Shown here: positions 1-64,000 of the stretch, piece by piece
Layout of the letters: each line of letters begins with the position of its first letter
Numbering within the stretch: position 1 is the first letter of the stretch
IMG/VR virus record: IMGVR_UViG_3300006099_000007
Location: 15,529-79,528 of that record
Length of the DNA stretch: 64,000 nt
Direction: 5' to 3' (one strand)
Source: a virus
Lineage: Duplodnaviria > Caudoviricetes
Made by a program: the position numbers and the translations under genes
The notes under the pieces: model-generated
Database searches by the model: none
Seen by the model: the letters and a program-made list of their open reading frames with translations, nothing else
What the model was told of the DNA's origin: nothing

Positions 1-1
1 G

Positions 2-1123
2 GATGGCACCGTCAGCGGGGGGACTTGTAATCAGATTTACGGCATCACGAGATTTTGGCAGTCCCTTGATGTACGGAGTGGAGGTTGGTGGCGTGGAACA
101 ATGATGTATGAAACGGGCATGCTTAACATTGCCCAGGGGGCAAGCCTGAACTGTATTGGACCCGCCACTTTTGCAAGCACACTTAACGCTAATGGCGGCG
201 TCAATATTCCGCTTGCCGTGGGGGCACCGACAGCCACGGGGGTGGTTAATCGCCTGTACGCGGCGGGCATGGCCGGAGTGACAGACATTTTTTCCCTTCA
301 TTTTTACCTTAATACGGGCAGTATTACAGCCACCGGGACGGCGCAAACTTCTGTTCTTGTCGCTGGGCTGTACGCGCGGGTGAACGTTCCTGCGAATACG
401 CACAGCACGATCGTTTGTGCTTTTACAGGACCGGCCGGGCAATGGAATTATTCTAGTTTTGCGGGTTTTTCTATCCCCTGGCAATTAACGGGCGCGGGAA
501 AGTTGACTATTGGCATAGGGAGGGGGAGCAAGGCGACGCGGAAAGATTTAACGCTGGATTCTTACAGTATCATCCCCGGAAATGATCTGGCCTACAATAC
601 CGGCGAAATTCTGGATATTACGTTTGACAATGAGCGCGATGCGGCGCGTGGCGGGTATGTCGTCCGCGTACGGGAAATATACGCAGCCGAGACCGCGCGG
701 AAGTGGATGGTAAAGACCACAACCAGCTTTATCCCGGCGACGCAAAACGAGCCAATTCCCTATATTGTCAATAAAGTCATTTATCATCAATATGCCCCCC
801 GATCGTACAATGCCGGGGATTATGGGGACGCCTATGGCTCATTGTATTTGATGACAGGCGGGGGAAGCAGTCAGCAACTTTGGAAGATTGCCGCGGTGCG
901 CGGCGTGACCACCTTTGAAACGGGCACGGGATTTTCCACGCTTGTAACAGACATGACGGGAATTTCCGGTGGATCTGTCAGCGTGTTTGTTGGGGCGGCG
1001 GAGCGCACCAACTACCAGCCCGGCAACGTCAATCCGGTTTATTACGCTCTGGAAGCTTTGGCTGTCAATGCCATTGAATCCGAGGAAACGGCTGATTTTG
1101 TGGACATTAACATTCCCTTGTAA
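2..1123 (+). CDS. Tail fibre/receptor-binding protein, C-terminal part (5' truncated by window)
   Basis: Frame open from position 2. Shares NANGG(V/I)NIPLAVGAPT..VNRLYA with the 33088-35046 fibre and has the same downstream gene neighbours. Confidence 0.7.
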   Translation, partial: DGTVSGGTCNQIYGITRFWQSLDVRSGGWWRGTMMYETGMLNIAQGASLNCIGPATFASTLNANGGVNIPLAVGAPTATGVVNRLYAAGMAGVTDIFSLHFYLNTGSITATGTAQTSVLVAGLYARVNVPANTHSTIVCAFTGPAGQWNYSSFAGFSIPWQLTGAGKLTIGIGRGSKATRKDLTLDSYSIIPGNDLAYNTGEILDITFDNERDAARGGYVVRVREIYAAETARKWMVKTTTSFIPATQNEPIPYIVNKVIYHQYAPRSYNAGDYGDAYGSLYLMTGGGSSQQLWKIAAVRGVTTFETGTGFSTLVTDMTGISGGSVSVFVGAAERTNYQPGNVNPVYYALEALAVNAIESEETADFVDINIPL

Positions 1124-1125
1124 TC

Positions 1126-1533
1126 ATGAGTAACGCAGAAATACAGATACATTTTCCCCGGCCCGGCGAATGGGAAGAATTTACCTTGACGCCCATTTAC
1201 CAGGCCGCGGGCGGTTATCGACCTCCGGCGCGCTTTACGCAGGACAATATACCCGTGGATCAAGCCCCGGCGATGCGGGCGGTAGTTGCCGCTCTGGTGG
1301 GGCTGGGTGAGGACTGGCAAGCGGGACAGGTTTGGGCGCGGTTGAAAGAGATTTGCGCCAGGCAGGGGGATGATCCTGTGCGGACGGTGGAAACCGTGGA
1401 TTTGACCGTGGAGGCCGTCAACTCTCAAGGGGGCCGCCGGATTTTCACAGCCCGTGACTACCCCGAATTTACGGTTTCTTCACCCGCCGCCGTGGACTTT
1501 TTCAAATACTTCACAAAGCAAAACCATGAGTAA
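1126..1533 (+). CDS. Tail-fibre-associated (assembly/chaperone-like) protein
   Basis: Directly follows the fibre gene. Close paralog of 35039-35458 (EIQIxFPRPGxWxEFTLTPIY..AGGYRPPARF). Confidence 0.6.
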   Translation: MSNAEIQIHFPRPGEWEEFTLTPIYQAAGGYRPPARFTQDNIPVDQAPAMRAVVAALVGLGEDWQAGQVWARLKEICARQGDDPVRTVETVDLTVEAVNSQGGRRIFTARDYPEFTVSSPAAVDFFKYFTKQNHE

Positions 1534-1843
1534 ATTAAGTGACGAGCAAAAGCAGGCCGCCCTTGAGGCGGGGAAGCAGGGCATGAAAGATGCCTACGAA
1601 AAAAGCAAAACTAAAACCGGCCTGAAGTGGTGGGAACGCCTTTTGTGGGTAGTCCTGGCAGGTGCTGCCTATGCGGCTTCCGCTCTGCTGGGTGGCTGCG
1701 GCCATTCCGTTGACGTGACGCCGAAAAAGACGGTGGTATGCAAGGACGGTTCCTGCCTGGTGCTGGAGCCGGGGCATATCTCCTATTCCCAGGCCCAGCC
1801 GGAAACGGACGTTCCGCCCGTCGTTCAATCCCTGAAAAAGTGA
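1526..1843 (+). CDS. Membrane lipoprotein-like lysis-region protein (possible spanin)
   Basis: ATG at 1526; TM helix followed by LGGC lipobox; C-terminus nearly identical to 35455-35922. Confidence 0.5.
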   Translation: MSKLSDEQKQAALEAGKQGMKDAYEKSKTKTGLKWWERLLWVVLAGAAYAASALLGGCGHSVDVTPKKTVVCKDGSCLVLEPGHISYSQAQPETDVPPVVQSLKK

Positions 1844-1847
1844 AGCC

Positions 1848-2126
1848 ATGACCGGATCTGTTGTCAACGCGGGCCTGCTGGGGGCTAATGCCCTGTCCGT
1901 GATTGCGTCCGTCACGTCAGGCAACCCGTTTTTGGAGTACATCCAGAACGGGGCGAGCGTGGCCGCGGTTATGGGAATTTTTCTGTGGCGGGAAATGAAA
2001 CGGGCGGAACGTTATGAGCGGCTTTATGACGAAGAACGCAAAAAACGCATTGATGCGGAAAATAAATGTTCCGGCTGTGAGTTCGTCCGCAAGGCGCATG
2101 AAGAATTCCTGGACAACAGGGACTAG
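1848..2126 (+). CDS. Putative holin
   Basis: Small, hydrophobic N-terminus, charged C-terminus, upstream of the endolysin. Confidence 0.5.
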   Translation: MTGSVVNAGLLGANALSVIASVTSGNPFLEYIQNGASVAAVMGIFLWREMKRAERYERLYDEERKKRIDAENKCSGCEFVRKAHEEFLDNRD

Positions 2127-2129
2127 TTT

Positions 2130-2157
2130 CAACTGTAAAGTTTTTCTTACAAGTTCC
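2130..2157. repeat. 28-bp linker CAACTGTAAAGTTTTTCTTACAAGTTCC, copy 1
   Basis: Exact copy at 36158-36185; both copies lie directly downstream of a holin-like gene. Confidence 0.9.
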
Positions 2158-2182
2158 AACCATTTAACAATTAAATAATTAT

Positions 2183-2875
2183 ATGATTATCAAAGAATAT
2201 CAGGAATTCAAACCCGTTCAGCGAGCCCTGGGGCTGAAAGCGGATGGTTTGCCGGGGCCTAAAACGCTGGCCGCCGTAGCTCTGAAATTGCGCTGTCATG
2301 AAATATGGTCCGCGGTCCAGGCCGCCGTGAACGTGACGCCTGACGGCATCCCCGGCCCTGCCACGGCCCGCGGCATTGCCGCCGCCCTGGACATTGCCCT
2401 GCCCCGGTCCTGGCCTGACCAGGCAACCGTCCGTGCCGGTCTTTCCATTTTTGGCCGTGCAGGAGATGAAAACAACCTTGTTTCTATTGTCCCCCCTTAT
2501 CCTTTATATTATGAGGGGCGGCCCGTGAAAACGATCCGCGTGCATCAGGCGATTGCCCAGGACGTTCAGGCGGCCCTGGCGGAAGTCCTGGCCGCGTATG
2601 GCCTGGACCGGATCCGCGCGCTTCACCTGGACCAGTATGGCGGATCCTACAATGACCGCAGCACGGCCGGAGGCAAAAGCAAGAGCATGCACGCCTGGGG
2701 GATTGCCCTGGACTTTGACCCGGAACGGAACAGTTATTCCTGCAAGGCCCCCCATGCCGGGCTTTCCCGCCCGGAGTGTGAAGAATGGTGGAGGATTTGG
2801 GAAGCCCATGGGGCCGTTTCCCTGGGCCGTGAACGGAATTATGACTGGATGCACCTTCAGTTCGCGCGGCTGTAA
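2183..2875 (+). CDS. Endolysin: peptidoglycan-binding repeats plus M15-type peptidase
   Basis: N-terminal DGxPGPxT repeats; C-terminal SMHAWGIALDFD and DWMHLQ Zn motifs. Confidence 0.85.
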   Translation: MIIKEYQEFKPVQRALGLKADGLPGPKTLAAVALKLRCHEIWSAVQAAVNVTPDGIPGPATARGIAAALDIALPRSWPDQATVRAGLSIFGRAGDENNLVSIVPPYPLYYEGRPVKTIRVHQAIAQDVQAALAEVLAAYGLDRIRALHLDQYGGSYNDRSTAGGKSKSMHAWGIALDFDPERNSYSCKAPHAGLSRPECEEWWRIWEAHGAVSLGRERNYDWMHLQFARL

Positions 2876-2920
2876 AACAGTAATCTTTTGAGCGTCAAAA
2901 AATTACAGAGTAAAAATATC

Positions 2921-2949
2921 TTGCGGAAAGTTCCGTTTTTCTGTATATT
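2921..2949 (+). promoter_or_regulatory. Sigma70-like promoter for the small peptide gene
   Basis: TTGCGG-17 bp-TATATT. Confidence 0.55.
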
Positions 2950-2994
2950 TGCCGTGCCGGGTTGGTCCCGGAACTAAGAAAGGAGGTGTAATAT

Positions 2995-3057
2995 GTGATA
3001 ATAGACTGGCATTCAATACAACGGCTGATTGAGCTTTTGATAGTTCTGTTCAGCTGA
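2995..3057 (+). CDS. 20-aa hydrophobic peptide MIIDWHSIQRLIELLIVLFS, candidate type I toxin
   Basis: AGGAGG at 2981-2986, GTG start 8 nt later, TGA at 3055, upstream promoter and downstream hairpin. Confidence 0.65.
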   Translation: MIIDWHSIQRLIELLIVLFS

Positions 3058-3134
3058 CAAAAAAGGCCCCGGCTGTTCCAGCAGCCGGGGCCGATTGTTT
3101 AGAAGGTGAACATGTGATGTTCGGCAATCAATAC
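3058..3134 (-). ncRNA. Candidate antisense antitoxin sRNA of about 77 nt
   Basis: Minus-strand TTGACA(3168-3163)-16 bp-CATAGT; two segments complementary to the peptide mRNA; ends in the hairpin plus U-tract. Confidence 0.6.
3059..3092. terminator. Intrinsic terminator shared by the peptide gene and sRNA
   Basis: 11-bp stem GGCCCCGGCTG/CAGCCGGGGCC with an A-tract on the left. Confidence 0.8.
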
Positions 3135-3220
3135 GTCCTTACTATGCTCTTTTTGCCGGATTTGTCAAGCGTGCGGTTGTCATGCTGGCGCGGCTAATAA
3201 TGCCGCTTTTTTTATCATCG

Positions 3221-4951
3221 TCAGGATATTTGAAACGTATATTTTTTGCTACGCTTCTTCCCGCGGGAATCCCATTTGACGGTGCGGCCGTCATTTAATT
3301 TGAATGTCTTCCCTCCGTAGGTTGAATTAAGAAGGAAGGAAAAGCGTTTGTTGGATGCCTGGGTGAGTTTGTAACGGGGTATCTTGCTTTCATGCCCGGT
3401 TTCGTCCGTTTCCGTCACGTATTCCGTACGTGCGTCAATAAGAGATTCAAATGAGTTGCGTTCAATGCAGATTTCTATGATTTCGTCCCATTTGATTTCT
3501 CCGTATGTTTCACCGGGCTTCAGGCGTGCCACCGCCGTTTGCACCAAGTCGCGCATGTCCTGAAGGTTTTGGTCTCCGCCTCCGTATATTTCATCAGGAC
3601 GTTCCCCGAACGGATCGCCAATGCCAAGCAGGGAGACAATGCCCGCAATAATGGATGATGTGCGTTGAAACCCTGCTCTTGTTTTGTCCGGCATGGGCCG
3701 TTTTTGCTCTATCCAGTTGCGAACAAACGCATGCAGGCAGGCCAGCAGTTCTGCCCGGTTGCCGGAGTCCTGAATGGTTTCAAGGTCAATGACGCGCTGA
3801 ACTGTCCGGTCCTGGGGATTGGATTCTGTCAAATTCAAGTCGCATATCAGCAGCCGGGAAGCAAGGTCTGTGTTCCACTCCAGGGAGTTTCCGGTGATGA
3901 AGACGGTGGCGCAGTTTTGCTTGGTAACAAGAGATTGCGTATGAAATGGGCGTATGTCTTGGGAGACGGAAGAAATGAAGGATTCTAAACAAGTAGATTG
4001 CAGCTTGCCGCGCAGGTTGTCAAAATAGACGTAGGGCGCGCGGGTGTTAAGGATGGTGTTCAAGACGCCCTGAAGCTTTTCGTCGTCATAATACCATGGA
4101 TGTTTTGCGTTATTGTTGTACGTGATGCCGGTGGCAAGGTCTGCCAATAGTGATTTGCCGGATCTTTGAGAATTGGAGGTATAGACATAACCAAGTCGAG
4201 GTGAGGACAAAGGGAGCATGGCGGATGCGTACAGGGCGACGCAGGCGCAGGTATGGACCGCAAATGAGCGGGATGTGGCGGATGTGGCCCGTTCCTGGAG
4301 GTCAGAGGAAGACCAGTCCAGGAAGGGGAATTCTTTATGCCAGTTGCGCCAGATAAGCAAGGCTTGCTCCAACGGCATTTCCGTGTCGTAGTCCACGGCG
4401 GTTTTCAGGGTGTAGATCTTACTTTCCGGATCATAGCCGCGTTGGTTGAGGTGGTAGGAGCCATTAGGGAGCATGGCCGGGGTGATTTGGTCGTGGATTT
4501 TGATCAATTCCGGGATGGCCGTGAGGAATTCCATGGATGAAAGGGTGAGCTTTGCTAGCGGTTCCTTCATGGGCTGGTAAACGAGCGTTGAATCATCTTT
4601 GGAGCGGAAAGCGCACGGGCAGATATATTTTTCCGCGGCGGAAATGAAATTGTTGGGGTTAAGGTACACGGTTTTGCCGTCGTCTGTGATATACACAGGA
4701 GAGCCGGCCAGATTATAAATAGGGGCATTGGCGCGTTGGAGGGCTATGGCAACACGTTCGCACCATTGGGGGGTTGTCGTGCCATTTTTGGAGGGCATGG
4801 CAACTTTGATTCTTCCGTCCGGTGTAAGGTCGTCTCCGGCAGGGGCGGGGCCTGGTTGCTCCAGACCGGCCAGAAATTGCTGAAGATCCGCTCCGGAGGC
4901 GTTGGTTAGCAAATTTTGTAATTTGAGAATAAGTTCTTGGGGGGAAGTCAT
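3221..4951 (-). CDS. Phage replication helicase-like P-loop NTPase (SF3/D5-like)
   Basis: Walker A SQRSGKS, Walker B VYFDN, FITGN motif; ATGA overlap with the upstream primase sets the start at 4951. Confidence 0.7.
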   Translation of the reverse strand: MTSPQELILKLQNLLTNASGADLQQFLAGLEQPGPAPAGDDLTPDGRIKVAMPSKNGTTTPQWCERVAIALQRANAPIYNLAGSPVYITDDGKTVYLNPNNFISAAEKYICPCAFRSKDDSTLVYQPMKEPLAKLTLSSMEFLTAIPELIKIHDQITPAMLPNGSYHLNQRGYDPESKIYTLKTAVDYDTEMPLEQALLIWRNWHKEFPFLDWSSSDLQERATSATSRSFAVHTCACVALYASAMLPLSSPRLGYVYTSNSQRSGKSLLADLATGITYNNNAKHPWYYDDEKLQGVLNTILNTRAPYVYFDNLRGKLQSTCLESFISSVSQDIRPFHTQSLVTKQNCATVFITGNSLEWNTDLASRLLICDLNLTESNPQDRTVQRVIDLETIQDSGNRAELLACLHAFVRNWIEQKRPMPDKTRAGFQRTSSIIAGIVSLLGIGDPFGERPDEIYGGGDQNLQDMRDLVQTAVARLKPGETYGEIKWDEIIEICIERNSFESLIDARTEYVTETDETGHESKIPRYKLTQASNKRFSFLLNSTYGGKTFKLNDGRTVKWDSRGKKRSKKYTFQIS

Positions 4952-6162
4952 TTTTTGGGAGGGAGTAAGGGGGTGAGAGATTGGAGGGCAGCATTGAGGC
5001 CGTAGGTGGTGCAGGCTGCGGCGGCTTGCTGGATCAAGGGAACCGGCCATTCATCCGGCCGGGCAACGATTTCCGCGGCGCGGGTTGTCCAGTCCTGTTC
5101 TACGTTGCGGAGCGGAGTGGCGTAGAGTAAGGGGCGCAGGGTAGGGCGCGGGTTGAAATACAAAAGTTCCTGAAGTTTTTCCTGGCCGTTTACGGTGCGA
5201 TAACAGCCGGGCAGCCGCGGCATGACAAGATGATTTGTGAGGGCCTGGATGTCTGCGCCAATGAGGGCTAAGGCGGGCTTTATCTGGTCCACATACCCGC
5301 GCCATTCTTCGTGTGTGGCTGCTTCCAGGCGGAAGAGTACATGCAGAGATCGGGATCCGGAGAAGGTGATGGAGACAATGGGGAGGGGTAGAGTAATGAG
5401 TGCCTGGAGCCATTGCTTCACGTCGTCCATTTGATCTGATTCCAGCAAGGCATGACGCCAGGTGAGGACGCATTCTGAAGAGCGGCGGCTTTTTTTCCCG
5501 TCCCTGACGCGGAAAAATCCGTCCACGGGCTGCCCCAGGAAGATAATGCCGTCCGGCGCGGCCGTGGGAATGTGTTTGGCCTGGTCTGGCCAGAGGCATT
5601 GACCTTGCGTTTTTCGGTCGGCAAAAATGATTGTTTTTTCACCGCGTGCCGTATCAAACAGGGCGCGTAAATACAGATCCGGCGTAACTATGGCCGGATC
5701 TGTGGCGGAGATGTTGGCGAGGAAATAGCGGGATAATACTGGAGCCCCTTTTTCCGCCAGGGTGGCAATGACGGAAGAATCAAGCTGCGGGACTGGCGGC
5801 GGCCCTGTGGGGGCCTTGGGTGGCGGGTTGTATTTGGCTGGTCCCTTGGCTATGCGTTTAGAGGGGGGCAAGGTAGTCGGTTCCGGTTTTTTGCGTCCTT
5901 GGGATTTGTCGGTGCCGTAGTTACCCTTGGGGCGGCGCGCCGCGTCTTCCAACTTGCGCCGGAGTTCCTTTTCATTCCAAGGCGGTTCGCACCGGGCGTT
6001 AAATGATAACAGGATAGGCCAGGCTTCATCCAAAGATAGATTGTAGTCGTTTACAAGGATGCGGCATGCGCGGAAGGTTGCCGCATGGCCGCCAGAACCG
6101 GAAACAGCCGGTTCCAGGGTATCAATATGTTTTTGTGCGCGGGAAATGGCGTCCATGGTCAA
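4948..6162 (-). CDS. Primase (PriCT-like N-terminus plus AEP/RepB-like domain)
   Basis: AVSGSGGH..NARCEPPWNEKEL N-terminal domain; HALLESD and FSGSRSLH catalytic-type motifs. Confidence 0.75.
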   Translation of the reverse strand: MTMDAISRAQKHIDTLEPAVSGSGGHAATFRACRILVNDYNLSLDEAWPILLSFNARCEPPWNEKELRRKLEDAARRPKGNYGTDKSQGRKKPEPTTLPPSKRIAKGPAKYNPPPKAPTGPPPVPQLDSSVIATLAEKGAPVLSRYFLANISATDPAIVTPDLYLRALFDTARGEKTIIFADRKTQGQCLWPDQAKHIPTAAPDGIIFLGQPVDGFFRVRDGKKSRRSSECVLTWRHALLESDQMDDVKQWLQALITLPLPIVSITFSGSRSLHVLFRLEAATHEEWRGYVDQIKPALALIGADIQALTNHLVMPRLPGCYRTVNGQEKLQELLYFNPRPTLRPLLYATPLRNVEQDWTTRAAEIVARPDEWPVPLIQQAAAACTTYGLNAALQSLTPLLPPKK

Positions 6163-6743
6163 AGGTCAAGATTGAGTTCCGGGTGTTTGCGTGTGCGGTG
6201 GGCGGGGGTGTCCTGCTTCTTTTTCCTGCGGCGTTTCTTTTGGGCCTTCCGGCTGGTCCAGGAAACTTGTGCGAGCTTGTGCAGGGCGGTTTTACCGTAT
6301 TTGTCGATAAGAGCTTGAGCTTGGGCGGGTGTTAAGGAGTCCAGGAAAGCGTTGCAGGCATGCGCCCGCATGGATGATGCGCTGATTGTGTCGCTGGTCA
6401 GCAGAGCGAGATCGGAATGAGACAAGTTTTTTACTGATTCCGGGCAGTATAGTTTGGCGAGTTTGTAAACATTCCGGGTGACGCGTTGCGGGTGGTAGCC
6501 GTTACGGAAGATGATAGTGAAAATTCCGATAAGGATATGTAGGCGGGCGTCCGCTATTTCTTCTTTCACCACGTCAAGCTGATGATGATTCAAACCGCAT
6601 TCATAGAGTTCTTTTGAGAGTTCAGGGAGGATGGGAGCGGCATCAAAAGGCGCATTCCATTGTTCCTGCGTTTCGCCGTAGGCGTGCAGCAGGTAGTCCA
6701 GCCAATCGCCGTAAACGTGTATAACAGAGGGGCTGGAACTCAT
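6159..6743 (-). CDS. Hypothetical phage protein
   Basis: Coupled (ATGA overlap) to the primase gene. Confidence 0.55.
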   Translation of the reverse strand: MSSSPSVIHVYGDWLDYLLHAYGETQEQWNAPFDAAPILPELSKELYECGLNHHQLDVVKEEIADARLHILIGIFTIIFRNGYHPQRVTRNVYKLAKLYCPESVKNLSHSDLALLTSDTISASSMRAHACNAFLDSLTPAQAQALIDKYGKTALHKLAQVSWTSRKAQKKRRRKKKQDTPAHRTRKHPELNLDL

Positions 6744-6800
6744 AATGCACCCTCCTTCCAAGATAAGGCTTGCTCCAAAAGTGGAACTAAAAACAAGATG

Positions 6801-6964
6801 TTTACTACATTTTTTACTACGCTAAAGGCGTAAAATGTTGAAAGTAAACATGGAGGCGGGAGCGGGAATCGAACCCGCGAGTTATTCCGGCATATATTCA
6901 GGGGGTATTTTGTCATGGTTTTACTAGGTTTTTTTATGTTTGTTGTTGATGGATTTACTACGCT
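6801..6964. repeat. Integrase arm-type repeats TTTACTAC(GCT) on both sides of the att core
   Basis: Copies at 6801, 6813, about 6920 (variant) and 6954; TTTACTACGCT is exact at 6813-6823 and 6954-6964. Confidence 0.7.
6851..6879 (-). other. att core: 3' fragment of a tRNA (probably tRNA-Cys)
   Basis: Reverse complement CGCGGGTTCGATTCCCGCTCCCGCCTCCA gives a T-arm, acceptor strand, U discriminator and CCA; lies next to the integrase. Confidence 0.8.
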
Positions 6965-6980
6965 GTACTACGTTGCTCCT

Positions 6981-7997
6981 ATGGCATCCTACTACAAGCG
7001 CAAGGATAGTCCCTATTATTGGGTTGGCGTGATGCGTCCGGATGGGCGGCGGAAATACCGTGCGACAAAAATCAGGCATGACCAGCCTGGGGCCCTGCGG
7101 CGTATTCTGGAATATGTGCGCGGACTGGAGAAAGAGGAACAGATGGCCCGGAATGAAGATGGCCGCCAGTTGTTCAAGGCGTGGGTGCCGGCGTTCCTGG
7201 AAGAGTTTCAACGTGAAGGCACGCGCCGCCGTTATCAGGTGGCGTGGAGGCATTTGGATTTGTTTTTCAGGCTCCGGGATGTTCAGCATCCGGGGGAAGT
7301 GGATTATAACCTGTTGAAAGATTATGTGGCTTTCCGGACGGATGCGGCCATGGCTAAGGAGTACGGTTGGCGCGCGTGTACCCGCAATAGTGCCATTCTG
7401 GAGCTGAAGGTGCTGGGGCGCATCATGACGGAGGCGGTAAGGAAGGGCTATATTTTCGCAAACCCGTGTTATCACATGGGCTTGAGAAAAGACCCGGCGC
7501 GGGAGAAAAGGGAAATCACGAAAGAAGAAGAACGGCGCATTGCGGAAGCCTTGAAAGAAGCTCCGGAATGGATGCGGGATTCTTTCATGATTGCCATGAA
7601 GCAGGGATGCCGGCTGAAGGAAGTTCAGGTGCCCGTGGAACGGGTGGATCTGGAACATGATACTATCCGTTTTCTTGGCAAGGGGGGCCGGATGCACGAG
7701 GCCCCTTTGCATCGGGACATTAGGCCGATTGCGGAAAAGGCCATGCGGGAGGGGCGTTCCTCCCTGGTTAAGTTGCCGGGGAACGCAAGCAAGCAATGGT
7801 GCCAGTTTTTTGACGATTTGGGGATGCCTGATTTGAGTTTCCATTGTACGCGGGTAACGGTAGTGACCCGGCTGGCGCGCGCGGGCTTTTCTGAAGGGCA
7901 ATGTATGCAATATGTAGGGCATGCGTCGGAGCTGGTACATGCGATTTACCGCAAACTGAAAGCGCGTGATGTGGCTCAATTAGGTGATGTTTTGTAG
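6981..7997 (+). CDS. int: Tyrosine integrase
   Basis: GCRLKE, K(GKGG), SFHCTR, VGH and Y motifs; N-terminal SPYYW arm-binding domain. Confidence 0.9.
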   Translation: MASYYKRKDSPYYWVGVMRPDGRRKYRATKIRHDQPGALRRILEYVRGLEKEEQMARNEDGRQLFKAWVPAFLEEFQREGTRRRYQVAWRHLDLFFRLRDVQHPGEVDYNLLKDYVAFRTDAAMAKEYGWRACTRNSAILELKVLGRIMTEAVRKGYIFANPCYHMGLRKDPAREKREITKEEERRIAEALKEAPEWMRDSFMIAMKQGCRLKEVQVPVERVDLEHDTIRFLGKGGRMHEAPLHRDIRPIAEKAMREGRSSLVKLPGNASKQWCQFFDDLGMPDLSFHCTRVTVVTRLARAGFSEGQCMQYVGHASELVHAIYRKLKARDVAQLGDVL

Positions 7998-8260
7998 GCG
8001 TCAAGGTTGCGTTGCGGAATGCCGTGGGGGCCGGTAGGGCTTTTGCGTTCTTTGTACGGGCGGAATTCCGGGTTTGCTTTGAGCCATGCCAGGGCGTCTT
8101 TAATCAGGATGCGGCCGCCTGGGAACGGGCAGCCCCATTTTTTCATTGCGGAGGTGAAAGCCATGGTAACTCCAAGCGCGGCGGCAAGCTGGGTCTGGTT
8201 AAGCAGCCGCGGGGAGTTGCTCGGCAAGTTGCGGAGTTCTTCTTTTTCTTTTTGGGTCAT
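7976..8260 (-). CDS. Excisionase-like HTH protein
   Basis: LLNQTQLAAALGVT helix-turn-helix; convergent on the integrase. Confidence 0.55.
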   Translation of the reverse strand: MTQKEKEELRNLPSNSPRLLNQTQLAAALGVTMAFTSAMKKWGCPFPGGRILIKDALAWLKANPEFRPYKERKSPTGPHGIPQRNLDAYKTSPN

Positions 8261-8278
8261 TGGTGTGTGTGGGGGGGG

Positions 8279-8629
8279 TTAGAGGTGGATGATATAAGGG
8301 GTGATGGCCGTGCAGGGGAGGCCGTGGCGTTTGATGTGGGCGGCGTAGGGTGATGTTGGGATGTGGTGGCGGCAAAAGGTTCCGGAAGTCCGGTGGGTTT
8401 GCAAGTAACAGGTTTCCCCGTCCGTTCCGGATCGGCGGCTGATGACGCAGGCTCCTAAATTGAGGGGGGTGGCCGTTACTGTAGTGTCGGTAATGTCCGG
8501 ATCGGCGGCATTGATTTTGTAGTCAATTTTCTGTTCCGGTGCCCATAGCTGGCAGTTTCCGCAGCATTGGCAAGAGGTGCCGTTGAAGTTGTCTTCAATG
8601 TAACTTGTTTCTATTTTGTAAACATACAT
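8279..8629 (-). CDS. Cys-rich hypothetical protein
   Basis: CQCCGNCQLW..C..C motif; part of the early leftward operon. Confidence 0.5.
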   Translation of the reverse strand: MYVYKIETSYIEDNFNGTSCQCCGNCQLWAPEQKIDYKINAADPDITDTTVTATPLNLGACVISRRSGTDGETCYLQTHRTSGTFCRHHIPTSPYAAHIKRHGLPCTAITPYIIHL

Positions 8630-8680
8630 AATTTTCTAATAAAAGGATATTTATGTTGATTTCTAGCGTGATGGAGTTCT

Positions 8681-8926
8681 TCATAAGAAAATTTCTTTTC
8701 CTTCCAGTTGTTTTAATATCTTATCCCTTCTTTTGCGGGCCACGTATAGATCTCGGGTACTGAGAAGTTTTTTTATGATTTTGTTTTCTTTTCCATTAGT
8801 GAGATATAGAACGATATGAAACCCGTCTTTGTCTAGCCAGAGGTTATAGTTGTAGTCATAGTCATGTATGGGTTTGGAGATAAGCCGGTAGTAGTTGTCG
8901 GTTTCTTTATTATGTTCTGTATTCAT
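8681..8926 (-). CDS. Small basic protein resembling integrase arm-binding domains
   Basis: Beta-strand segment followed by LSTRDLYVARKRRD. Confidence 0.4.
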   Translation of the reverse strand: MNTEHNKETDNYYRLISKPIHDYDYNYNLWLDKDGFHIVLYLTNGKENKIIKKLLSTRDLYVARKRRDKILKQLEGKEIFL

Positions 8927-8932
8927 ATTCTT

Positions 8933-9139
8933 TTATTTGTAAGATGTCTGTGATAGATAGATAAGTTTTGATGTGGCGTCGTTCGGAGTGTCGCCGTAAG
9001 CTTTTTGGGTTATCCATATTCCATTAAGACGGTAGGCGCGCCACTTCCGCGAACCTTCTTTTGTGATGAAAATTTTAGTTCCTTTGACTCTTAGAGCATC
9101 CTGTTTTTTTGAATAGGTATAGTCGTATTTGGTGGTCAT
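8933..9139 (-). CDS. Hypothetical phage protein
   Basis: ORF packed in the AT-rich leftward operon. Confidence 0.45.
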   Translation of the reverse strand: MTTKYDYTYSKKQDALRVKGTKIFITKEGSRKWRAYRLNGIWITQKAYGDTPNDATSKLIYLSQTSYK

Positions 9140-9324
9140 TTTTTTCTTCTTTTCCGGTTGAGTATTTTTCTTTTAATTTCCTTCCAGTTGTTGCCGATGG
9201 AGCCGGTGCATATATCCTTGACTATGGAGCCGTCATACATTGCTTCAATGTGCATGGCGTCAATTTTTAAGTGGGCTTTCCATACGTTAAGGCCGTATTT
9301 CCTTCTTTTGGCCGGAGCTTTCAT
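9136..9324 (-). CDS. Hypothetical basic phage protein
   Basis: 4-bp overlap with the next gene. Confidence 0.45.
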   Translation of the reverse strand: MKAPAKRRKYGLNVWKAHLKIDAMHIEAMYDGSIVKDICTGSIGNNWKEIKRKILNRKRRKK

Positions 9325-9344
9325 AGTGATATTTGATTAAGCGT

Positions 9345-9773
9345 TTAATCCTCAGGCAACGGATATTCCGGAAACATGATTATTTCCCCTTCATCTATTT
9401 GTTTATTTAGGCAACTTGCTTCCTTTTCGAGTGCTTTTATTTGTTCACGGATTCTTAAAAACCGCTGAATAGCAACATTATTTTCCGCTTCTTGCGGCGA
9501 GATGCGGAAGGCAATCTGTTTGGCCCTTTTTCCTGATTTGTCCATGCCGTCCTTGCGGATATTGAAAGTGTAAAAAGCACTCCATTTCCCTGTAGTGGTA
9601 ACAGCGAAAAAATTTTTCATATAGGCGCAAACGACAATGCCAAAATCCCAATGTGCTTTCCCTTTCTTTTCGTAAGGCGATGATGAAGGCTCAACAAGGA
9701 AGCGTATCAGTTCGCCGTTTTTGACGTCGTCAAATTGTCTTGTCCTTTTCATGGGATTATTTAATTTCTTCAA
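9345..9773 (-). CDS. Hypothetical phage protein
   Basis: 142-aa ORF in the operon. Confidence 0.5.
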   Translation of the reverse strand: MKKLNNPMKRTRQFDDVKNGELIRFLVEPSSSPYEKKGKAHWDFGIVVCAYMKNFFAVTTTGKWSAFYTFNIRKDGMDKSGKRAKQIAFRISPQEAENNVAIQRFLRIREQIKALEKEASCLNKQIDEGEIIMFPEYPLPED

Positions 9774-9978
9774 GGTAGTCTAAAGCTCCTGCTATGCATT
9801 CCGCGGCCTCCGTCATGGAACAAATGGCATCTACAGATTTCTTTATGCGGCTGATCTTCTGTTCCGGAAGGTTAGCATGATACTCTTCTTCTTTCTCCAT
9901 GATAGTTTCCAGTCGGGAATGAAGGTTCTGGAGTGCTTTATGCAGTTTTTTTATCTCTTTGCGGCGTTGTTTATTCAT
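9757..9978 (-). CDS. Small coiled-coil phage protein (MNKQRRKEI type)
   Basis: MNKQRRKEI...EEEYHANLPE pattern that I recall from phage hypothetical proteins. Confidence 0.6.
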   Translation of the reverse strand: MNKQRRKEIKKLHKALQNLHSRLETIMEKEEEYHANLPEQKISRIKKSVDAICSMTEAAECIAGALDYLEEIK

Positions 9979-10022
9979 GTTTTTTCTTGGTGGGAGGTGG
10001 TTGTTGGTGGTAGGGTGTTTTT

Positions 10023-10229
10023 ATGGATAACTTTGATGATTATATTGACTTAGTTTTAGTATCTGGAAGGCATATCATAGTAGGGTGGAATTCTATTGTT
10101 TCCGTTGAGTATGGGGGCGTGAAGGGAGAGCCTGTACGGATTTCTCTGATGAATGGTTTGGTGTTTGAGTTGAAGTCTGACCAATGGGATTTGCTGATGT
10201 TGAGGATTGATAAGGGATATTTGGAGTAA
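10023..10229 (+). CDS. Small hypothetical protein opposite to the operon
   Basis: 68-aa ORF with ordinary composition; overlaps the 3' end of 10093-10737. Confidence 0.4.
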   Translation: MDNFDDYIDLVLVSGRHIIVGWNSIVSVEYGGVKGEPVRISLMNGLVFELKSDQWDLLMLRIDKGYLE

Positions 10230-10737
10230 AGCGGGAATCCCAGTTCGTCAGAAGGGAAGAGGTTTGTTCCGGGGTGAGGTGATAGGCGGAGCGCAAAATG
10301 TGTTCTATGCGGTAGCGGGCCGCGTGGCCAGGTTCGTAAGTTGTTTTTTTGAGCCAGAGGGCCGCGCGGGTGTAGTTGTCTTCAGGGGCGTCCGTATTTT
10401 TTTCTTCCGGCGCGGTCCATAGGGGATCATAGGCAAGGTAAGTCGTGAAGCCTTTGCGGGCGGTGGCTATGATAAGACGCTCGGAATAGTAGCCCCCTTT
10501 GTGCTCTTCCAATATGGAGGGGGTGATGGCGTGGAATGTAAGGATTCCGTGTTCGGTGTAGTAGAGCCGGCAGGAATTGGTTTCTAGCAGGTGTTGATGG
10601 TGCGGTGTTCCTACAGGGAAAGGAATAGTCCGGATGATTGCCCGGTCTGTGAACTCTGCGAGATCCAACAAGGGATGAAGGGGAGTATTTTGCGTGGGGG
10701 TGTTCATGGTGGTTCCTTTTTTGTGTTCTGTACTCAT
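10093..10737 (-). CDS. Hypothetical phage protein
   Basis: Follows the A-rich linker; low-complexity C-terminal tail. Confidence 0.5.
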   Translation of the reverse strand: MSTEHKKGTTMNTPTQNTPLHPLLDLAEFTDRAIIRTIPFPVGTPHHQHLLETNSCRLYYTEHGILTFHAITPSILEEHKGGYYSERLIIATARKGFTTYLAYDPLWTAPEEKNTDAPEDNYTRAALWLKKTTYEPGHAARYRIEHILRSAYHLTPEQTSSLLTNWDSRFTPNIPYQSSTSANPIGQTSTQTPNHSSEKSVQALPSRPHTQRKQ

Positions 10738-10763
10738 ATTTTTTTGATGGTTGGTTGTGGTTG

Positions 10764-10973
10764 TTAGGCGGCGGGGCGGTTGCGGCGATCACGCAGGAGA
10801 ATGAGGCGGCCTATGAAGTCCGCAAAAGTGCGGGCGAGCATTTCCGGACTTGCACCGGGGTTAGCGGCGGCGTGCATGTCCATGAGGGCCGCGTGTTCCT
10901 CCGCAGTAAAGGGGAGATAGACTAGTTGGGTGGTCGTTTGATTCGGATTTGTATGAGATATATTACATTCCAT
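10764..10973 (-). CDS. Small regulator-like protein (Cro-position gene of switch 1)
   Basis: Divergent from HTH gene 11074; ends NRPAA. Confidence 0.45.
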   Translation of the reverse strand: MECNISHTNPNQTTTQLVYLPFTAEEHAALMDMHAAANPGASPEMLARTFADFIGRLILLRDRRNRPAA

Positions 10974-11073
10974 GAATGATTGAATATAGATTTATTCACA
11001 TTTAGTCAAGACGTAAATGTAATGTAATTCACATTTTTGCGTTTCTTGATTGACAAAATAAGAATTTTTCTAC

Positions 11074-11430
11074 ATGTTTTCGCCCATGAAGAATGATGAG
11101 GTCAAGCAGTGGCTGAAGAGCTGTGGCAAGAATGGCGTTTGGCTGGCAGCCCAGTTGGGCCGCACAACGGCCTCCATTTATAAATGGCTGAATGTTCCCG
11201 GCGCAGATGTGCCGCGCGCGCATGAGAAGCTGATTTCTTTGCTGATGGAGAAGGAAGCGGCGGCCCGTGTGGACCGGGAGAAGCATGAGGTGTGCTGCGG
11301 TTTTACGGAGGAAGAATTTTCCCGGTTGTCCGCGCATGCGGCGGTGCAGGGAATGACAGTGGAAGAATGGGCCTTGCATTTGTTGAGAGGCTTGACGTTT
11401 TTCCCGCGGGATGGGCGGGACAGTGAGTGA
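11074..11430 (+). CDS. HTH repressor-like protein 1 (HTH plus RHH-like C-terminus)
   Basis: VWLAAQLGRTTASIYKW helix-turn-helix; paralog of 11781-12134. Confidence 0.7.
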   Translation: MFSPMKNDEVKQWLKSCGKNGVWLAAQLGRTTASIYKWLNVPGADVPRAHEKLISLLMEKEAAARVDREKHEVCCGFTEEEFSRLSAHAAVQGMTVEEWALHLLRGLTFFPRDGRDSE

Positions 11431-11485
11431 CGCCGCAGGTGCGCGGCGTTATTCAGCTTTTTTTGATGGTTGGTTGTGGTTGAGG

Positions 11486-11671
11486 TCAGGCGGCGGGGCG
11501 GTTGAGGGTGGTGGTTTTTGATTTTGAATATTGGTCCAGGGCGTATGAGATGATTCCGTGGACCAGGTCTTTCACCGGGATATGGATGTGTTCAGCAATG
11601 CCTTCCAATGCCTGGAAGTCTTCTTCCTTCAGCCGGATGATGAGGTTGGTTTGTAATGATGTCGTAGCCAT
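11486..11671 (-). CDS. Ribbon-helix-helix-like regulator (switch 2)
   Basis: NLIIRLKEEDFQALEGIAEHIHIPVKDLVHGII pattern; ends NRPAA. Confidence 0.55.
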   Translation of the reverse strand: MATTSLQTNLIIRLKEEDFQALEGIAEHIHIPVKDLVHGIISYALDQYSKSKTTTLNRPAA

Positions 11672-11780
11672 GGTTTTTGATTACAACAAAGTTGCTCGTC
11701 AGTCAAAATATTTTTACTCAAAAGTTGTCATTCGGGAAAATTGTTTGACCTGCCGTGCAATTTTGTTGTAGTGTCCGGGC

Positions 11781-12134
11781 ATGGAAAAATTTAGAGATGA
11801 GCTGAAAAGTTGGATGAAAGAATCAGGAAAAAGCCGTGACTGGGTGGCTGAAAAATTGGGTGTTGGTAAAAGAACAGTAGATTCTTGGTTTTCCTATAAG
11901 CAGATTCCAGAAAAAAAGCAAAAGTTGCTCCGGGAATTGATGGAGAAAGAGCAACAACCGAAGCAGGTTGAGATCAGTATGGATTTTACGCCGGAACAAC
12001 TGGAAATGATCCGTCAGGCTGCGGCGTTGAGGGGGGAAACTCCCGGAGAATGGTGTGAGCGGGCGATTAAGGCCTTAACTGCTGTGTCCGTAGCCCTGAA
12101 TGATTATCACCGGTTAGGCGGGAAGGGAGGATAA
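11781..12134 (+). CDS. HTH repressor-like protein 2 (possibly leaderless mRNA)
   Basis: DWVAEKLGVGKRTVDSW; TTGACC-18 bp-TAGTGT places +1 near the ATG. Confidence 0.75.
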   Translation: MEKFRDELKSWMKESGKSRDWVAEKLGVGKRTVDSWFSYKQIPEKKQKLLRELMEKEQQPKQVEISMDFTPEQLEMIRQAAALRGETPGEWCERAIKALTAVSVALNDYHRLGGKGG

Positions 12135-12181
12135 AAAAGCCGTGCCTGGTGAGAGGCACGGCGGAAGGAAATGCAGATATA

Positions 12182-13105
12182 TTATAGAACTTCTCTTAGT
12201 AGCTCTTCACGTTTTTTCCCCGATTCTATTTCCGCTTCTTCCCAAAATTCCTGTTCTGTGATGATAACAGTAGGAGAACCCGGTTCCATAGCATGGGCCA
12301 GTTTTCCGCCGATATTTCCGTGTTTGTAAGCTGTTGACCCTTCAGCGCACCATATCAGGAGGTCTGCTCTGGAGCTTTTACTTGATATTCCGCCGCCTAA
12401 ATTTTCCACAATTTTTTCTAAATGTTTCCGTTGCGCATAAGGTGATTTCCCGGTGAATAGGCACCAAGTCCTTTTGAAAGCCGGCCAGTTTTTTGATTCA
12501 TGGGAGGCGGTGCGTTGGCGAGATATCCATGATTCTGATTTTGCAAGAAGAGTATCAGAACCAAAAGGTTTAAGAAAAAGTAACATGCGGATTTTTCCTT
12601 TTCCTGTTTCTAAATAACTGGTCATGATTTCCCGCGCGGTTTTATAGGGTTGCCAAGTAGATATTTTTTCTGATTCAGGAGGCAAAAAAGAAATAAGACG
12701 GGAGATAAGTTCTGCGGTGATTGAAGATGAATAGCTGAGGGAAAACAAGTGTTTAGCAAGGTGATTCCATAAATGATTGTAATAAAGGAGTTTTTCTTTA
12801 TCTCGGCTAATGGGATTTCTGTCTTGTATCATTTTAAGAGATAAATTCCAGAAATCATAAGGAGAGAGGTTTTGTTCTTTTATAGCCCATAAAACTTCTG
12901 AAGCACCTGGCTGTTTTTTTAATCTTTGAAGAGTTGGAAGCACTTCTGGAATATCATCTAGATTTGGAGAGAGATTTAACAAATCGCAAGCAAGCATATA
13001 TCCTGTAAATTCAAACAGGCAAATATCTGTTTTGCGAGAACCGCAGTTGTGAATGAATAGGGGGTTATCTTCGCTGTCAGATAGCGTATATGAAATGGTT
13101 ACCAT
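12182..13105 (-). CDS. Protein with C-terminal BRCT domain
   Basis: WCLFTG..RKHLEKIVENLGG..ADLLI..GGKL..A..IITEQEFW; AT-rich; start set at the internal ATG to avoid overlap. Confidence 0.7.
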   Translation of the reverse strand: MVTISYTLSDSEDNPLFIHNCGSRKTDICLFEFTGYMLACDLLNLSPNLDDIPEVLPTLQRLKKQPGASEVLWAIKEQNLSPYDFWNLSLKMIQDRNPISRDKEKLLYYNHLWNHLAKHLFSLSYSSSITAELISRLISFLPPESEKISTWQPYKTAREIMTSYLETGKGKIRMLLFLKPFGSDTLLAKSESWISRQRTASHESKNWPAFKRTWCLFTGKSPYAQRKHLEKIVENLGGGISSKSSRADLLIWCAEGSTAYKHGNIGGKLAHAMEPGSPTVIITEQEFWEEAEIESGKKREELLREVL

Positions 13106-13118
13106 GATTGCAGGATGG

Positions 13119-13517
13119 TTATTTTTTGACGATACAGACAAGAAGCTTGATGATGCTGGCAGCAACAAGCCACCCCATGGAAAGAAGAAGGGCAAGCAGG
13201 ATAATAAGGCCAAATCCGGCCAGAGGTATGCGGGATATTTCCGGTACTGGATAAGTGCGGATGCCGGTGATAAGAGTTCCGATGAAGGTTAATACCGCAA
13301 AAAAGATGCAGACATTGGCCGTTCCGGTGGCAAGGGAAAGGGCGGATTCCTGTTCAGAGGCTTTATCCTTTCCCTTTTTGGAATTGGGGGCTGTCTGGCT
13401 GATGACGGTAGGAATAGCCGTGAAACTGTGCTGGCAGTGCGGGCAAATGCAGGGCTTGCCGACATAGTGATCCGGGCAGGTGATATTATTGTTACAGTTT
13501 GGACAAGTAGTGTTCAT
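13119..13517 (-). CDS. Zinc-ribbon membrane protein
   Basis: CPNC..CPHC at the N-terminus and two TM helices. Confidence 0.7.
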   Translation of the reverse strand: MNTTCPNCNNNITCPDHYVGKPCICPHCQHSFTAIPTVISQTAPNSKKGKDKASEQESALSLATGTANVCIFFAVLTFIGTLITGIRTYPVPEISRIPLAGFGLIILLALLLSMGWLVAASIIKLLVCIVKK

Positions 13518-13671
13518 TGGTGAAATATCCTATATTTAGCTTAATTTTGAAGGTGCGGACAAGTTTTTTTTATAATGTTAGAATTGATGCTGGCCAAGCA
13601 GAGTGAAGGGGAAAACATAAAAAGCCCATGGCTGGAGCCATGGGCTTGCGGGAAAAAGCTGGTGTGACAAG

Positions 13672-14043
13672 TCAGATGAGGGCAAGATTGTTATCCTGCA
13701 ACGCACTCTGAAGACGTTCCGCTTCCTTTGGAGTGAGGGGCGTCCGGTTTTTGATACGGGCATTCAGGGTACGTTGTTCCAAGCCAATGAGCCGGGCTAT
13801 GGCCGATTTATTGAGCAGGGCGGAGGCGCGGGCCAGGCTTTCAATAGTAGGGGGAGGAAGGGGAATGGGGCGGTTGATGGCGCGGGCCGTTTCCAGCCAG
13901 TCCTGAATAGCGCGCTTGGCTTCCGCCAGGGCAGCTTCTTCCGTAGGGCCGTCCGCCATGCAGCCGGGAAGCTGGGGGACGGTGGCGATGAAAGAGGCAT
14001 CTTCATCGCTCCATTCGATGTTGATCGTGTAGTGCGGGGTCAT
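13672..14043 (-). CDS. hicB: HicB antitoxin with C-terminal HTH
   Basis: IEWSDEDASFIATVPQLPGCMADGPTEEAALAE signature. Confidence 0.9.
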   Translation of the reverse strand: MTPHYTINIEWSDEDASFIATVPQLPGCMADGPTEEAALAEAKRAIQDWLETARAINRPIPLPPPTIESLARASALLNKSAIARLIGLEQRTLNARIKNRTPLTPKEAERLQSALQDNNLALI

Positions 14044-14300
14044 AGCGTTTTATGGAGGTTGTATTGGTTGATAATGGTTCTTATCTGTTTGAGCTGGTAG
14101 GGTTTGGCTTTTCCATTGGGGCCGGGTTGGATGTTAATAATCTCTGGGATCTTTTCATGCCAGGCGACCATATGGGAACCTCCAGTTTGCCTGAATTGAA
14201 AATGGAGATGGGAGAGCAATTTGGTTGCTTCTTCAAAAGTGACGTTCCCTGTTTTGTCAGGGTTCATGATTTTTTCCAGAAGCTTTTTCTTGCTGCTCAT
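14040..14300 (-). CDS. hicA: HicA toxin
   Basis: FRQTGGSH..INIQP..GKAKPYQLKQ signature; overlaps hicB start. Confidence 0.9.
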   Translation of the reverse strand: MSSKKKLLEKIMNPDKTGNVTFEEATKLLSHLHFQFRQTGGSHMVAWHEKIPEIINIQPGPNGKAKPYQLKQIRTIINQYNLHKTL

Positions 14301-14506
14301 GTTTCGATATTACCTTTTTTAGAAAATCAAGCAAGGAAAATATTTCTCAATTTAGAAATATGAAGATTCCAGATAGGAGTTTGTTACGGATGAATGAGTT
14401 TGGATGACTCTCTGAAGCTGGCCTTTTTTCTCTTTCTGCTCAAATAGTTCTTGCCTTTTGGCTTCCGACGGTGTTTACTCCCTTGCGCAGTCCCTGCAAA
14501 CCTAAT

Positions 14507-14582
14507 GTCGCGTTCGTCTAGCGGTCCAGGACTCCCGCCTTTCACGCGGGCAACACGGGTTCGAGTCCCGTACGCGATGCCA
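14507..14582 (+). tRNA. tRNA-Glu (UUC)
   Basis: 76-nt cloverleaf, anticodon arm CCCGC-CTTTCAC-GCGGG, TTCGAGT T-loop, encoded CCA; first pair is G1-U72. Confidence 0.95.
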
Positions 14583-14599
14583 GTTTCTCTATTCTTTCC

Positions 14600-14631
14600 G
14601 GCGTCATGAGCAGTTCATGACGCCTTTTTTT
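14600..14631 (+). terminator. Intrinsic terminator after tRNA-Glu
   Basis: GGCGTCATGA/TCATGACGCC stem plus T-tract. Confidence 0.85.
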
Positions 14632-15354
14632 GTGTTCTTCCGCGTCGTTGCCGCGTGCCGTTCTTCCCTTTCTCCCGCCTTCTTCTCCTTGTCCGTTTTT
14701 AAGGCGTTTTCACACTTTCATTTTAGATTTGGGAAGCGTCGTTCCTGTCCGAGAACGGCGCGCTTTTGTGCGGATTGAAAGGGGGCGTGGGGTTTTGAAG
14801 AGTGCTTCGCAAGGAGGAACATGCCGGAGCGTGGGCAGATAACGGCGCGTTTTTGAAACGTGGCGCAGGATGACGGCGCAGGGAATAAGCGTTTGATGAT
14901 AAGATGAATATGTATCTTATAGCGTACTTGCGTACTTATTACCGGATAATAACGGATAGAAGAATGATATATAAAAAAGATTCCGAAAAGAAAACACGGG
15001 GCAAGGGCGCGAACGGCACGCAGGCAAGGCCGGCATGGGGAAGGCAGGGCCGCCATGCGGGCGCATGATGGCAGGTGCCGGGTGGGCGGCAAGGAATCTT
15101 TTAATTGAGGGGCCCTGATCGCGGAGTTCGGCGGACACAGGGAAAGGCGGGAGTGTTCATGAAGGGATTTTTTTAGCGCACCATGAAGGGGAATGGTCAT
15201 GTTTTTGTTCGCGTGGGTCTGCGGTTTTTTCGCAAAAGCGGACGGATGGCGGCGTTTTTTTCGTCTTCCGGGCGGCGGACGGGGGAAAGAGGCTGATTTG
15301 GAGGGCGTTTTTTCGTTTTTGAAAATTTCGCTTAATAGTAGAGGGAGCGAAGTT

Positions 15355-15963
15355 ATGGGACAGAAGAGAGACAGAGTAAACGGCGCGCTGAAGAAGGCTT
15401 TCGCGGAGAAGAATGGAAAGTCTTTGCGTTGGGCGCAGATAGAAGCGGCCAAGGATTCCCCTGCATGGAGGGGTTTTCTGGCAGAGCAGTTTCCGCCGTC
15501 ACCTGCGAAAGCGGACGGAGGCGGCGGAGAGGGCGCGCCCATGGGCGGCGCGTCCGATTTGGCGCGGGCAGGGGAGGCGAAGGAAAGCGCATGGCAGATT
15601 TTGAAGAGGATGGAAGAGCAACTGGAAACGGCCGCCCGGTCCGGTGACGTGGGGTTGATTGCGTCGTTCACCCGTGCCGTGCGCGAAGCGCGCGCGAATT
15701 GGGAGCGGGCCGGCCTGCATGAGCAGAGGCTTCAGGAGGCGGCCGGAAGTCTGGTGCCGGTCCATGTGTTTCACGAGATGCGGACGCGGGGCGTTGCGCC
15801 GCTGGCGGAGCTGATGGCGCAGCAGAGGGACTTTATTGGTTCCCGGCTGGAGGCGGCCGGACGGCCGCGTTTTTATGAAGCCTGGGACGAATGGGCGCGG
15901 GAGTGGAACAGGAAGATTGATGACCTGAACGCGGAAATAAACGGATTGTTGAATCATGTTTAG
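15355..15963 (+). CDS. Putative terminase small subunit
   Basis: Directly upstream of and overlapping the GpA-type large subunit. Confidence 0.55.
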   Translation: MGQKRDRVNGALKKAFAEKNGKSLRWAQIEAAKDSPAWRGFLAEQFPPSPAKADGGGGEGAPMGGASDLARAGEAKESAWQILKRMEEQLETAARSGDVGLIASFTRAVREARANWERAGLHEQRLQEAAGSLVPVHVFHEMRTRGVAPLAELMAQQRDFIGSRLEAAGRPRFYEAWDEWAREWNRKIDDLNAEINGLLNHV

Positions 15964-17701
15964 CAAGTTGAAGATACATGAGAAGCCGGGCGTGGTGGAG
16001 TGGGCGGAAAGATGCCTGGTCCTGCCGCGGGAGACTTCACCGAACGCGCCGGGGCGGTTTTCCACGGCGCGCATGCCGTATATGCGGGAACCGCTGGAAA
16101 GCATCAGGGAAGAGGGGTTGCAGCATATTTACTGGTGTTTCGGCACGCAGTCCGGCAAGACGGTTTCGCTGTTGATTGCGGCGGCGTATTTTATTGACAA
16201 TGACCCCGCGCCCATGTTGTGGGCGTTGCCTACGGAAATTCTTGCCAGGTCGTTTTCACGGGCGCGGCTCCAGCCGCTTATATCCAAGAATGATGTGCTG
16301 GCGCGGCATAAGCGGCGTGACCCTGACGCCTTCACGGCGGCGGAAATGCGCCTGGATTCCATGGAACTTTACATGGTTGGGGTGTCGGAGCCGGGCAATT
16401 TGTCCAGCAGGCCCATTATGCGCTGCGTGATGGACGAGGAAGCGAAGTATAAGCATGAGAATAAGGAAGAAGCGCACCCGGTGGACCTGATTGAAGAGCG
16501 CGCGAAGGGCTTTCACCGGTATCAGATTCTGCATGCGTCCACGCCTTCTTCCGAAGATTCTTATTTCTGGCAGAATTTTATTACCACGGACATGCGGAAG
16601 TTTTATGTGCCGTGTCCGCGCTGCGGGGAAATGATGCCCCTGGAGTTTAGCCGGAATACGGTGCAATGGGAAAGGCGGGAGGATCTGGAAGGGGATGCGC
16701 TGGCGGATTGGGTGCAGGATCATACGTTTTACGTGTGCCCGCATTGCGAGGGCCGGGTGGAGGATTGGGAGAAGATTGGGATGATGGAAAAGGGGGAGTG
16801 GCGGCCGACGAATCCGAACGCCTCCCGCGCGCGGCGGGGGTATCACCTGAATTCCCTTTATTCCCCGTTTGTGACATGGGGGCAGACGGCGCGGAAGTTC
16901 ATCGTGGCTCAAAATGACCTGTTCCGGCAGGTGGCCCTGCACAATTTCCGGAACGGCTGGGAGGCGTTGCCGTTTACGCAGTATGAAATCAAGGTGGGGG
17001 ATGACAGTGTGCGGGGGCTGCGCGGTGTGTGCCGGCGCGGAGAGTTGCCGCGGCATTATTATTATATGGTAGTGGCCTATGACCCCGGCCAGAATCAAAC
17101 TCACTGGGTGGCGCAGGCGATAGGGCGCGGCGGGGAAACATGGGTGGTTGATTGGGGGACCCTGCTGGGCATCAGCACGACGGACGCGACGCCGGGCATA
17201 GGGGCCCATTTTGAAAGCCTGGAGTGGGGCGGGGTGCGTCCTGATTTTGGGCTGATTGATTCCGGGGATTGGGCGCAGAAGGTTTATGACGAGTGTTATA
17301 AGTATTACGGCAAGCTATGGCCTACGAAGGGGAGCGGCGCGAATTTCGGAAGCTGGAATGTTAGCGAAGTGAAGTCGCATCCGGGGCTGGAGCTTTATTT
17401 GTACGTGGACCGCACCGCCAAAATGGAGCTTTACGCGGGGCGCATCCAGAAAGGGGCGGCTCCGGCCCTGCATTTGCCGGAAGATGCGGATCAGGATTTG
17501 CTGGCCGGATTGTCCGGGCAGCAGCTTGAGAAGCCAAGGGGCGGCGGCCTGGCGCAATGGCGGAAGCTGCCGAATGACCATTATGGAGACTGCGTAAAAA
17601 TCGGGCAGGTGTCCTGGTGGGTGCGGCGCGGGGATTTTTACGCGGAAGAAATGAACGCGATTGAAGAAAGGAAGCAGAATGAGGGAGTACCGGAAGAATG
17701 A
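15956..17701 (+). CDS. Terminase large subunit, lambda GpA family
   Basis: GRFSTARMPYMREPL, GTQSGKT, VMDEE, STP, FYVPCPRCG and C-terminal NDHYGDC. Confidence 0.95.
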   Translation: MFSKLKIHEKPGVVEWAERCLVLPRETSPNAPGRFSTARMPYMREPLESIREEGLQHIYWCFGTQSGKTVSLLIAAAYFIDNDPAPMLWALPTEILARSFSRARLQPLISKNDVLARHKRRDPDAFTAAEMRLDSMELYMVGVSEPGNLSSRPIMRCVMDEEAKYKHENKEEAHPVDLIEERAKGFHRYQILHASTPSSEDSYFWQNFITTDMRKFYVPCPRCGEMMPLEFSRNTVQWERREDLEGDALADWVQDHTFYVCPHCEGRVEDWEKIGMMEKGEWRPTNPNASRARRGYHLNSLYSPFVTWGQTARKFIVAQNDLFRQVALHNFRNGWEALPFTQYEIKVGDDSVRGLRGVCRRGELPRHYYYMVVAYDPGQNQTHWVAQAIGRGGETWVVDWGTLLGISTTDATPGIGAHFESLEWGGVRPDFGLIDSGDWAQKVYDECYKYYGKLWPTKGSGANFGSWNVSEVKSHPGLELYLYVDRTAKMELYAGRIQKGAAPALHLPEDADQDLLAGLSGQQLEKPRGGGLAQWRKLPNDHYGDCVKIGQVSWWVRRGDFYAEEMNAIEERKQNEGVPEE

Positions 17702-18074
17702 CGTGCTGGAGAGGCTGAAGGCGGCTTTGGAAGCAGGGCTGTATAAGGCGCGGTTGCTGAAAAAGCATGGGCTGCCTCCGGATACGCCGGCGCGGCTGTT
17801 GGAGGGGGAATGGCTGCACCCTGAATGCGCGGGGCTGAATGCGGCGTGGAAAGATTTTTGGGACAAGCGGCAGGCGTTTTTCTGGACGTTGAAACAGTAC
17901 CACGCGGAGCGGGGCCGGGAGGTTCCGGAATTGGTGAAGGTTCTTTTTGATGCGTTCGTAGAACGGTTGTCGCTGGCGTTTGATGAAGAGGCGTTGAGGT
18001 CGGCTTTTCAGGATGTGCTGGAACAGGTGGAACAGTCTGTTACGGATGATGTGCAAATGGAGTTTTATTTTTAG
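17679..18074 (+). CDS. Hypothetical protein downstream of terminase
   Basis: Overlaps the terminase stop. Confidence 0.5.
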   Translation: MREYRKNDVLERLKAALEAGLYKARLLKKHGLPPDTPARLLEGEWLHPECAGLNAAWKDFWDKRQAFFWTLKQYHAERGREVPELVKVLFDAFVERLSLAFDEEALRSAFQDVLEQVEQSVTDDVQMEFYF

Positions 18075-18167
18075 TGCGGGTTTTCCCGGTGGTGTGGTAT
18101 AGTCCGGGCCGTTGACGGCAGGGAAGGGCCCTGCCGTAACGCTTAACCCCTAAATAGAAAGGTTTAT

Positions 18168-18233
18168 ATGCTCTATGTAAACCCCCTGTTGCTTGAGTGG
18201 CTTGGGCAGGTGCTTGTGCTCCTGATTGGCTAG
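18168..18233 (+). CDS. 21-aa hydrophobic peptide MLYVNPLLLEWLGQVLVLLIG, candidate type I toxin
   Basis: AGAAAGG SD at 18156-18162, extended -10 TGGTATAGT ending at 18103, 5' UTR hairpin, hairpin after the stop. Confidence 0.65.
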   Translation: MLYVNPLLLEWLGQVLVLLIG

Positions 18234-18307
18234 TCAAGCCCTCCCTCCCGAGTGCAAGCGGGAGGGAGGAAAAAGGGGTTGACGTTTTTCTTATATATGC
18301 TATAGGA

Positions 18308-18385
18308 GAATCAGCAGGGATTATAGAGCATCCCGCCTTTCTAAATAAACCCCGCGCCGTTGCACCGGTGCGGGGCTTTTTTTGT
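18308..18385 (+). ncRNA. Candidate antitoxin sRNA, tandem on the same strand
   Basis: TTGACG(18279)-16 bp-TATAGG promoter; three segments complementary to the peptide SD, start and codons 6-8; ends in a hairpin plus T7. Confidence 0.65.
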
Positions 18386-18464
18386 GGAAGATTTTTCAGG
18401 AGATCCCGAACCAGGCGGACCGGTTTGATGCGGATGGTGTTCAACTGGAGAGCGGGGAAGAGTG

Positions 18465-19364
18465 TTATTCTCCGTTTCTCTTAAGCTCTTTTAAGAAAGC
18501 TTCGTGTTCATCCGAAATGACTTCAAACGTGTTGTTGGTTGGTTTGACCCTACTGACATTTATTTGATCATCATAAGAAATTTCATCGCTATAGGTGATT
18601 TTTATACCATTTTTTTCTCCTAAAGTAAGAGCGTTGATGCGTGATTGCGTCAATCCTTCAGGATAAGGGCAGTGCATCCCCAACATAACGCTTTTTATAT
18701 ACAGATTGAATCCTCTGATGAATACTAAACTATCTTCTACTTCTGCGGGAAATGAAGTTGGGATAATAATGCGTTGTTCTTTTTCATATGTCCAAGATTC
18801 ATTTTTTGTAATAAAAATAGGGTTTATTTTGAATTCTATTTGATCTCCAGATGTAGTATATCCTGATAAAATTCCATCGAATTTGGCACGTTCGTTCTGA
18901 TAGTCAATATCCCATAGTATAACATAATTAGTTATTTCTTTTGTTTTTGGATTTTGTTTCGAAAAAAAATAGTCTCCTTCATGTTCTACCATCAATCGCC
19001 TATATATATAGGGATGCTCTTCTTTAGGATCTGATATTCTATTATAACTTTTTTGTTCCGGGAGCGAGGGAAATCTGAAATGCACACAGCATCCTTTATG
19101 GTTATCAGCATAGTGTGCCCACATGGTGGGTGATTTATAGGTTTTGGTAAAGCTCAGGAAGCCGTATTCCTTACGCAAATGATTGCTATCGAAAGAGGTA
19201 TATCCGTCTGGCAATTTTGTTGGCGGGGCTGACATGAATTCGAATGGATCATTGCATTCTTCCGGGAAAAGGACTTTGAGGCGCCCCTTTTCCAATGTTT
19301 TAATCATGTTCTCATAGGACATGAAGATGTAGGCATCAATGTATTTTATATTCTCTCCTGTCAT
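18465..19364 (-). CDS. DUF2971-family protein (AT-rich moron)
   Basis: NDPFE, SPTMWAHYADNHKGCC and TKxxxWxYEKExR motifs. Confidence 0.8.
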   Translation of the reverse strand: MTGENIKYIDAYIFMSYENMIKTLEKGRLKVLFPEECNDPFEFMSAPPTKLPDGYTSFDSNHLRKEYGFLSFTKTYKSPTMWAHYADNHKGCCVHFRFPSLPEQKSYNRISDPKEEHPYIYRRLMVEHEGDYFFSKQNPKTKEITNYVILWDIDYQNERAKFDGILSGYTTSGDQIEFKINPIFITKNESWTYEKEQRIIIPTSFPAEVEDSLVFIRGFNLYIKSVMLGMHCPYPEGLTQSRINALTLGEKNGIKITYSDEISYDDQINVSRVKPTNNTFEVISDEHEAFLKELKRNGE

Positions 19365-19434
19365 GGGAATATATGGAAAGATATGTGAGAAAGGAAGTCA
19401 ATGACATTCGGGCGTTGTGGCGGATGATAGCGGG

Positions 19435-19458
19435 TTTTGAAAAAGCTCCTGAAGGGTA
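19435..19458 (+). promoter_or_regulatory. Unit-1 late-gene motif TTTTGAAAAAGCTCCTGAAGGGTA, copy 1
   Basis: Copies at 21281, 25115 (1 mismatch) and 33062, each just upstream of a structural gene. Confidence 0.75.
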
Positions 19459-19748
19459 TGAACCCTATTGTACAGGCTTATGTGGAAAATTATGATTTGC
19501 CGGATTTGCAGGGAATGCTGCGGGAAAAGCTGGCGATTCTGGAAGGGCGCAAGGAAATAACCGGGGCCTCCACAGGCGGCGGAACGTCCTACACCGCGCA
19601 GGAGACCATGAATTTAAAGGACCATATAGCCTGCTTGCAGGAGGCAATCACGGTCAAGAAGATGGAGGAAGGGGATTTTTCCGGCCTGGCCGCCGCGGAT
19701 GACGGCGTGCGGGAAGTGCGGTTTGACCATACCATAACACGCTTTTGA
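19458..19748 (+). CDS. Head-tail joining (gpW-position) protein
   Basis: Small gene immediately before a lambda-type portal. Confidence 0.5.
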   Translation: MNPIVQAYVENYDLPDLQGMLREKLAILEGRKEITGASTGGGTSYTAQETMNLKDHIACLQEAITVKKMEEGDFSGLAAADDGVREVRFDHTITRF

Positions 19749-19750
19749 CC

Positions 19751-21277
19751 ATGGGCAGGAACAGAAGGAAGGTGTATGCCGGGGCGCGCCGCGGTCATGG
19801 CGCGCGGGTGAAGATGAACCGGGAACCGGAAACGGCGCGGAGGGAGATGTGGGGAGGGTATGCGGCCGCGTTGCAGTTCGGAGGCTCCAGCGTGTTATAC
19901 TGGCCTACGCTGGACAGCCGGTTTGAAGTGGATTCCTGGACGCTGGACCGGGTTTGGCGGAATGCGCGGAATCTGGAAGCGAATTCCGGGCTTGCCGGGA
20001 AGGCCGTGGCGGATGTGGTGGAGTTGCTGGGCTGGCTGGTGCCCCATGCCTGCACGGCGGATGAAGACTGGAATCATGAGGCGGACCAGATTTTTATGAA
20101 TCGGGCCGTGAATCCGGAATTGTTTGACGCCCGCGGAGAGCTGAATTTTTTTACGGCGCAGATATGGAGCGAGCGGCAGCGCGTGATTGACGGCGATATG
20201 CTGACGGTACTGACCAGCGGGCCGGATGACGGCGGGGCGTTCGCGTTTTACGAGGCTCCGCAAGTGCAATCTCCGGCTGATGGGGGGCAGGCGTGGAATT
20301 GCGGCGTGATGCGGGATAAAAACGGGAGGACGGCGGCTTACGGGCTGCGGCATCCGGACAAGGGGGAGGTGACGGTGATTCCGGCCCGTGATGCTATTTT
20401 GTACCGGCACAACATGGGCGGAGGGAAGCCGCGCGGCCTGTCCGATTTGCACCGCGCTATCCGGAATTTGCATGATGAGGCGGATATTGTGGGGTATGTC
20501 AAGCAGTCTGCCAAGCTGGCCGCCTCCGTTGGGCTGGTAGAAACGGGGGACGCGGAGAAACGGCCGGGCATGGGGACCGTGGGCAAGGTGTCCGTGGGGC
20601 CGGACGGGCGCAGGGTGGAGCAGGTGTTAGGGGGGCCTACTGTCCACCAGCTTCCGCCCGGCCGGGATTTGAAGGTGCTGACGGATAACAGGCCGTCTCC
20701 TAATGTGATGGCGTTGCTGAAGCATTTGATGGATGAGGTGGCTTATGGCATCGGGCTTTCTCCGGCGTTGCTGTGGGAGCCTGACAAGTTGGGAAGCGGC
20801 GGCATCCGGTTTGTGATGCAGAAGCTGAAGCGTTGGCTGAAAATCAGGCATGCCTACAGGCAAATGTGGTGCGTGCGGGTGTGGCGTTTCATGCTGGCGC
20901 GGGAAATGGCCCTGGGACGGCTGCGCTTGTGCCGGGATCCGCATTGGGTGCGGTGCCTGTGGACGCCCATGAGCGACATGACTATTGACCTGGGCCGGGA
21001 AGGGAATCTGATGATTAACCTGGTGGATTCCGCTCTGGCGGATCAGGATGGCTGGTGCCTTGCCAATTACGGATGCACGTTTGAGGAAATCGTGAATAAC
21101 AAGATACGGAATTTGAAGATGGCTAAAGAAGCCTGCGCCCGGAACGGACTGACCCTGCAAGAGGTGATTCCGGGAGCGAACCGCGGCGGGGTAGCCGCGG
21201 CGGCGGAGAAACCGGAAGATGAAGAGCCGGGAACGGGCGGCGGGGAAGAGGAAGATGGCTTGCATCCCCATGAATAG
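19751..21277 (+). CDS. Portal protein, lambda family
   Basis: ARNLEANSGLA, RVIDGD and RGLSDL motifs; position after terminase. Confidence 0.9.
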   Translation: MGRNRRKVYAGARRGHGARVKMNREPETARREMWGGYAAALQFGGSSVLYWPTLDSRFEVDSWTLDRVWRNARNLEANSGLAGKAVADVVELLGWLVPHACTADEDWNHEADQIFMNRAVNPELFDARGELNFFTAQIWSERQRVIDGDMLTVLTSGPDDGGAFAFYEAPQVQSPADGGQAWNCGVMRDKNGRTAAYGLRHPDKGEVTVIPARDAILYRHNMGGGKPRGLSDLHRAIRNLHDEADIVGYVKQSAKLAASVGLVETGDAEKRPGMGTVGKVSVGPDGRRVEQVLGGPTVHQLPPGRDLKVLTDNRPSPNVMALLKHLMDEVAYGIGLSPALLWEPDKLGSGGIRFVMQKLKRWLKIRHAYRQMWCVRVWRFMLAREMALGRLRLCRDPHWVRCLWTPMSDMTIDLGREGNLMINLVDSALADQDGWCLANYGCTFEEIVNNKIRNLKMAKEACARNGLTLQEVIPGANRGGVAAAAEKPEDEEPGTGGGEEEDGLHPHE

Positions 21278-21280
21278 CAA

Positions 21281-21304
21281 TTTTGAAAAAGCTCCTGAAG
21301 GGTA
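21281..21304 (+). promoter_or_regulatory. Unit-1 late-gene motif, copy 2
   Basis: Exact 24-bp copy upstream of the Clp protease gene. Confidence 0.75.
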
Positions 21305-21318
21305 CAGAACAGTAATAA

Positions 21319-22440
21319 GTGATGAATAAGATTGTTTTTGCGCAGATGGCGGCACGGCTGGAAGGCGGTGCCGGTGAACAGAAAAAAACGGGCATGCTTG
21401 CCTTTTCCCGCATCATGGAGGCGGAAGAGAAGGTAGGGGTGGCTACCATTTCCGGTTATATCGGTTACGGCAATGCCACGGTTGACGAATTTACGAAGCA
21501 CCTTGAAGAGCTGAAGGCGGAGGGGTGCACGAAGTTTGAAGTCATCCTGAATTCCATGGGCGGCAATTTGTTTGAGGCGTCCGGGATTTACGACATTATC
21601 AAGGGGTGCGGGATGGAGGTGACGGCCAAAATTTACGGGGTAGCCGCTTCCGCCGCGACGCTGATTGCCTGTGCGGCGGGCCGTGTGCTGATTTCGGAAA
21701 ATTCCCGTTATATGGTCCACCGGGCGCGCGGGTGCGCGGTGGGGACGGTGGAAGAGATTGAGGCTTACGCGGCGGATCTGAAGGACGCGGAAGGGCAAGT
21801 GACAGGCATTTACGCGGGGCGTACCGGAAAGAGCCCGGAAGACGTGCTGGCCGTGCTGAACGCGGAGACGTGGATGAACGCGGAAACGGCCGTGAAGGAA
21901 GGCTGGTGTGACGAAGTGATTTCTCCGTCCGCTGCGGAGTCCGGCCAAAAGGAAACGGCCGCGCCGGGGAAAGAAGAGGACGGCGGCGGGGAAGAGGAAG
22001 ACCCTGACGAAGAAGAGAAGGGAGGGCCGCCGCAGAATTACACGGTATTGCGCCGCATGATGGCCGCCGTGGGGCTTGCCGGGAAAAACAGCGTGGAGGA
22101 ACTGGAACGGGAAGTTGCCCGGCTGGTGGCCGAAAACGAAAGGCTGGCGGCGGAAAATGACGGGTTCCGGGGCATGCAGGGGCAGCAGGCGCGCGTGATG
22201 GAGGCGCACGAGCGGGAATTTGAGCAACGCGTGAAGGAGGCCGTTGTGCGGGAAATGGCGGTTATGGGGGTTGCTCCGGTAGGGTTGCCGCCCGCGGAGG
22301 GAGCCACGGAAGAGCACGGAAAGAAAGAACCTGCCATGACGAACGAAAAGCTGAGGGAGATGGCCGCGCAGGATGCGCTGGAATGGATTATGGGGCATCC
22401 GCAGGAGGCCGCGCGGCTGGCGGAGCAGCCGGGGAAATAG
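21319..22440 (+). CDS. ClpP-type head maturation protease with scaffold tail
   Basis: LNSMGG, GVAASAAT, MVHRA and AETWMNAETAVKEGWCD motifs. Confidence 0.9.
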   Translation: MMNKIVFAQMAARLEGGAGEQKKTGMLAFSRIMEAEEKVGVATISGYIGYGNATVDEFTKHLEELKAEGCTKFEVILNSMGGNLFEASGIYDIIKGCGMEVTAKIYGVAASAATLIACAAGRVLISENSRYMVHRARGCAVGTVEEIEAYAADLKDAEGQVTGIYAGRTGKSPEDVLAVLNAETWMNAETAVKEGWCDEVISPSAAESGQKETAAPGKEEDGGGEEEDPDEEEKGGPPQNYTVLRRMMAAVGLAGKNSVEELEREVARLVAENERLAAENDGFRGMQGQQARVMEAHEREFEQRVKEAVVREMAVMGVAPVGLPPAEGATEEHGKKEPAMTNEKLREMAAQDALEWIMGHPQEAARLAEQPGK

Positions 22441-22495
22441 CATCTTGGCCGCCATAGATAGATTTTTACTAACAAAACGCAAACATAAATAAAAT

Positions 22496-23458
22496 ATGAA
22501 CAAGAAAACATTGATGAACATCCCGCGGAATGCCGTGATGGAAGGAAATGATGTCGCCGCTCTGAACTGGACCATTGTTTCACAGGCGGCTATTGCCACC
22601 CTGGAGGAAGAATTGGCTTCAATCAGCCGGTTTTCTCTGGATGTCTCCGGCGAATTCAAGACGGACGGCGATTCCGTCAAGGTGGAAGTGATTGACGGAG
22701 CCGGGGAGGCGTTGAAAAATACGGAAGACTGGAATCAAAGCGAGCTGAAAACCAGCTCCGTTTCCGTGACGCTGAACCGTTATTCCCGGCCGGCTGGCCT
22801 GTCCTATAAGGAAAGGAAAAGCGGGGTGCAGCTTGCGAATAAAGTGCAAACGCTTGTGCGGACGGTCGCCAAAGCGTTTTGGAAGGACCTGATGGCCGCC
22901 ATAGCCGATTCCGGGGCGGAAGTGGTGAATATTGGCCCGCGGGCCGGGTTCAAGCCGGAAATGATGGCGGATGTGATTTGGCCGTCCATGACTAATGGCG
23001 CGGATGCCGTTTATTTGGACCGGATGTATTATTCCAGGCTGATTCCCACGAATGCGCTTGCTCTTAACCTGGCGGACGGGGCTTATTCCATTCCGGGGGG
23101 AATTCACTACGTGGAAGGGGTGAACGTGCTTGCCGGGAATGCCGGGGTTGGTTTTGCGACGCGACCGGACGCGCTGGCCGTTGCCGTCCGTCTTCCGAAT
23201 ATTGACCCGAAGCTGAATTTGGAAACGCAGGTGGTGGAATCTCCTAAGCTGGGGATTTCCCTGCTGCTGAAGTGCTGGCCTGACCAGGGGACGGAAACGG
23301 TTTACATTTCCGCGGAGCTTTTGGCCGGCGTGGCGGTGGGCAATAAGAACCATTTGCGACAGCTTTCCGGCGCAGCTCCGGAGACGGAGGCGGAAGGTGG
23401 AAGCGTTGAGGACGGCGGCGGGGAAGAAACAGGGCCGACTGAAGAGGAAGGGGCCTGA
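22496..23458 (+). CDS. Major capsid protein
   Basis: 320 aa, follows the protease, followed by a terminator. Confidence 0.7.
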   Translation: MNKKTLMNIPRNAVMEGNDVAALNWTIVSQAAIATLEEELASISRFSLDVSGEFKTDGDSVKVEVIDGAGEALKNTEDWNQSELKTSSVSVTLNRYSRPAGLSYKERKSGVQLANKVQTLVRTVAKAFWKDLMAAIADSGAEVVNIGPRAGFKPEMMADVIWPSMTNGADAVYLDRMYYSRLIPTNALALNLADGAYSIPGGIHYVEGVNVLAGNAGVGFATRPDALAVAVRLPNIDPKLNLETQVVESPKLGISLLLKCWPDQGTETVYISAELLAGVAVGNKNHLRQLSGAAPETEAEGGSVEDGGGEETGPTEEEGA

Positions 23459-23496
23459 CGGGTTTTTGGCGGAATCATAGGTAAAAGAGAGCAAAG

Positions 23497-23535
23497 GACC
23501 GGCGCGCGGGGTGTCAATTCCGTGCGCCGGTTTTT
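23497..23535 (+). terminator. Intrinsic terminator after capsid gene
   Basis: ACCGGCGCGCGG/CCGTGCGCCGGT stem plus T-tract. Confidence 0.7.
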
Positions 23536-23546
23536 GTTGAACGGAT

Positions 23547-23867
23547 ATGAGCTTATCAGGAGAAATAAAAAAATTGCTGGACCTTGGGGATCATGAGCAG
23601 GAAGAAGCCTGGGGGGAGCGCGTGACGGTGGACGGCCAGGAATGCCGGGGCGTTTTTGCGCCGCTGGAAGGCTGGTATGAGGTGGAGCTTGGAGGCCGGG
23701 TGTGCAAGGTGCAAACGTCCCTGCGCGTGCGGCGGAAGGCGTTGAAGGGCGTTCCCGCGGCCGGGCGGAAGGTGGTGGCGGTCCGAAGCGGTAGGGCCTT
23801 CCGCATTGCGCGGGTGCGTGACTGGGCCGGAGACGTGGCCCTGGTGCTGGAGTTGTCCGAAGTATAG
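23547..23867 (+). CDS. Head-tail connector-like protein
   Basis: Size and position after the capsid gene. Confidence 0.5.
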   Translation: MSLSGEIKKLLDLGDHEQEEAWGERVTVDGQECRGVFAPLEGWYEVELGGRVCKVQTSLRVRRKALKGVPAAGRKVVAVRSGRAFRIARVRDWAGDVALVLELSEV

Positions 23868-23882
23868 CCGGAAGGGGGGCGA

Positions 23883-24659
23883 ATGGCGCAAGTCAGGTAT
23901 AAAGTGGATATTTCCCGCGTGCTGAAAAGGCTGGCGGAGGTGAAGAAGGTGGGGGCTGACGGCATCAGGGAATTGACCCTTGAATATGCCAAGAGGGCCG
24001 CAAGCAAGGCCATACGCACCACGCCGCCGAACAGCCTGAAGAATGGCGGAAACGGAAAAAGAGCGTTGGAGGAACATATTGCGCGGGATATTGGCGGGGA
24101 TCCGTTGGAAACGGATGTGAGGATGAAGCGCGGTGAGGATGGAAGGCCGGTGCCCTATGCTTACCCCCGGAAGAAGCGCGGCGGGGTGTTGCTGGGGGTG
24201 CGCGGGAAAAAGTTTAAGGGCATGGCCACCGTTTCCGCGGATGCGTTTTTGCGGAGCCATACCCTGCTGAAAATGGGCCGGAAAAGCAGCGTGCGCGTGC
24301 TGAAGGGCGGCGGCCTGATGTCTCCGGGAGTGGCGCAGGCGGGAGACGTGCGAAGGGCTTTGGCGGAGCGGCGGCGGCACGTGGGGAGGATGGCGGCCGG
24401 GTGGCTGCGGGGCGCGCAGGTGGCCGGGCTGAAGAAGGTGCCCGCGTGGATCGCGCGGCACGCCTCCCATTATGACGGCGCGGCTTCTTTGACGGTTCAG
24501 GGCGGCCGGGTGCGGTTTGAGATGGAGAATTGCCCGGAATATCCTGACCGGGGGCAGCTTTCCCGCGTGGCGGCGTATGCGCTGAATTCTGCGGGCCGGG
24601 ATATGCGGAAGGTAATCAAGGGGTATGTGGCCAAGTTGAAAAAGGAGCTTAATTCATGA
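23883..24659 (+). CDS. Neck/tail completion protein
   Basis: Basic protein in neck position. Confidence 0.45.
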   Translation: MAQVRYKVDISRVLKRLAEVKKVGADGIRELTLEYAKRAASKAIRTTPPNSLKNGGNGKRALEEHIARDIGGDPLETDVRMKRGEDGRPVPYAYPRKKRGGVLLGVRGKKFKGMATVSADAFLRSHTLLKMGRKSSVRVLKGGGLMSPGVAQAGDVRRALAERRRHVGRMAAGWLRGAQVAGLKKVPAWIARHASHYDGAASLTVQGGRVRFEMENCPEYPDRGQLSRVAAYALNSAGRDMRKVIKGYVAKLKKELNS

Positions 24660-25120
24660 TGACACAGGCAGATTGTTTGATTAAGGCGGTGATTGCGTGC
24701 CTGGAGGCGCGTTTTCAGGAAGACAGGGGGAACACGGAACGGGGGATTCCGGACGGGTTCCCGGTGCCGTTGAAGATGGCGGTGGACGAAGACCGGGAAG
24801 GGAAGGAATATGCGTTGTTCCAGGCGGCGGAAATGGAGGAAATTGTGGCCGGGTACTGTACGTATCACGCCGGAATATCCGTGGATTTGCATTTGGACGC
24901 CAATGACCGGACGGCGGATGAAATACGGATGTTGCAGGCGTGGATGGAAGAGCGGCTGAAGGAAGTGGACCGCGCCGGGCTGAATGCCGTGGAGAGCCCG
25001 CGGCCCTATCGGAATTTCCTGGTCATAGGCAAGGTAAGGCTGGGGCCCGCGCAGGATGCGGCGGCGGAGGAAGGCGCGTTTGCGGTGACTTGGAAAATGA
25101 CGGTGCCCGTGCAGTTTTGA
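24656..25120 (+). CDS. Tail terminator-like protein
   Basis: Position before the tail tube gene. Confidence 0.45.
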   Translation: MMTQADCLIKAVIACLEARFQEDRGNTERGIPDGFPVPLKMAVDEDREGKEYALFQAAEMEEIVAGYCTYHAGISVDLHLDANDRTADEIRMLQAWMEERLKEVDRAGLNAVESPRPYRNFLVIGKVRLGPAQDAAAEEGAFAVTWKMTVPVQF

Positions 25121-25138
25121 AAAAGCTCCTGAATGGTA
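25115..25138 (+). promoter_or_regulatory. Unit-1 late-gene motif, copy 3
   Basis: TTTTGAAAAAGCTCCTGAATGGTA upstream of the tail tube gene. Confidence 0.75.
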
Positions 25139-25174
25139 GATAGATGAACTCTAACACGAAAGGAAATAGATTAT

Positions 25175-25555
25175 ATGCCTGCACATATTGGAGACGTGCC
25201 CAAATACGGTATTGATTCGCCGGAACAGGGTATTTTTGTTGAGTCGATCGACTTTGACGGCCAACAGGAAATTTATGAACAGAAAAACAATGTTGGGAAA
25301 AAGTGTGGTTTGGTGATTGTAGATGAAGAACTTTCTTTTTCCATGTCCGGCGCGGTTTTATCAACCGGCTCTTCATCTTTGAAGATGGGGGGGACGCTGG
25401 CGCTTGCCAATGAAATTCCGCAGATTTGGCACACCCCTCCCACCGGAACCACGGTCTTCCTGAAGGGGGTGAAGCGCAGTTTGAAGAACACGGACGCGCA
25501 GAAGATGGACGTGAGCGGCACTGTTTACGGGTTCGGGTCGTCTTCGGCTGTCTGA
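25175..25555 (+). CDS. Putative tail tube protein
   Basis: Beta-rich 126 aa, upstream of chaperone and tape measure genes. Confidence 0.55.
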   Translation: MPAHIGDVPKYGIDSPEQGIFVESIDFDGQQEIYEQKNNVGKKCGLVIVDEELSFSMSGAVLSTGSSSLKMGGTLALANEIPQIWHTPPTGTTVFLKGVKRSLKNTDAQKMDVSGTVYGFGSSSAV

Positions 25556-25587
25556 AGCTTGAATAAAAAAGTTAGATAGTAAGATTG

Positions 25588-26061
25588 ATGAATGCCGCAG
25601 ACAATAAAAAACTGGAAAGTGATGTGGTAGTTTTTACCGAAAACGCCTCCAGATACGAAACGGAAAACACCATGCTTGCCGCGTTGCTGCTGACGCTGGG
25701 AGTAAACATGAAATGCACGTCCGGAAGCGTGCTGATAGGCAGCGGCGCGCGCCTTTCCGCGCCGGGCGGGGTGATTACCTGGCAATTTGAGCCGAAAAGC
25801 GAAGATGGAAGGTTTAGGACGGAGGAAGTAATCAAGCTTTTCGGGGATAAGAATTGGCTGACTGACCCGGAAAATGAAAGCCCGCTGGCTTACGTGGCGT
25901 GCGCGTTCCATAATTACAAGCGGCTGCTGGATTTTGTGAAAAGCCAGGTGCCGCTTGCCGTCATCCGCAAGGGGAAAAGGAAGGCCCTGGTGCGGTTGGA
26001 TGCGGATCCGTATTGGCAGGGCGTGGCGGAGGGTTTTCTTGGCGGCCGGCCTTTAATCTAA
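25588..26061 (+). CDS. Hypothetical tail-region protein
   Basis: ORF within the tail operon. Confidence 0.55.
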   Translation: MNAADNKKLESDVVVFTENASRYETENTMLAALLLTLGVNMKCTSGSVLIGSGARLSAPGGVITWQFEPKSEDGRFRTEEVIKLFGDKNWLTDPENESPLAYVACAFHNYKRLLDFVKSQVPLAVIRKGKRKALVRLDADPYWQGVAEGFLGGRPLI

Positions 26062-26090
26062 CTTAATTGACAACCAAAAAAGCAAGAAAG

Positions 26091-26588
26091 ATGGAACTAC
26101 AGGAACATGAAAGGCGCGCCCTGACGGAAGCGGCGTTGATCGGGGGAAATGAATTCCGCTGGAAGAGCTACCGGCTGCGGTGTATGACCCTGGGGAGCAT
26201 GCTGCAGTTGCAGCGCATCGGGAATCCTTACAGCCGCTTGGGGGAAATTAACCTGGGCCCAGATGAAAACGGGCGGCATCCGTCCATGTGGGAAGCCCTG
26301 GGCGTAACCGACAAGGCGCAAATTGTCTATTATCTGGCGGAATTCCTGTGGGTCCACATGGGAAACCGGGAGGAAGTCAGGGAAGGGGTTTTTGCGCCGG
26401 AGGAAGACCGGCGCGCCCTGGTGGAAGCGGCTGCTATGAACATTCCCGGCCGGGATTTGGTGGAACTGGAATGCGCCGTGCTGGGGGATATAGAAGTGAT
26501 TCAGGCGGGCATGGTGAATCCGGAGCCGGAAGGGGAGGATGAAGAGGACCCTTTAGGGCGTGGCCGTCCTGGGGCGCGGCCATGCTGA
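26091..26588 (+). CDS. Tail assembly chaperone (gpG-like)
   Basis: Upstream of the tape measure gene; contains a -1 slippery heptamer. Confidence 0.7.
   Translation: MELQEHERRALTEAALIGGNEFRWKSYRLRCMTLGSMLQLQRIGNPYSRLGEINLGPDENGRHPSMWEALGVTDKAQIVYYLAEFLWVHMGNREEVREGVFAPEEDRRALVEAAAMNIPGRDLVELECAVLGDIEVIQAGMVNPEPEGEDEEDPLGRGRPGARPC
26549..26555 (+). promoter_or_regulatory. -1 programmed frameshift site C CCT TTA
   Basis: X XXY YYZ in the correct frame; the -1 frame is open from 26555 into ORF 26582-26797. Confidence 0.75.
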
Positions 26589-26797
26589 TGACGGTGGCGC
26601 GTGCCACGGGCTGGCCGGAGCGGGAAATTCTGTGGGAAATTCCGCTGGCGCGGCTGGTGCAGTACGTGCATGCGGTCTGGAGCTATGACGCGACGCCGTG
26701 CCGGTGGAGCTGCTACACGGAACCCTCCGGGCATGTGGGGGACGTGCTGGAGCAGGCCCGGGAAGCGTGGAGAAAACAGGTGGAGGGGCTGGAGTGA
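26555..26797 (+). CDS. Frameshift extension (gpT-like) of the tail chaperone
   Basis: -1 frame reads RAWPSWGAAMLMTVARATGWPEREILWEIPL. Confidence 0.7.
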   Translation, partial: RAWPSWGAAMLMTVARATGWPEREILWEIPLARLVQYVHAVWSYDATPCRWSCYTEPSGHVGDVLEQAREAWRKQVEGLE

Positions 26798-26807
26798 TCC
26801 GGCCTCT

Positions 26808-27008
26808 TCATTTTTTGTGGCAGATGAGCCAGAAAATAAGGATGGGAATAAGGATGATAGCCCAGCTTGCCGGATCTGTCAGTATTTCCAGAAGAGGCAG
26901 GAAGAAGCCAAGAAGGAAAATGATTCCGATAATGAAGATGATCACAAGACCTGTTTTTTGTAACAGATACAGCAAGATTTCCATGATGGAGGAAAACACG
27001 AAATCCAT
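26808..27008 (-). CDS. Small membrane protein moron
   Basis: 66 aa, very hydrophobic, AT-rich, inverted between chaperone and tape measure genes. Confidence 0.6.
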   Translation of the reverse strand: MDFVFSSIMEILLYLLQKTGLVIIFIIGIIFLLGFFLPLLEILTDPASWAIILIPILIFWLICHKK

Positions 27009-27046
27009 TTAATTATTTTTTATATTATCAGTCAATGTAAAATATT

Positions 27047-29674
27047 ATGAGCGAAGGCGCAGTTATTAAAATAGATGGTGATGCGAGCGGCTTTATTGCC
27101 GCAACGGAGGAAAGTAAGAGAGCGGCAAGCGGCATGTCCGAAGCCTTACAGGGGGCCGTGGGCGGAAGCACAGGGGAGGCCGTGAAGGGGCTGAAGGGCA
27201 TGGATCAGGAGGGCCGGAAGGCGTGTAAACGGCTGAATGCGGGGCTTATCAATATGAGTGCCACTATTACGGCGGTAGGGGCCGGCATTAACGGCCTGCG
27301 GGCAGGCTGGGGCAAGTTTTCCGCCATGCTGGCGGGCGGGGATGACCTGGAGAGAGTAACCCGGCGCATGGAGGCATTCACGGGCGGCGCGTCAAGCGCG
27401 GCGGAAGCGGCGCGGGATGTGGTGGATTTTGCTGATACGCCTCCATTCGGGCTGGAGGAAACGCAACGGGCGGCGCAGTTGCTTCTTGGTTGCGGCGTCA
27501 GGGCGAGCGAGTTAAAAAGCACATTGGAGGCTCTTGGTAATGTGGCTGCGGGCGGCGGAATGAGTTTGGAGCAAATAGGCATCCGTCTTTCTAAAGCTTT
27601 CCAAACTGGCCGCGTAACTATGGAAGTTTTGGAGCCGCTAATGAATAGCGGTATTAACGTTATGGGCGTGCTGGGTCAACGAACAGGAAAGACCAGGGCG
27701 GAATTGCAAAAGATGATGACGGAGGGAACAATTGGTTTCCGGGATTTGAAGGGGGCTTTAGTCTCCATGGGATCTGCCGGAGGGCAGTTTGCGGGAGCCA
27801 TGGAGAAAAATACGCAGGACATTGAGAACAGGGTGGAGACCCTGAAAGGCAAGGTTGGGGCCTTGAGCCGGGTTTTTGCTGAACCGGTAACAGGCGGCAT
27901 CAAAGATGCTATGGACTCCATAGGCGCGTCATGGTCCGGTCATGGTCCGGAGGTGGAGCGCGGCTTGAGGAAAACGGGCGAATTGCTGGGTCAAATCGTG
28001 AAAGCGGCCGCGCCTATTATTTCCGTAGTAGGAAAAGGGCTGGCAACGGTAGCCGCGGGCGGCGATCGGCTTCACGGGATGCTCCGGAATGGAATTTTGG
28101 CGTGGGTAGCGTGGAAGGCGGCCGGCAGTTCCGCCGGGGCAGCAGTAGGTCAGGCTGTGCTGTCTGCGGGGAGGACGTGGCAAACAGGATTTAATAATGC
28201 GCTTGTGTTATCCGGGCAGAGGACGCGGAGCGTGATGGGGGATATACAGGCATTAGGGGCTTCTGCTCGTTCGCAGGCGGCGCGGATGGGGGCTGCGTTT
28301 AAGGGGGTGGGGGCAAGTTTGGCTTCCGGCTTGAAGGGGCCGGCCATTATGGGAGCTATTGCGGCTATTTCCGTAGCCGTGGAAGAGCTTTACAAGGCGA
28401 GCCATGAGGCAAGCGGGGTGGCCTCAAAGGGAGAAATGGACAAAAAGAAAAATTTCAAACGGTCTAATGATGATTTTGATGAACGCGTGTGGAAGATGGC
28501 CGGAGAGGCGGCCAGCAAGCAGGACGTGGGGCGCGTCATGGATGAATATGACGCTGAAATTAAACGCCTGAAGCGCGAAGAAGAAGACCTGCTGGCGGAA
28601 GATCCGCTGGGGAGAATGACGGTTGCGGTGCAGGATAGGCTGGTGCTGTTGCAACGTGAGCGGAAGGAGTTGCAGCAGGTGGCGGAAGCGAACGCGAAAG
28701 CGGCGGAGACGCGGGAACGGGCGGCGCAGCGCGGGCAGCAGACGGAAGAGGCACGGAAGAAGACGCTGGAGAAAATCAGGGAAATACAAGATGAATTGTT
28801 ATCCCTGGATTATGACCGGGCGGAAGAAGAGAGGGAGAGGCGGCGCAGCGGAATGGGGCTGGAGGACCGGAAAAAAGACCTGCTGGGAGGATATGGGAGC
28901 ATGGAGGGCCTCAAGAAGGCCATTGCGGAGCAGAAAGCCCTGCTGGATGGCGGGGACGCCGTGGACGGCATGTTGAATCTGGAGGGGGTGGAATCCAGAA
29001 TCAAGAGCCTGTATGAATTGCTTGGCAAGGTGGAAGAGGTGGATCGTGAAATAGTGGAGCGGAATAAGGAATGGGACAAGGCGGAAGCCAAACACCAGAA
29101 GCAGGCTGCCCTGCTGCGCGCGGAAATTCACGGGCAGAAGGATAAGCTGCGCGTGTTGCAGGAGCAGGCGCGCGTGCTGGAGCTGCAAAACCAATATGAG
29201 GCGGATGGCATGAGCAAGGCCCGCGCCGGCGCGGCGGCCCGTGAAATAGCCGCCCTGGAGCAGAACAGGAACCGGGCGCAGACCGGGCGCGAATACCGCC
29301 GGCAAATGGCCCTGTTGAAAGCTCAGGCGGAGGGAAACAAGGCGGAAGAGCGGCGGCTGAAGATGGCGGAGCGCATGAAGGAAATTTATGACCAGCAGCG
29401 CGGCTTGGGGATAGACAGGAAGACGGCCATGAGGCGTGCCCGCGGCATGGCCGGGTTGGAGGATATGGTGGAGCGGCGGAAGGACCGGAAGGAAGGGAGC
29501 GGACCCATAGCGGACAGTCTGGCGCAAGTGGGCGGCGGGGGCCGCTCCATGATGGGGAGCATGCCGCAACTTACGGAAGCGAGGAAGCAGACAAATTTGC
29601 TTCAGCAGATCGTGAAAAACACGGGCGCGGGGCGGAGGGAAACCCTGAAAACGGCGGCCAGGCTGGGATATTGA
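27047..29674 (+). CDS. Tape measure protein
   Basis: FADTPPFGLEE..GNVAAGGG..GRVTMEVL tape-measure N-terminal domain; Ala/Gly-rich coiled coil. Confidence 0.9.
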   Translation: MSEGAVIKIDGDASGFIAATEESKRAASGMSEALQGAVGGSTGEAVKGLKGMDQEGRKACKRLNAGLINMSATITAVGAGINGLRAGWGKFSAMLAGGDDLERVTRRMEAFTGGASSAAEAARDVVDFADTPPFGLEETQRAAQLLLGCGVRASELKSTLEALGNVAAGGGMSLEQIGIRLSKAFQTGRVTMEVLEPLMNSGINVMGVLGQRTGKTRAELQKMMTEGTIGFRDLKGALVSMGSAGGQFAGAMEKNTQDIENRVETLKGKVGALSRVFAEPVTGGIKDAMDSIGASWSGHGPEVERGLRKTGELLGQIVKAAAPIISVVGKGLATVAAGGDRLHGMLRNGILAWVAWKAAGSSAGAAVGQAVLSAGRTWQTGFNNALVLSGQRTRSVMGDIQALGASARSQAARMGAAFKGVGASLASGLKGPAIMGAIAAISVAVEELYKASHEASGVASKGEMDKKKNFKRSNDDFDERVWKMAGEAASKQDVGRVMDEYDAEIKRLKREEEDLLAEDPLGRMTVAVQDRLVLLQRERKELQQVAEANAKAAETRERAAQRGQQTEEARKKTLEKIREIQDELLSLDYDRAEEERERRRSGMGLEDRKKDLLGGYGSMEGLKKAIAEQKALLDGGDAVDGMLNLEGVESRIKSLYELLGKVEEVDREIVERNKEWDKAEAKHQKQAALLRAEIHGQKDKLRVLQEQARVLELQNQYEADGMSKARAGAAAREIAALEQNRNRAQTGREYRRQMALLKAQAEGNKAEERRLKMAERMKEIYDQQRGLGIDRKTAMRRARGMAGLEDMVERRKDRKEGSGPIADSLAQVGGGGRSMMGSMPQLTEARKQTNLLQQIVKNTGAGRRETLKTAARLGY

Positions 29675-29709
29675 AATAGCCGCTAAATGATAGAGAGATA
29701 ATAATAAAT

Positions 29710-30441
29710 ATGGGAAGAAAAATTAACATTAAGAAGCGGGAAACGCATGAAAAGACGCTGGAAATAGAACGGGGGGATGAAGGGGAAGTAAGGGCTGTGG
29801 GGAGGATTGTTTACACGGACAATCAGGAGGGCTGGAATGCCCGATGCCCGTCAATAGGGTCCGCTTATCCTGATGATGCCGCTTTGAGGCTCAAAAAGAT
29901 AAGCATGGAAGGAATGGAGGGGGATATGGTGAGGGTGACGCTCTATTACGAGTTGCCGCGGGAAACGTCTTTTGAATTCGGTGGAGGGGAGGAAGTGGAA
30001 TATTCCATGGATTATTCCTGCTCTGAACAGCCGTTGCTGACGCATCCGGCCTTTCAGGATATAGACGGAGAAGAAAAAGATGCGTTGATGGCTATGGCGT
30101 CCGGGGCTTCTCCTAAAGATACGTTCGGGCAAGATGATAAGGTGATTGAGGATGCCGTGAAATCGGAGGCCGGGAAGAAGGCCATGGAAAAGATGCGTAA
30201 AGGGCAGGTTAGTTTTTTGTGTCCCGGAGGGGTTTTTTCCGTCACTTCTACCGTTCAGGCGTTGAGCATGGCCGGGGTTGGAAAAAAAGGGGCTCCGGGC
30301 AGCGGCGCGCCCGCAGTAAGCGGAAAATATAATTGGATCAAAGAGGGCGTGAGCGGCCGGAGGACGGGAACCGGGAATTGGCGTCAGACGGTTTCCTGGA
30401 GGTTGAGCGGGCCGGATGGCTGGGATTCTGATTTGTATTGA
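29710..30441 (+). CDS. Tail tip/baseplate-region protein
   Basis: Position after the tape measure gene. Confidence 0.5.
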   Translation: MGRKINIKKRETHEKTLEIERGDEGEVRAVGRIVYTDNQEGWNARCPSIGSAYPDDAALRLKKISMEGMEGDMVRVTLYYELPRETSFEFGGGEEVEYSMDYSCSEQPLLTHPAFQDIDGEEKDALMAMASGASPKDTFGQDDKVIEDAVKSEAGKKAMEKMRKGQVSFLCPGGVFSVTSTVQALSMAGVGKKGAPGSGAPAVSGKYNWIKEGVSGRRTGTGNWRQTVSWRLSGPDGWDSDLY

Positions 30442-30444
30442 CTT

Positions 30445-32307
30445 ATGATTAGCTGGCCGTTTTTTAATCAAGGGGAAGAGTTGAGCGCGTCTAAGTTGAG
30501 GCGTCTGGTTAAGGGGTGCCGGGAGCTGGAGCAGTTGGCTAAATCTTGCCGCTTGCAGAACGGGGTTGGTTACACGTTTAACCGGGGGCTGGGCGGCACG
30601 TCATTAACCATAAGACCAACGGGGGGAAGGAACAAAGCAGGAGAAGGCGAGCCGTTTACGCTGAAGAGGCTGGAAAAGGGGGATGCGGGATATAAGGCGT
30701 ATTTCTGGCCCGGCATGGTTTTTGAAGTGCATCCGGGAGGCGTGCGGCGCATTAAGCCGGAACTTAACGGGGAAAAGATGGATCAGGCGGAGGAACCGCC
30801 TTTTTTATCCGTTCAAGGAGGGGATAAGGTATTTTTGTATCTTGAGCGGAGCGCGGATAACCATGATTGCATTACTTATGCGGAAGTGACGGCGGAGGAA
30901 ATAGGGCTGGCGCGCGCGGTCAGAATTTATCTTGGGGAATTCAAGGAAGAAACGAATGAAGCCGGAGAAAAGATCCTGAAGTATCATGAGGCGTGGAGCG
31001 GCCATGTCCATTACGCGCAAAGCTCATTGAATGAAGGTTGGAGGGTGGTAGTTGATACGGATGAAGAGGGCGCGCCGGATATGGCCTATGTGAAGAAGGG
31101 CGATATTTACATAGCCGGGCAACTGGCGCAGCGCGGCGGGGGCACCTGGGAGGTGGCACCGAAAGAAGAGGGGGAAATTTGGCTGGAAGTGAAATGCACC
31201 GGGGATGGCGTCATTAAAAGTGCGGAACTGAAAGAAACGAAAGGATCTTCCAAGCCGCTCCAGTATGTAGCGGAACCGGATGATGAAGAAGCCGAAGAGG
31301 AATTCACTTATTGCTTCCTTTTGGCGAAGGTGGAGAAGATTGAAGAACCCTTGCCGGAGGATGGTAATTTGCCGTCTCTGGTATCGGTAAAACAGTATGC
31401 CCTGGGAGCGGTTTATTGCGGGGTTGCTCCTGATGAATTGGGGTTGAAAGCCGGGAAGGGGATAGAGATTGTGGATTCAGCGGAAGAGCGGGAAAAAGAA
31501 ATTGCCGCTCTTATCGAGGACGCAAAGGAACCTTCCAGCGGAGATTGTTCCCTGATTTATGAAGAAGAGGAAGGCGCGGGGGAGGGTGAAGAAGGCGGTG
31601 AAAAAGGGAACAAGGGAAAACCTTACAAATTCAAGCTTTTGTGTGCTTCTGATGATTCTGTGTTGCTCAAAGAAGAAGATGGACGCATTTATTTTTCCGC
31701 ATCCGGTAAAATGCCGGAAGCGGGGGATGGTCTTGAATATGAAAAGCAGCAGAACGGAGAAGGAATGGAGGAAGAAACTGATATATTAAAAATAAAAATT
31801 GATTCCTCCGTAGGTTCCAGCGTGGATGATGGCGGGAAATGGCCGGTGAATTTGTCCGTATCTCCAGCCGGGCTAAAGGGGGAATTGGATTTGACTGTGG
31901 ACACGCAGAAGCATGACGTGGGCGGAGGCTATAAAGTGGGCTTGTCTGCGGCGGACAGGGGTACTTTGTCTTTGGAAGTAACTCCCGGAACTCCGGAAGA
32001 ATCATTGTCGTTCCGTGCTCCACTCCGTCAAAATGGGAAATATGTGATTCTGGATTATGAATCAAGTTGGTCTGATGCCGTCAACGGTGTGAAGGCAGGC
32101 CTGTTTCTGCGGAATAATAAATTGGCTGTGGAGCTGTACGCAGACACGGAGCCGGATGGCTCTGATAATCTTATAAGCGATTCATGGACAGTGTTGGCTT
32201 GCGATAGCGACCACGCAATACGCCTGCACCGAGATGAAAACGGAAAAATCTATATCCAGCAGGGGGGCTGGGTTGTAACCTCCAAAATTTATACACCGAT
32301 AAATTGA
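30445..32307 (+). CDS. Acidic tail-region protein
   Basis: 620 aa in the tail operon. Confidence 0.5.
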   Translation: MISWPFFNQGEELSASKLRRLVKGCRELEQLAKSCRLQNGVGYTFNRGLGGTSLTIRPTGGRNKAGEGEPFTLKRLEKGDAGYKAYFWPGMVFEVHPGGVRRIKPELNGEKMDQAEEPPFLSVQGGDKVFLYLERSADNHDCITYAEVTAEEIGLARAVRIYLGEFKEETNEAGEKILKYHEAWSGHVHYAQSSLNEGWRVVVDTDEEGAPDMAYVKKGDIYIAGQLAQRGGGTWEVAPKEEGEIWLEVKCTGDGVIKSAELKETKGSSKPLQYVAEPDDEEAEEEFTYCFLLAKVEKIEEPLPEDGNLPSLVSVKQYALGAVYCGVAPDELGLKAGKGIEIVDSAEEREKEIAALIEDAKEPSSGDCSLIYEEEEGAGEGEEGGEKGNKGKPYKFKLLCASDDSVLLKEEDGRIYFSASGKMPEAGDGLEYEKQQNGEGMEEETDILKIKIDSSVGSSVDDGGKWPVNLSVSPAGLKGELDLTVDTQKHDVGGGYKVGLSAADRGTLSLEVTPGTPEESLSFRAPLRQNGKYVILDYESSWSDAVNGVKAGLFLRNNKLAVELYADTEPDGSDNLISDSWTVLACDSDHAIRLHRDENGKIYIQQGGWVVTSKIYTPIN

Positions 32308-32312
32308 TAAAA

Positions 32313-33086
32313 ATGAATTACGCAATATTCTGTTATAGAGAAGATTATAAATGCCTTGAATTGTGCGTTAAGCAAATTCGGCGGGCGGATTGTAATGCCA
32401 GAATTTATTTATTTGATGACGGGGCGCGCCCGTTAGAGCCGGGGCAGATACCCGCGGGGAAGGATGTGAGTTACAAAGTGACGTATTTTCCCCGGCGTGG
32501 AAATTTGAATGGTCTGGAATGTGTGCGGGGCATCCTGGGCTGCATGCTGGATATACCGGGCAAAGAGCCTGTGGTGAAGATAGATGCAGATACCTTGCTT
32601 ATGGATAAAGCTGAAATTGTCCGATCCCTGAAAGAGCGGAACAAGCTTGCCGGGGGCATGCAATGTGCCGAGCCTCTGGCGTGGAGCGGTTGTTGCTACT
32701 GGATGACCAGGGCCGCCATGAGGGATGCTCTGGAGCTATTGGCGCAAAGGGAATGGCCGGAGGGGAAGCAGAAGTACCCGGAAGATGTGACGATCTCTCA
32801 AATTGTGACTTATCTCTACGGGAGGGAAGGCGTAGATATGCTGGAGTTCCGCGGAGGGCGTCATTTAATCGGTGTACGGACATGTGATCCGTCCCTGCTG
32901 GTCAAGATTGCGGAAATTGCCAAGAGCGGGGTATGTGTCGCTCATTGCGGGCAGATGTCTTTTTACCGGCAATTTCAAGAGCAATATGGGGAGACGCTGC
33001 GTGAAGCGTGCGCGCGGGTGATGTGGTGGATATTGCATGCTAGCGGTCCTGATTCCAAGACTTTTGAAAAAGCTCCTGAAGGGTAG
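32313..33086 (+). CDS. Glycosyltransferase-like (GT-A fold) protein
   Basis: YAIFCY..IYLFDDG..VVKIDADTLL (DxD) pattern. Confidence 0.6.
   Translation: MNYAIFCYREDYKCLELCVKQIRRADCNARIYLFDDGARPLEPGQIPAGKDVSYKVTYFPRRGNLNGLECVRGILGCMLDIPGKEPVVKIDADTLLMDKAEIVRSLKERNKLAGGMQCAEPLAWSGCCYWMTRAAMRDALELLAQREWPEGKQKYPEDVTISQIVTYLYGREGVDMLEFRGGRHLIGVRTCDPSLLVKIAEIAKSGVCVAHCGQMSFYRQFQEQYGETLREACARVMWWILHASGPDSKTFEKAPEG
33062..33085 (+). promoter_or_regulatory. Unit-1 late-gene motif, copy 4
   Basis: Exact copy ending 2 nt before the fibre ATG at 33088. Confidence 0.75.
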
Positions 33087-33087
33087 G

Positions 33088-35046
33088 ATGGAGCTTTATT
33101 TGGATATTGAGAGCGGGATTTTTCGGAACCGCACGGGTGATGAAAATATGAATTTGTGCGGGGTGCGTCTTGTCCGCAGGCAGGATGTGCCCGTGTCTTT
33201 ATCCTTTTTGGGGCGTGAGCTTGAGGCCGGGCGCGTCACGTTGGCGGCCTATCATAAAAGTAACGGGCAGTTATTGGCTTACCAGGAAGGGCAAATAACG
33301 GGCGGGACCGTGGAAATGGTGGTTGATTTTGATACACAGGAAATACGGGGGGCGGCCCGGGAAGCGGAGGGCAAAACTATAGAGGCGCGGGTGGCTGTGC
33401 TGGTGGAGACGGAGGAAGGGAAAGGTGTTTATCATTCTCTTCCGTTGAATTTCTATTTGGAGCCGGGGTTGATAGGAGATGAGCATTTGCCGAATTCTGC
33501 CCGGCCGGAATGGGAAATGATGTATGAAACTGTGTTGGAAAGAGCCGAAGAAACGGAAGGTTATGCAGGTTCCGCTTTGGCCTCCAAAAGGGCCGCCGCC
33601 GCTTCCGAGGCCGCCGCCGGCACGTCCGCAACCAACGCGGCCCGTGACGCTAAGAGTGCCCATGAAGCTAAAACGGCTGTGGAGTCGCTGGCTACCACTT
33701 GGCCGGAAACGGTCAGCAATGGAAAGCAACAGATTATTGAGGCCAAGAATGAGGCTGTTACTGCTATTCAGGACAAGCAAGCCAATTCTGTTCTTGCCGT
33801 GGGGAGAGCACAAAAAACTGCTACGGATAAGATTTCCGGAGCGCAGGCGGGCGCCGTTTCCGCCGTTCAGGCGGCGGGAAAGGAAGCGCAAGGAACAATC
33901 ACGCCCCTTGTCCAACGTGTCGAAACCGCTAAAGAGGCTATAGATCAGGCGGAGGGTCGCATCAATACGGCCGCGACTAATGCCGCGAATTCTGCCACTA
34001 GCGCGGGCAACTCTGCAACAGCGGCGGCTAATGCTCTGGCGGCTATTCCGCAGGTGGACGAATCCGGCAACATGACGCTTCCCGGCAATATCACTGCCGC
34101 GGGAGGCACGTTTGACGGGACCGTCAACGCCAACGGCGGCATCAACATCCCGCTGGCCGTGGGGGCGCCGACCAATGAATCCGGCGTTAATCGCCTGTAC
34201 GCTTCCGGGCTGGCCGCCGTGACGGAGGCGTTTTCTCCTCAGAGTTTCCTTTCTGATTTTAATTTGTACGGCGAGAGCGTCGCCGTAGAACAGACGGTTC
34301 CCGGCCAGGTGTGGCGACTCCGCAAGATGTCCGCATATCCGGGAACAATTCAGATTAACCTGATAAATCCATTTTTAGGAGTATCCAATTATTCTGGATG
34401 GAGCGGGTTTGTCCTGCCAGTCGCTTTGGGCAATACCGGCAGTACTGCCGCCCGCAAACTGACTTTCTCGTTGGGAAGGCCGGGAAATTTCGTCAAGAAG
34501 ACGGCGGCGGAGATGGATATGTTCACGCTGTCTCCGGCCTCCGGTAGTACCGCGAGTTTCCCGCGGTTTGTTGATGTGACGTTTTACATGGTTAATGACG
34601 CGTCCATGAATCCGGCGGGTTATCCGGTGAGGGTGAGGGAACTCGTCTATGATTCCACTCAGGCCAAGTGGTTATGTTATGAAACGCTTTCCGTTTTCCC
34701 GTCCACCAATACCAACCCGTCCTGCAATATGTTTCTTTCTTATCAACAGGATAGGCCGGGCCGCGACGTCAGAGCGGGATTGTGGATTGGCTCTAATGCG
34801 GCGGATTCTCGCCGTTTGTTGTGCATTGCCGACATGCACGGCGTTGTTGACACGTTCTCCTGGACTGGCGTTGGGGCTTTGTATTGGGATAGCGACGGGA
34901 CCAATACGCATAGTTATCTTGGAGCGATGCGGCAGATGACGGCTCCGGGGTATAACCAGCCTAATGGGGCTTATGATGCGTTCCGGGCGTTGGAAACCCG
35001 GTTGATACAGTCAACCACCGTAACAGAATTTACACCTTATGAATAA
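33088..35046 (+). CDS. Tail fibre/receptor-binding protein
   Basis: N-terminal baseplate-binding-like domain, Ala-rich coiled coil, conserved NANGG anchor and variable tip. Confidence 0.75.
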   Translation: MELYLDIESGIFRNRTGDENMNLCGVRLVRRQDVPVSLSFLGRELEAGRVTLAAYHKSNGQLLAYQEGQITGGTVEMVVDFDTQEIRGAAREAEGKTIEARVAVLVETEEGKGVYHSLPLNFYLEPGLIGDEHLPNSARPEWEMMYETVLERAEETEGYAGSALASKRAAAASEAAAGTSATNAARDAKSAHEAKTAVESLATTWPETVSNGKQQIIEAKNEAVTAIQDKQANSVLAVGRAQKTATDKISGAQAGAVSAVQAAGKEAQGTITPLVQRVETAKEAIDQAEGRINTAATNAANSATSAGNSATAAANALAAIPQVDESGNMTLPGNITAAGGTFDGTVNANGGINIPLAVGAPTNESGVNRLYASGLAAVTEAFSPQSFLSDFNLYGESVAVEQTVPGQVWRLRKMSAYPGTIQINLINPFLGVSNYSGWSGFVLPVALGNTGSTAARKLTFSLGRPGNFVKKTAAEMDMFTLSPASGSTASFPRFVDVTFYMVNDASMNPAGYPVRVRELVYDSTQAKWLCYETLSVFPSTNTNPSCNMFLSYQQDRPGRDVRAGLWIGSNAADSRRLLCIADMHGVVDTFSWTGVGALYWDSDGTNTHSYLGAMRQMTAPGYNQPNGAYDAFRALETRLIQSTTVTEFTPYE

Positions 35047-35458
35047 TTCAGAAATACAGATTCAGTTCCCCCGGCCCGGCAACTGGCAGGAATTCACCCT
35101 GACGCCCATTTACCGGGACGCGGGCGGTTATAGACCTCCGGCCCGCTTTAATCAGGACGATATACCCGCGGATCAGGCTCCGGCCATGGAGGCCGTCGTT
35201 GCCGCGCTGGTTGGACTGGCGGAACCGTGGCTGGCGGTGCAGGTGTGGGCGCGGCTGAAAGAGTTTTACGCTCCGGAGGAGGATGACCCCATGCGGACGG
35301 TGGAAGCCGTGGATTTGACCGTGGAGGCCGTTAATCCCCACGGGGGACGCAGGGTGTTCACTGCCCGTGACTACCCGGCTTTTATCCTGACCGACCTCGC
35401 CGCCGTGGCGTTTTTCAATTTCTTCACTACCCCTACCAATAACAACATAATCAAATGA
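35039..35458 (+). CDS. Tail-fibre-associated protein
   Basis: Close paralog of 1126-1533. Confidence 0.6.
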   Translation: MNNSEIQIQFPRPGNWQEFTLTPIYRDAGGYRPPARFNQDDIPADQAPAMEAVVAALVGLAEPWLAVQVWARLKEFYAPEEDDPMRTVEAVDLTVEAVNPHGGRRVFTARDYPAFILTDLAAVAFFNFFTTPTNNNIIK

Positions 35459-35922
35459 CTACTAACAATCAATGCAATCACGCGGAGGCAATAGCTAAGG
35501 ACCTGTACCATACCTATGCCATCGCCAAGAACCTGTCCACGCATAGGCCGATGCTGGAATACGCTGACCTTTCGGACGATGATAAGGCCGGATGGCTGGC
35601 TGTTGCACATCAAGCGCTACCAACCATTGCAGAACATGCGATGGAAGATGTAAGGAGCTACCTCACCGGGCAGGCCAAGACCTCCACCGGCTGGAAGAAA
35701 GCCCTCTATTGGGCCGGGGTGGGTATTGTCGGCGCCATCCTTGGCGGTTTGGGAATGTCCCTCTCCGGCTGCGGGCACTCCGTGGACGTGACGCCGGAAA
35801 AGACGGTGGTCTGCAAAGACGGCTCCTGCCTCGTCATTGAGCAGGGGCATATCTCCTACAGTCAGGCCCAGCCGGAAACGGACGTTCCGCCCGTTGTTCA
35901 GATCGTACCTTCCAAGAAATAA
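35455..35922 (+). CDS. Membrane lipoprotein-like lysis-region protein
   Basis: LSGCGHSVDVTPEKTVVCKDGSCLV C-terminus shared with 1526-1843; longer, different N-terminus. Confidence 0.5.
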   Translation: MTTNNQCNHAEAIAKDLYHTYAIAKNLSTHRPMLEYADLSDDDKAGWLAVAHQALPTIAEHAMEDVRSYLTGQAKTSTGWKKALYWAGVGIVGAILGGLGMSLSGCGHSVDVTPEKTVVCKDGSCLVIEQGHISYSQAQPETDVPPVVQIVPSKK

Positions 35923-35926
35923 GGCC

Positions 35927-36154
35927 ATGTGCAAACCCCTCAAGGAATATCTGGGAGTGATCCGCGATTATACGCGTGAGATCGTCACTTTCGGCGGTTT
36001 TGTGATAGCCGTGTTCATCTACCTGGATTTCCGCGAGGTGGTGAAGGAACAGGCTACCAACGCGGCCCATACGGCGGAGATCCTGCGGACGATGGATACC
36101 CGTCTCCAGCATTTGGAGAATTACCACCAGCAACAGCTTAAACAGCGAGATTAA
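35927..36154 (+). CDS. Putative holin
   Basis: One TM helix (IVTFGGFVIAVFIYL) plus coiled coil, upstream of the amidase. Confidence 0.5.
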   Translation: MCKPLKEYLGVIRDYTREIVTFGGFVIAVFIYLDFREVVKEQATNAAHTAEILRTMDTRLQHLENYHQQQLKQRD

Positions 36155-36157
36155 TTC

Positions 36158-36185
36158 CAACTGTAAAGTTTTTCTTACAAGTTCC
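36158..36185. repeat. 28-bp linker, copy 2
   Basis: Identical to 2130-2157. Confidence 0.9.
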
Positions 36186-36223
36186 CTTTATCTCATAGCC
36201 AATAGTTTATAACTTAATTAACC

Positions 36224-36409
36224 ATGCCGGAACGATACCTTTATTTACTCGTCATTGAAACTCCCGGACGCAAGCAGGAGATGCACATGCTGCACAGCAG
36301 GAAGCAGCGTACAGCCTACAAAGCCCAACACGCGGAATGGCATCTCAACAGCACCTACGTGGAGTATGACTTGCCGGAACATCTTATTAACCAATACCTG
36401 AACAAATGA
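36224..36409 (+). CDS. Small hypothetical protein
   Basis: Overlaps the amidase start by 4 bp. Confidence 0.45.
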   Translation: MPERYLYLLVIETPGRKQEMHMLHSRKQRTAYKAQHAEWHLNSTYVEYDLPEHLINQYLNK

Positions 36410-36948
36410 ATATCGCTTTAGACATCGGACACGCCAAAGGAACCGGAGCTCGTGGAAACGGGCTGGAAGAGCACGACGTGGCATGTGTGATAGCACGCCA
36501 TCTTTTTGCGCAGTTGAAGGATATGGGACATACCGTCCATGTTCTTGACTTTCCGGACAAAGGCAATACGGAAGACCTGAACGCCACCATCAAGGTTGCC
36601 AATGCGGACGGATACGACTTCGGTATTTCCCTGCATTGCGATTGCGCCCATGACAGACAGAATGCCTGTGGCGCTCATGTATGCTTTTATCCTGGATCTG
36701 TTCAGGGAAGCCGCCTGGCCGCCTGTATCGCCGAGCCTCTGGCAGACCTTCTGCCGGGACGAGCCAATACGATTCAAGCCCGGCCGGGGCTGGCCATCCT
36801 CAAGCAGACTCGTATGCCATGGGTATTGTGCGAATGCGGGTTTATCAGTAACGCCGGGGATGCGGATATCATGAAGCATCATCCGGAGAGCATTGCCAAC
36901 GCGATTGCCGAGGGCGTCCGGGATTTTACGGCGCAGGAGCTTGTTTAG
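36406..36948 (+). CDS. N-acetylmuramoyl-L-alanine amidase endolysin (Amidase_3)
   Basis: ALDIGH, GLEEHD, ISLHCD and VLCECGFISN motifs. Confidence 0.9.
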   Translation: MNIALDIGHAKGTGARGNGLEEHDVACVIARHLFAQLKDMGHTVHVLDFPDKGNTEDLNATIKVANADGYDFGISLHCDCAHDRQNACGAHVCFYPGSVQGSRLAACIAEPLADLLPGRANTIQARPGLAILKQTRMPWVLCECGFISNAGDADIMKHHPESIANAIAEGVRDFTAQELV

Positions 36949-36967
36949 TTGTTTTCCATTAGTTGTT

Positions 36968-37177
36968 ATGGGATCTATTTTCAAACCTAAAGTGACACAG
37001 GCTCCGGCTCCGCCGGTAGTAGAAGAGCCGCTGAATCCGACGGCTACGGAGAAGTCTGTTTCCGATGCTTCGGAGGATGTTCAGACCAAAAGTAAGCGCA
37101 GGTTGAAGCTGTCCGATACGGTGAATAATCCGAATCTGTCCGGCGGTTTGTCCACGTTGCGCAAAACCCTGGGATAG
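36968..37177 (+). CDS. Small virion protein before the portal (T7 gp7.3-like position)
   Basis: MGSIFKPK..P-rich..TLG pattern typical of podovirus pre-portal genes. Confidence 0.55.
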   Translation: MGSIFKPKVTQAPAPPVVEEPLNPTATEKSVSDASEDVQTKSKRRLKLSDTVNNPNLSGGLSTLRKTLG

Positions 37178-37182
37178 CAGCC

Positions 37183-38832
37183 ATGGAGGTACGCGATTAC
37201 ATTTCCCTGGCAGATAATCTGCGCACGGAACGCGCCGCTTTTGAAGGCGGCTGGGATGAAATGCGCCGTATTATCATGCCCAGGGCTACGGGCAACGCTT
37301 ATCCCGACCGCGTACCTGATCACAGCGGTGGATTGGAGCATAGCGACGTCGCCAATAACAGCCTGAAGAAGCTGGCATCCGCCCATTTGACTTATATTAC
37401 GCCTTTGGACAGGCGCTGGTTTACCTTGCGCCCGGTAGGTTTTAATAAGGATGGGAATCAGGCTTTGAATGATTGGTACAGCAAGGTTACGGAGGTGATG
37501 GAGCGGGAACTTGCCGTTTCCAATTTTTATTCAGTGATTCATGAGGTTTACCTTGATCGCTGCCTGACGGGAACCGGCTGCATGTTTGCCGAGATGAATA
37601 TTAACAGGCAGCTGATTTTCCGGCACATTCCCACGGGAACTTACGCTATCGCGGAGTCGGAGTCAGGGGATGTTGATACGCTGGTGCGCTGGTTCCGGCT
37701 GACGGCTCACCAGGCGGCGCAGAAGTGGAAGGAGGAGGCTCTGGGCCCAAAAGTGCGGAGAGCGCTCAAGGATGCCAGGAGACGCTATACGGATTCTTTC
37801 GAGTTTGTGCAATGCGTCCTGCCTAACCCGCAGGGCAAGCTGTTGTCCGACCATGTGCCGCCTGGCAAGAGAGCGTGGAAGGACGTCATTATTTCGTTGG
37901 ACGATAAGAAGATTGTGTTTGAGAGCGGTTTTTTCGAATTTCCGTTTCTGGTGACGCGCTTTCTGCGCTGGGGAGACAGCCCCTACGGGGTGGGACCGGC
38001 ATGGTTCGCGCGGCGCACGATCCGCATGGCTATCGACATGGAGAAGATTCTTTACACGCTGGGACAGACAAAGGCTTATCCGAGGCTTTTCCTGCTGGCA
38101 GAGCAGTATGGGGAGGTGGATTTGCGCGCCGGAGGCAGGACCGTCATTTCTCCGGAAGCGGCGGAACTTGGCTTGCCGCGCGAATGGGGCACACAAGGGG
38201 AGTATGATATCGGGCTGGAATACCTGCGGGGCCTGTACGCCAAGATTGAAGAGGCTTTTTACGTTCCCATGCTGGAAACCGTTTCCCGCATCGACCGCCA
38301 GATGACGGCTACGGAGGTGGCGGCCCGGGAAGCCGAGAAGGTGCTTGGGTTTACGCCTTCTTTTACGTTGTTTGTGAGCGATTTCAGGATGATGTGCCAG
38401 CGTATTATGGCCCTGTTGTACCGCGCCGGGAAACTTCCGGAGCCGGTTCAGGGCGTGTTTGAGGTCAACCGGCGGGGCGCTCCTACACGCCTGGCCGTCC
38501 CCCAGGTTCAGTTCATGGGCAAGATTGCCCAGGCGATTGCACGTACACAGACGGACGGCTTGATGACGGCTCTTGAGTCTATCGGCACTTTGTCGCAGAT
38601 GACCGGCCGACCGGAGCTGCTGGATATTGTGAATCTCAATAAGGCCGGGGAATTGATTTACGATTCCAAGGGCGCCCCGATGGAGTGCAAGGCGACAGAG
38701 GATGAGGTGAAGGAGAAGGAGACTGAAAGGAAGAATCAGCAGGAAGCGGCCATACAGGCAGCCATTGCCGAACAGTCCTCCGTGGCTAACAGGAATAATG
38801 CCCAGGCCCAGCAGGCTTTACAAACGACATGA
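37183..38832 (+). CDS. Portal (head-to-tail connector), T7/podovirus type
   Basis: RWFTL, GTGCMF, RFLRWGDSPYGVGP and MTATEVAAREAEK motifs. Confidence 0.9.
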   Translation: MEVRDYISLADNLRTERAAFEGGWDEMRRIIMPRATGNAYPDRVPDHSGGLEHSDVANNSLKKLASAHLTYITPLDRRWFTLRPVGFNKDGNQALNDWYSKVTEVMERELAVSNFYSVIHEVYLDRCLTGTGCMFAEMNINRQLIFRHIPTGTYAIAESESGDVDTLVRWFRLTAHQAAQKWKEEALGPKVRRALKDARRRYTDSFEFVQCVLPNPQGKLLSDHVPPGKRAWKDVIISLDDKKIVFESGFFEFPFLVTRFLRWGDSPYGVGPAWFARRTIRMAIDMEKILYTLGQTKAYPRLFLLAEQYGEVDLRAGGRTVISPEAAELGLPREWGTQGEYDIGLEYLRGLYAKIEEAFYVPMLETVSRIDRQMTATEVAAREAEKVLGFTPSFTLFVSDFRMMCQRIMALLYRAGKLPEPVQGVFEVNRRGAPTRLAVPQVQFMGKIAQAIARTQTDGLMTALESIGTLSQMTGRPELLDIVNLNKAGELIYDSKGAPMECKATEDEVKEKETERKNQQEAAIQAAIAEQSSVANRNNAQAQQALQTT

Positions 38833-39080
38833 AGACAGACCCCACCAATAAGTACGAACAGTACATGAAGCGCCGCAGAAGGATTTTCCGGGAAGCATTC
38901 AGGAATCCGGAAGTCCTGGAGGAGCTGAAGAGACATTTCCAGACCGATCTTCCCTGTTTCCAGGGGAAGGCCGGTTCTTACGACCCCCTTGACGCTATGC
39001 GTCGAGACGCCTACCGCGAGGTGGTTTTGTTCATCGAAGCGGTCATGGGCAATCATTACGAACCAGAAGAAGAGATATAG
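38829..39080 (+). CDS. Bbp19-like small protein
   Basis: IFREAF..VLEEL..RDAYREVVLFI after the portal. Confidence 0.6.
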   Translation: MKTDPTNKYEQYMKRRRRIFREAFRNPEVLEELKRHFQTDLPCFQGKAGSYDPLDAMRRDAYREVVLFIEAVMGNHYEPEEEI

Positions 39081-39090
39081 AAGAAGTACC

Positions 39091-39843
39091 ATGATTTTAT
39101 TTAAGTTGTACCATAACCGGTTTCTTTTTGAAGAGGCTCCGGAGAATGGAGGCGGTGGCGGAGGAGGTTCCGCCGCCCCTTCCGCTTCCGGACGTCCCAG
39201 CCTGGCTAATCCTGCACCGGAGCCGACTCCGGCGGATGATGAGCAGCCGAACCCTCCTCCCCCATCGGATCCGGGTTCTCCGCAGGGAGATCCGCCTTCC
39301 CAGGGGGATTACGTGTTGACGTTCGATGATACGTTTTCTGGAGACGAGACGCTGCAGCAGTTGCTGACCGAGACCGGCAAGGCCCACGGGCTTCCTGTCG
39401 AGGGGCTTTCCGCGTTTATCAAGGATATGGATGCGCGTCTGGCGGCCAAAGCGACCGAACAGAAGCAGGCGCAGGATGCCGCCATGGAAGAGGCCTGGAG
39501 ACAGCTGGATGGAGAGTGGGGCCGGGACAGCGACGCACGCCAGATGCGCGCCGTTCAAATGGCCGGGAGGTTGTGCCGCATGGCCGGTATCGACCAGAGC
39601 GTGTTTAATGAGATGGGCATTGCCGATCATCCGGCCATGTACAGGATTCTGGATGCAGTAGGCCGGATTCTGGACGAGCCGGCTCTTCCGGCGCCTCCCG
39701 GACGGCAGGAACAGCAGGCCCGCGGCGAAGCCCGGCGCATGATGCACGATCCGGAACACCCGGATTATTCGGCATTCCACGATTGCGACCATCCGCGTTT
39801 TGCCGAGGTGAGGGCCAAGTATATGCGACTGATGGGTGCGTAA
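39091..39843 (+). CDS. Capsid scaffolding-like protein
   Basis: Acidic/Pro-rich N-terminus, EWG motif, DHP motifs. Confidence 0.65.
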   Translation: MILFKLYHNRFLFEEAPENGGGGGGGSAAPSASGRPSLANPAPEPTPADDEQPNPPPPSDPGSPQGDPPSQGDYVLTFDDTFSGDETLQQLLTETGKAHGLPVEGLSAFIKDMDARLAAKATEQKQAQDAAMEEAWRQLDGEWGRDSDARQMRAVQMAGRLCRMAGIDQSVFNEMGIADHPAMYRILDAVGRILDEPALPAPPGRQEQQARGEARRMMHDPEHPDYSAFHDCDHPRFAEVRAKYMRLMGA

Positions 39844-39862
39844 GCAGATATTGCTTTTCCAG

Positions 39863-39899
39863 CAAGCCCTGTTTCCTTTTTGGGAGCAGGGCTTTTTTA
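39863..39899. terminator. Terminator between scaffold gene and convergent integrase
   Basis: AAGCCCTG/CAGGGCTT stem plus T-tract. Confidence 0.7.
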
Positions 39900-41036
39900 A
39901 GGAAGAAGTTCCGGTAGGGATTCCGCAGCGGAGCGCAGCTGATCCACGGAGGGGCGGATGTACACGCTATGCACGGCGGAAGAGTCATGCCCCACCAGCT
40001 CCATGGCCAGCCCCTGCGATACGCCTGATGCCTGCAACAACGTGGCCGCCGTGGCCCGAATGCTGTGGAAGGACTTGCTGTTCATCCTCCTTCTGCGGCC
40101 GCCGGCCGCTCCATGCACCACGCCGATGCCATGGGTGCGCAACAGGAGGCCGAATTGATAGGACGCGCCATCCCCCAGGGCCAGCAGGGGCGCGTGAAGT
40201 AGTTCATCCGCCGGTTCCCCCGCTTCCTTCCAGCGGGCAAGCGCCCATTGGTAAAAGCCTTCTCTCATGGGCTGGTCCATCCAGCGCCCCGTTTTGCCCG
40301 TGTCAAAGCGCACGATGCGGCGTTCCCAGTCAAACTGATTCCAGTTGAGGCGCAGAATATCCCCCAGCCGCTGGCCGTAGGTTTCAAACGAGCAGCGTAC
40401 CGCGGAACTCCACAGGGGCGGGAAATGCTCAATCATGTAGCGGATCTCGTCGAGTGTGAAGGCTTCCTTGTGCAGCTTTTCCCCGGCACGGTCCGGGGGA
40501 ATGGAAACGCCGGCGCACGGATTGCGGTCAATTACTTCTGAATCCACGGCATCCGCGAATGCCTGGGAAAGAACGGACATATCCTTGTACACAGTCTTTT
40601 GCCGCACCAGTTCGCGGCGAGCCGCCACAAAGCCTTTGATGTCCGCCTTGGTGATCAGGCGAAGGGGGGCGTTCGCCCGCGCCCCCAGATACTCGTAAAA
40701 ATGCTTGCAGGCGGTTCTGGCATTGTAGGCCGTCTGTTCGGAGACAAGAGCCGCCTTGCGCCCAACAAATCCGTCACACCAAGTCCGCACGGAAACATTG
40801 TTGTGCACCTGGTATTCTTCCGCTTCCGCGCAGGCTATCTGCACGCCCCGCTGGTAGGCGATACGTTCCGCCAGCTTGGCCGTGATGCGGTCTCCCTCGA
40901 ACTCGCCGCCATTCACAGGAACTTTCGTGGAACGGCGCTTCATCTTGCCGTCCGGCCCCTGAAATGTCACCATCCAGTAGGGCGAGGATTTTTCCTTGTT
41001 GATGGACAGACGCCCCTTGTAAAAAGGTTTGCTCAT
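39897..41036 (-). CDS. int: Tyrosine integrase
   Basis: GQRLGD, KTG, SFHSIR, VGH and Y motifs; N-terminal SPYW arm-binding domain. Confidence 0.9.
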   Translation of the reverse strand: MSKPFYKGRLSINKEKSSPYWMVTFQGPDGKMKRRSTKVPVNGGEFEGDRITAKLAERIAYQRGVQIACAEAEEYQVHNNVSVRTWCDGFVGRKAALVSEQTAYNARTACKHFYEYLGARANAPLRLITKADIKGFVAARRELVRQKTVYKDMSVLSQAFADAVDSEVIDRNPCAGVSIPPDRAGEKLHKEAFTLDEIRYMIEHFPPLWSSAVRCSFETYGQRLGDILRLNWNQFDWERRIVRFDTGKTGRWMDQPMREGFYQWALARWKEAGEPADELLHAPLLALGDGASYQFGLLLRTHGIGVVHGAAGGRRRRMNSKSFHSIRATAATLLQASGVSQGLAMELVGHDSSAVHSVYIRPSVDQLRSAAESLPELLP

Positions 41037-41037
41037 A

Positions 41038-41232
41038 CCTGTAATATCTTCTGTAATGGTTTTGTAATAAGGTTCGCGTAAGAAAACCTACACGAACCTT
41101 ATTCATAATCCCCTACGTTATCAAGGTTTACGTAGGTTTTCTTACAGAAACTTTTGGCGGAGAGAGTGGGTGTTAAGTTTATTTCTATAAATAATTTGCT
41201 TCAATTTGTAACACTTCTGTAACGTCTGTATG
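41038..41232. repeat. Arm-type repeats (T/C)TGTAA(T/C) on both sides of the att core, plus a 23-bp inverted repeat
   Basis: Copies near 41038, 41049, 41061, 41205 and 41215; inverted repeat 41078-41100/41123-41145 (20/23 matched). Confidence 0.7.
41155..41170 (-). other. att core: 3' end of tRNA-Ser
   Basis: TGGCGGAGAGAGTGGG is the reverse complement of CCCACTCTCTCCGCCA; about 120 bp from the integrase start. Confidence 0.7.
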
Positions 41233-41271
41233 ACAGAGACAAGATGCCGAATTGGAGATTCTGCAACTGAA

Positions 41272-41289
41272 TTGACACTCGGCAACTTG
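41272..41289 (+). promoter_or_regulatory. Unit-2 late-gene motif TTGA(C/T)NNTCG(G/C)CAACTTG, copy 1
   Basis: Related copies at 42855 and 47929; each is 50-53 bp upstream of an ATG. Confidence 0.6.
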
Positions 41290-41321
41290 CAAATGTGCGG
41301 TTTCTGTCCCCTGATGGAAGC

Positions 41322-42290
41322 ATGCCAAGTAATTACACTTTACCCATCTCCGATCTTTATCAGGAGACTTACGATAACCAGTGGCAGGAGCAGGTTCAGC
41401 AGGCTACGTCCCGCCTGGAACGTTTCTGCGTGATCAAGTCCGGTTTGACGGGCAAGCTCCAGGAGTTCAGTTTTGTCGGTACTACGGAGCTGAATGAGAA
41501 GCAGGGCCGGATGCAGGATATTGTGTTGGACGAGCTTGATTATTTCAAGCGCCGGATGCTGCCGGTTAGTTTTTCGAAGCATTTGGGCTATGATGAGGAT
41601 GACGATATTTTCCTGCACGGCCTGGACGCTCCCGTGACGCAGACGATTAACGCGCTGAAGTACGCGGCTGCCCGCAAGATGGACGATGTTTTGTTCGGCC
41701 TGAAGAAGCAGGGAGGGGTATATGTGCCGTCCAAGGGCGGCATTTTCGGGACGGCGTTTGCCGGCAATGACGGCATGGAACAGCTGGAATTGCTGGAGGC
41801 TAATGTGGTGGCAGTCGATTATACCGGCGGCACGGCTAAGGATTGCCCGCTGACGATTGAGAAGCTGAACCGTGGTATTACGCTGCTGCAGGAGAACGGG
41901 ATTCTGGATGATGCTTCCAATGCCTACGGCGACCAGGTGTGCTGCGCGATTACTCCCCGCATGCGCGAGGCCCTGATTAATGACGAGCGTCTGCAGAAGG
42001 CGGATTTCGGTTTTTCCTCCCTGCGCAAGAGCAACGGCGCCCTGGATCCGATTATGGGGATTCAGTTTATCATTGCTCCCAATTTGCCGCTTGACGAGGA
42101 CGGGGATATCATTTGCCCGATGTGGATGAAGAATTCCCTGTATTTCGGTTCTTGGAAGCAGAATAAGGTGACGGTGGAGAAGCGCTCCGATAAGGAGGAC
42201 ACGATCCAGATCGGCCTTAAGACGATTATGGGAGCCACCCGCATGCGCGAAGAGGCGTTTGTGCAGATTAAGTGCAAGCAGCTTTCTTAA
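41322..42290 (+). CDS. Major capsid protein (podovirus-like)
   Basis: YDNQWQEQVQQ..SRL; RMREEAFVQI C-terminus. Confidence 0.85.
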   Translation: MPSNYTLPISDLYQETYDNQWQEQVQQATSRLERFCVIKSGLTGKLQEFSFVGTTELNEKQGRMQDIVLDELDYFKRRMLPVSFSKHLGYDEDDDIFLHGLDAPVTQTINALKYAAARKMDDVLFGLKKQGGVYVPSKGGIFGTAFAGNDGMEQLELLEANVVAVDYTGGTAKDCPLTIEKLNRGITLLQENGILDDASNAYGDQVCCAITPRMREALINDERLQKADFGFSSLRKSNGALDPIMGIQFIIAPNLPLDEDGDIICPMWMKNSLYFGSWKQNKVTVEKRSDKEDTIQIGLKTIMGATRMREEAFVQIKCKQLS

Positions 42291-42322
42291 TTAGGATAAC
42301 AACACATTTTATTTTATTGATT

Positions 42323-42778
42323 ATGGCAACGTATCAAACAGTTATTGCAGAGAAACAGCTTGCCCTTGCGGATCGGACCGGCCTGCCGACGGTGCCGCAG
42401 CTGGCGGCCATCCATACCGGCGCCGGGGTCCATGTGGCTACGGCGGAGTTCATCATGCCCGCGTCCCTGGCGGCCGATGACCTGATCGCCATTTGCAATG
42501 TTCCCTGTGGAGCCCGCGTGCTGCCGCAGCTTTCCCATGTCGTTTCCGAAGGCGTGGGGACGCTGCAGCTGACCGTGGGAACGAAGGAGGCGGCGGATGC
42601 TTTTTCCGCCTCCCTGACCGTGACCGCCGCCGGGACTTATCAGTTGACGAAGGGTTCCCAGGCGGTTTCCACGGGGCCGGTGGATGCTGTGACGATGGTT
42701 TACGCGAAGGTGGGCGGAACACCGGCGGTGACCGCCGGCAAGAAGCTTGTTTTTGCTATTGCTTACGGTATTCAGTAG
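42323..42778 (+). CDS. Capsid-associated/cement-like protein
   Basis: Beta-rich small gene after the capsid gene, followed by a terminator. Confidence 0.55.
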   Translation: MATYQTVIAEKQLALADRTGLPTVPQLAAIHTGAGVHVATAEFIMPASLAADDLIAICNVPCGARVLPQLSHVVSEGVGTLQLTVGTKEAADAFSASLTVTAAGTYQLTKGSQAVSTGPVDAVTMVYAKVGGTPAVTAGKKLVFAIAYGIQ

Positions 42779-42801
42779 TTTTTTTTCCGTCGGTTTGTCC
42801 A

Positions 42802-42833
42802 TAGGGCCGTCTCTGCATGGAGGCGGCCCTTTT
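42802..42833 (+). terminator. Intrinsic terminator
   Basis: AGGGCCGTCTC/GAGGCGGCCCT stem plus T-tract. Confidence 0.75.
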
Positions 42834-42854
42834 TGCTGTTCCGGAGAAGAAACG

Positions 42855-42872
42855 TTGATTTTCGCCAACTTG
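42855..42872 (+). promoter_or_regulatory. Unit-2 late-gene motif, copy 2
   Basis: TTGATTTTCGCCAACTTG upstream of tail tubular B. Confidence 0.65.
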
Positions 42873-42907
42873 CCCCGGTTGAACGCCCTGGGTTATGTTC
42901 AGGGGAA

Positions 42908-45900
42908 ATGAAGAGGATTTCCTTTAATGGAGGCGAGCTTTCGCCCGGGATTGCCGCGCGTCCGGATCTGGATGTTTATCATCGCGGGGCGTCCGTGCTG
43001 GAGAATGTGGATGTTTCCCAAACGGGGGGAGTTTCCCGGCGGCACGGGATGAGGAGGGTGGCCGCCGCTTTGGAGGGTTCCCTTCTTCTTCCCTATGTTT
43101 ATTCCACCAATGACCGTTTTCTTGTGGAGGTGGCTCCTTCTCTGCTGCGCGTGTTGTCCGTTGAGGGGGATGTGGTTGCCTCCCTGCCTTCCGTGTGGAC
43201 GGCGGCTGACGTTGCCGCCCTGCGCCACAAGCAGGTGAACAGCATGTTGTTTCTGGCCTGCCCTACGCATGAGCTGATGGTGCTGAGACGGGATGACGAG
43301 GGCATGTTTTCCCTGGCGCCCTATGAGTTTAAGGCCCGCCCCTGGCGGTATGAGGAGTTCCGGGATTTTCCGGTGCGCCTGACGCTGGATGAGGGGTGTT
43401 ACAGGGTGTCTTTCGGGGAGCATGCGTCCGATGCGGACGCGGCGGTGAATGAGGGGGATGTGATGCGCGTCCAGGTGACGGTGCCCCAGCAGACCGGGTT
43501 CAGCACGGGGGCCGTGATTCGCCAGGGCTGGGTGGTTGCCGGGGCGTTTACGGCGGCCAGCGCTTTCACGGCTGGGAAAAAGCTCTGCCTCAATGAGGGG
43601 AGTTATTGGTCCTGGTGGACGTGCGACAGGGATTTTAACGGGGCGGCGGATTTTGTGGACGGCCTGACGTCTCCGGCGGATTATCCGGAGCATTTTCATA
43701 AGGGCGTGATTTGCCATTCCAATACGATTACCTGCAAGGGGACATGGAAGTTTTGGTGCAGTAAGGAGTGGTACGGCACGTATGCCGTGGAGCGGCGTTT
43801 TCCCGATGAGGATTGGCAGCTGCTGGGGACGTCCACTTCCATGGTTGGCTCGGCTTCCAATTTGCAGATTACCGGGGACGAGAGCGAAGAGGAGTGCTAC
43901 CTGCGCCTGATGTTGTATGAGTCCCGGCTTTCCAGCGGTTCCGATCCCAGCCAGGGGTTTCCTCCGGACAGCTGCGGGAATAAGCTGGTGGTGGATGCTT
44001 ATAAGAAGGATGTGGTGCTGCGGCTGCGTTCCGGCTCCCGGCCTGCTTCCATACAGCGGTTTTCGGTTCCCGCCACGCCGGCGTTGCGGCATTTCCTGAC
44101 CTGTACGGCGTCTTCCATCCGGGCAAGCCGCGTGTGGGTGGATGAGGTGGAGGTTCCGGGGGCGTCCGCCGTGCTGACGCTGGGGCCCGACGGTGTTGAC
44201 GTGACGCCCAGGGGGCTGCCCGCGGATGCGCTGGAGGACGGGAAGACGGTCCGGTTTGCCTGGACGGAGCCGCGCAAATCCGGGGCCGTGACGCTGGACG
44301 CCCGCGGGATGAGGACGGATTTTTGGCCAGCCGGGGCGAGGTTTGACGTGAATGTGACGGGGAACGCCCTGACCGGAATGGGTGAGGGCGCGGTGGTTCG
44401 GTTGACGGCCTGGTCCGCCGGGGATGCGCAGTTTACGACGGTTTGGAAGAGCAGTGCGGATGTGTATACCGCGCCGGCCAGCGGGTTTTATACGGTTAAG
44501 GTTGTTCATGATAAGGGCAGTACGCTGGAGGCTGCCGAGTGTCAGGCGGAGTTTTCCGGGGTGGCTTCCGGGGTGGTGAAGCCGGAAGTCCGGGAGGAGA
44601 TGTCCGCGGCGGGGTTGTCCACCAGCGACGTGTTGAAGTTGACGCTGCCTTTGGAGGGCGATGCGTATGATTATTGCGTGTATGCCGGGTTGCCCGCAGT
44701 GAATGCCCTGGTGGTTGACGGGGAGCGTTTTTCCGGGGAGTGTCCGTTGTCCAGAGAGGGGCGGACGCTGACGGTGAGGCCCAGGGGGCTGACGACGGAT
44801 GATGTGGGCGCCGGGAGCATGGTGCGCCTGGAGTGGACGCAGGCGGCGGAGTCCGTCAATAAGAGCGGGAACGGGAATGCGGCCAGCATTTTCATGAGCC
44901 GTTTTTTAACGGCGGGTACGGTGGTGACGCTGCAGGGATGGAGGTCTGTCCAGTCGGGGATGGAGATTGTGCTGCCTTCCACGATCAAGGGGATGTCCGG
45001 CGGCAGGTATGCGGAGGTGTTCAGCGCGATGGAGGAGGCGTCTTACACGGTGCCGGAGGATGGTTTGTTTTTGATTAGCGTACAGGCATGGACGGAGAGT
45101 AATGTGAAGTTGCGTTCCCGGGTGCGGGTGGAGGTGCCGGCCTGCACGGCGTGGATGGAGGCGGAGGCTGCCGAGGTGACGGCTTCCGCGGAGTATTCTC
45201 TTTGGGATAATGTTTCCGCGGTTCCGGAGGGGGTTCCTCCGTCCGGGGAGTCGTTGATGTGGAGTTTCGCGGCGTTCCGGGGGGTGTACGGGTTTCCTTC
45301 CCTGGTGGATGTGTTTCAGCAGCGCCTGGTGTTGGCCGCTACGCAGGCCCAGCCGCAGACGGTGTGGTTGAGCAAGACGGATGACCTCAACAGTTTCGAG
45401 GTGGGGAAGCAGGATGATTCCGCGCTGGCTTTGACGTTGAGCACCACAACGCAGAACAGGATTTGCTGGCTGATGGCGCAGAGTTCCCAGCTGCTGCTGG
45501 GGACGGCGGACGCGGAGTGGACGGTGTCCGGGGGCCAGGGGGTGATGACTTACGCCAACGCGCGGGCGGACAGCCACGGGTTTGTGGGGTCTTCCGATGT
45601 GCCGGCCCTGATGGCGACCGATAAGGTGCTGTATGTGGAGAGGGGCGGCGGACGGGTGTATCAGTACGGGTATGATTATGAGAGCGACGGGTTTGTGTCC
45701 CGCGATTTGACGGTGTTCGCCGATCATGTGCTGGCCGGCGGCGGCGGGGTTACTTCCGGGGATTTTATGAGGAAGCCCCACCCGCGGGCGGTGATGACCC
45801 TGGCGGACGGCACGCTGGCGCTGATGACTTATAATAGCATGCACCAGGTGCATGCCTGGCACCGTCACAGGACGGAGGGGCGGATGTCCAACGCCGTGGT

Positions 45901-46297
45901 GCTGCCCAATGGGACCGGGGAGGATTTGCTGTTTGTGTCCGTGGAGCGTGAGGATGGGCGGTTTGTGGAGGTGTTTGATCCGGACGGCCCGTTTGTGGAT
46001 GCCGGCGCGTGGGATTTTACGTCCACGGTGGTGACGAATGCGCTGGATGTGGCGGAGTCCCTGGGCAGGGATAGACAGGCCGCGGCCGTGCGCGTGTTTT
46101 TTGCTTCCGATACGGCCCCGGCCGGTATTGAGGTGTCCAATGACGGGAGCGCCTGGGACCGGTTGAGCAAGACCAGGACGATGGAACGGGGATGGCATGA
46201 GGTGCTTCCGTCCGCCATGTGGAGGCGGGATGTGCGGTTTGGCATCCGGGTTTCCGGGGACCGCCCCCTTGAGTTTTTAGCTGTTGATACGCAATGA
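42908..46297 (+). CDS. Tail tubular protein B-like (nozzle), enlarged
   Basis: SFNGGELSP..RRHG N-terminus; GFPSLVDVFQQRLVLA..PQTVWLS motif. Confidence 0.85.
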   Translation: MKRISFNGGELSPGIAARPDLDVYHRGASVLENVDVSQTGGVSRRHGMRRVAAALEGSLLLPYVYSTNDRFLVEVAPSLLRVLSVEGDVVASLPSVWTAADVAALRHKQVNSMLFLACPTHELMVLRRDDEGMFSLAPYEFKARPWRYEEFRDFPVRLTLDEGCYRVSFGEHASDADAAVNEGDVMRVQVTVPQQTGFSTGAVIRQGWVVAGAFTAASAFTAGKKLCLNEGSYWSWWTCDRDFNGAADFVDGLTSPADYPEHFHKGVICHSNTITCKGTWKFWCSKEWYGTYAVERRFPDEDWQLLGTSTSMVGSASNLQITGDESEEECYLRLMLYESRLSSGSDPSQGFPPDSCGNKLVVDAYKKDVVLRLRSGSRPASIQRFSVPATPALRHFLTCTASSIRASRVWVDEVEVPGASAVLTLGPDGVDVTPRGLPADALEDGKTVRFAWTEPRKSGAVTLDARGMRTDFWPAGARFDVNVTGNALTGMGEGAVVRLTAWSAGDAQFTTVWKSSADVYTAPASGFYTVKVVHDKGSTLEAAECQAEFSGVASGVVKPEVREEMSAAGLSTSDVLKLTLPLEGDAYDYCVYAGLPAVNALVVDGERFSGECPLSREGRTLTVRPRGLTTDDVGAGSMVRLEWTQAAESVNKSGNGNAASIFMSRFLTAGTVVTLQGWRSVQSGMEIVLPSTIKGMSGGRYAEVFSAMEEASYTVPEDGLFLISVQAWTESNVKLRSRVRVEVPACTAWMEAEAAEVTASAEYSLWDNVSAVPEGVPPSGESLMWSFAAFRGVYGFPSLVDVFQQRLVLAATQAQPQTVWLSKTDDLNSFEVGKQDDSALALTLSTTTQNRICWLMAQSSQLLLGTADAEWTVSGGQGVMTYANARADSHGFVGSSDVPALMATDKVLYVERGGGRVYQYGYDYESDGFVSRDLTVFADHVLAGGGGVTSGDFMRKPHPRAVMTLADGTLALMTYNSMHQVHAWHRHRTEGRMSNAVVLPNGTGEDLLFVSVEREDGRFVEVFDPDGPFVDAGAWDFTSTVVTNALDVAESLGRDRQAAAVRVFFASDTAPAGIEVSNDGSAWDRLSKTRTMERGWHEVLPSAMWRRDVRFGIRVSGDRPLEFLAVDTQ

Positions 46298-47907
46298 CGG
46301 AGCCTGCGAAGACGAGACCGGATTGGAAGGAGCTGCTGGCCGACAGGTGGTGGCGCCTTAATCATTTGTATTGGATTGAGGATAAGGAGGGCCGGATGGT
46401 GCGCTTCCGCCCGAATTGGGCCCAGGAGGAGCTTTTTCACGGGCTTTGGTTCCGCAATACGATTTTGAAGGTGCGCCAGCTGGGGATTTCTACGTTTTGC
46501 GCCATTTATATGCTGGATCTTTGCCTGTTTGGGAGGAATCAGCATTGCGGGATTATTGATAAGACGCTGGAGGACGGGGAGGCCAAGCTGCGCAAGATTG
46601 CTTTTGCTTATGAGCATTTGGATTTTTTGCCGGAGAATCCGACGATGGAGGACCGGGCGCTGGCTGCTTTGGGGAGGATGGTTAAGGAGGGGTGCGCTGT
46701 GGTGGAGAAGAGGGCCACCCGCATGGCCTGGTCCACGAACGGGTCTGTTGATGTAGGGGTTAATTTGCGCGGGTCCACTCTCCAGTTTTTGCATATTTCC
46801 GAGTTTTCCTATACGGCGCTGCATGATCCGGCCAGGGCCAGGAAGATCCGCACGGGCGCGTTGAATACCGTTGGCAAGAGCTGCGTGGTGGTGATGGAGT
46901 CCACCCACGAGGGAGGGAAGGCCGGGCTGGCTTACCAGTTGATGGAGCAGGCTATGGAGATGGTGGGCAAGCCTCTTTCCAGCCTGGATTTCAGGTTTTT
47001 CTTTTTTTCCTGGATTCAGCATCGGGAGTATTGCCTGGAGGGGGTGGAGCCGAGGCTGGATGATTTTTTGCGGGATTATTTTTCCGATTTGAAGAGGCGT
47101 TACGGGATTGAGTTGTCCGAGGGGCAGAAGGCGTGGTACGCTACCCAGTACAGGATTAACGGGGCGGAGGTGAAGCAGGAGTTTCCCACCGTGCCGGAGG
47201 AGGCTTTGCAGACGTCCGTGGAGGGGGCTATTTACGGGAGGTGGATTTCTGCCCTGCGGGCCGAGGGGAGGATCGCAGCCGAGTTTGAAGTGGATGACGT
47301 GGCTCCGATTTATGCTTCCTGGGATTTGGGGTTGAGCGATTTTATGGCGATTTGGCTTTGGCAGGTGGTGGGCGGCAGGTATTACGCGCTGGATTATATT
47401 GCCGGGAATAATCAGGCGGTTGATTATTACGTGGGGCAGATCCGGATGAGGGAGAGGGAGTTCGGGCCTGTCGCCCTGCACCTGCTGCCGCACGATGCGG
47501 CCAGGAGGGATTTTTCCAAGACTTCTTTTGAGTCCGTGCTGCAGCGGGCCGGGTTCCGCACGGCGATCGTGCCGCGCACGTCCGATGTCTGGACCGGGAT
47601 TAACGCGCTGCGGAATATGCTGCGTTTTTGCGTGTTTCATGAGCGCTGCAACCGGCGCCCGGAGATTGACGGGCAGAAGTATGTTTCCGGGGTGGGTTCC
47701 CTGGAGTATTACCGCAGTTTGCCGCCGGGGTCCAACGGGTGCGTGCGGGAGATGCCGCTTCATGACGCCTGTTCCCATGGCGCGGATGCCGCACGAACCT
47801 TTGCGGAGGCGGTGAGCCGCGGCCTGGTGTCCGGTCATGCAGGGGAGCCGGAGAAGGTGAAGAGGCCTCACAGACGCCCCGACGCTCTGGAGGGGATGCT
47901 TTATTGA
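46294..47907 (+). CDS. Terminase large subunit
   Basis: LKVRQLGIST, LHISE, EST, WDLG, LPHDA and HDACSHGADAAR motifs. Confidence 0.9.
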   Translation: MTEPAKTRPDWKELLADRWWRLNHLYWIEDKEGRMVRFRPNWAQEELFHGLWFRNTILKVRQLGISTFCAIYMLDLCLFGRNQHCGIIDKTLEDGEAKLRKIAFAYEHLDFLPENPTMEDRALAALGRMVKEGCAVVEKRATRMAWSTNGSVDVGVNLRGSTLQFLHISEFSYTALHDPARARKIRTGALNTVGKSCVVVMESTHEGGKAGLAYQLMEQAMEMVGKPLSSLDFRFFFFSWIQHREYCLEGVEPRLDDFLRDYFSDLKRRYGIELSEGQKAWYATQYRINGAEVKQEFPTVPEEALQTSVEGAIYGRWISALRAEGRIAAEFEVDDVAPIYASWDLGLSDFMAIWLWQVVGGRYYALDYIAGNNQAVDYYVGQIRMREREFGPVALHLLPHDAARRDFSKTSFESVLQRAGFRTAIVPRTSDVWTGINALRNMLRFCVFHERCNRRPEIDGQKYVSGVGSLEYYRSLPPGSNGCVREMPLHDACSHGADAARTFAEAVSRGLVSGHAGEPEKVKRPHRRPDALEGMLY

Positions 47908-47928
47908 GATGCGGCAGGGATAGAAACA

Positions 47929-47946
47929 TTGATTCTCGCCAACTTG
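47929..47946 (+). promoter_or_regulatory. Unit-2 late-gene motif, copy 3
   Basis: TTGATTCTCGCCAACTTG upstream of tail tubular A. Confidence 0.65.
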
Positions 47947-47978
47947 AAGGAAGTCCGCCCTCATGCGATTGTTGGGGA

Positions 47979-48524
47979 ATGGATAAGCTGACGTTTTTTT
48001 CACAGTGCCTTTCCCTGCTGGGGGATCAGGAGTTTGTGATGGATTCCCCGGCGGCCAGGGCTTGCGAGTTGTGGTTTCCATCCGTGATGCTGGAGGCCGT
48101 TTCCTATGGCCCGTGGTCGTTTGCCACGAAGGAGGCCGTGCTGGCGTGCCCGGAGGGGAACGGCCGGTTTCCGCTGCCGGAGGATTGCCTGAAGTTGTTG
48201 AAGGTGGAGGCCAGGCGCTGGCGCATGGCCGGCCGCGTGGTGATTTGCGAGGAAGCTCCTTCCCTGCTGCAGGTGCGGTTTTTGTCCAATGAGGCGGCTT
48301 TGGCAGAGATGCTGCCGGATCATGAGCCTTTGTTTGTGGAGGCCGTGAAGTGTTTGCTGGCTTCCAAGGTGGCGGCCACGGTGACGGGCAAGCCGCAGAA
48401 TGTGGGCGTGTTTTTGGAGTTGTACAGGGGGTATGTTGCCGACGCCCTGTATCACGATGTGAGCCAGCGCGGGAGCAATGACCAGCATCCGCTGAAGGAT
48501 ATTTTGGATCGTTCCATTTTGTAG
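47979..48524 (+). CDS. Tail tubular protein A-like (adaptor)
   Basis: WSFAT..FPLPEDCL..FVEAVKCLLASKVA pattern. Confidence 0.8.
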   Translation: MDKLTFFSQCLSLLGDQEFVMDSPAARACELWFPSVMLEAVSYGPWSFATKEAVLACPEGNGRFPLPEDCLKLLKVEARRWRMAGRVVICEEAPSLLQVRFLSNEAALAEMLPDHEPLFVEAVKCLLASKVAATVTGKPQNVGVFLELYRGYVADALYHDVSQRGSNDQHPLKDILDRSIL

Positions 48525-48528
48525 GGTT

Positions 48529-49224
48529 ATGGGCAGTATCGGTTCTTATGCGACGAACAGGGCCAACGCGAAGAGCGCGCTGGCACAGGGACGGGCGGCG
48601 CGGGATGCCGCGTATGTGAATGCGGCCAATACCGAGGCGGAGTCCGCTTCCGCTTTGCGTCTTGCCGCCGAGAATATGGCGACAGCCAGGCGCAATCAGA
48701 CGGCCGCCACGGCTTCCGTGCGGGCTGGGAGGGGCGCTTCCGGGTTTACTTCCGAGGGGTCCGGCAGCCAGGCGGAGCTTGCCGCGGCCGAAGTGCTGGA
48801 GAAGCAGATTTCCGATTTGTCCCTGGGCGCGGCGATCAGCGACCAGAGCAAGCGCTATGAGGCGGCGATGCAGCGCTGGGAGGGGGATGCCGCGCTGGTG
48901 AGCGCGCAGAATCAGGCGGCGGCTTATAAGTCCGCCGCTTCCGGGGCCCTGGTGTCCACGGGGATTCAGCTTGGCGGGGCTTTGATAGGCAGCATTGGCG
49001 CCGGAATGGGGGCTTTCGGTTCGACGACGGCCGACCAGGGGTTTTTTGCCGGTTATGATCTGGGCGGTTTGGCCGGGAGCGTGTTTCCCGGGTCTACGGC
49101 GGATCCCCGCCTGGGGATGATGACGCTGGGGGCCTGGGCGGCGAGTCCGGAGAAGAGCGGGTTTTCTTTTTACGATTACCTGGGCGGCCAGAAGTGGAAT
49201 CCTTACAGGAGCGTGTGGCGATGA
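48529..49224 (+). CDS. Internal virion protein (Ala/Gly-rich)
   Basis: Composition and position typical of podovirus ejection proteins. Confidence 0.6.
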   Translation: MGSIGSYATNRANAKSALAQGRAARDAAYVNAANTEAESASALRLAAENMATARRNQTAATASVRAGRGASGFTSEGSGSQAELAAAEVLEKQISDLSLGAAISDQSKRYEAAMQRWEGDAALVSAQNQAAAYKSAASGALVSTGIQLGGALIGSIGAGMGAFGSTTADQGFFAGYDLGGLAGSVFPGSTADPRLGMMTLGAWAASPEKSGFSFYDYLGGQKWNPYRSVWR

Positions 49225-49574
49225 ATGCGTTTGATGCGACCGTGAGCGCTTATGCGGAGGTGGGCCGGGATTTGTGGACGGATGTGAAGGATTGCGCGTC
49301 CCTGGGGCTGGCGTTCGTTTCCCCGGAGGAGGTGTGCCTGGCTCTGCCCTCCGAGAGGCTGGGTGAGTTGTGTTTTCCTCCTGTGGGCATGCCGGATCTT
49401 CCGGAGAGGTGCTTGTTTGTGTGGTGGGCGGCCGGGGAGCCGCGCGAGCTGGCCCGGCTGGCCCGGCAGTTTTCCCGCAGAGGTTTTACGCATGTGGCCT
49501 GGCAGCGGTTTTTGCGCGGGCCGAAGGTGCATGTTTTTTCCATTGATCAACTTACCGGTTTTATATCACGATGA
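49221..49574 (+). CDS. Small protein, possibly GNAT-like
   Basis: Coupled between internal virion genes. Confidence 0.4.
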   Translation: MNAFDATVSAYAEVGRDLWTDVKDCASLGLAFVSPEEVCLALPSERLGELCFPPVGMPDLPERCLFVWWAAGEPRELARLARQFSRRGFTHVAWQRFLRGPKVHVFSIDQLTGFISR

Positions 49575-51928
49575 GCGAGTTTTCTTTATACGGCGGGCCG
49601 TCCCTGCAGACGGCCAAGGCTGATCCCGGTGTCGCGGCGCGGGCCGCCAATGGCGATCAGGGCCAGGTGCTGGGCGCGTCCGTCCAGAAGGCCGAAGAGG
49701 CGGTTCAGGGGAGCGCGGAGGCGTTTGCCAGGATTTCCGATTTCGGGGAGATGCAGCGGCAGGAGGTGGAGCTGCGACGCATCCGGGACGAGTCCGACGC
49801 GAAGTTTTCCAGGATGCTGGCTTTCGCGCCGGGCACGAAGGAGAGCGTTTTTGAGAAGGACGGTTCCATCCGGCAGGGGAAGCTGAAAGATTTGGCTTAC
49901 GAGTTCGGCCAGAAGATTGACGCGCTGGGTGGCAGTTTTTTCCACCCGGAGAGCGCCATGAAGGCGGAGGCTGTCAGGGCTTCCGTGAGGTCAAGCCTGC
50001 CGGAACGTTATTGGGGGCTGGCTGCCAAACATCAGCTGGGCGTTGCCAGACAGGCTTTCGATACGAGTTTGAAGCTGGCCGAGGAGAAGCAGGATTGGGG
50101 CGGTTACGAGAGGTCTGTTGATGACGCCGTAGCTTCCGGCACGATTTCCCGTGACGAAGGTGAGCTGCGTTTATTGAGAGGGAGGAAGAAGGCTTCCCGC
50201 CATCATTTTGAGAACCTGGCCGCGACTAACCCGGATCTTGCCGCCGAGATGATTAACCGCGGGGAGCTGGACGGGTATTTTTCCGCCTCCGAACAGGATG
50301 AGATGATGCGTTCTTTGCGGCGTCAGGACGACAACAGGCTTACGGAGGTAGTCGAGCAGACGGCTTCCCGTCCTAAGTCAAAGAACGACAGGCAGGCCGT
50401 GACGAATGCTTTGCTGTCCGGTCCCGTCTATCAGGAAGAATTGGGGTTTCATGCGGTTTATGAGCGCGACGGGGATTACAGCGCCTGCGCTCCGCAGATT
50501 GATTCTTTCATTTACCGGGTTGCGGATATGGTGAGGGCTGGAGAAGAAGGGCCGGATTTGGCGAGCAAGAAGGAAAATGTGATCCTTCTGTGCAAGCGTT
50601 ACGCGAAGTCAGCCGAGTTCCAGAAGGATGTTTTGAACCGCATGGATAAGTGGGCCAAGCGCAAGGAAAAGTACAAGATGTTGAATGTTTCCGAGCGCAT
50701 GAAGGAGATGGATGGGGCTCCGTTGTACCGTCAGGCGGATTATAATAACGTCATTGGCACTCTTGATGCCGAGGCGAAGAATGCCTGGCAACTCTACGCT
50801 GATTCCTCCAAAGGGTCCGACACACCCAAAGACAGTGAAGATACATGGATCAAGAGGTTCAAGAAGGAGAAGATTGAGAACCTGCAAAAGAATCTTGCCG
50901 CCAAGACCGAGATTGCCGTTCGTGATGATTTTGAGGCCTGGTTTGATGGAGAGGTGCAGGGGAACGGGAAGGAGCCTTCCTATGTTTTGCAGGAGGATAT
51001 GCTTCAGACTATTTTAAGAAAAGTAACAGGTCGCAATGATTTAGTTATTCCGAGTCGTGGGAGATTGATGGATGAATACCAGCAGACTGCAAGCGAGAAA
51101 TGGAGAGATAGGGATAGTGAACGGTTTAATGCTGGCCCCAAATTATTGAGTGAAGGGGAGAAGCAGACGCTGCGCCGGAAGGATATGTTGCGCAAGCCGT
51201 TTACGTTCCCTGCCATGGTTTCCGTAGATACCGTGAATACGAACGCGCCCGCCGGCATTCTTCTGCCGGAGAGCATGAGGCAGCGGTTTGGCGACGACGT
51301 TTCCGGACTGGCCGCCCTGGTTCCTTCTTCCTCTTCTTCCCGCCGCGGGAAGCCCCTTCCCGTGGTGGGCTACACCAGGGGGAGTTCCCCCCAGCTTACC
51401 CTGTCCGGCGCCAGCAAGCTGCGGATGACGTTTTCTTCCAAGATGGATACGAATGTGACGATTTCCCCTGCCAGCCCGGAAATGAGGGAGTTTTTCAAGA
51501 GAGAATATCCGGGAAGCCAGGATTGGGAGCAGGATGCCGGAGAGTCCAGGGTGCCTGCCGCCAAGCTGGGGGGGCTGGGACAGTACAGCCAGGCTTTTTA
51601 TGATGCGGGAAGGAAGTATGGCGTGGATCCGAAGCTGTTGATGGCTATTGCCATGCACGAGACCGGCAAGGGAACGAGCGCCGCTTTCCTGCGCAAGAAT
51701 AACGCCATGGGCATCAGCCCGAATGGAGGGGGACCGCGCACTTTTTCCTCCGTGGAAGAGAGCATTAATTACGCCGCCCGCCTGTTGAGGAAGCATTATC
51801 TGGACCAGGGGTTGACGACGATTGCCGCCATTGGAGGGAAGTACGCTCCGGCAGGAGCCGGGAATGATCCGCGCGGATTGAATAAGCATTGGGTCAACGG
51901 CGTAAGCAAGTATTACAAATCATTTTAA
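49571..51928 (+). CDS. Internal virion protein with C-terminal glucosaminidase/lysozyme-like domain
   Basis: YGVDPKLLMAIAMHETG..NNAMG..FSSVEESI..GGKYAP motif. Confidence 0.8.
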   Translation: MSEFSLYGGPSLQTAKADPGVAARAANGDQGQVLGASVQKAEEAVQGSAEAFARISDFGEMQRQEVELRRIRDESDAKFSRMLAFAPGTKESVFEKDGSIRQGKLKDLAYEFGQKIDALGGSFFHPESAMKAEAVRASVRSSLPERYWGLAAKHQLGVARQAFDTSLKLAEEKQDWGGYERSVDDAVASGTISRDEGELRLLRGRKKASRHHFENLAATNPDLAAEMINRGELDGYFSASEQDEMMRSLRRQDDNRLTEVVEQTASRPKSKNDRQAVTNALLSGPVYQEELGFHAVYERDGDYSACAPQIDSFIYRVADMVRAGEEGPDLASKKENVILLCKRYAKSAEFQKDVLNRMDKWAKRKEKYKMLNVSERMKEMDGAPLYRQADYNNVIGTLDAEAKNAWQLYADSSKGSDTPKDSEDTWIKRFKKEKIENLQKNLAAKTEIAVRDDFEAWFDGEVQGNGKEPSYVLQEDMLQTILRKVTGRNDLVIPSRGRLMDEYQQTASEKWRDRDSERFNAGPKLLSEGEKQTLRRKDMLRKPFTFPAMVSVDTVNTNAPAGILLPESMRQRFGDDVSGLAALVPSSSSSRRGKPLPVVGYTRGSSPQLTLSGASKLRMTFSSKMDTNVTISPASPEMREFFKREYPGSQDWEQDAGESRVPAAKLGGLGQYSQAFYDAGRKYGVDPKLLMAIAMHETGKGTSAAFLRKNNAMGISPNGGGPRTFSSVEESINYAARLLRKHYLDQGLTTIAAIGGKYAPAGAGNDPRGLNKHWVNGVSKYYKSF

Positions 51929-51957
51929 CATTGAACATATTATAAATATTTTTCACT

Positions 51958-54900
51958 ATGAACGACAATTTTTCCTTTGACGGGGCCGACGCTGCGGATA
52001 TGCCTCTGGATCTTTCTTTTTCCTCCCTGCCGCTGCCGGAGGGCGAGGCTGCCGCCGGATTTCACCTGCCGGAGATGGAACCGGGAACAGGACAGGAGCA
52101 AGCAGCAGCCGACATTAATCTTTTGAATGGAAGCGACGTGATGGAAACCACTCCTTCCCCTTTTCCTGCTCCGGAAGATCCTTCCGAAACGGAGTTCCGT
52201 CCGCAGCTGACGGATCCTGAATCCCTGCATGACCAGGGGGCTATGATGATGTACGGCGCAGCAGAGCGAGAAGAGAGGCGCAGAAAGGATAAGCAGGCCC
52301 GGCTGATGGATGTGCTGCGGGCCGGGGCCATGGATGGAGAGGGCAGAAAGAAAGCTGCGGAACTCTGGGGCCAAGATGCTCTGAACCGCCTTGATCTGGC
52401 TAGCGAACATGACCGAGCTTATATGCTTGGGAATCGCCTGATGGAGACCATCGGTGACGGAGATAGAGATGTAGGCCGCCAGATTTACAAGAACGCCAAC
52501 AATTTGTGGGGAACAGATGTTGTTACGGCAGACCAGATTTGGAAGGATTTTCAAGGGAGGCATCAGAAGACGCTGGACGCCTATAATGAAAATCTGAAGA
52601 GGGTTCAGACTGAACAGGAGGAGATTTCCCGCCGGATAGTGGATTGCGTAGCCGGGAAGGAAGGCAGCTGGGACGCGTGTCCTGCCGATTTGCTGAAGTA
52701 TGCCGAGAGTCCGCAGAAGGCTGCCGATTCCATCATGAGGGCGCGGCGGGCGTATGCTTTTGCCGAGAGGCGCGGGTTTGAGGATGTCTGGCGCTCCGAC
52801 GCGCTGGACATGGCCGATCTGCTGACAGTGAATGTCAACGGGAATGAGGTGCTGGACCAGCAGGCGTTGATGTTGCTGATGACCGCGATTGACCGGAAGG
52901 TTCAGGAGAGCCAGACGGATTCCGCTGCTTTCTGGCGCAATTTGTATAGAAGTTTTGCCGACACGGCGCGCGGCGCGGAGAGCCTGGGCGTGAAGGCGGT
53001 TCAGGCGGTGAGGGGCATTCCCGGCATGAGCGGAATGGAAGAGTGGTATTCCAATAATATTGCTCCCCTGCAGGGGGTGAAGGATACGTTTGACGGACAA
53101 AGGCAGCTCTTCGACCGCTACGAGCAAAGACGCGAAGCGCTGAATACGATGCAGGATGTGATGCACGAGTTCGGACAGCGGATGCGGGGCACGAGCCCTG
53201 ATGCGTCCTGGTACGTCAAGGCGATTAACGGAGCCGGGAATATCACCGGGCAGAGCCTTTCCTACATGGCTCCCGGCGGCTGGGCCCTGGCGCTGGCCGG
53301 GGATATGGGGCACGCCGGGAATGCCGCCTCCCGCAACGGGGATTCCCTGGTGGACGTGACGATCAACGGGCTGCGGAATACGGTGGAGGAAAAGGGGTTT
53401 GGGGTGTTTTCCGTGTTCGGGCGCATGGGGGCCATCAACAAGCTGATGACCAGGACGGGAACCGGCGCCCTGGCGAGACTGGCCGCGAAGGTGCCGGGGC
53501 GCACGTTTTTTGCCGGGACGAGAACCGGCAAGATGCTTTCCACCCCGGCGTTTGCCTACGTGGAAGAGATGGCGGCGGAACCTCTGGCCGGGGAGTTGTT
53601 CGAGTGGACGGCCCGGAAGTTGTCCGGGATGACGGGAATGGAGGTGAAGCCGAAGGATTTCGAGGTGGTGGGCCCCGTGCTTCAGGCGATGGGGGATGTG
53701 GAGCAGTCCGGCGGATGCGCGTTGTTTGTGGCGGCCATGGCTGCCGGCCACGCTCCGAGGATGAAGCAGGAAGTGGCGGCGTTCGTGACGGATGCGCAGC
53801 GGGCCCAGCTGGCCGGATATACGAAGAAGCATGCCGAAGAGATGGCGTCTTTTTCCACGGCGGAGCACAAGGCTGCGCTGGCCCAGAAGTATTTCGAGAC
53901 TGATGTATTGAAGGATCCAGAAGGAGCCGCCGAACGGGCGCGGAAGGCCGGCGCCGAGCTGGCGGACCGGCAGGAGGCCCGGCTGTACCAGATGTCCGGC
54001 GCTCTGGACAAGGTGCTGGAGAAGGCCAACATTGGCCGTATCCGCAAGCTGGAAGGAACGGACAGGTACGAGGTGAGCCTGCGGGAGGGCGCTGTAGTGA
54101 ACGGCGTGAAGATGGAGGAAGACAGGAGCGTGGAGATGAACGAGGAGCAGACGGACGCCCTGGTTCAGGTAGTGCTGCAGGGGGCTTATTTGAATGGCGT
54201 CCGCGTGATGCAGGATGCCGTGCTGGGGAATGCCGCGATTTCGGAAGCCGGGAAGATGGATTTTATTGAGACGCTGGATATGTTGTCCGAGGAAGCGCCT
54301 GCGGAGTACCGGAAGGCGGCCGCCGAAACCGGAGGGATGACCGTCCCGGGGTTGATGGATGTGGCCGCGCGAGCCCAGGCGAGGATTGACGCGATTGTCC
54401 GGGAAGAGGGCGTGTCCGTCCAGGAAGCCAGAAGCAGGACGGATGCCGAAGTGATGGGGAAGGTTCAGCTTGGTTCCATTGCCGATTTGGCGGCGGCTTT
54501 TGAGAGGCGTCTTGATCATGCAGTGCGTTCCGGAGAGATTACGAGGGGGAGATCCGAGGAGATCAGGAACGGCACGGCGGCGGCCAGCTTCGCCCACCGG
54601 TTTACGATGGCGACCGATCCTGGGAGTTCCCTGCTGCTTTACGCAGGAGGCCATGCCACGACGGCCAACGTGATGGAGGATGTGCAGGAGTCCGCCCTGG
54701 TTCATTACATGAACCTGACCGGGAAGGATTGGCAGGATTTGTGGGAGCATTTGCAGGCGGCGGACGCCGTGTTGGGAAGGTACGGCGTGAGTCTGGGGAC
54801 GTATGAGGGCCCGGCGCATGATGCCAGGGACGTGGTGGAAAGTTTTTCCAACCTGTCCCTGTCTTCCTCCCTGGCGGATATTGAGAGCCTGCCCGTGCCA

Positions 54901-57900
54901 CAGTGGGTGAAGGACACCGCGGAGTTCGCCCTGAAGAATCTGGAGGATTCCGCCCGCATCATACGCATGGGCGAGCAATGGAACGAGTTTGCCGCGACGG
55001 ACGAGGGGAAGAAGTTTATGGAAGAGCACGGAGGCCTGGCAGACGCCCTGCAGGCCGTGGGCGTGAGTACGGAGAGCGTTTTCCGCCAGGCGCGGATGGA
55101 TGCCGCGCAGAAACTGGATGTGGAGATGGTGCACGCGGACCTTGCTTCCCGCAGGGCTCCGGGGGATGCCACGATGACGCTGGGCGAGCTGGAGGCACTG
55201 GAAGAGTCCATGGCGCGGATGGATGCCGCGGAGGATGTGGAAGAGACCGCGGAAGAGGAGGATGAGACTGATCCCGTGACCGGCATTGCCGGGAATTCGG
55301 CATCCCCCGCTCCGCTGGTGGAGGATGCCGGCGGCTCCCTGGAGGGGGTGGGGGAAGAGGCCGAACACGATGAAGAGGCCGGCGCGGAGTTCCGCGATCA
55401 CGCGTTTGTGCGGGTGGCGCCGGATTGCGTGTTTGCCCAGGTGCGGGTGGATTCCCTGGCCCTGGCGCCGGATGTGGAGCAGTTCAAGCAGGGAGATCAT
55501 AATGAACGCGGAGCCGTGAAGGGGCGCGAGCTTCAGGGATGGTTCCGGGAAGACGCCCAGCCCATTTCCGTGTGGCGGCGCAGGGATGGAGCCCTGCATG
55601 TGATTACCGGACGCCACCGGTTTGATTTGGCCGTGCGCGACGGGGTGGAGTTTATTCCGGCTTACGTGTATGAAGAAGATGATGCGCATGACGCCACTTG
55701 GGCGAAGATGCACGACGTCGGGCAGAATATGCTGGACGGTCAGGCGTCCGCGCTGGAGGTGGCTTTTTTTGTCCGGAATTCCAATATGGGCCGGGACGAG
55801 ATGGAGGCGCAGGGGTATTTGCGCCCCGGTTCCGCCAATGTGATGGGCTGGGATATTGCCACCCTGGCCGGGGATGAGGTGTTTACCCGCCTGAAGAACG
55901 GGGTGATTACGGATAACGAGGCGTGGAAGGTATGCCGCCTGTCTTCAACGGAGGCGGGACAGATGCTTGCCCTGCAGCTGCGCGAGAAGGGGAAGCCGTG
56001 GGATTACGTGGCGGCCTATGTGAAGGAGGCGGACCGGGTGGCTGCGGAGAAGTCCCGGGAGGGAGAGGCGTTTGATTTGTTCGGCAACGATACGTCCTGG
56101 CAGGAGGATTGCGAGAAGGTGGCCCGCTTTGCGGCCCGGGGGATTTCCCTGATTGCCGAACGCCTGTCCCTTCTGAAGAAGTCCAGAGGCATCAGCCGGC
56201 GGAAGGATTTGGCGGGCAGGATGGGCATCCGCCTGGAGACGGACGCAGATTTGAATGCGGCCATTCATGATTTGGAAAGAGCCAAGGGGGCATGGCAGTC
56301 CCATGACCCGGCGCTGCACCTTCATGACCGCGCCCTTGCCTGGGACGGCACGAGTGAAGTGAATCCGTTCGAGCGTGTGCCCGTTTCCGGGGCGACGTTT
56401 TCCGTGGTTGCCATGGATAGTTCCGGAACTGTCCTGGCTCCGGAGACGTTCGTCACCCGGGAAGACGGAAGTCCTGACTGGTTTGTGATTCCGCGCCGCA
56501 AGAGGCAGCCAGCCATGCCGGTGCGGCTGCTGGTGGGTTCCGATGTCGGGGAGCATCGCGGCTATGGACTGACCCATATCCTGGCTTCCCGCGGGTTTTC
56601 CTTCTGGAAGGACCGTTCCCCGGAACGCTATATCAGTTCCATTCTGGCGAATGTGAGCGAGCTTTACGAGGTGGCGCCCGGGCGTGAGCTGCTGGTTAAG
56701 GGAAGGCAGCCTTCTTCATGGATGCTGCTGCAATTGGACCGGAAGGACGGGTTTTATTCCATTGTCTCGGCTTATCCAGTGCGGCAGGGCAAGAAGCCGC
56801 TGGGGAAGAAGCTCCCCCTTGCAGAGCGACAACCTGCAAACGCGAATAGCGGCACCGCGCGCCTAGGTCCAGGATCGGCAAGCAAGGCCGCTCTGCCGTC
56901 CCAATCCGCTGGCGGGGGAGATGGTTTTTCCTTACCACAAGGGGCGCATGTTGTCAACGTGAATGAAGTGGAATGCCGGTTTGACGACGGGGCTATTGTT
57001 CCGGCGACGTTTTCCCTATCTCTGGAAAAAGAGGCAATCAAGAAGGAAGCTGTGGCTGCGGGCACGTTCATGAAGGCCCCGAACGGGAAGGAAACGAATC
57101 TGACGGAAGACCAGTGGCTTGCCGTGCGCACGGCGGCGTTTAAGAATTGGTTTGGCGATTGGGAGAAGGATCCGCAGAATGCTTCCAAGGTGGTGGACGA
57201 GAACGGGGAGCCGAGGGTGGTGTATCATGGGACATACGGTGATTTCACGGTGTTTGACAAGGCCAAGATTGGATCTGCTACTGATTATGGTATATGGGGT
57301 AGAGGATTTTATTTTACCAATATGGAGAATACTCCGTACGGGAACAAGAAGCTGGCTCTGTTTCTGAATATCAGGAATCCGTTTATTTTTAATGATTACA
57401 AGTCTGCTGAAGAGATAGGCGATTATTTAAATATTTGGGATGGGAATTTTCATGAAGATGACAGGTTTGGAATATTCCGGCCGTATGCGACAGGAGCGGC
57501 CCAGATAGCCGATAGTGCTCAAGAAAGAGGACATGATGGACTCATTGCTGTACTGGGTAAATGGACGGAGTACATTGCCTTTGAGCCGAATCAGATCAAG
57601 TCCTCCACGAACAACCGGGGGACGTTTGATCCGAAGAATCCGGACATTACGTTTTCCATTGTTTCGGCACAGGAACAGGGCTTGTTCCGGGACGGCCATT
57701 TTGAGGCGGGCAACGCTGTGATTACGGAACCGGGGGTGACGTTCTCCATTACTGCCCTGCATGCTTCCCCTCACAGTTTTCGCAAGTTTGATACGGCGTT
57801 CATGGGCAAGGGGGAAGGAGCGCAGGCGTATGGCTGGGGACTTTATTTTGCGGAAAATCCGGAGGTGAACCGGAGTTATATGAACCAGTTCGCGCAGGAT

Positions 57901-60900
57901 AAGACGACATGGAAGTTCCGGGAGGTGGAGACTGGCGTTATAGAAGTGATGCAACGATCCCTGGTAAATAGTTTTTTGCCGAAGGATGCCCTGCCGGAGG
58001 CCAAGGAGGACGCGTCAGATATCGCCTGGTCTGTTCTTGGCGATTTGGTTGATGCCTCCAAAGGAAGCATGACTGTTTCAGACATCGCCAGAGAGGTGAT
58101 GGAGGAGATTGAAATCAACAGGAAACACGCGGAGGAGTATCCCCAGGAGCGGGAGAAAATGGTCCAGCTGGAAGGCTTTCTACTTTCTCTGCTTGATCAT
58201 CTGGACGAGATAGAGGTCAGGACGGGCATGCCTTCCAATTACCGCGTGGAGCTGAATGTGGAGGATTATTTGGACTTCATGGAAGGAGGGGAGCTGCTGT
58301 TTTGGGATAAAGGGTACGGCTCATCTACAACATCCAGAATAGGAGATTGGCTTCTGGATGAGGGCAAGGAAGAAGCGTATTCTTTGTTCAACGACAAGGA
58401 TCCGGAAAATGGGTATTGGATGGGGGGCAAGATTTACCGCTCGTTGGAGGATGCCTTGGGAAGCCCCAGAGAGGCGAGCGAGTTTCTGTTAAGGCATGGA
58501 GTGAGGGGCATCAGGTACGCAGACGGTTTTTCCCGCTGGAAGGCGGAGGAGAAGCAGACGTATAATTACGTGATTTTTGACGGCAACGATATTAAGATTA
58601 CGGCGTTTGCGGACGAGTCCACCGGGGGAGCGTGGGCGGATTATGAGGATCCGACGGCGAGTTTCTCTCTTGCCACGAGAGAAAGTGTCTGGGTGACGCT
58701 GGAGCGGGAGGCGCAGAAGAACCGTTTGGAGGTGCTGCGCAGCCAGACGGCAAAAGCGTTGGAGACATGGCGCCGGGTTTGCGCGGCCAACGATGTGAAG
58801 CAGGGAGACGGCGCGGAGGCGTTCGGAAGGGTCATGGCCGTGGTGGCTTCCATTTACAAGACGCTGCCGGAGGGGTACAGGTTTGGCCTTTACCCTTACA
58901 TGAGAGCTGCCGAGAATCTTGCCACCCGTCTGGAGGACGGTCAGGCATGGCTTTCCGATGAGCTGAAGAAGGAGACGCTGATGGACGATACCAGCGAGCG
59001 CATGGATGCCGTGATTGACAAGCTGCTGGCCCGCACGCTGGAACAGGCAGACCGATATGCCGTCGACCAGATGCGGGCGGAGATGGTTGCCCGCATCAAG
59101 GCCGTGCAGCCGACGAAGAAGGCCAGCGGGAAGTTTAACAAGGGCAAGTTGAGCGCGGAGGATTACAGGCATTTGCACGGGATAGTCGCCATGATGAATA
59201 CGGACCAGGAGGCGAAGGAGAAGCGAATGCTGGAGCTGGAGGGCGTGCTTTCCAGCAACCAGTCCACCGAAGAGGAACGGGGTGCGGCCGAGCTGGAATT
59301 GAAGGATTGGCACACGTTCGGATATCTGGCCGGGATGGGACTGGAGCAGACGCGCGCCTGCGCGCGCGCCCTTGCCCTGTTTATCACGACGGGACGGACG
59401 GCCTGGTCCACCCGGTTGGACGAGGAGAGGCGCCGGACGAAGTTCAAGGCCGAGAAGATTGTGGAAGGGCTTGGGCAGGCCACTCCCCAGGGAGGACGTG
59501 ACGCGGAAGAGGATGCGAAGGCGTCTACGAGAACGAAGGCGGCCAAGTACCTGAAGTACGGTTTGCAGTCTTATTCCCAGCTGTTGAATGGATGGAAGAA
59601 GATTCCCGCCCTGCGCGGTCTGGCGCATGCCGAGGTTACTGCGATTGCCGAGGCGAATGTGGCGTTGAGGAATATGAAGCACGCCCGGGACCGGGAGGTG
59701 ACGGCCCTGGTTAAGCGGTGTTTTGGCGTTCAGCGCACCAAAGATGTGGCAAGGGTTCTTTCCGATTTCAAGAAGACAGGGGATTCCGGCGTAGTGCTGA
59801 ATCCGCTGGTGAAGGTGGAGCGCACCGTGAGGATCGCCGAGGCCCGCGAGTGGGTGGGGTTGTCTTTTGAGGAGAGGGAGGAACGACGCAAGGCAATCAG
59901 GAAGGAGTACAATGACCGGGGGCTTTCCGACGATAAGGCGTCCGTGCCGGAAGCGCTTATTCCGGAGATGCGCCGGCAGCTTGCCGAGCTGGATGAATTG
60001 GTGAAGGCCGGAGACGGACGGGCCAGAAGGAGGAAGAATATTACGGCGAAGGAGGAAGTGGTGCGCCCGGGCAGGAAGGGCGAGACGTTGAAGGTTTCCC
60101 GCGCCCAGGCGATGTATGCCATTTTGCTTTACGAGCAGGCCGAGTACGTGGAGACGATGCGGAATGAAGGCATTGGAGAAGCGGAGGTTGCCCGCCTGCG
60201 CGAGTTTGTGGGCGCCGAAGGGCTGGCGTTCGGCTACGGCCTGCGGGAGCTGATGAACCGGCAGGGAAAGCTGCTGGCCCGTGTGTATGAGGAGCGTGAG
60301 GGGGTTCCCTTCCCCGCGGTGGAGAATTATTTCCGGGCCGTGTTCCGGGCGGACCACAAGCTTGATACGAAGGCGTCTTTCGGGGAACAGACGAATGCCG
60401 TGGCCGGCGGGGCGAAGTACGGGATGCTGATTCCCAGGCGGAAGCACAATTTGCACCTGGCCTGGAATATGGATTGCGAGGCCGTGTTCCAGGCGGCGAG
60501 CGCCGAGGTGGAGAATTATATTTGCACGGCGGATATTACTGCCCGCTGGCGCGGCATTCTGGCGGACAAGGAGGCGGCAGCGTCCCTGAAGGAGCACATG
60601 GGGCGCCACGGGATTGATTCGCTGCGGCACTGGCTGGATGTGATCGACGGGGCCGGAGTGATGGAGGGGGGCGCCCTGCTGGCCGGAGCCCAGGCGACAA
60701 GCCGCTTCCAGAGCGCCAAGGCGGTGGCCCTGCTGGCCTGGAACGTGCTGACGATGCTCAAGCAGACCAGCGGCCTGATGCACGGGATGTTTGCCGGGGA
60801 GGTTGGCATGGGGAGTTTCCTGCTGCACCTGGGGCAGACGATGTCCATGACCGGACGCATGGGGGTGTTTGAGGTGATGAAGACGGAGGCTTTCCGGGCG

Positions 60901-61785
60901 AGGACCAATGACGCTCAGGCGGAGCTGGTGAGCCAGCTGATGGGGTATGCTTCCGATCAGAATTACACCGGAGCGATCAGGTTTTCCATGGCCGGCATGA
61001 GGGCTATTGAGAAGATGGACGTGTGGAGCAATGCCGTGTCCATGGCCGCCCTGTATAACGCGAAGTGGGCCGAGCTGGAAGAGGCAGGAAAAAGGACCGG
61101 CGTCCCGATGACGGATGATGAGATGCACGCCCTGTGCATGCAGAGCGTGACCCGGGCGCTGGAGCTGGTGGCCCAGCCGCTGACGCAGAGCCAGAAGAGC
61201 ATGCTGGGGGCTTCCACGGGCCTGTTTGCGAAGATGGCCTGTTTTATGAGTTCCGAGGTGTTGAATAAGGTGGGGATGATCGTTTCTCATGTGAGCTCCG
61301 GGAATTGGGGGCAGGCTCTTGCTTTATATGGAATGATGTCCGTTGCCGAACAGACGGTGATTGCCCTGTGGCACGCCCTGCTGGATGACGAGGACGAGTG
61401 GGAGAAGAACGGCGGATGGTTCGGCGCCATGCTGGGGGCTCCTGTTGCCATGATTGGCGGGGTGCCGATGCTGGGTGCGGCGGTGGAGTTTGGCTACAAG
61501 CAGGCGACTGGACAGCGTATTTACGCAGGCACCGCGTCCGGAGTGATTGATTATTCCGCGATTTACCGGGCGGCCAAAAATACGTGGAAAGCCGTCACCG
61601 GGGAGAAGGAGATGACGTTTGCCGATTGGGCGGAATTGATTCTGCTGGATGCCAAGGCGGCCGCTTACGTGGCCGGAGCGGGCGCCGGGAGCCGCAGCAA
61701 GGCGGCTGATTCCGTGGCGTCCTGGCTCTTGTCCGTGGCTGGGGTGGCGAATTTGTCCAAGCCTGGGTTTAAGCTGGCGGAGTGA
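51958..61785 (+). CDS. Giant polyvalent virion/ejection protein (ParB-like, BECR-nuclease-like and two ART-like domains)
   Basis: VITGRHR ParB-like motif; YGLTHI..YSIVSAY; VYHGT..GRGFYF..PNQIKS; LHASPH..EGAQAYGWGLYF. Confidence 0.8.
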   Translation: MNDNFSFDGADAADMPLDLSFSSLPLPEGEAAAGFHLPEMEPGTGQEQAAADINLLNGSDVMETTPSPFPAPEDPSETEFRPQLTDPESLHDQGAMMMYGAAEREERRRKDKQARLMDVLRAGAMDGEGRKKAAELWGQDALNRLDLASEHDRAYMLGNRLMETIGDGDRDVGRQIYKNANNLWGTDVVTADQIWKDFQGRHQKTLDAYNENLKRVQTEQEEISRRIVDCVAGKEGSWDACPADLLKYAESPQKAADSIMRARRAYAFAERRGFEDVWRSDALDMADLLTVNVNGNEVLDQQALMLLMTAIDRKVQESQTDSAAFWRNLYRSFADTARGAESLGVKAVQAVRGIPGMSGMEEWYSNNIAPLQGVKDTFDGQRQLFDRYEQRREALNTMQDVMHEFGQRMRGTSPDASWYVKAINGAGNITGQSLSYMAPGGWALALAGDMGHAGNAASRNGDSLVDVTINGLRNTVEEKGFGVFSVFGRMGAINKLMTRTGTGALARLAAKVPGRTFFAGTRTGKMLSTPAFAYVEEMAAEPLAGELFEWTARKLSGMTGMEVKPKDFEVVGPVLQAMGDVEQSGGCALFVAAMAAGHAPRMKQEVAAFVTDAQRAQLAGYTKKHAEEMASFSTAEHKAALAQKYFETDVLKDPEGAAERARKAGAELADRQEARLYQMSGALDKVLEKANIGRIRKLEGTDRYEVSLREGAVVNGVKMEEDRSVEMNEEQTDALVQVVLQGAYLNGVRVMQDAVLGNAAISEAGKMDFIETLDMLSEEAPAEYRKAAAETGGMTVPGLMDVAARAQARIDAIVREEGVSVQEARSRTDAEVMGKVQLGSIADLAAAFERRLDHAVRSGEITRGRSEEIRNGTAAASFAHRFTMATDPGSSLLLYAGGHATTANVMEDVQESALVHYMNLTGKDWQDLWEHLQAADAVLGRYGVSLGTYEGPAHDARDVVESFSNLSLSSSLADIESLPVPQWVKDTAEFALKNLEDSARIIRMGEQWNEFAATDEGKKFMEEHGGLADALQAVGVSTESVFRQARMDAAQKLDVEMVHADLASRRAPGDATMTLGELEALEESMARMDAAEDVEETAEEEDETDPVTGIAGNSASPAPLVEDAGGSLEGVGEEAEHDEEAGAEFRDHAFVRVAPDCVFAQVRVDSLALAPDVEQFKQGDHNERGAVKGRELQGWFREDAQPISVWRRRDGALHVITGRHRFDLAVRDGVEFIPAYVYEEDDAHDATWAKMHDVGQNMLDGQASALEVAFFVRNSNMGRDEMEAQGYLRPGSANVMGWDIATLAGDEVFTRLKNGVITDNEAWKVCRLSSTEAGQMLALQLREKGKPWDYVAAYVKEADRVAAEKSREGEAFDLFGNDTSWQEDCEKVARFAARGISLIAERLSLLKKSRGISRRKDLAGRMGIRLETDADLNAAIHDLERAKGAWQSHDPALHLHDRALAWDGTSEVNPFERVPVSGATFSVVAMDSSGTVLAPETFVTREDGSPDWFVIPRRKRQPAMPVRLLVGSDVGEHRGYGLTHILASRGFSFWKDRSPERYISSILANVSELYEVAPGRELLVKGRQPSSWMLLQLDRKDGFYSIVSAYPVRQGKKPLGKKLPLAERQPANANSGTARLGPGSASKAALPSQSAGGGDGFSLPQGAHVVNVNEVECRFDDGAIVPATFSLSLEKEAIKKEAVAAGTFMKAPNGKETNLTEDQWLAVRTAAFKNWFGDWEKDPQNASKVVDENGEPRVVYHGTYGDFTVFDKAKIGSATDYGIWGRGFYFTNMENTPYGNKKLALFLNIRNPFIFNDYKSAEEIGDYLNIWDGNFHEDDRFGIFRPYATGAAQIADSAQERGHDGLIAVLGKWTEYIAFEPNQIKSSTNNRGTFDPKNPDITFSIVSAQEQGLFRDGHFEAGNAVITEPGVTFSITALHASPHSFRKFDTAFMGKGEGAQAYGWGLYFAENPEVNRSYMNQFAQDKTTWKFREVETGVIEVMQRSLVNSFLPKDALPEAKEDASDIAWSVLGDLVDASKGSMTVSDIAREVMEEIEINRKHAEEYPQEREKMVQLEGFLLSLLDHLDEIEVRTGMPSNYRVELNVEDYLDFMEGGELLFWDKGYGSSTTSRIGDWLLDEGKEEAYSLFNDKDPENGYWMGGKIYRSLEDALGSPREASEFLLRHGVRGIRYADGFSRWKAEEKQTYNYVIFDGNDIKITAFADESTGGAWADYEDPTASFSLATRESVWVTLEREAQKNRLEVLRSQTAKALETWRRVCAANDVKQGDGAEAFGRVMAVVASIYKTLPEGYRFGLYPYMRAAENLATRLEDGQAWLSDELKKETLMDDTSERMDAVIDKLLARTLEQADRYAVDQMRAEMVARIKAVQPTKKASGKFNKGKLSAEDYRHLHGIVAMMNTDQEAKEKRMLELEGVLSSNQSTEEERGAAELELKDWHTFGYLAGMGLEQTRACARALALFITTGRTAWSTRLDEERRRTKFKAEKIVEGLGQATPQGGRDAEEDAKASTRTKAAKYLKYGLQSYSQLLNGWKKIPALRGLAHAEVTAIAEANVALRNMKHARDREVTALVKRCFGVQRTKDVARVLSDFKKTGDSGVVLNPLVKVERTVRIAEAREWVGLSFEEREERRKAIRKEYNDRGLSDDKASVPEALIPEMRRQLAELDELVKAGDGRARRRKNITAKEEVVRPGRKGETLKVSRAQAMYAILLYEQAEYVETMRNEGIGEAEVARLREFVGAEGLAFGYGLRELMNRQGKLLARVYEEREGVPFPAVENYFRAVFRADHKLDTKASFGEQTNAVAGGAKYGMLIPRRKHNLHLAWNMDCEAVFQAASAEVENYICTADITARWRGILADKEAAASLKEHMGRHGIDSLRHWLDVIDGAGVMEGGALLAGAQATSRFQSAKAVALLAWNVLTMLKQTSGLMHGMFAGEVGMGSFLLHLGQTMSMTGRMGVFEVMKTEAFRARTNDAQAELVSQLMGYASDQNYTGAIRFSMAGMRAIEKMDVWSNAVSMAALYNAKWAELEEAGKRTGVPMTDDEMHALCMQSVTRALELVAQPLTQSQKSMLGASTGLFAKMACFMSSEVLNKVGMIVSHVSSGNWGQALALYGMMSVAEQTVIALWHALLDDEDEWEKNGGWFGAMLGAPVAMIGGVPMLGAAVEFGYKQATGQRIYAGTASGVIDYSAIYRAAKNTWKAVTGEKEMTFADWAELILLDAKAAAYVAGAGAGSRSKAADSVASWLLSVAGVANLSKPGFKLAE
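52389..52553 (+). repeat. 165-bp direct repeat, copy 1 (inside the giant protein gene)
   Basis: 163/165 identical to 62422-62586. Confidence 0.9.
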
Positions 61786-61840
61786 TTCCAAAATATTGCA
61801 AGCTTGTGTTTCATTTTGTGCGCCATTATGGTGTGGACTC

Positions 61841-62722
61841 ATGAAAGGCTTGCTGATTGCTGTTTGCGTTCTTCTGGGGGTGGCGCTGTTGCCGATGCCT
61901 TACGGGTATTATATGTTCCTGCGTTTAGCTGTCTGTGCTTATGCTGTCTTTGTATTTGCACAGGAACAGAAGAAGGGAGTTTGTTTTGGAAGCGTGTCAG
62001 CCGCCGCTATTGCCCTGCTTTACAATCCCATTTTCCGGGTGCATTTGGAGAAAGAGGTCTGGATGTGGGTGAATGCCGGAACCATTGTTCTTTTTTTGTC
62101 CATTATGGCGCCATGGTCCATTATCTGGAAGAAGGTGAAGGGTCCGGTTAAAGTCCTGTTTGTGCTTCTGGTAATTGCTTCCGCCGCTTTTGCTGTTGTC
62201 AAATATAGAGAGAATGAAAGGCTGGAGAAGGTGGCCACCCATGAGCGAATGCAACAGGAGCAGGCGAGAGCAAAGCAGGAAGAGAAGATGGAATGTTACA
62301 GAGCAAGGAAAGGATCGAATACCAAGGAGATGGTCTTGATGGATCTTGTGCTGTTTGCTACCGGAGATGAAGGGGCGAAAGAGAGATTCCGCGTACGTTG
62401 GGGCGAAGATGCTGTTTCCCTCCTTGATCTGGCTAGCGAACATGACCGGGCTTATATGCTTGGGAATCGCCTGATGGAGACCATCGGTGACGGAGATAGA
62501 GATGTAGGCCGCCAGATTTACAAGAACGCCAACAATTTGTGGGGAACAGATGTTGTTACGGCAGATCAGATTTGGAAGGATTTTCAGGAGAGGAATGCAT
62601 GCGTTGTGGAGGTAGAAAAGAATATGAACGCGATCAACGCAGAAGACTGGAATAGTAATGGAGCCGAAGTTTTTGCTAAGAGCTTTTTCAAGAAGCAGAT
62701 ACAACTCAAGATTCCGAAGTAG
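61841..62722 (+). CDS. Membrane protein (DUF6804-like N-terminus) fused to a copy of a giant-protein segment
   Basis: LPMPYGYYMFLR..LLYNPIFRVHLEKEVW TM domain; C-terminal segment matches the giant protein. Confidence 0.75.
   Translation: MKGLLIAVCVLLGVALLPMPYGYYMFLRLAVCAYAVFVFAQEQKKGVCFGSVSAAAIALLYNPIFRVHLEKEVWMWVNAGTIVLFLSIMAPWSIIWKKVKGPVKVLFVLLVIASAAFAVVKYRENERLEKVATHERMQQEQARAKQEEKMECYRARKGSNTKEMVLMDLVLFATGDEGAKERFRVRWGEDAVSLLDLASEHDRAYMLGNRLMETIGDGDRDVGRQIYKNANNLWGTDVVTADQIWKDFQERNACVVEVEKNMNAINAEDWNSNGAEVFAKSFFKKQIQLKIPK
62422..62586 (+). repeat. 165-bp direct repeat, copy 2
   Basis: Same reading frame and peptide as copy 1; both differences are synonymous. Confidence 0.9.
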
Positions 62723-62779
62723 GGAAATAGTAGAGCTAAATTCTTAAAAAGCACCACGAAACTTTCTGAAAGGAATTTA

Positions 62780-62808
62780 TTGACTTGGAAAGAACCGATA
62801 CATATAAG
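62780..62808 (+). promoter_or_regulatory. Sigma70-like promoter
   Basis: TTGACT-17 bp-TATAAG just upstream of the ATG at 62816. Confidence 0.65.
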
Positions 62809-62815
62809 GGAGAAT

Positions 62816-63625
62816 ATGGACATTAAAGAAGCTGTTTCAATTTCTTTCAAGGCATTAGGTAAGAAAGAAGCCCACGTAAACGATATAGCGGAGCATATTG
62901 TTCAGCATATCGCTGAATTTCAAGGGGCATCCGTTGAGGACATGAAGAAGAAGGTTAATTCTTTTTTGGCAGCCAATGTCAAAAGCAAGACACCGGTTTA
63001 TGCAAAGGTTATCAATCCAAAGACGAAGAGATCCAGAAAGGGGCTTTATAAGATCAAGCCGGAGCCAAAAGGTACTCAAGTCATCAGAACAGAACCTGAC
63101 CGTAAAAAGAAACCAAACCCCGGAGGAGATAAGCAAGTACAACTCCCTCTTGTCTTTTCCAATACTTCCTGCGACAAGATCTTTTGCGGTAAAGGTGGTG
63201 AATTTGCTGTAGTGAGTGAATTATTATTCCGTGGCTATAATGCCAGCATTATGTCTGCTGATGAAGGAGTTGATATTACAGCGTCAAAAGGAGACAAATT
63301 TTTCTTTATTCAGGTTAAAACTTCTTTTTTCAAAGAAAACAAGCTTTCTGTTTTCATTAAACCGAATAATTTTATCAACAGCTCTACCGCTAATATATTT
63401 TATGTGATTGTGTTCCGCTATTCATGCGATGGGCATATGACTAATCGTTTTCTCATTTTGCAAAATGGGGATATTAACAGAATGCAACACGGAGGATATA
63501 TTAGCACATCAGACGCCGGAATGACAATCAAGGTCAAGCAAGACAATAGAGGATTGTTTATCTATAACCGAGATAAACAAGAAGACGCAACCTATTACCT
63601 AGATAATTTTGATCTCATTAGGTAG
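62816..63625 (+). CDS. HARE-HTH-like domain plus PD-(D/E)xK restriction-endonuclease-like protein
   Basis: N-terminal winged HTH ending GLYKIK; GEFAVVSELL..DEGVDI..IQVK nuclease motif; AT-rich. Confidence 0.7.
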   Translation: MDIKEAVSISFKALGKKEAHVNDIAEHIVQHIAEFQGASVEDMKKKVNSFLAANVKSKTPVYAKVINPKTKRSRKGLYKIKPEPKGTQVIRTEPDRKKKPNPGGDKQVQLPLVFSNTSCDKIFCGKGGEFAVVSELLFRGYNASIMSADEGVDITASKGDKFFFIQVKTSFFKENKLSVFIKPNNFINSSTANIFYVIVFRYSCDGHMTNRFLILQNGDINRMQHGGYISTSDAGMTIKVKQDNRGLFIYNRDKQEDATYYLDNFDLIR

Positions 63626-63805
63626 AAACTTATTTAACAAAAAAGCCCCTGACCCGGAGGCCAAGGGCTGAACAGGAGCGCTTTTCTGGGAGGATGCTAC
63701 TGTACACGGCTGTAATGGCAATAAAAAACCGCCCGCGTTTCCCAACGTGGACGGCTAACGGAAAATAAAAAAGAGGGTTTACCTATAACATACCTCTCTA
63801 TTACG

Positions 63806-64000
63806 TCAAGCTTTCTTCCAGCGTTCCAGCGTTTCCACATAGATGCCGGAGATTTTACCGCCGTCCATGGGTTCGATGTCTCCGAAGTCGGGATTGAGTG
63901 GATGTAATACGTATTCCATTTTTCCGGTTTCCGGGTTTTTCCTGCGAACCAGTTTTTTGAGCGTCACCCCTCGTTCATCGTGGTATTGAACAATGGTTCC
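63806..64000 (-). CDS. C-terminus of an S24-family (LexA/CI-like) repressor, 5' part outside the window
   Basis: Open frame ..GVTLKKL..YVLHPLNPDFGDI..ISGIYV.. ending at TGA 63808-63806. Confidence 0.75.
   Translation of the reverse strand, partial: GTIVQYHDERGVTLKKLVRRKNPETGKMEYVLHPLNPDFGDIEPMDGGKISGIYVETLERWKKA

Follow-up and report, generated by a model that had tools for sequence, protein, structure and literature searches.

We analyzed a 64,000-nt window that covers the final 64 kb of one linear IMG/VR virus record of 79,528 bp; 15.5 kb more lies upstream, and coordinates below zero (e.g., −37) denote contig positions upstream of the window. Within the window, one complete siphovirus unit is followed by a podovirus-type late region, and the switch falls inside a tail-fibre gene (Table 1). 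The upstream 15.5 kb was found to be a second, different siphovirus late module (A), 65 to 80% identical to the siphovirus in the window (B), and the contig thus runs from siphovirus A to siphovirus B to the podovirus. At that level of identity, a perfect tandem repeat of one phage was ruled out. No host DNA was present in the 79.5-kb contig, and neither circularity nor terminal repeats were found in it.

Table 1. Features of the 64,000-nt window, in window coordinates.
Feature	Position	Strand	Remarks
Tip 1 (tail-fibre C-terminal part)	1..1123	+	Gene start upstream of window; from about −37, matches tip of natural B-type proviruses
Cassette 1, three small ORFs	1126..2126	+	ORF without match; TM segment plus Cys lipobox (spanin-like); small membrane protein (holin-like)
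Endolysin, siphovirus type	2183..2875	+	Peptidase_M15_4 plus PG-binding domain
Siphovirus replication genes	3221..6761	-	Primase/helicase-like plus 200-aa ORF
Siphovirus attP core	6851..6880	.	Reverse complement of 3' 30 nt of tRNA-Cys(gca); unsplit; edge of natural proviruses
Siphovirus tyrosine integrase	6915..7997	+	Matches phrog_1
Siphovirus early/regulatory region	7976..14300	.	HTH regulator 11781-12134; HicB/HicA-like pair 13672-14300
tRNA-Glu(ttc), phage-borne	14507..14582	+	Relatives match host tRNA-Glu 24 nt from attL
Siphovirus B late region	15193..33086	+	terS, terL, portal, protease, capsid, tail genes, tape measure (27047-29674), distal tail genes
Mosaic tail-fibre gene	33037..35046	+	N-terminal anchor 33037-33543; shaft from 33544
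82-nt switch block	33979..34060	.	Identical in siphovirus lineage (L054) and podovirus-type lineage (L085)
Cassette 2, three small ORFs	35039..36154	+	
Amidase_3 endolysin	36406..36948	+	Podovirus context only
Podovirus portal (phrog_332) and scaffold/protease	37183..39843	+	
Podovirus tyrosine integrase	39897..41036	-	Between scaffold and capsid genes; matches phrog_1
Podovirus attP core	41153..41170	.	TTTGGCGGAGAGAGTGGG; 3' end of tRNA-Ser; unsplit in contig
Podovirus late region	41295..64000	+	Capsid, 1154-aa tail protein, terL, tail protein, 785-aa lysozyme-domain protein, 3275-aa giant protein, DUF6804 membrane protein, 281-aa ORF

Siphovirus B carries an M15 endolysin, primase/helicase, integrase, regulators, HicAB, tRNA-Glu, terS/terL, portal, protease, capsid, tape measure, tail genes, and fibre. 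Its tape measure (875 aa) matched phrog_9959 and phrog_1942 and, together with the long-tail genes, predicts a siphovirus morphotype for the unit. The fibre motif DGTV is encoded at 2-13 and again at 34114-34125. Five natural B-type loci (L052, L053, L054, L057, and L065), three of which come from IMG/VR records whose taxon IDs are isolate-style, pass from 34096 directly into −37 and on to 6880, giving a unit of 34.1 kb. Because natural relatives close in this way, the two DGTV sites are in practice homologous, and a chance match is excluded. An earlier reading of the window, made from sequence only, had placed one full lambda-like gene set, in permuted order, between these two motifs, and the natural relatives bore this out. 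In all five relatives, the B shaft was paired with tip 1, which the window contig carries at −37; upstream of about −37, the contig is A-type siphovirus. Between them, cassettes 1 and 2 share 81 to 87% identity. A 28-nt motif preceding the endolysin is also common to the phages.

Both attachment sites are unsplit, as the sequence-only reading had described them, with tRNA 3' cores and arm repeats on both sides. TTTACTA repeats at 6801, 6813, 6920, and 6954 (four of the five copies in the window) lie two on each side of the siphovirus core, and TCTGTAA flanks the podovirus core at 41153-41170 on both sides. Elsewhere, provirus edges fall at these same cores: natural B-type proviruses end at 6851 and 6880, at tRNA-Cys, and five complete podovirus proviruses (41 to 45.5 kb) begin near 41153 and have their other end at the integrase. 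Judged from these edges and the tyrosine integrases, both units are tRNA-integrating temperate phages. Many IMG/VR contigs end at 41036; we rejected this position as an att edge, since it is a trimmed gene end and the true core is 41153-41170. An unsplit form of the podovirus attP was also present in L007, a contig from another sample.

From 36186 onward, the window matched podovirus-type relatives only. Within this unit, matches to phrog_332, phrog_376, and phrog_394, together with the lysozyme-domain protein and the 3275-aa protein, would fit a T7-like set and a putative podovirus morphotype, and a tail tube is among the genes of this part. No match to a tape measure was found among the annotated genes of the podovirus unit, for which part of a complete provirus's ORFs was scanned. 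Each of the complete podovirus proviruses has a fibre N-terminus of its own as well as a repressor, an exonuclease, a replication initiator, and terS, and the window contig lacks all of these; the missing part amounts to about 10 kb, by which the contig, ending at 64000, falls short of a full podovirus genome. The sequence-only reading had the sequence continue into a podovirus-type genome; neither the incompleteness of the podovirus part nor the module upstream of the window was visible to it. Among GenBank phages, megablast of the podovirus half gave no match, and the sole match of the siphovirus half was phage Moulinsart (1%). A pattern-based search of genome contigs for the podovirus portal returned no confirmed locus, which is not evidence of absence.

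All junctions in the contig fall within segments that the putative parents have in common at 100% identity or close to it (33979-34060, 35900-36185, and −37 to +100). The fibre N-terminal anchor (33037-33543) occurred in siphoviruses only. The switches are sharp: siphovirus L054 was 99.5% identical to the window up to 34060, and contig L085 was 100% identical from 33979 to the stop codon (tip 2, 33979-35046), with a podovirus-type terS and a podovirus-type fibre N-terminus upstream of the tip. The A-to-B switch occurred at the homologous point of the fibre gene, between about −37 and 0 and within the shared region −37 to +100. Both switches, from A to B and from B to podovirus type, fall at the same fibre shaft/tip node, and natural relatives show the unshifted pairings. 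Downstream of the fibre, 35047-35900 had no close relative, and 35900-36185 was common to siphovirus and podovirus lineages at 99 to 100% identity. Tip swapping at the shaft/tip boundary was the rule among relatives, and one siphovirus (L051) carried the podovirus-type shaft allele. None of the 56 related loci in IMG/VR had the fused siphovirus-podovirus junction: all 22 podovirus-portal loci lacked siphovirus sequence to the left of 33544, and continuation into 36186 and beyond was absent from all 34 siphovirus-tail loci.

Words of 31501-41500 were present at 98 to 99% in only four sequencing runs, all from one mouse-gut study and treated here as possible sources only; all other runs contained at most 55%. 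In Logan contigs from these runs, built at k = 31, where the pairing of in-edges with out-edges is not resolvable and rare variants are dropped, breaks fell at 33696, 34031, 34218, 34659, 35271, 35892, 35922, and 36193, that is, at every mosaic boundary. The switch block 33979-34060 was a node with two ways in and two ways out. One loose end led from 34060 into a siphovirus continuation of the L052/L053/L065 type that is absent from the window contig. Other loose ends led from 35900 to window position 1828, from 36185 to 2158, and from 36209 to an L091-type sequence. A loose end at 33062 was rejected as an alternative genome junction, being merely a 27-nt repeated motif with a second copy at 19435. 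At 33957, 33972, and 33978, siphovirus alleles (T, C, and T) stand against podovirus alleles (A, G, and G), and the podovirus-type SNPs were seen in run X2 only.

Depth was compared as per-contig means, so that comparison between contigs is crude. On this measure, shared nodes in run X1 reached about 52 (33957; 35922-36193) against 21 to 29 in their flanks, with similar patterns in X2 and X3. Across X1, X2, and X3, respectively, depth was 21 to 26, 30 to 33, and 35 to 39 for tip 2 and cassette 2; 29, 30, and 37 for the podovirus; and 27.5, 20.8, and 28.5 for siphovirus B. Tip 2 and cassette 2 followed the podovirus rather than siphovirus B, a weak trend. In the source-study runs, the podovirus core was split into attL (Akkermansia flank before 41153) and attR (tRNA-Ser body after 41170), and the same flank adjoined an empty attB in an Akkermansia metagenome-assembled genome. 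The podovirus is thus integrated in these runs, at an Akkermansia tRNA-Ser. In one run contig, an unbranched path led from the host flank across 41153 into the podovirus, which indicates a single integrated podovirus copy. In run X18, with about 50% of the words, a 99%-like podovirus was integrated at this core too, but its flank and its cassette were different.

Taken together, these data make it probable that the contig arose as a chimeric assembly, in which shared repeats led the path through three temperate phages that are separate members of one Akkermansia population's phage complement. The sequence-only reading had instead favored a co-integrate of two phages and rated an assembly join as equally possible; the join is now the best reading, no longer one of two with equal weight, and the co-integrate is not supported. 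A co-integrate would contain both complete genomes, with the duplicated crossover region at their flanks. Here, the podovirus lacks about 10 kb and the left flank of the first fibre copy belongs to a third phage. Nor was the fused junction found independently, since none of the 56 loci contained it and no run outside the one study exceeded 55% of the words. A broader version of the same idea, in which three phages were co-induced in a polylysogen and their excised circles joined at the shared fibre node with attP intact, would account for the topology, which is exactly that of single crossovers between circles at a shared node, including two intact attP sites; frequent natural exchange at the fibre node and the unsplit podovirus attP from another sample also fit. 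We nevertheless consider such a hetero-concatemer decidedly unlikely, given that an L052-like siphovirus continuation leaves the node at comparable depth in the candidate source runs, that the podovirus is integrated in those runs, that the fused form is absent from the 56 related contigs and from every other study, that the molecule would be far too long for packaging, and that depth in X2, one of the coverage comparisons the sequence-only reading had suggested, differs across the junction (20.8 for siphovirus B versus 30.1, as crude per-contig means). Very unlikely, in our view, is the strongest form of this proposal, a real triple hetero-concatemer in which circles recombine at a dedicated conserved fibre linker and abundant co-integrates serve as intermediates that swap tips and lysis cassettes across morphotypes.

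Two points run counter to a chimera. Reads of 100 to 150 nt are longer than the 82-nt block and may have given the original assembler direct support for the passage from siphovirus shaft to tip 2, and natural recombination occurs at these same boundaries (as in L051), and a real recombinant is therefore possible. On this basis the contig might be partly real: siphovirus B would truly carry tip 2, acquired in a recent swap from a podovirus-type phage, and the 35900-36185 link and the A-to-B link would be assembly errors. With the block shorter than a read, correct assembly is possible; siphoviruses with a podovirus-type shaft allele exist, and tip swapping at the boundary is usual among relatives. 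Yet the runs contain the L052-type continuation from the same node, tip 1 is the partner of the B shaft in all five natural B-type relatives, the closest tip 2 (100% identical) is preceded in its contig by a terS and a fibre N-terminus of podovirus type, and tip 2 has a podovirus-like depth pattern; we regard this mixed origin as unlikely. A chromosomal array of tandem prophages in a polylysogenic Akkermansia, with the att sites as tandem junctions, appears highly improbable. Adjacent prophages do occur (in contig 3300027542_000792, the fibre, cassette, and amidase end of another phage lies less than 10 kb from the siphovirus attL), and a tandem junction would resemble attP. Against an array, the contig extends for 79.5 kb without host DNA or flanking hybrid att sites, its siphovirus late region leads to a podovirus portal and not to endolysin, primase, and attR, and the runs show an unbranched path from host flank through 41153 into the podovirus with a single attL and attR.

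Under the chimeric-assembly reading, the path would have arisen because the three phages share near-identical fibre shaft/tip pieces, a small downstream lysis cassette, and the 28-nt motif that precedes the endolysin. On reaching the shared fibre node, the assembler would have passed from the A shaft to the B tip, made one round of B through its intact attP, and then moved from the B shaft to a podovirus-type tip. The podovirus itself would have been entered through the second shared node (35900-36185), and the path would have crossed the podovirus attP before stopping. The unsplit attP sites may reflect circles that had been excised in the sample, or a path that walked across the att cores. 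Each phage is real, an ordinary tRNA-integrating temperate phage, and exchange of fibre and lysis modules between Akkermansia siphoviruses and podoviruses is likewise real in nature and of an already known kind.

Taken at face value, the contig would capture, as a physical molecule, a rare intermediate in the recombination of phages that differ in tail type. The evidence instead favors a database artefact, in which a 79.5-kb "virus genome" rated 100% complete consists of about 1.5 siphoviruses and two thirds of a podovirus, and flagging it averts wrong conclusions on genome size, gene content, and host range. What remains is useful but not new in kind, namely, interchangeable fibre shaft, tip, and lysis cassettes with sharp exchange points in Akkermansia temperate siphoviruses and podoviruses, for which this analysis defines the att sites (tRNA-Cys, and tRNA-Ser or tRNA-Gly).

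The contig resembles known repeat-induced chimeric contigs and false concatemers in its junctions within shared segments, alternative continuations in the contig graph, doubled node depth, length beyond any natural relative, duplicated gene sets, and confinement to one study. It differs in threading two tail morphotypes and two intact attP sites, the latter requiring excised forms or att-core walking besides the fibre repeats. The siphoviruses follow the order of Akkermansia phage Moulinsart (ON453896; 31.3 kb; A. muciniphila) and related IMG/VR siphovirus proviruses (terL, portal, protease, tape measure, fibre, small ORFs, endolysin, repressor/toxin, primase, and integrase), with a similar genome size and a short stretch of 89% DNA identity. 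However, only about 1% of the queried siphovirus DNA matched Moulinsart at the megablast level, and the siphoviruses of the window are other species, with integration at tRNA-Cys. The podovirus part is 82 to 99% identical over 36930-52000 to temperate Akkermansia podovirus-type proviruses in IMG/VR (for example, IMGVR_UViG_2898972302_000001 and 2850282261_000001; 41 to 45.5 kb) and shares their order of portal, scaffold, integrase, att, capsid, tail, terL, and giant protein. Those proviruses integrate beside tRNA-Ser or tRNA-Gly genes and are complete, each having an early region and a fibre N-terminus of its own, whereas the window carries a truncated copy, permuted around attP. Receptor-binding modules are known to cross morphotypes, as in the tailspikes of P22, Sf6, Det7, and 9NA and the tail fibres of lambda, P2, Mu, P1, and T4. 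The Akkermansia phages share with these a morphotype-specific N-terminal anchor joined to a common shaft and tip, with sharp boundaries at conserved linkers and gene ends; they differ in that a lysis-type cassette travels with the tip and in that the host is Akkermansia.

The source of the window is a single linear virus record of 79,528 bp (IMG/VR class "linear"; CheckV, 100% complete), of which the window spans bases 15529-79528; the record has neither a terminal repeat nor any host DNA. The 15.5 kb preceding the window are a second siphovirus late module (siphovirus A), only 65 to 80% identical to the module within it (siphovirus B); the record therefore holds three virion modules, not two. 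GC skew on the late-gene strand is positive in every 2-kb bin of the window (maximum, 0.33).

Features of the 64,000-nt window
Feature	Position	Strand	Remark
Fibre C-terminus (tip 1)	1-1123
Cassette 1, three small ORFs	1126-2126		Lysis-like, because one encodes a TM-plus-lipobox protein and one a small membrane protein
M15 endolysin	2183-2875
Primase/helicase genes	3221-6761	minus
Integrase B	6915-7997
Early genes	between integrase B and tRNA-Glu		HicAB-like genes among them
tRNA-Glu(ttc)	14507-14582
terS, terL, portal, protease, capsid, tape measure, tail genes	15193-33086		Tape measure, 27047-29674
Fibre B	33037-35046
Cassette 2	35039-36154		81-87% identical to cassette 1
Amidase_3 endolysin	36406-36948
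Podovirus-type portal, then scaffold	37183-38832 (portal)
Integrase C	39897-41036	minus
Podovirus-type capsid	41295-42290
1154-aa tail protein	between podovirus-type capsid and terL
Podovirus-type terL	46294-47907
785-aa lysozyme-domain protein, 3275-aa protein	after podovirus-type terL		Contig ends at 64000

We followed the best-matching relatives along the contig. Siphovirus relatives are 98 to 100% identical up to ~34060 (100-nt bins). Contig L085, in which a terS and a fibre N-terminus of podovirus type lie upstream, is 100% identical over 33979-35046, to the fibre stop codon, and an exact 82-nt block (33979-34060) is common to the siphovirus and podovirus-type lineages. No close relative of 35047-35900 was found among the compared loci; 35900-36185 is common to both lineages and ends in a 28-nt motif with a second copy at 2130-2157, and from 36186 onward only podovirus relatives match. 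At the left end (~-37 to +100; negative positions lie upstream of the window), the best match passes from A-type (L068, L069) to B-type (L052, L054) at the homologous shaft/tip position. Given both switch positions, the contig order is A shaft to B tip, whole B, B shaft to podovirus-type tip, podovirus. In this order, the partners at a single shared node are shifted cyclically.

The fibre motif DGTV, seen at 2 and 34114 in the sequence-only reading, is encoded at both positions and marks true homology according to five natural B relatives (L052, L053, L054, L057, and L065; three are IMG/VR records with isolate-style taxon IDs), in which the sequence up to 34096 joins -37 to 6880 directly. The natural unit is therefore -37 to 34096, 34.1 kb. 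Natural siphovirus proviruses start at 6851 and end at 6880; this 30-nt core equals the 3' end of a tRNA-Cys(gca) that is intact at the right provirus edge, and two TTTACTA copies on each side of the core make up four of the five in the window. Of 34 siphovirus-tail loci, none extends into the sequence from 36186 onward.

The phage tRNA-Glu matches a host tRNA-Glu that is inverted and separated from attL by 24 nt. In IMGVR_UViG_3300029732_000278 (L046/L051), a reversed late region is joined to attL-int exactly at tRNA-Glu, so that the two tRNA-Glu copies either mediated a true inversion or were misjoined in this assembly too. Immediately before the phage tRNA-Glu (13672-14300, minus), a HicB-like antitoxin is accompanied by a small toxin-like ORF. 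A moron-like 299-aa gene (18465-19364, minus; phrog_1762, unknown function) sits in an AT-richer patch between terL and portal. A 27-nt motif beginning TTTTGAAAAAGCTCCTGAAGGGTA (19435-19461, 21281-21307, 25115-25141, and 33062-33088; copies 85 to 100% identical) stands just before each of the siphovirus late-gene blocks for portal region, protease, tail, and fibre and is a candidate late promoter or regulatory site; among the contigs of the runs it also gave rise to a link in the graph. In the 46-kb IMGVR_UViG_3300027542_000792 (L095/L045), the end of another phage (fibre tip, cassette, amidase, tail-like genes, different integrase) lies before the siphovirus attL, within ~10 kb of it; Akkermansia can therefore carry adjacent prophages at neighbouring tRNA genes.

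Five complete podovirus proviruses (G001 to G005; 41 to 45.5 kb) begin with attL and capsid and continue through a giant protein to a CI-like repressor, exonuclease, replication initiator, and terS, followed by their own fibre, cassette, endolysin, portal, scaffold, integrase, and attR. Podoviruses thus normally have the order fibre-cassette-endolysin-portal, which is present in 22/22 portal-bearing loci. Siphovirus sequence left of 33544 occurs in none of these 22 loci, and the window lacks the ~10 kb that separate 64000 from the podovirus fibre. The first 180 residues of that fibre are its own; from residue 175, it has an Ala-rich shaft in common with the window fibre, and the tips differ. 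Natural podovirus proviruses start at ~41153; in one relative (L011), 41155-41170 is a 16-nt overlap with tRNA-Ser, other relatives adjoin tRNA-Gly, and TCTGTAA flanks the att core on both sides. As had been claimed from two-sided arms, both attP sites (tRNA-Cys and tRNA-Ser) are unsplit; a contig from another sample (L007) also passes through the podovirus attP unsplit. Such sites could reflect excised phage DNA or an assembly path that walked across the att cores.

Natural podovirus proviruses have a ~1.1-kb insert between terL and the next tail gene (G003:6882-8019; G005 6588-7725 in the orientation used), absent from the window (47909-47917), that may be a mobile gene, e.g., a homing endonuclease. 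Part of the N-terminal region of the 3275-aa protein (52304-52563) is repeated at 62337-62596 (85% over 260 nt; 94% over 198 nt), within a 357-aa ORF (61649-62722) with a DUF6804 membrane domain.

Sampled words of 31501-41500 were found at 98 to 99% in only four runs, all from one mouse-gut study and possible sources only (other runs, ≤55%). In three of these (X1, X2, and X3), long k=31 contigs cover 26001-32139 left of the node (within a 17.6-kb contig) and, right of it, 36164-41170 and 41153-46000 (the latter inside 18- to 22-kb contigs); across 33696-36193 the contigs shatter, with breaks at mosaic boundaries. The loose end at 34060 leads into a string absent from the record and present in natural B-type L052, L053, and L065; those at 35900 and 36185 lead to siphovirus sequence at 1828 (cassette 1) and 2158 (M15 endolysin), respectively, and that at 36209 leads into an L091-type endolysin. 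An X2 contig has podovirus-type letters across 33957, 33972, and 33978. Depth is ~52 in shared nodes versus 21 to 29 in flanks. From the alternative ends and depth, the fibre node therefore has two in-edges and two out-edges.

In the same runs, the contig with 41153-46000 has >6 kb of other DNA ahead of 41153, and that with 36164-41170 runs on into ATTCGAACCCACGG. The 30-nt flank string has a single occurrence in the genome contigs searched, in an uncultured Akkermansia metagenome-assembled genome, where the core and an intact tRNA-Ser(tga) adjoin it directly, indicating an empty attB. Flanks and empty attB together therefore show that in those samples the podovirus is integrated as a single, ordinary provirus. 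No attP-bridging contig is listed there; contigs drop rare variants, so excised circles may also have been present.

The most economical reading, and in our judgment the probable one, is that repeats led the assembly along a chimeric path through three temperate phages resident together. The co-integrate of two phages proposed earlier is most likely an assembly artefact, given three modules and a pairing at the fibre node shown by no natural relative; the assembly join, then offered as an equal alternative, is now favoured. Siphovirus B might truly have tip 2 (the podovirus-type tip), with only the later links false: a read is longer than the 82-nt block, and there are siphoviruses that carry the podovirus-type shaft allele (L051). 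Over X1, X2, and X3, tip 2 and cassette 2 track the podovirus in depth, not siphovirus B (X2, 20.8 for siphovirus versus 30.1 for podovirus), weak evidence because the values are per-contig means. We consider a genuine tip 2 on siphovirus B unlikely. A real co-integrate or hetero-concatemer, which would have the same topology as the observed contig, seems less likely again, and a chromosomal tandem array does not fit and is very improbable.

Whatever joined them here, two kinds of Akkermansia temperate phage have a host-recognition fibre end and a small lysis-type cassette in common: a 34-kb, tape-measure-bearing siphovirus integrating at tRNA-Cys and a 41- to 45-kb podovirus-type phage integrating at tRNA-Ser or tRNA-Gly, with integrase and attP between scaffold and capsid genes. 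The N-terminal fibre anchor is specific to each morphotype and would attach the fibre to its own phage's tail, and shaft, tip, and cassette are swapped at gene ends and short conserved linkers, probably through homologous recombination; at the sequence level, the mosaic boundaries of these modules are shown. Among named, cultured phages, a single relative was found, Akkermansia phage Moulinsart. Its repressor/toxin pair is similar to the HicB-like pair of the window, and its sole megablast match to the query (query 1-284, ~window 2900-3183) falls on the Moulinsart pair. The exchange described here follows a known principle, modular receptor-binding protein exchange across morphotypes, as in the tailspikes of P22, Sf6, Det7, and 9NA and the fibres of lambda, P2, Mu, and T4.

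What the first reader, a model, noticed from the sequence alone, without database searches (positions are those of the whole stretch)
18075..18385. Unannotated type I toxin-antitoxin-like locus 2 with a downstream same-strand antitoxin
Seen: extended -10 promoter, leader hairpin ACGGCAGGG/CCCTGCCGT, SD, 21-aa hydrophobic ORF, hairpin, then a second promoter driving an RNA of about 78 nt. That RNA has CCTTTCTA (18336-18343) complementary to the SD region TAGAAAGG (18155-18162), ATAGAGCAT (18323-18331) complementary to ATGCTCTAT (18168-18176), and CAGCAGGG (18312-18319) pairing with CCCTGTTG (18184-18191, one G-U), all in the correct antiparallel order. Inference: an inverted partial copy of the translation-initiation region acts in trans. 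This tandem layout differs from locus 1 and from overlapping cis-antisense systems, and I do not recognise the peptide family.
Basis: partly seen in the sequence, partly recalled or inferred. Interest (0 to 1): 0.75.

Follow-up and report, generated by a model that had tools for sequence, protein, structure and literature searches.

The report
Self-locked toxin-like RNA module in prophage
An optional 300-base cassette in a gut Akkermansia-type phage makes a highly folded RNA that carries a 21-codon oily-peptide gene whose ribosome-binding site and start codon are clamped by a matching piece of the same RNA's tail; it looks like an RNA-controlled toxin-antitoxin module with an unusual same-strand layout, but toxicity is untested.

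Summary
The three colinear complementary blocks are far beyond chance.

The cassette (18095-18382) is a self-contained accessory insert in a variable site between the terminase and portal genes. The phage is probably an Akkermansia phage. No Rfam, Pfam or PHROG family matches the cassette.

Seven distinct alleles were found, in 11 further viral and metagenome contigs. Across them:
- the leader, SD, start region and the complementary 3' segment are almost invariant;
- the GC hairpin and the terminator carry compensatory double changes;
- both TGnTATAG promoters keep their motifs while the n base and the P2 spacer drift;
- every change in the 21-codon frame is silent or I/L/V, and the overlapping long ORFs are spurious.

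Short contigs from gut metatranscriptomes cover 18120-18356 in one piece, across P2. The "antitoxin" sequence is therefore at least also the 3' tail of the peptide mRNA. In the predicted fold it locks the SD and AUG in cis (pair probability about 0.9).

Best reading (confidence 0.4): a type-I-toxin-like mRNA that locks itself, whose lock is also made as a free sRNA of about 70 nt from internal promoter P2. Toxicity, translation and the separate sRNA are not shown. The seeds are conserved but show no covariation.

The parts
18095..18103 (+). P1, extended -10 promoter TGnTATAGT. The predicted start is near 18110.
   Evidence: Sequence. TG and TATAGT are invariant in the 7 intact alleles, with n = G or A. 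The TG is lost in the ORF-deleted remnant L003. RNA contigs begin at 18120-18125.
18110..18141 (+). 5'-terminal leader stem-loop (core 18115-18137).
   Evidence: 9/9 inverted repeat. It appears in the MFE and in the consensus fold. There is one G-U change and one break among the 7 alleles.
18156..18162 (+). Shine-Dalgarno sequence AGAAAGG, 5 nt upstream of the ATG.
   Evidence: Sequence. The same SD precedes the 137-aa ORF and the locus-1 ORF. It is invariant in all alleles.
18168..18233 (+). 21-codon ORF MLYVNPLLLEWLGQVLVLLIG plus its stop: the candidate membrane peptide or toxin.
   Evidence: All of at least 6 substitution events are silent, stop-to-stop (TAG>TAA) or I/L/V (P about 0.007-0.013). 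The same changes are radical in the two overlapping long frames. There is no Pfam or PHROG hit.
18161..18183 (+). Local hairpin GGTTTATAT / ATGTAAACC that pairs part of the SD and the AUG when the 3' segment is absent. It is a candidate metastable co-transcriptional lock.
   Evidence: (I10). In the truncated RNA the AUG has an unpaired probability of 0.01-0.33.
18191..18239 (+). Hairpin inside and just after the ORF.
   Evidence: One U-A to U-G change is compatible with pairing.
18240..18269 (+). GC-rich hairpin of 11-12 bp directly after the stop, followed by A5 rather than a U-tract. It is a candidate 3' protective structure for a processed mRNA.
   Evidence: Two fully compensatory pair changes in L034 (C-G>A-U; C-G/U-G>G-C).
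18279..18306 (+). P2: TTGACG, a 16-nt spacer, then TGnTATAGG. The predicted start is near 18313. As RNA the same stretch can form a hairpin.
   Evidence: The hexamers, TG and spacer length are invariant. The spacer has 6 changes in L034, and n takes all four bases. Changes compatible with pairing are also seen (helix 11). No direct evidence for a 5' end.
18312..18343 (+). Segment complementary to the initiation region, with three blocks against CCCTGTTG, ATGCTCTAT and TAGAAAGG. It is both the 3' tail of the long RNA and the body of the putative sRNA.
   Evidence: It is invariant except A18323G, which changes A-U to G-U. In the sRNA folded alone, the anti-AUG lies in a loop and the anti-SD lies in a single-stranded linker.
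18343..18382 (.). Intrinsic terminator. It is bidirectional in form (A-rich before, T7 after) and is shared with the convergent DUF2971 gene.
   Evidence: One compensatory C-G>U-A change and one G-U>A-U change.
18120..18356 (+). Extent of the RNA-library contigs. The strand is inferred from the promoter and terminator, not from the data.
   Evidence: X11 18120-18356, X13 18125-18355, X12 18124-18354. The DNA-like run X5 continues through both ends.
18005..18062 (+). Left copy of a 58-nt direct repeat, which is the 3' end of the 137-aa ORF. The right copy lies at 18393-18450 (74% identity). The two copies bracket the cassette.
   Evidence: D1. L005 lacks both the cassette and the right copy.

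Best explanation
The cassette is an autonomous accessory gene (a moron) of a temperate phage that is probably an Akkermansia phage.

Proposed mechanism:
1. P1 drives an RNA of about 270 nt (about 18110-18382). It starts with a protective stem-loop and carries a 21-codon gene for a hydrophobic peptide.
2. The RNA ends in a segment (18312-18343) that folds back onto the SD, the AUG and codons 6-8 of that gene. The full-length RNA is therefore stable but untranslatable.
3. While the RNA is being made, a local hairpin (18161-18183) covers the start until the 3' lock has been transcribed.
4. An internal promoter, P2, probably also makes the lock as a free RNA of about 70 nt (stem-loop, single-stranded anti-SD, terminator). 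This sRNA could silence in trans any mRNA that has lost its own tail, for example one trimmed back to the GC hairpin at 18240-18269.
5. Functionally this is a type I toxin-antitoxin-like circuit. The antitoxin is a same-strand copy of the toxin mRNA's own fold-back element.

Shown: the sequence features, their conservation pattern, the compensatory changes in two hairpins, and RNA covering 18120-18356.

Inferred: translation of the ORF, its toxicity, 3' processing, P2 activity and trans action.
For: Motifs and statistics.

Predicted lock:
- Pair probabilities are 0.77-0.91 for the SD helix and 0.71-0.91 for the AUG helix in the full-length RNA.
- Adding the free sRNA to a truncated mRNA gains -15.2 kcal/mol.

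Conservation:
- In L034 the flanks and the 3' half differ by about 15%. In contrast, 18107-18202 has one change and 18301-18348 has none beyond A18323G.
- Compensatory double changes occur in the GC hairpin and the terminator. 0 of 500 shuffles reach the observed covariation score.

Promoter signature at P1 and P2. Two of the five TGNTATAG sites in the 64-kb window lie in this cassette.

Coding signature:
- At least 6 events in the ORF are all silent or I/L/V, including TAG>TAA.
- The overlapping 134-aa and 95-aa ORFs are rejected (27 nonsynonymous against 10 synonymous changes, a frameshift and a nonsense codon).

Expression:
- Contigs of 231-237 nt in three RNA-library runs from two studies stop at the same places, where a DNA-like run goes on. 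They bridge P2. This is a hint, not proof.

Co-occurrence:
- All 8 metagenome hits found through the initiation region alone also carry the lock and the terminator.
- The only separated form is the lock without the ORF (L003). That form has lost both TG motifs and the anti-AUG CAT, and it is more diverged than the other alleles.

Design parallels: a full-length toxin mRNA that is untranslatable by folding, 3' processing, and metastable hairpins that sequester the SD are described for aapA1/aapA3 (PMC5416894, PMC6733600).
Against: - There is no test of toxicity or translation.
- The peptide has no family match, no charged tail, and only about 15 hydrophobic residues after Pro6.
- No 5' end at P2 has been observed, and the contigs give no strand.
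- The -10 of P2 ends in G (TATAGG).
- The P2 region can also be read as an RNA hairpin whose changes are compatible with pairing (helix 11).
- The lock helices are invariant, so they show no covariation.
- All alleles are at least 85-90% identical and could be one recently spread block.
- Part of the 5' conservation in the metagenome hits is forced by the 23-mer used to find them.
- Duplex energy alone does not single out this target. The next-best sites in the window are within about 1 kcal/mol.
Confidence: 0.4

Rival explanations
1. Cis-only lock. One RNA runs from P1 to the terminator. The 3' segment acts only as an intramolecular fold-back inhibitor. P2 is not a promoter, and its conservation reflects RNA structure. 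Any antitoxin is absent, or the peptide is not a toxin but a tightly gated small protein.
For: One contig spans the ORF and the 3' segment across P2. There is no U-tract after the GC hairpin. The long-range helices dominate the ensemble. Helix 11 over P2 shows four one-sided changes compatible with pairing. The -10 of P2 lacks the final T.
Against: In L034 the inner pairs of the P2-region hairpin are broken, while TTGACG, the 16-nt spacing, TG and TATAGG stay exact. The 'n' base takes all four letters. That pattern fits a promoter better than a helix. The free 70-nt RNA would have a textbook sRNA shape.
Confidence: 0.2
2. Non-coding regulatory RNA or RNAs. The cassette encodes a prophage sRNA, or a structured RNA of about 270 nt, that acts on host or other phage transcripts. 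The 5' half is a sponge or decoy or simply structure, and the 21-codon ORF is not translated.
For: Extreme predicted structure (z = -7.7). Codons 1-11 show no synonymous variation even in L034, which indicates RNA-level constraint. The anti-SD CCUUUCU could pair with other AGAAAGG SDs, such as those of the 137-aa ORF and locus 1. Prophage morons often encode sRNAs (general knowledge).
Against: The substitution pattern in codons 12-22 is silent or conservative in this frame only, and the stop is preserved as TAG>TAA. The SD is strong and correctly spaced in a phage where many genes have none. Hydrophobicity is in the top 1.3% of random short ORFs. When the ORF is deleted, the remaining sRNA part looks as if it is decaying. 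No Rfam family matches.
Confidence: 0.2
3. Two separate tandem transcripts exist: an mRNA that ends at the hairpin after the ORF, and an independent sRNA that acts only in trans.
For: The P2 promoter signature. The complementarity. The ORF-less variant L003 keeps P2, the sRNA and the terminator.
Against: The hairpin at 18240-18269 is followed by AAAAAGGGG, not by U's. The RNA contigs are continuous over 18270-18312 in three runs.
Confidence: 0.1
4. Leader-peptide attenuator. A Leu-rich leader ORF and alternative hairpins control read-through of the terminator into downstream genes.
For: The layout is promoter, short Leu-rich ORF (8 Leu in 21), hairpins, then terminator. There are weak Rfam hits to Leu and Thr leaders (16.4 and 14-19 bits). 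In L011 and L037 the cassette sits directly upstream of the gpW-like and portal genes.
Against: The Rfam hits are far below gathering scores and rest on the terminator. In the window and in most alleles the next gene is convergent. No antiterminator competes with the terminator stem in the folds. The cassette is absent from most relatives, whose late genes work without it.
Confidence: 0.03

Closest known systems
aapA1/IsoA1 and aapA3/IsoA3 of Helicobacter pylori (PMC5416894, PMC6733600), with hok/sok of plasmid R1 (from my own knowledge)
   Same: A small hydrophobic peptide ORF sits on a stable, highly folded mRNA. The full-length transcript is untranslatable because a distant 3' segment pairs with the 5' initiation region. 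Local hairpins can cover the SD during synthesis. A hairpin could protect a 3'-trimmed form.
   Different: In those systems the antitoxin is transcribed from the opposite strand and overlaps the toxin gene. Here no convincing antisense promoter exists, and the candidate antitoxin is a same-strand copy of the fold-back element itself. The peptides show no sequence similarity. No processing or toxicity is shown here.
Trans-encoded type I systems: tisB/istR-1, dinQ/agrB, shoB/ohsC, zor/orz, ralR/ralA (PMC12390103, PMC4041452)
   Same: A short, imperfect, block-wise complementarity exists between a separately promoted sRNA and the toxin mRNA, without gene overlap.
   Different: Those antitoxins lie on the opposite strand, so the DNA carries direct repeats. 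Here the complementarity is an inverted repeat on one strand, so the same sequence is also part of the mRNA.
c4 antisense RNA of phage P1/P7 immI (Citron & Schuster 1990, cited in PMC8201110; the same-strand detail is from my own knowledge)
   Same: A phage-encoded RNA of about 70-80 nt is transcribed from the same strand as its target. It pairs through two short blocks with the ribosome-binding region of a small ORF (icd) whose product harms the cell.
   Different: c4 lies upstream of its target and is processed from the same transcript. It controls an antirepressor operon in an immunity region. Here the RNA lies downstream and the target stands alone in a moron.
Autoregulatory 3'UTR-derived sRNAs OppZ and CarZ of Vibrio cholerae (PMC7398697)
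   Same: An sRNA identical to the 3' end of an mRNA pairs with a translation-initiation region of its own parental transcript.
   Different: Those sRNAs are released by RNase E and have no promoter of their own. They regulate large metabolic operons and are not described as locking the mRNA in cis.
Scan note e1-4736634 (gut Clostridia mobile element: an 18-codon ORF with a tandem sRNA complementary to its SD/AUG)
   Same: A tandem same-strand layout of a micro-ORF and an sRNA complementary to its initiation region, on a mobile element of gut bacteria.
   Different: Different DNA, phylum and peptide. It is an unchecked AI note and was not tested here.

Membership tests
Type I toxin-antitoxin system (generic definition) | Small (<60 aa) hydrophobic toxin ORF with its own promoter | tested here: met
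   The ORF has 21 codons and a GRAVY of 1.63. P1 is conserved. The coding signature is seen.
Type I toxin-antitoxin system (generic definition) | Expression of the peptide is toxic to the cell | not testable with these tools
   This needs an induction assay.
Type I toxin-antitoxin system (generic definition) | RNA antitoxin with its own promoter, complementary to the toxin mRNA | tested here: inconclusive
   The complementarity is confirmed. P2 has a promoter-like conservation pattern, but no 5' end was observed. The contigs are unstranded and continuous.
Type I toxin-antitoxin system (generic definition) | Antitoxin encoded on the opposite strand, either cis-overlapping or trans (PMC12390103) | tested here: not met
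   The complementary segment is on the same strand. The only - strand -10-like site (TATAAT, 18325-18320) has a poor -35 and no TG motif, and it is TACAAT in 4 of 7 alleles.
Type I toxin-antitoxin system (generic definition) | Toxin mRNA made in a translationally inert fold with the SD sequestered | tested here: met
   Met in silico only. In the full-length RNA the SD bases are 0-9% unpaired and the AUG bases are 1-9% unpaired. The consensus fold keeps the helices.
Hok, Fst/Ldr, Ibs, TisB, ShoB, AapA and other named toxin families | Sequence membership of the peptide | tested here: not met
   No Pfam or PHROG hit at E<=1 or E<=0.01. At 21 aa the query gives little power.
Any Rfam RNA family | Covariance-model score at or above the gathering threshold | tested here: not met
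   Only the tRNA at 14507 passes in the window. The best local hit is F6 at 23 bits against a threshold of 46, and it lies on the terminator.
Amino-acid leader-peptide attenuators (Leu, Thr) | Terminator and antiterminator alternatives upstream of a co-directional regulated operon | tested here: not met
   The scores are 14-19 bits against thresholds of 50-55. The downstream gene is convergent.

The most novel reading that the evidence does not exclude
A new wiring of RNA-controlled toxin-antitoxin modules. The antitoxin is not an antisense transcript. It is a same-strand free copy, made from a promoter inside the toxin transcript, of the toxin mRNA's own 3' fold-back lock. Cis-locking and trans-silencing would then use one sequence. 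This would also be the first type I-like module in Verrucomicrobiota and in an Akkermansia phage, sitting in a moron hot spot where it might serve prophage retention or abortive infection.
Probability: 0.3. Interest if true: 0.75.

Novelty: new variant of a known kind. Interest (0 to 1): 0.55.

Why it matters
[quoted passage not shown] By the literature read here they are known only from Proteobacteria, Firmicutes and Tenericutes (PMC12390103).

A same-strand module in a phage of Akkermansia, a health-relevant gut bacterium, would widen both the phylogenetic range and the accepted architecture. It would also show that search pipelines which look only on the antisense strand miss a class.

The natural alleles give ready-made controls for experiments. 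They include an ORF-deleted remnant and relatives with an empty site.

If the peptide is not toxic, the locus is still a clear case of a small protein gated by a double RNA lock in a prophage moron.

Tried and rejected
Searches that found nothing:
- Rfam at gathering and permissive thresholds: no family.
- blastn of the cassette against 50,697 phage records: no match.
- Two genome-contig scans, one with the 137-aa protein and one with the sRNA pattern: no hits.
- The genome search 'relatives' and 'of' are not available for a virus record or for metagenome loci.
- The search for related loci refuses the 21-aa query. A back-translated peptide pattern in IMG/VR returned only known alleles.
- Pfam and PHROGs gave nothing for the peptide.
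- Literature searches found no Akkermansia sRNA or TSS map.

Readings rejected:
- The - strand 134-aa ORF (18040-18444) and the + strand 95-aa ORF (18197-18484) are not genes.
- A - strand antisense promoter at 18325-18320 is weak and not conserved.
- An attenuator reading is rejected (see rivals).
- A link to the DUF2971 gene is rejected, because the cassette and that gene occur independently.

Tests that did not discriminate:
- Scans of the window with duplexfold rank the ORF's own initiation region first, but only by about 1 kcal/mol. Energy alone is not discriminating.

RNA contigs:
- Stretches without cover beside the cassette in X11 and X12 are no evidence of silence.
- The depths (59 for the cassette contig against 2-4 for flank contigs in X13) are a poor measure of expression, because the runs were chosen by the cassette's own words.
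- The contigs give neither strand nor true ends.

Full report
**What is there.** The window is part of a 79.5-kb IMG/VR virus record. Its large terminase is closest to that of Akkermansia phage Moulinsart, whose host is A. muciniphila. Identity is 51%, against 26-27% for the other listed hits. Moulinsart also has the same gene order: terminase, a small ORF, portal, Clp protease. The runs that hold the cassette are mouse and human gut samples.

- P1, TGGTATAGT, at 18095-18103
- a perfect 9-bp leader hairpin
- SD AGAAAGG, 5 nt before the ATG at 18168
- a 21-codon ORF
- a perfect 11-bp GC hairpin
- P2, TTGACG-N16-TGCTATAGG
- three colinear blocks at 18312-18343 complementary to 18155-18191
- a strong terminator

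The complementarity is not chance. The duplex is -33.5 kcal/mol, against -14.2 ± 3.0 for 1000 shuffles. The whole stretch is extraordinarily structured (z = -7.7).

**Context.** The cassette sits in a variable accessory site.
- Of 18 IMG/VR relatives with 99-100% identical terminases, 9 have only 87-88 nt between the terminase and the gpW-like gene.
- The others carry mosaics of a 137-aa ORF (full or truncated), this cassette, and one or two reverse-strand DUF2971 genes.
- The cassette occurs with and without the DUF2971 gene, and the reverse is also true, so the two are independent.
- It is bracketed by a 58-nt, 74% direct repeat, which is a second diverged copy of the 3' end of the 137-aa ORF. 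This suggests it arrived by recombination between phage alleles.

**Comparative evidence.** Pattern scans gave 11 further contigs and 7 distinct intact alleles. One variant (L003) has lost 18118-18278 by deletion between two GTTGACG repeats. It keeps only the 3' part. Diversity is low, except in L034, which comes from human gut. L034 differs by about 15% in the flanks and in the 3' half of the cassette.

Against that background, 18107-18202 (leader, SD, start and codons 1-11) has one change. The segment 18301-18348 (the -10 of P2 and the complementary segment) has only A18323G, which turns an A-U pair into G-U. There is a caveat. 23 of these bases were fixed by the search pattern, and recombination could mimic constraint.

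Variation falls in four places:
- **GC hairpin.** Two fully compensatory pair changes.
- **Terminator.** One compensatory change and one G-U/A-U change. For the whole structure, 0 of 500 shuffles reach the observed covariation score, and partners slid by 1-3 columns show no double changes.
- **P2 spacer.** Six changes in L034 with the length kept at 16. TTGACG, TG and TATAGG are exact, and the 'n' of TGnTATAGG takes all four bases. At P1, n is G or A.
- **Codons 12-21 and the stop.** CTT/CTG, GTG/GTT, codon 20 as ATT/ATC/CTC/GTT/GTC (I/L/V), and TAG>TAA.

All of the at least 6 events in the ORF are silent or conservative (P about 0.007-0.013 under random substitution). The same changes are radical in the two long overlapping frames. 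Those frames also suffer a frameshift or a nonsense codon in L034, and the - strand frame shows 27 nonsynonymous against 10 synonymous changes. So the 21-codon frame is the only plausible coding frame.

The three seed helices themselves do not covary, because they do not vary.

**Expression.** Contigs from two metatranscriptome runs of one study, and from one run of another study (RNA by guess), cover 18120-18356, 18125-18355 and 18124-18354 as single short contigs. The contig of a DNA-like run passes through both ends. By the tool's own rules this is a weak hint of a discrete RNA. Contigs give no strand, no true ends and no reliable level.

What can be said is that nucleic acid in RNA libraries bridges the ORF, the P2 region and the complementary segment. 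The position fits P1 (predicted start about 18110) and the terminator, with the usual loss at contig ends. It does not fit an mRNA that stops at the U-less hairpin after the ORF.

**Folding.**
- In the RNA from P1 to the terminator, the SD/anti-SD and AUG/anti-AUG helices have pair probabilities of 0.77-0.91 and 0.71-0.91. Both are in the RNAalifold consensus.
- An RNA cut after the GC hairpin still hides the AUG in a local hairpin (18161-18183).
- The free RNA of about 70 nt presents the anti-AUG in a loop and the anti-SD in a single-stranded A/U-rich linker before the terminator. Binding it to the truncated mRNA gains -15 kcal/mol.
- In L034 the local-hairpin fold and the long-range lock are nearly isoenergetic.

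**Mechanism proposed.** The peptide mRNA locks itself. A 5' stem-loop gives stability. A transient local hairpin covers the start during synthesis, and the 3' lock takes over once it has been transcribed. P2 supplies the same lock in trans. The GC hairpin is a plausible stop for 3' trimming, which would unlock the RNA.

This mirrors the logic shown for aapA1/aapA3 and, from my own knowledge, for hok (PMC5416894, PMC6733600). The antisense antitoxin is replaced by a same-strand copy of the fold-back element.

Two observations fit a toxin-antidote dependency:
- The initiation region never occurs without the lock (8 of 8 metagenome hits found through the initiation region alone, plus the viral alleles).
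- The lock occurs once without the ORF. There it has lost both TG motifs and the anti-AUG, and it is more diverged than the other alleles.

These are closely related sequences, and the remnant is a single lineage. Translation, toxicity, processing and P2 activity are all inferred.

**Rivals.** These are a cis-only lock (0.2), a non-coding regulatory RNA (0.2), two strictly separate RNAs as first proposed (0.1), and an attenuator (0.03).

**Comparison with the known.** The module works like a type I TA mRNA of the hok or aapA kind, but it fails the defining 'opposite strand' feature (PMC12390103). It matches no named toxin or Rfam family.

Same-strand antisense control of a harmful small ORF has a phage precedent in P1 c4/icd. 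Here the reference is taken from PMC8201110, and the strand detail is from my own knowledge. A 3'-end sRNA that represses its own mRNA has a precedent in OppZ and CarZ (PMC7398697). An unchecked note of this scan (e1-4736634) reports a tandem sRNA and micro-ORF pair on other DNA. I found no earlier report of this sequence apart from the same stretch read twice.

**Verdict.** The feature is real, expressed and selected. It is a new variant of a known kind. Interest 0.55.

Noticed in passing
window 17700-19436: The whole stretch between the terminase and the gpW-like gene is an accessory hot spot. 9 of 18 near-identical relatives, and Akkermansia phage Moulinsart, have essentially nothing there. 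Other relatives carry mosaics of a 137-aa ORF, the RNA cassette, and one or two DUF2971 genes.
   Followed up: partly
window 18005-18062 and 18393-18450: A 58-nt direct repeat at 74% identity. The right copy is a diverged remnant of the C-terminal coding end of the 137-aa ORF, displaced behind the cassette. It marks a recombination joint between phage alleles.
   Followed up: partly
L003:3380-3645 (= L012, L023): A natural deletion of 18118-18278 between two GTTGACG repeats removes the leader, the ORF and the GC hairpin. It fuses the -10 of P1 to the -35 of P2. The remnant has lost the TG of both promoters and the anti-AUG CAT.
   Followed up: yes
window 17664-17670, 18156-18162, 2977-2983: The same SD, AGAAAGG, precedes the 137-aa ORF and both micro-ORFs (locus 1 and locus 2). 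The terminase, portal and protease starts show no SD. The anti-SD CCUUUCU of the 3' segment could in principle touch all three.
   Followed up: no
window 2921-3168: Locus 1 has a 20-codon ORF (VIIDWHSIQRLIELLIVLFS) with a TGnTATA promoter and a convergent layout. It shares no detectable sequence with locus 2 beyond the SD and a hydrophobic C-terminal half.
   Followed up: partly
window 18465-19364 (- strand); L015:5347-7155: A low-GC DUF2971 / phrog_1762 gene lies convergent to the cassette and shares its bidirectional terminator. One relative carries two diverged tandem copies. Its function is unknown.
   Followed up: partly
L037 and L039 compared with L004 and L011: The cassette allele in L037 and L039 is L004-like in its 5' two-thirds and L011-like from the -10 of P2 onward. 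This points to recombination inside the cassette.
   Followed up: no
window 18144-18151 and 18275-18282: A further conserved inverted repeat, TTAACCCC / GGGGTTGA, links the leader with the -35 region of P2. Together with the local start hairpin it gives an alternative fold of nearly equal energy in L034.
   Followed up: partly

Follow-up and report, generated by a model that had tools for sequence, protein, structure and literature searches.

The window (the whole 64,000-nucleotide stretch analysed here, positions 15,529 to 79,528 of IMG/VR record IMGVR_UViG_3300006099_000007) carries between 36406 and 64000 a podovirus-type temperate phage of Akkermansia. It encodes an endolysin (at 36406), a portal-like protein of 549 aa, a protease or scaffold protein, the major head protein, a tail protein of 1154 aa, TerL and another tail protein; next come a 785-aa protein with a C-terminal glucosaminidase domain and a giant protein of 3275 aa. 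The moron ORF studied here begins 55 nt after the giant ORF (Table 1).

Table 1. Features of the giant-moron locus and of its counterpart in class-3 phages (window coordinates unless a contig is named)
Feature	Position	Strand	Basis
Internal virion/ejection protein, 785 aa, with C-terminal glucosaminidase (peptidoglycan hydrolase)	49571..51928	+	PF01832 at aa 674-743; PHROG endolysin/tail-lysozyme matches
Giant polyvalent protein, 3275 aa	51958..61785	+	ART-PolyVal PF18760 at aa 1747-1890; phrog_30335
Giant N-terminal all-alpha domain (~aa 110-250), holding the tract	52285..52707	+	AF2 pLDDT 70-89, alignment A4
Giant copy of the 165-nt homogenised core (donor)	52389..52553	+	163/165 against 62422-62586
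Moron ORF, 293 aa: DUF6804 (4 TM), fifth TM, helical stalk, giant-like domain	61841..62722	+	ORF call, Pfam, AF2
DUF6804 membrane module, aa 4-89	61850..62107	+	PF20619, 1.5e-19; AF2 helices 2-16, 22-43, 49-60, 71-96
Fifth TM helix (aa 101-121), running on as a stalk to aa 154	62141..62302	+	AF2 helix 101-154; hydropathy, positive-inside analysis
Moron C-terminal all-alpha domain, aa 160-287, paralogue of the giant N-domain	62318..62701	+	pLDDT ~90
Residual type-2-like segment (WGEDAVS), adjoining the converted core on its 5' side	62399..62421	+	marks the 5' junction, shared CCGCCTTGA
Moron copy of the homogenised core (recipient)	62422..62586	+	3' junction in shared TGGAAGGATTTTCA
Second low-GC accessory ORF, 281 aa, 3' of the moron and outside the repeat	62780..63625	+	GC 0.30-0.45; weak phrog_5018 match only
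Class-3 ORF right after the giant	L047:19243-20247; L042:18000-18718; L048:9675-10679; L049:19240-19887		

The giant was assigned to the polyvalent proteins by its ART-PolyVal domain (88.6 bits), by matches to phrog_30335 and phrog_21376 and by a weak ParB-like match; its gene sits among virion genes, after those for portal, capsid, tail, TerL and the lysozyme-bearing internal protein. For polyvalent proteins as a group, Iyer et al. 2017 (PMC5512222) predict capsid packaging and injection together with the DNA; the giant, with its ART-PolyVal and further effector-like domains and its place in a virion module, is a member of this group. By such family-level prediction it would be packaged and ejected with the DNA, and its N-terminus would be expected to act in the periplasm. 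Partial homologues of the giant bear Akkermansia names at NCBI, and megablast of 51000-63999 against GenBank phages gave no match. A sharp GC trough (0.36-0.44) was seen within the giant gene at 57232-57560; relatives differ densely there, and the two observations together suggest an exchange of effector-domain cassettes around the trough. The contig of run X6, for example, has many substitutions at window positions 57666-58100.

The N-terminal module of the moron product belongs to DUF6804, as PF20619 scored 70.4 bits against a cut-off of 27 and was covered at profile positions 5-90 of 91; the preliminary description of this DNA, which had taken the copied segment to be fused to a multi-TM anchor, was therefore correct on this point. 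A longer ORF from the ATG at 61649 was considered and rejected, because it overlaps the end of the giant gene and adds a non-conserved leader rich in Arg, Pro and Trp, and all relatives start at MKGLL. The gene has a GC content of 0.46-0.52 versus about 0.6 in the giant, and this deviant base composition, together with its patchy distribution among syntenic relatives, identifies it as an accessory gene. It is absent from the G005-G010, L061 and L040/41 type relatives, and in integrated relatives it lies at the prophage end, adjoining the S24 repressor gene and sometimes that of the integrase. Among morons, the C-terminal domain showed dN/dS values of 0.04-0.2. This domain and the giant N-domain have the same helix pattern in the AF2 models. 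Fold searches with both models (Foldseek PDB/BFVD/VIA-align wide) returned nothing above background, the best Z values of 6.5-7.7 falling on TM or long helices, and the ESM Atlas gave no usable match. The GDGDxD motif was looked at, by eye only, as a possible EF-hand.

AF2 and hydropathy both predict five TM helices in the moron. The loops that carry positive charge, QEQKKG and WKKVKGPVK, share one side of the membrane, which positive-inside analysis reads as cytoplasmic; since with five helices the C-terminal domain comes to lie on the side opposite to these loops, it is probably periplasmic in the model, flipped there by the added fifth helix. In the same slot, related phages carry either a free-standing DUF6804 protein of 95 aa or a fusion of DUF6804 with a Zn ribbon. 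In the latter variant the fifth TM helix is missing and a Cys-rich domain resembling a double Zn ribbon, which should be cytoplasmic, is joined directly to the membrane module. The lack of the fifth helix in this variant implies that, in the moron, the added helix would serve to point the giant-like domain to the periplasm. Carriers of the Zn-ribbon variant were seen in a more distant phage group (L006-L009 and L022, 10001-10750), with a weak PF18912 match to the Cys-rich domain; a second copy of that domain was sought elsewhere in the L006-L009/L022 locus and none was found.

The giant-like domain is rare: phmmer retrieved 10 cluster representatives among 1.84 billion, and outside the giants and these morons the domain occurred only in two other membrane proteins. 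These are P0021, which joins a single TM helix and a coiled coil to the domain, and P0023, in which another multi-TM anchor and a coiled coil precede a domain that is 39% identical. A scan of genome contigs yielded only distant DUF6804 proteins (30-45%) and no further moron-giant pairs.

In pairwise as well as multi-genome alignments, 62422-62586 of the moron and 52389-52553 of the giant are identical, in frame, at 163 of 165 nt. Both mismatches, 62449/52416 (G/A) and 62566/52533 (T/C), fall on third codon positions and are synonymous, and the peptide encoded by the tract is the same in the two proteins. The run of identity has abrupt edges (62421/62422 and 62586/62587) and forms part of a wider repeat (D2) detected by repeat search, 52304-52563 versus 62337-62596, which amounts to 85% over 260 nt; a weaker protein similarity is found upstream (LMDVLRAGAMDGEG... 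against LMDLVLFATGDEG...). The alignments thus confirmed the in-frame match with only synonymous differences and the weaker similarity ahead of it, both of which had been reported for this DNA before. In the whole 79.5-kb record the tract is present in two copies only. It had also been remarked that the tract is AT-rich, with the suggestion that it had passed from the moron to the giant. The tract is indeed richer in AT than the immediate giant flanks (GC 0.48-0.50 versus 0.55-0.64), and in most giants its GC3 (45-52%, near the value of the moron) is below that of these flanks (62-80%). This property, however, is not specific, as GC3 is just as low in other parts of the N-terminus of the giant and the tract has a low GC3 also in giants from moron-free genomes; the argument from composition for a moron-to-giant transfer was rejected on these grounds.

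Relatives gathered from IMG/VR, ENA and Logan allowed us to follow both copies across strains. The 165-nt core of the moron matched that of the giant at 98.8% in the window and at 99.4% in both G001 and G002, whereas the window and G001 are only about 87% identical to each other for either gene. In L031, the surviving part of the giant tract (its last 55 nt) equals that of its own moron, lineage-specific variants included. A second tract type, 68% identical to the first at the nucleotide level, is carried by giants of 3500-3950 aa (L056-L068) and by the morons of L030 and G003. Over a sharply bounded stretch of 186 nt, the moron of L030 and the giant L056 agree at 99%, and the moron of G003 has variants in common with the giant L061; for this type, the evidence of pairing consists of this 99% agreement with type-2 giants from other samples and of the fusion contigs described below. 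In an IQ-TREE phylogeny of the tract, the type-1 and type-2 clades were each supported at 100/100 and both mixed giants with morons. The label 'moron' needed 7 changes for 7 rows, the morons never form one group, and the moron of G001 clustered with the G001 and G004 giants (support 97/89).

The two genes have therefore evolved in concert: the copies agree at 98.8-100% within genomes versus about 87% between lineages for type 1, and at 99% for type 2, the mosaic boundaries are sharp, and the tract phylogeny is incongruent with that of the flanks. This co-variation across strains was the check that the preliminary description had proposed and, together with the older similarity upstream, it bears out the earlier notion of an old paralogy with a recently homogenised core. 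That copies are 99-100% alike inside genomes and yet differ by 13-32% between lineages is the result of gene conversion.

The direction of the conversion could be read from the flanks. Between the window and G001, the moron flanks have dS values of 0.09 and 0.22 and the tract one of 0.79, the same as that of the giants' tracts. When the window is compared with L030, the dS of the flanks is 0-0.10, but the tract is of type 1 in one and of type 2 in the other, with a dS above 2. In the window moron, the segment 62399-62421 (WGEDAVS) is identical to type-2 morons and giants and unlike the corresponding segment of the window's own giant. The 5' junction lies within the shared 9-mer CCGCCTTGA and the 3' junction within the shared TGGAAGGATTTTCA; in the G001 moron, the 5' junction is found 17 nt further upstream, at TGGGGC. 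The near-identical moron flanks and the type-2 remnant imply that the giant overwrites the moron and not the reverse, and the contrast in dS between flanks and tract, together with the two distinct junctions, shows that the moron cassette spread recently and that its tract was replaced by sequence of the resident giant on two or more occasions. The pattern is one of recurrent ectopic conversion, from giant to moron, of the central 165-185 nt, across about 32% divergence and with junctions in microhomologies of 6-15 nt.

These data also bear on the idea that the moron is a donor cassette, that is, a reservoir that varies the N-domain of the giant and lets the phage escape exclusion or defence. 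Conversion can in principle go both ways, and the GC3 of the tract, similar to that of the moron, would fit such an origin; nevertheless, the type of tract in a giant follows the giant's own flanks, tract-bearing giants occur in genomes without a DUF6804 gene and without a second copy, the mosaic junctions and the type-2 remnant are in the moron and not in the giant, and GC3 is equally low elsewhere in the giant N-terminus. Besides, a single full-length, expressed ORF makes a poor reservoir of diversity. The transfer from moron to giant that had been hinted at earlier is thus not supported, and we regard the donor role as very improbable.

Recombination between the repeats has left another trace. 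In both P0012 (259 aa) and P0011 (229 aa), a giant N-terminus is joined through the tract to a moron tail, and such fusion ORFs were found on at least eight short contigs from different samples, with both tract types (L051-L055, L091, L095 and L096; L095 is the L053 contig). Up to the tract, the contigs encoding P0012 and P0011 are type-2 or type-1 phage, and from there on they continue with the DNA downstream of the moron (99% to L030). L091 and L096 came from an exact-pattern scan, which returned these two as further joined contigs, and L095, beside three giants and three morons. Being short and of low coverage, contigs that join a giant N-terminus to a moron tail could be mis-joins, and one might in the same vein ascribe the near-identity of the copies to a collapsed or chimeric assembly, an outcome that had been named beforehand as refuting the original reading. 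The copies in the window, however, differ at 2 sites, and assemblies made independently contain the two copies again, in their unique flanks and with lineage-specific variants for each pair. Moreover, L052, a Logan contig with k=31 and thus without repeat resolution, crosses the fusion, and the reciprocal join was not seen among 5 partial giants and 9 pattern matches, all joins being of the deletion type. Assembly collapse is hence excluded as the source of the match, and the chance that an artefact of this kind underlies the near-identity is negligible. The fusion contigs are best read as real deletions of 10-11 kb that removed the giant together with the DUF6804 anchor, and by the same sequence evidence they appear to be prophages that lost the giant gene. 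Taken alone, this part of our account, namely an accessory membrane protein, its paralogy with the giant, recurrent giant-to-moron conversion and deletion mediated by the repeats, is one in which we have high confidence.

An independent replicate was provided by a third class of giants (L042 and L047-L049), which lack the tract and have a different N-terminus. Right after the giant, these phages encode a protein (335 aa) that starts, by eye, with a Sec signal peptide-like sequence followed by a copy of giant residues ~6-94, and for which no family match was found. Over about 255 nt, giant and downstream copy are identical at 100% in L042, 98.8% in L047 and 94.1% in L049, versus 84% between L047 and L042 for both genes. 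Here too an older paralogy runs on past the tract, and the downstream protein contains an internal second repeat of this older paralogous motif. These pairs imply that a matched copy of the giant N-terminus, sent to the envelope, has recurred with a different segment and a different export device.

The matching of the two copies is not perfect, as the L049 pair has drifted to 94%, and two further strains deserve attention. A 28-kb contig ('organism A', recovered in runs X6/X7/X9) matches the window from 52612 to its end, moron included. In this strain, however, window positions 51849-52612, which cover the first 218 giant codons and the upstream spacer, are replaced by 571 unrelated letters. 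This replacement implies that giant N-termini are swapped as modules among otherwise near-identical phages, and the presence of the moron beside a giant that lacks the domain implies that matching is not obligatory. The second case, L032 (7615-10882), is a decayed Akkermansia prophage in which only the last ~150 giant codons are left and unrelated genes (SecB-like, RHS-repeat neighbours) have been inserted, with the moron, a 269-aa gene, the S24 repressor and the integrase intact. With the giant lost, the tract of this moron has diverged, at a dN/dS of 0.13.

These observations are shared ground for the main rival of the functional explanation given below, which is neutral concerted evolution. 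According to it, an old partial duplication became fused to a moron whose role is unrelated to the giant, and the repeats are homogenised or deleted as a by-product of recombination. Repeats of 165-260 nt in one replicon are ordinary substrates of recombination, and homogenisation of two such nearby repeats is possible without selection; deletions between them do occur, pairs can drift apart, as in L049, the moron is kept by one strain without the matching giant domain, and the moron domain is under purifying selection in L032 even without a giant. On the other hand, type 1 replaced a type-2 tract only 68% identical to it through junctions of 6-15 nt, at least two times and with different 5' ends, and in the meantime the moron flanks gained almost no synonymous change. 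In addition, an envelope-targeted copy of the giant N-terminus recurs with four export or anchor solutions and two copied segments, and the repeats persist even though they are costly, as they lead to loss of the giant gene. We therefore consider the neutral account somewhat unlikely.

The moron might instead serve its own phage, as an assembly dock for the giant, as a part of the ejection channel or as a lysis factor of the spanin type. A consensus scan found neither a plus-strand promoter-like site before 61841 (Verrucomicrobial promoters may differ) nor a terminator between giant and moron; nothing of this kind separates the two genes, which makes their co-transcription with late genes plausible and weakens the case for expression of the moron from the prophage. 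Furthermore, P0021 has a weak match to Rz-like spanins (phrog_1026, E 0.006), and a TM helix followed by a periplasmic coiled coil resembles the i-spanins. The window moron, however, gave no match to an i-spanin (Rz) profile and lies 25 kb from the endolysin at 36406; the gene is missing in close relatives with the same giant type, others have DUF6804 alone, it has been kept in the decayed prophage L032 without a giant, and capsid packaging is impossible for a protein that is exported or anchored in the membrane. The more specific proposal of the preliminary description, an anchor for the phage's own channel, is likewise unlikely because related phages do without the gene and the strain of runs X6/X7/X9 has a moron beside a domain-less giant. 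A function in the phage's own cycle thus appears improbable to us.

We favour the explanation that the moron is probably, by analogy with known systems, an envelope-exposed mimic that acts on the ejection apparatus of incoming kin. In this mechanism, the DUF6804 module would end in the cytoplasm, and the fifth TM helix with a helical stalk of ~35 residues would display the copy in the periplasm, where the tethered copy would mimic the leading part of an ejected giant. The mimic could then either assemble together with the giant of the incoming phage or bind in its stead to that giant's periplasmic partner, and the formation of a conduit and the entry of DNA and effectors from superinfecting kin would be blocked, an exclusion of the P22 SieA type. 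Conversion from the giant gene would keep the specificity of the mimic matched to the local phage type. In support of such a mimic, the moron domain is modelled confidently and is under purifying selection in L032 (dN/dS 0.13); display in the envelope is indicated by the charged loops, by the Zn-ribbon variant without a fifth TM helix and by the anchors of P0021 and P0023; the class-3 pairs replicate the arrangement with an independent architecture; and the gene is accessory and lies by the S24 repressor at the prophage end. Against it stand the strain that keeps the moron next to a giant without the domain, the 94% of the L049 pair and the fact that no match of the moron to a known exclusion or defence family was found in Pfam, PHROGs or PADLOC. 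Considered as a whole, conversion together with a periplasmic mimic that excludes related phages is the best explanation at hand, and we put it forward tentatively, giving it slightly less than an even chance.

Accessory phage proteins that reside in the envelope and block DNA entry by way of injected or tail-tip proteins are represented by HK97 gp15, TP-J34 Ltp and T4 Imm/Sp. These belong to different folds and families, and none is known to be a paralogue of its target or to be kept matched to it by recombination. In P22, the sieA gene adjoins the genes for the ejection proteins. SieA itself is a prophage-borne, multi-TM exclusion protein of the inner membrane that interferes with the conduit formed by the ejection proteins in the periplasm and membrane; which phages it excludes depends on the ejection proteins that they bring in (Leavitt et al. 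2024, PMC10883804). The moron is similarly small, prophage-borne, predicted to be multi-TM and part of a temperate podophage. Unlike SieA, with which it shares no sequence similarity (Pfam, PHROGs, PADLOC), it contains a domain copied from the putative target, and SieA has no known gene conversion with its target; we infer exclusion by the moron and propose only a similar mode of action, not membership in the SieA type.

A parallel to the matching itself comes from vertebrates, where CEACAM3 and CEACAM1 illustrate a decoy receptor that bears a copy of the domain recognised by the adversary, kept matched by repeated gene conversion (PMC11646289, PMC2832619). In both cases conversion from the original keeps the copied domain matched while the rest of the gene differs. 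The CEACAM system, in contrast, is eukaryotic and protects the host against bacterial adhesins, whereas the phage genes share a single genome, at a distance of 10 kb, and presumably serve a conflict of phage versus phage. For the polyvalent proteins, the survey that defined them (Iyer, Burroughs, Anand, de Souza and Aravind 2017, PMC5512222) describes no partner gene with a copy of the N-terminus and makes no mention of Akkermansia.

Superinfection exclusion proteins are common and mechanistically obscure, and to the question of how their specificity tracks fast-evolving ejection proteins this locus suggests a testable answer, as part of the target would be built into the exclusion protein and refreshed by gene conversion. 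The comparative evidence spans mosaic junctions, loss by deletion, three classes of N-terminus and four ways of anchoring or export, and it marks the N-terminal 100-250 residues of polyvalent proteins as the part that would act in the envelope. A general principle of a self-updating decoy in conflicts between phages might follow, in which an exported or tethered mimic encoded behind the gene of the injected giant has its specificity retuned by conversion each time that the cassette enters a phage whose giant is of another kind, and in which the diversification of giant N-termini (at least three classes) represents the side of escape; we give this generalization somewhat less than an even chance. 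Even if the matching were neutral, recurrent ectopic conversion across 32% divergence and prophage decay mediated by repeats would stand documented in natural populations. The locus also opens a way into prophage biology in Akkermansia muciniphila, a gut commensal relevant to health.

Other features of the window are worth recording. The 281-aa ORF that follows the moron (62780-63625) has a Lys-rich middle and a C-terminal part that, by eye, resembles a PD-(D/E)xK nuclease (GGEFAV...DI...IQVKT); it gave no PADLOC match and may be a second moron or a defence gene. At the other end, positions 245-2157 and 34186-36185 form direct repeats, 73-92% identical and spaced by ~34 kb, that cover genes of the tail end and the lysis region plus a 37-nt motif. 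These repeats imply that parts of two related siphophage-like units precede the podophage, and together with the latter they indicate that the 79.5-kb record is a composite of several phage units.
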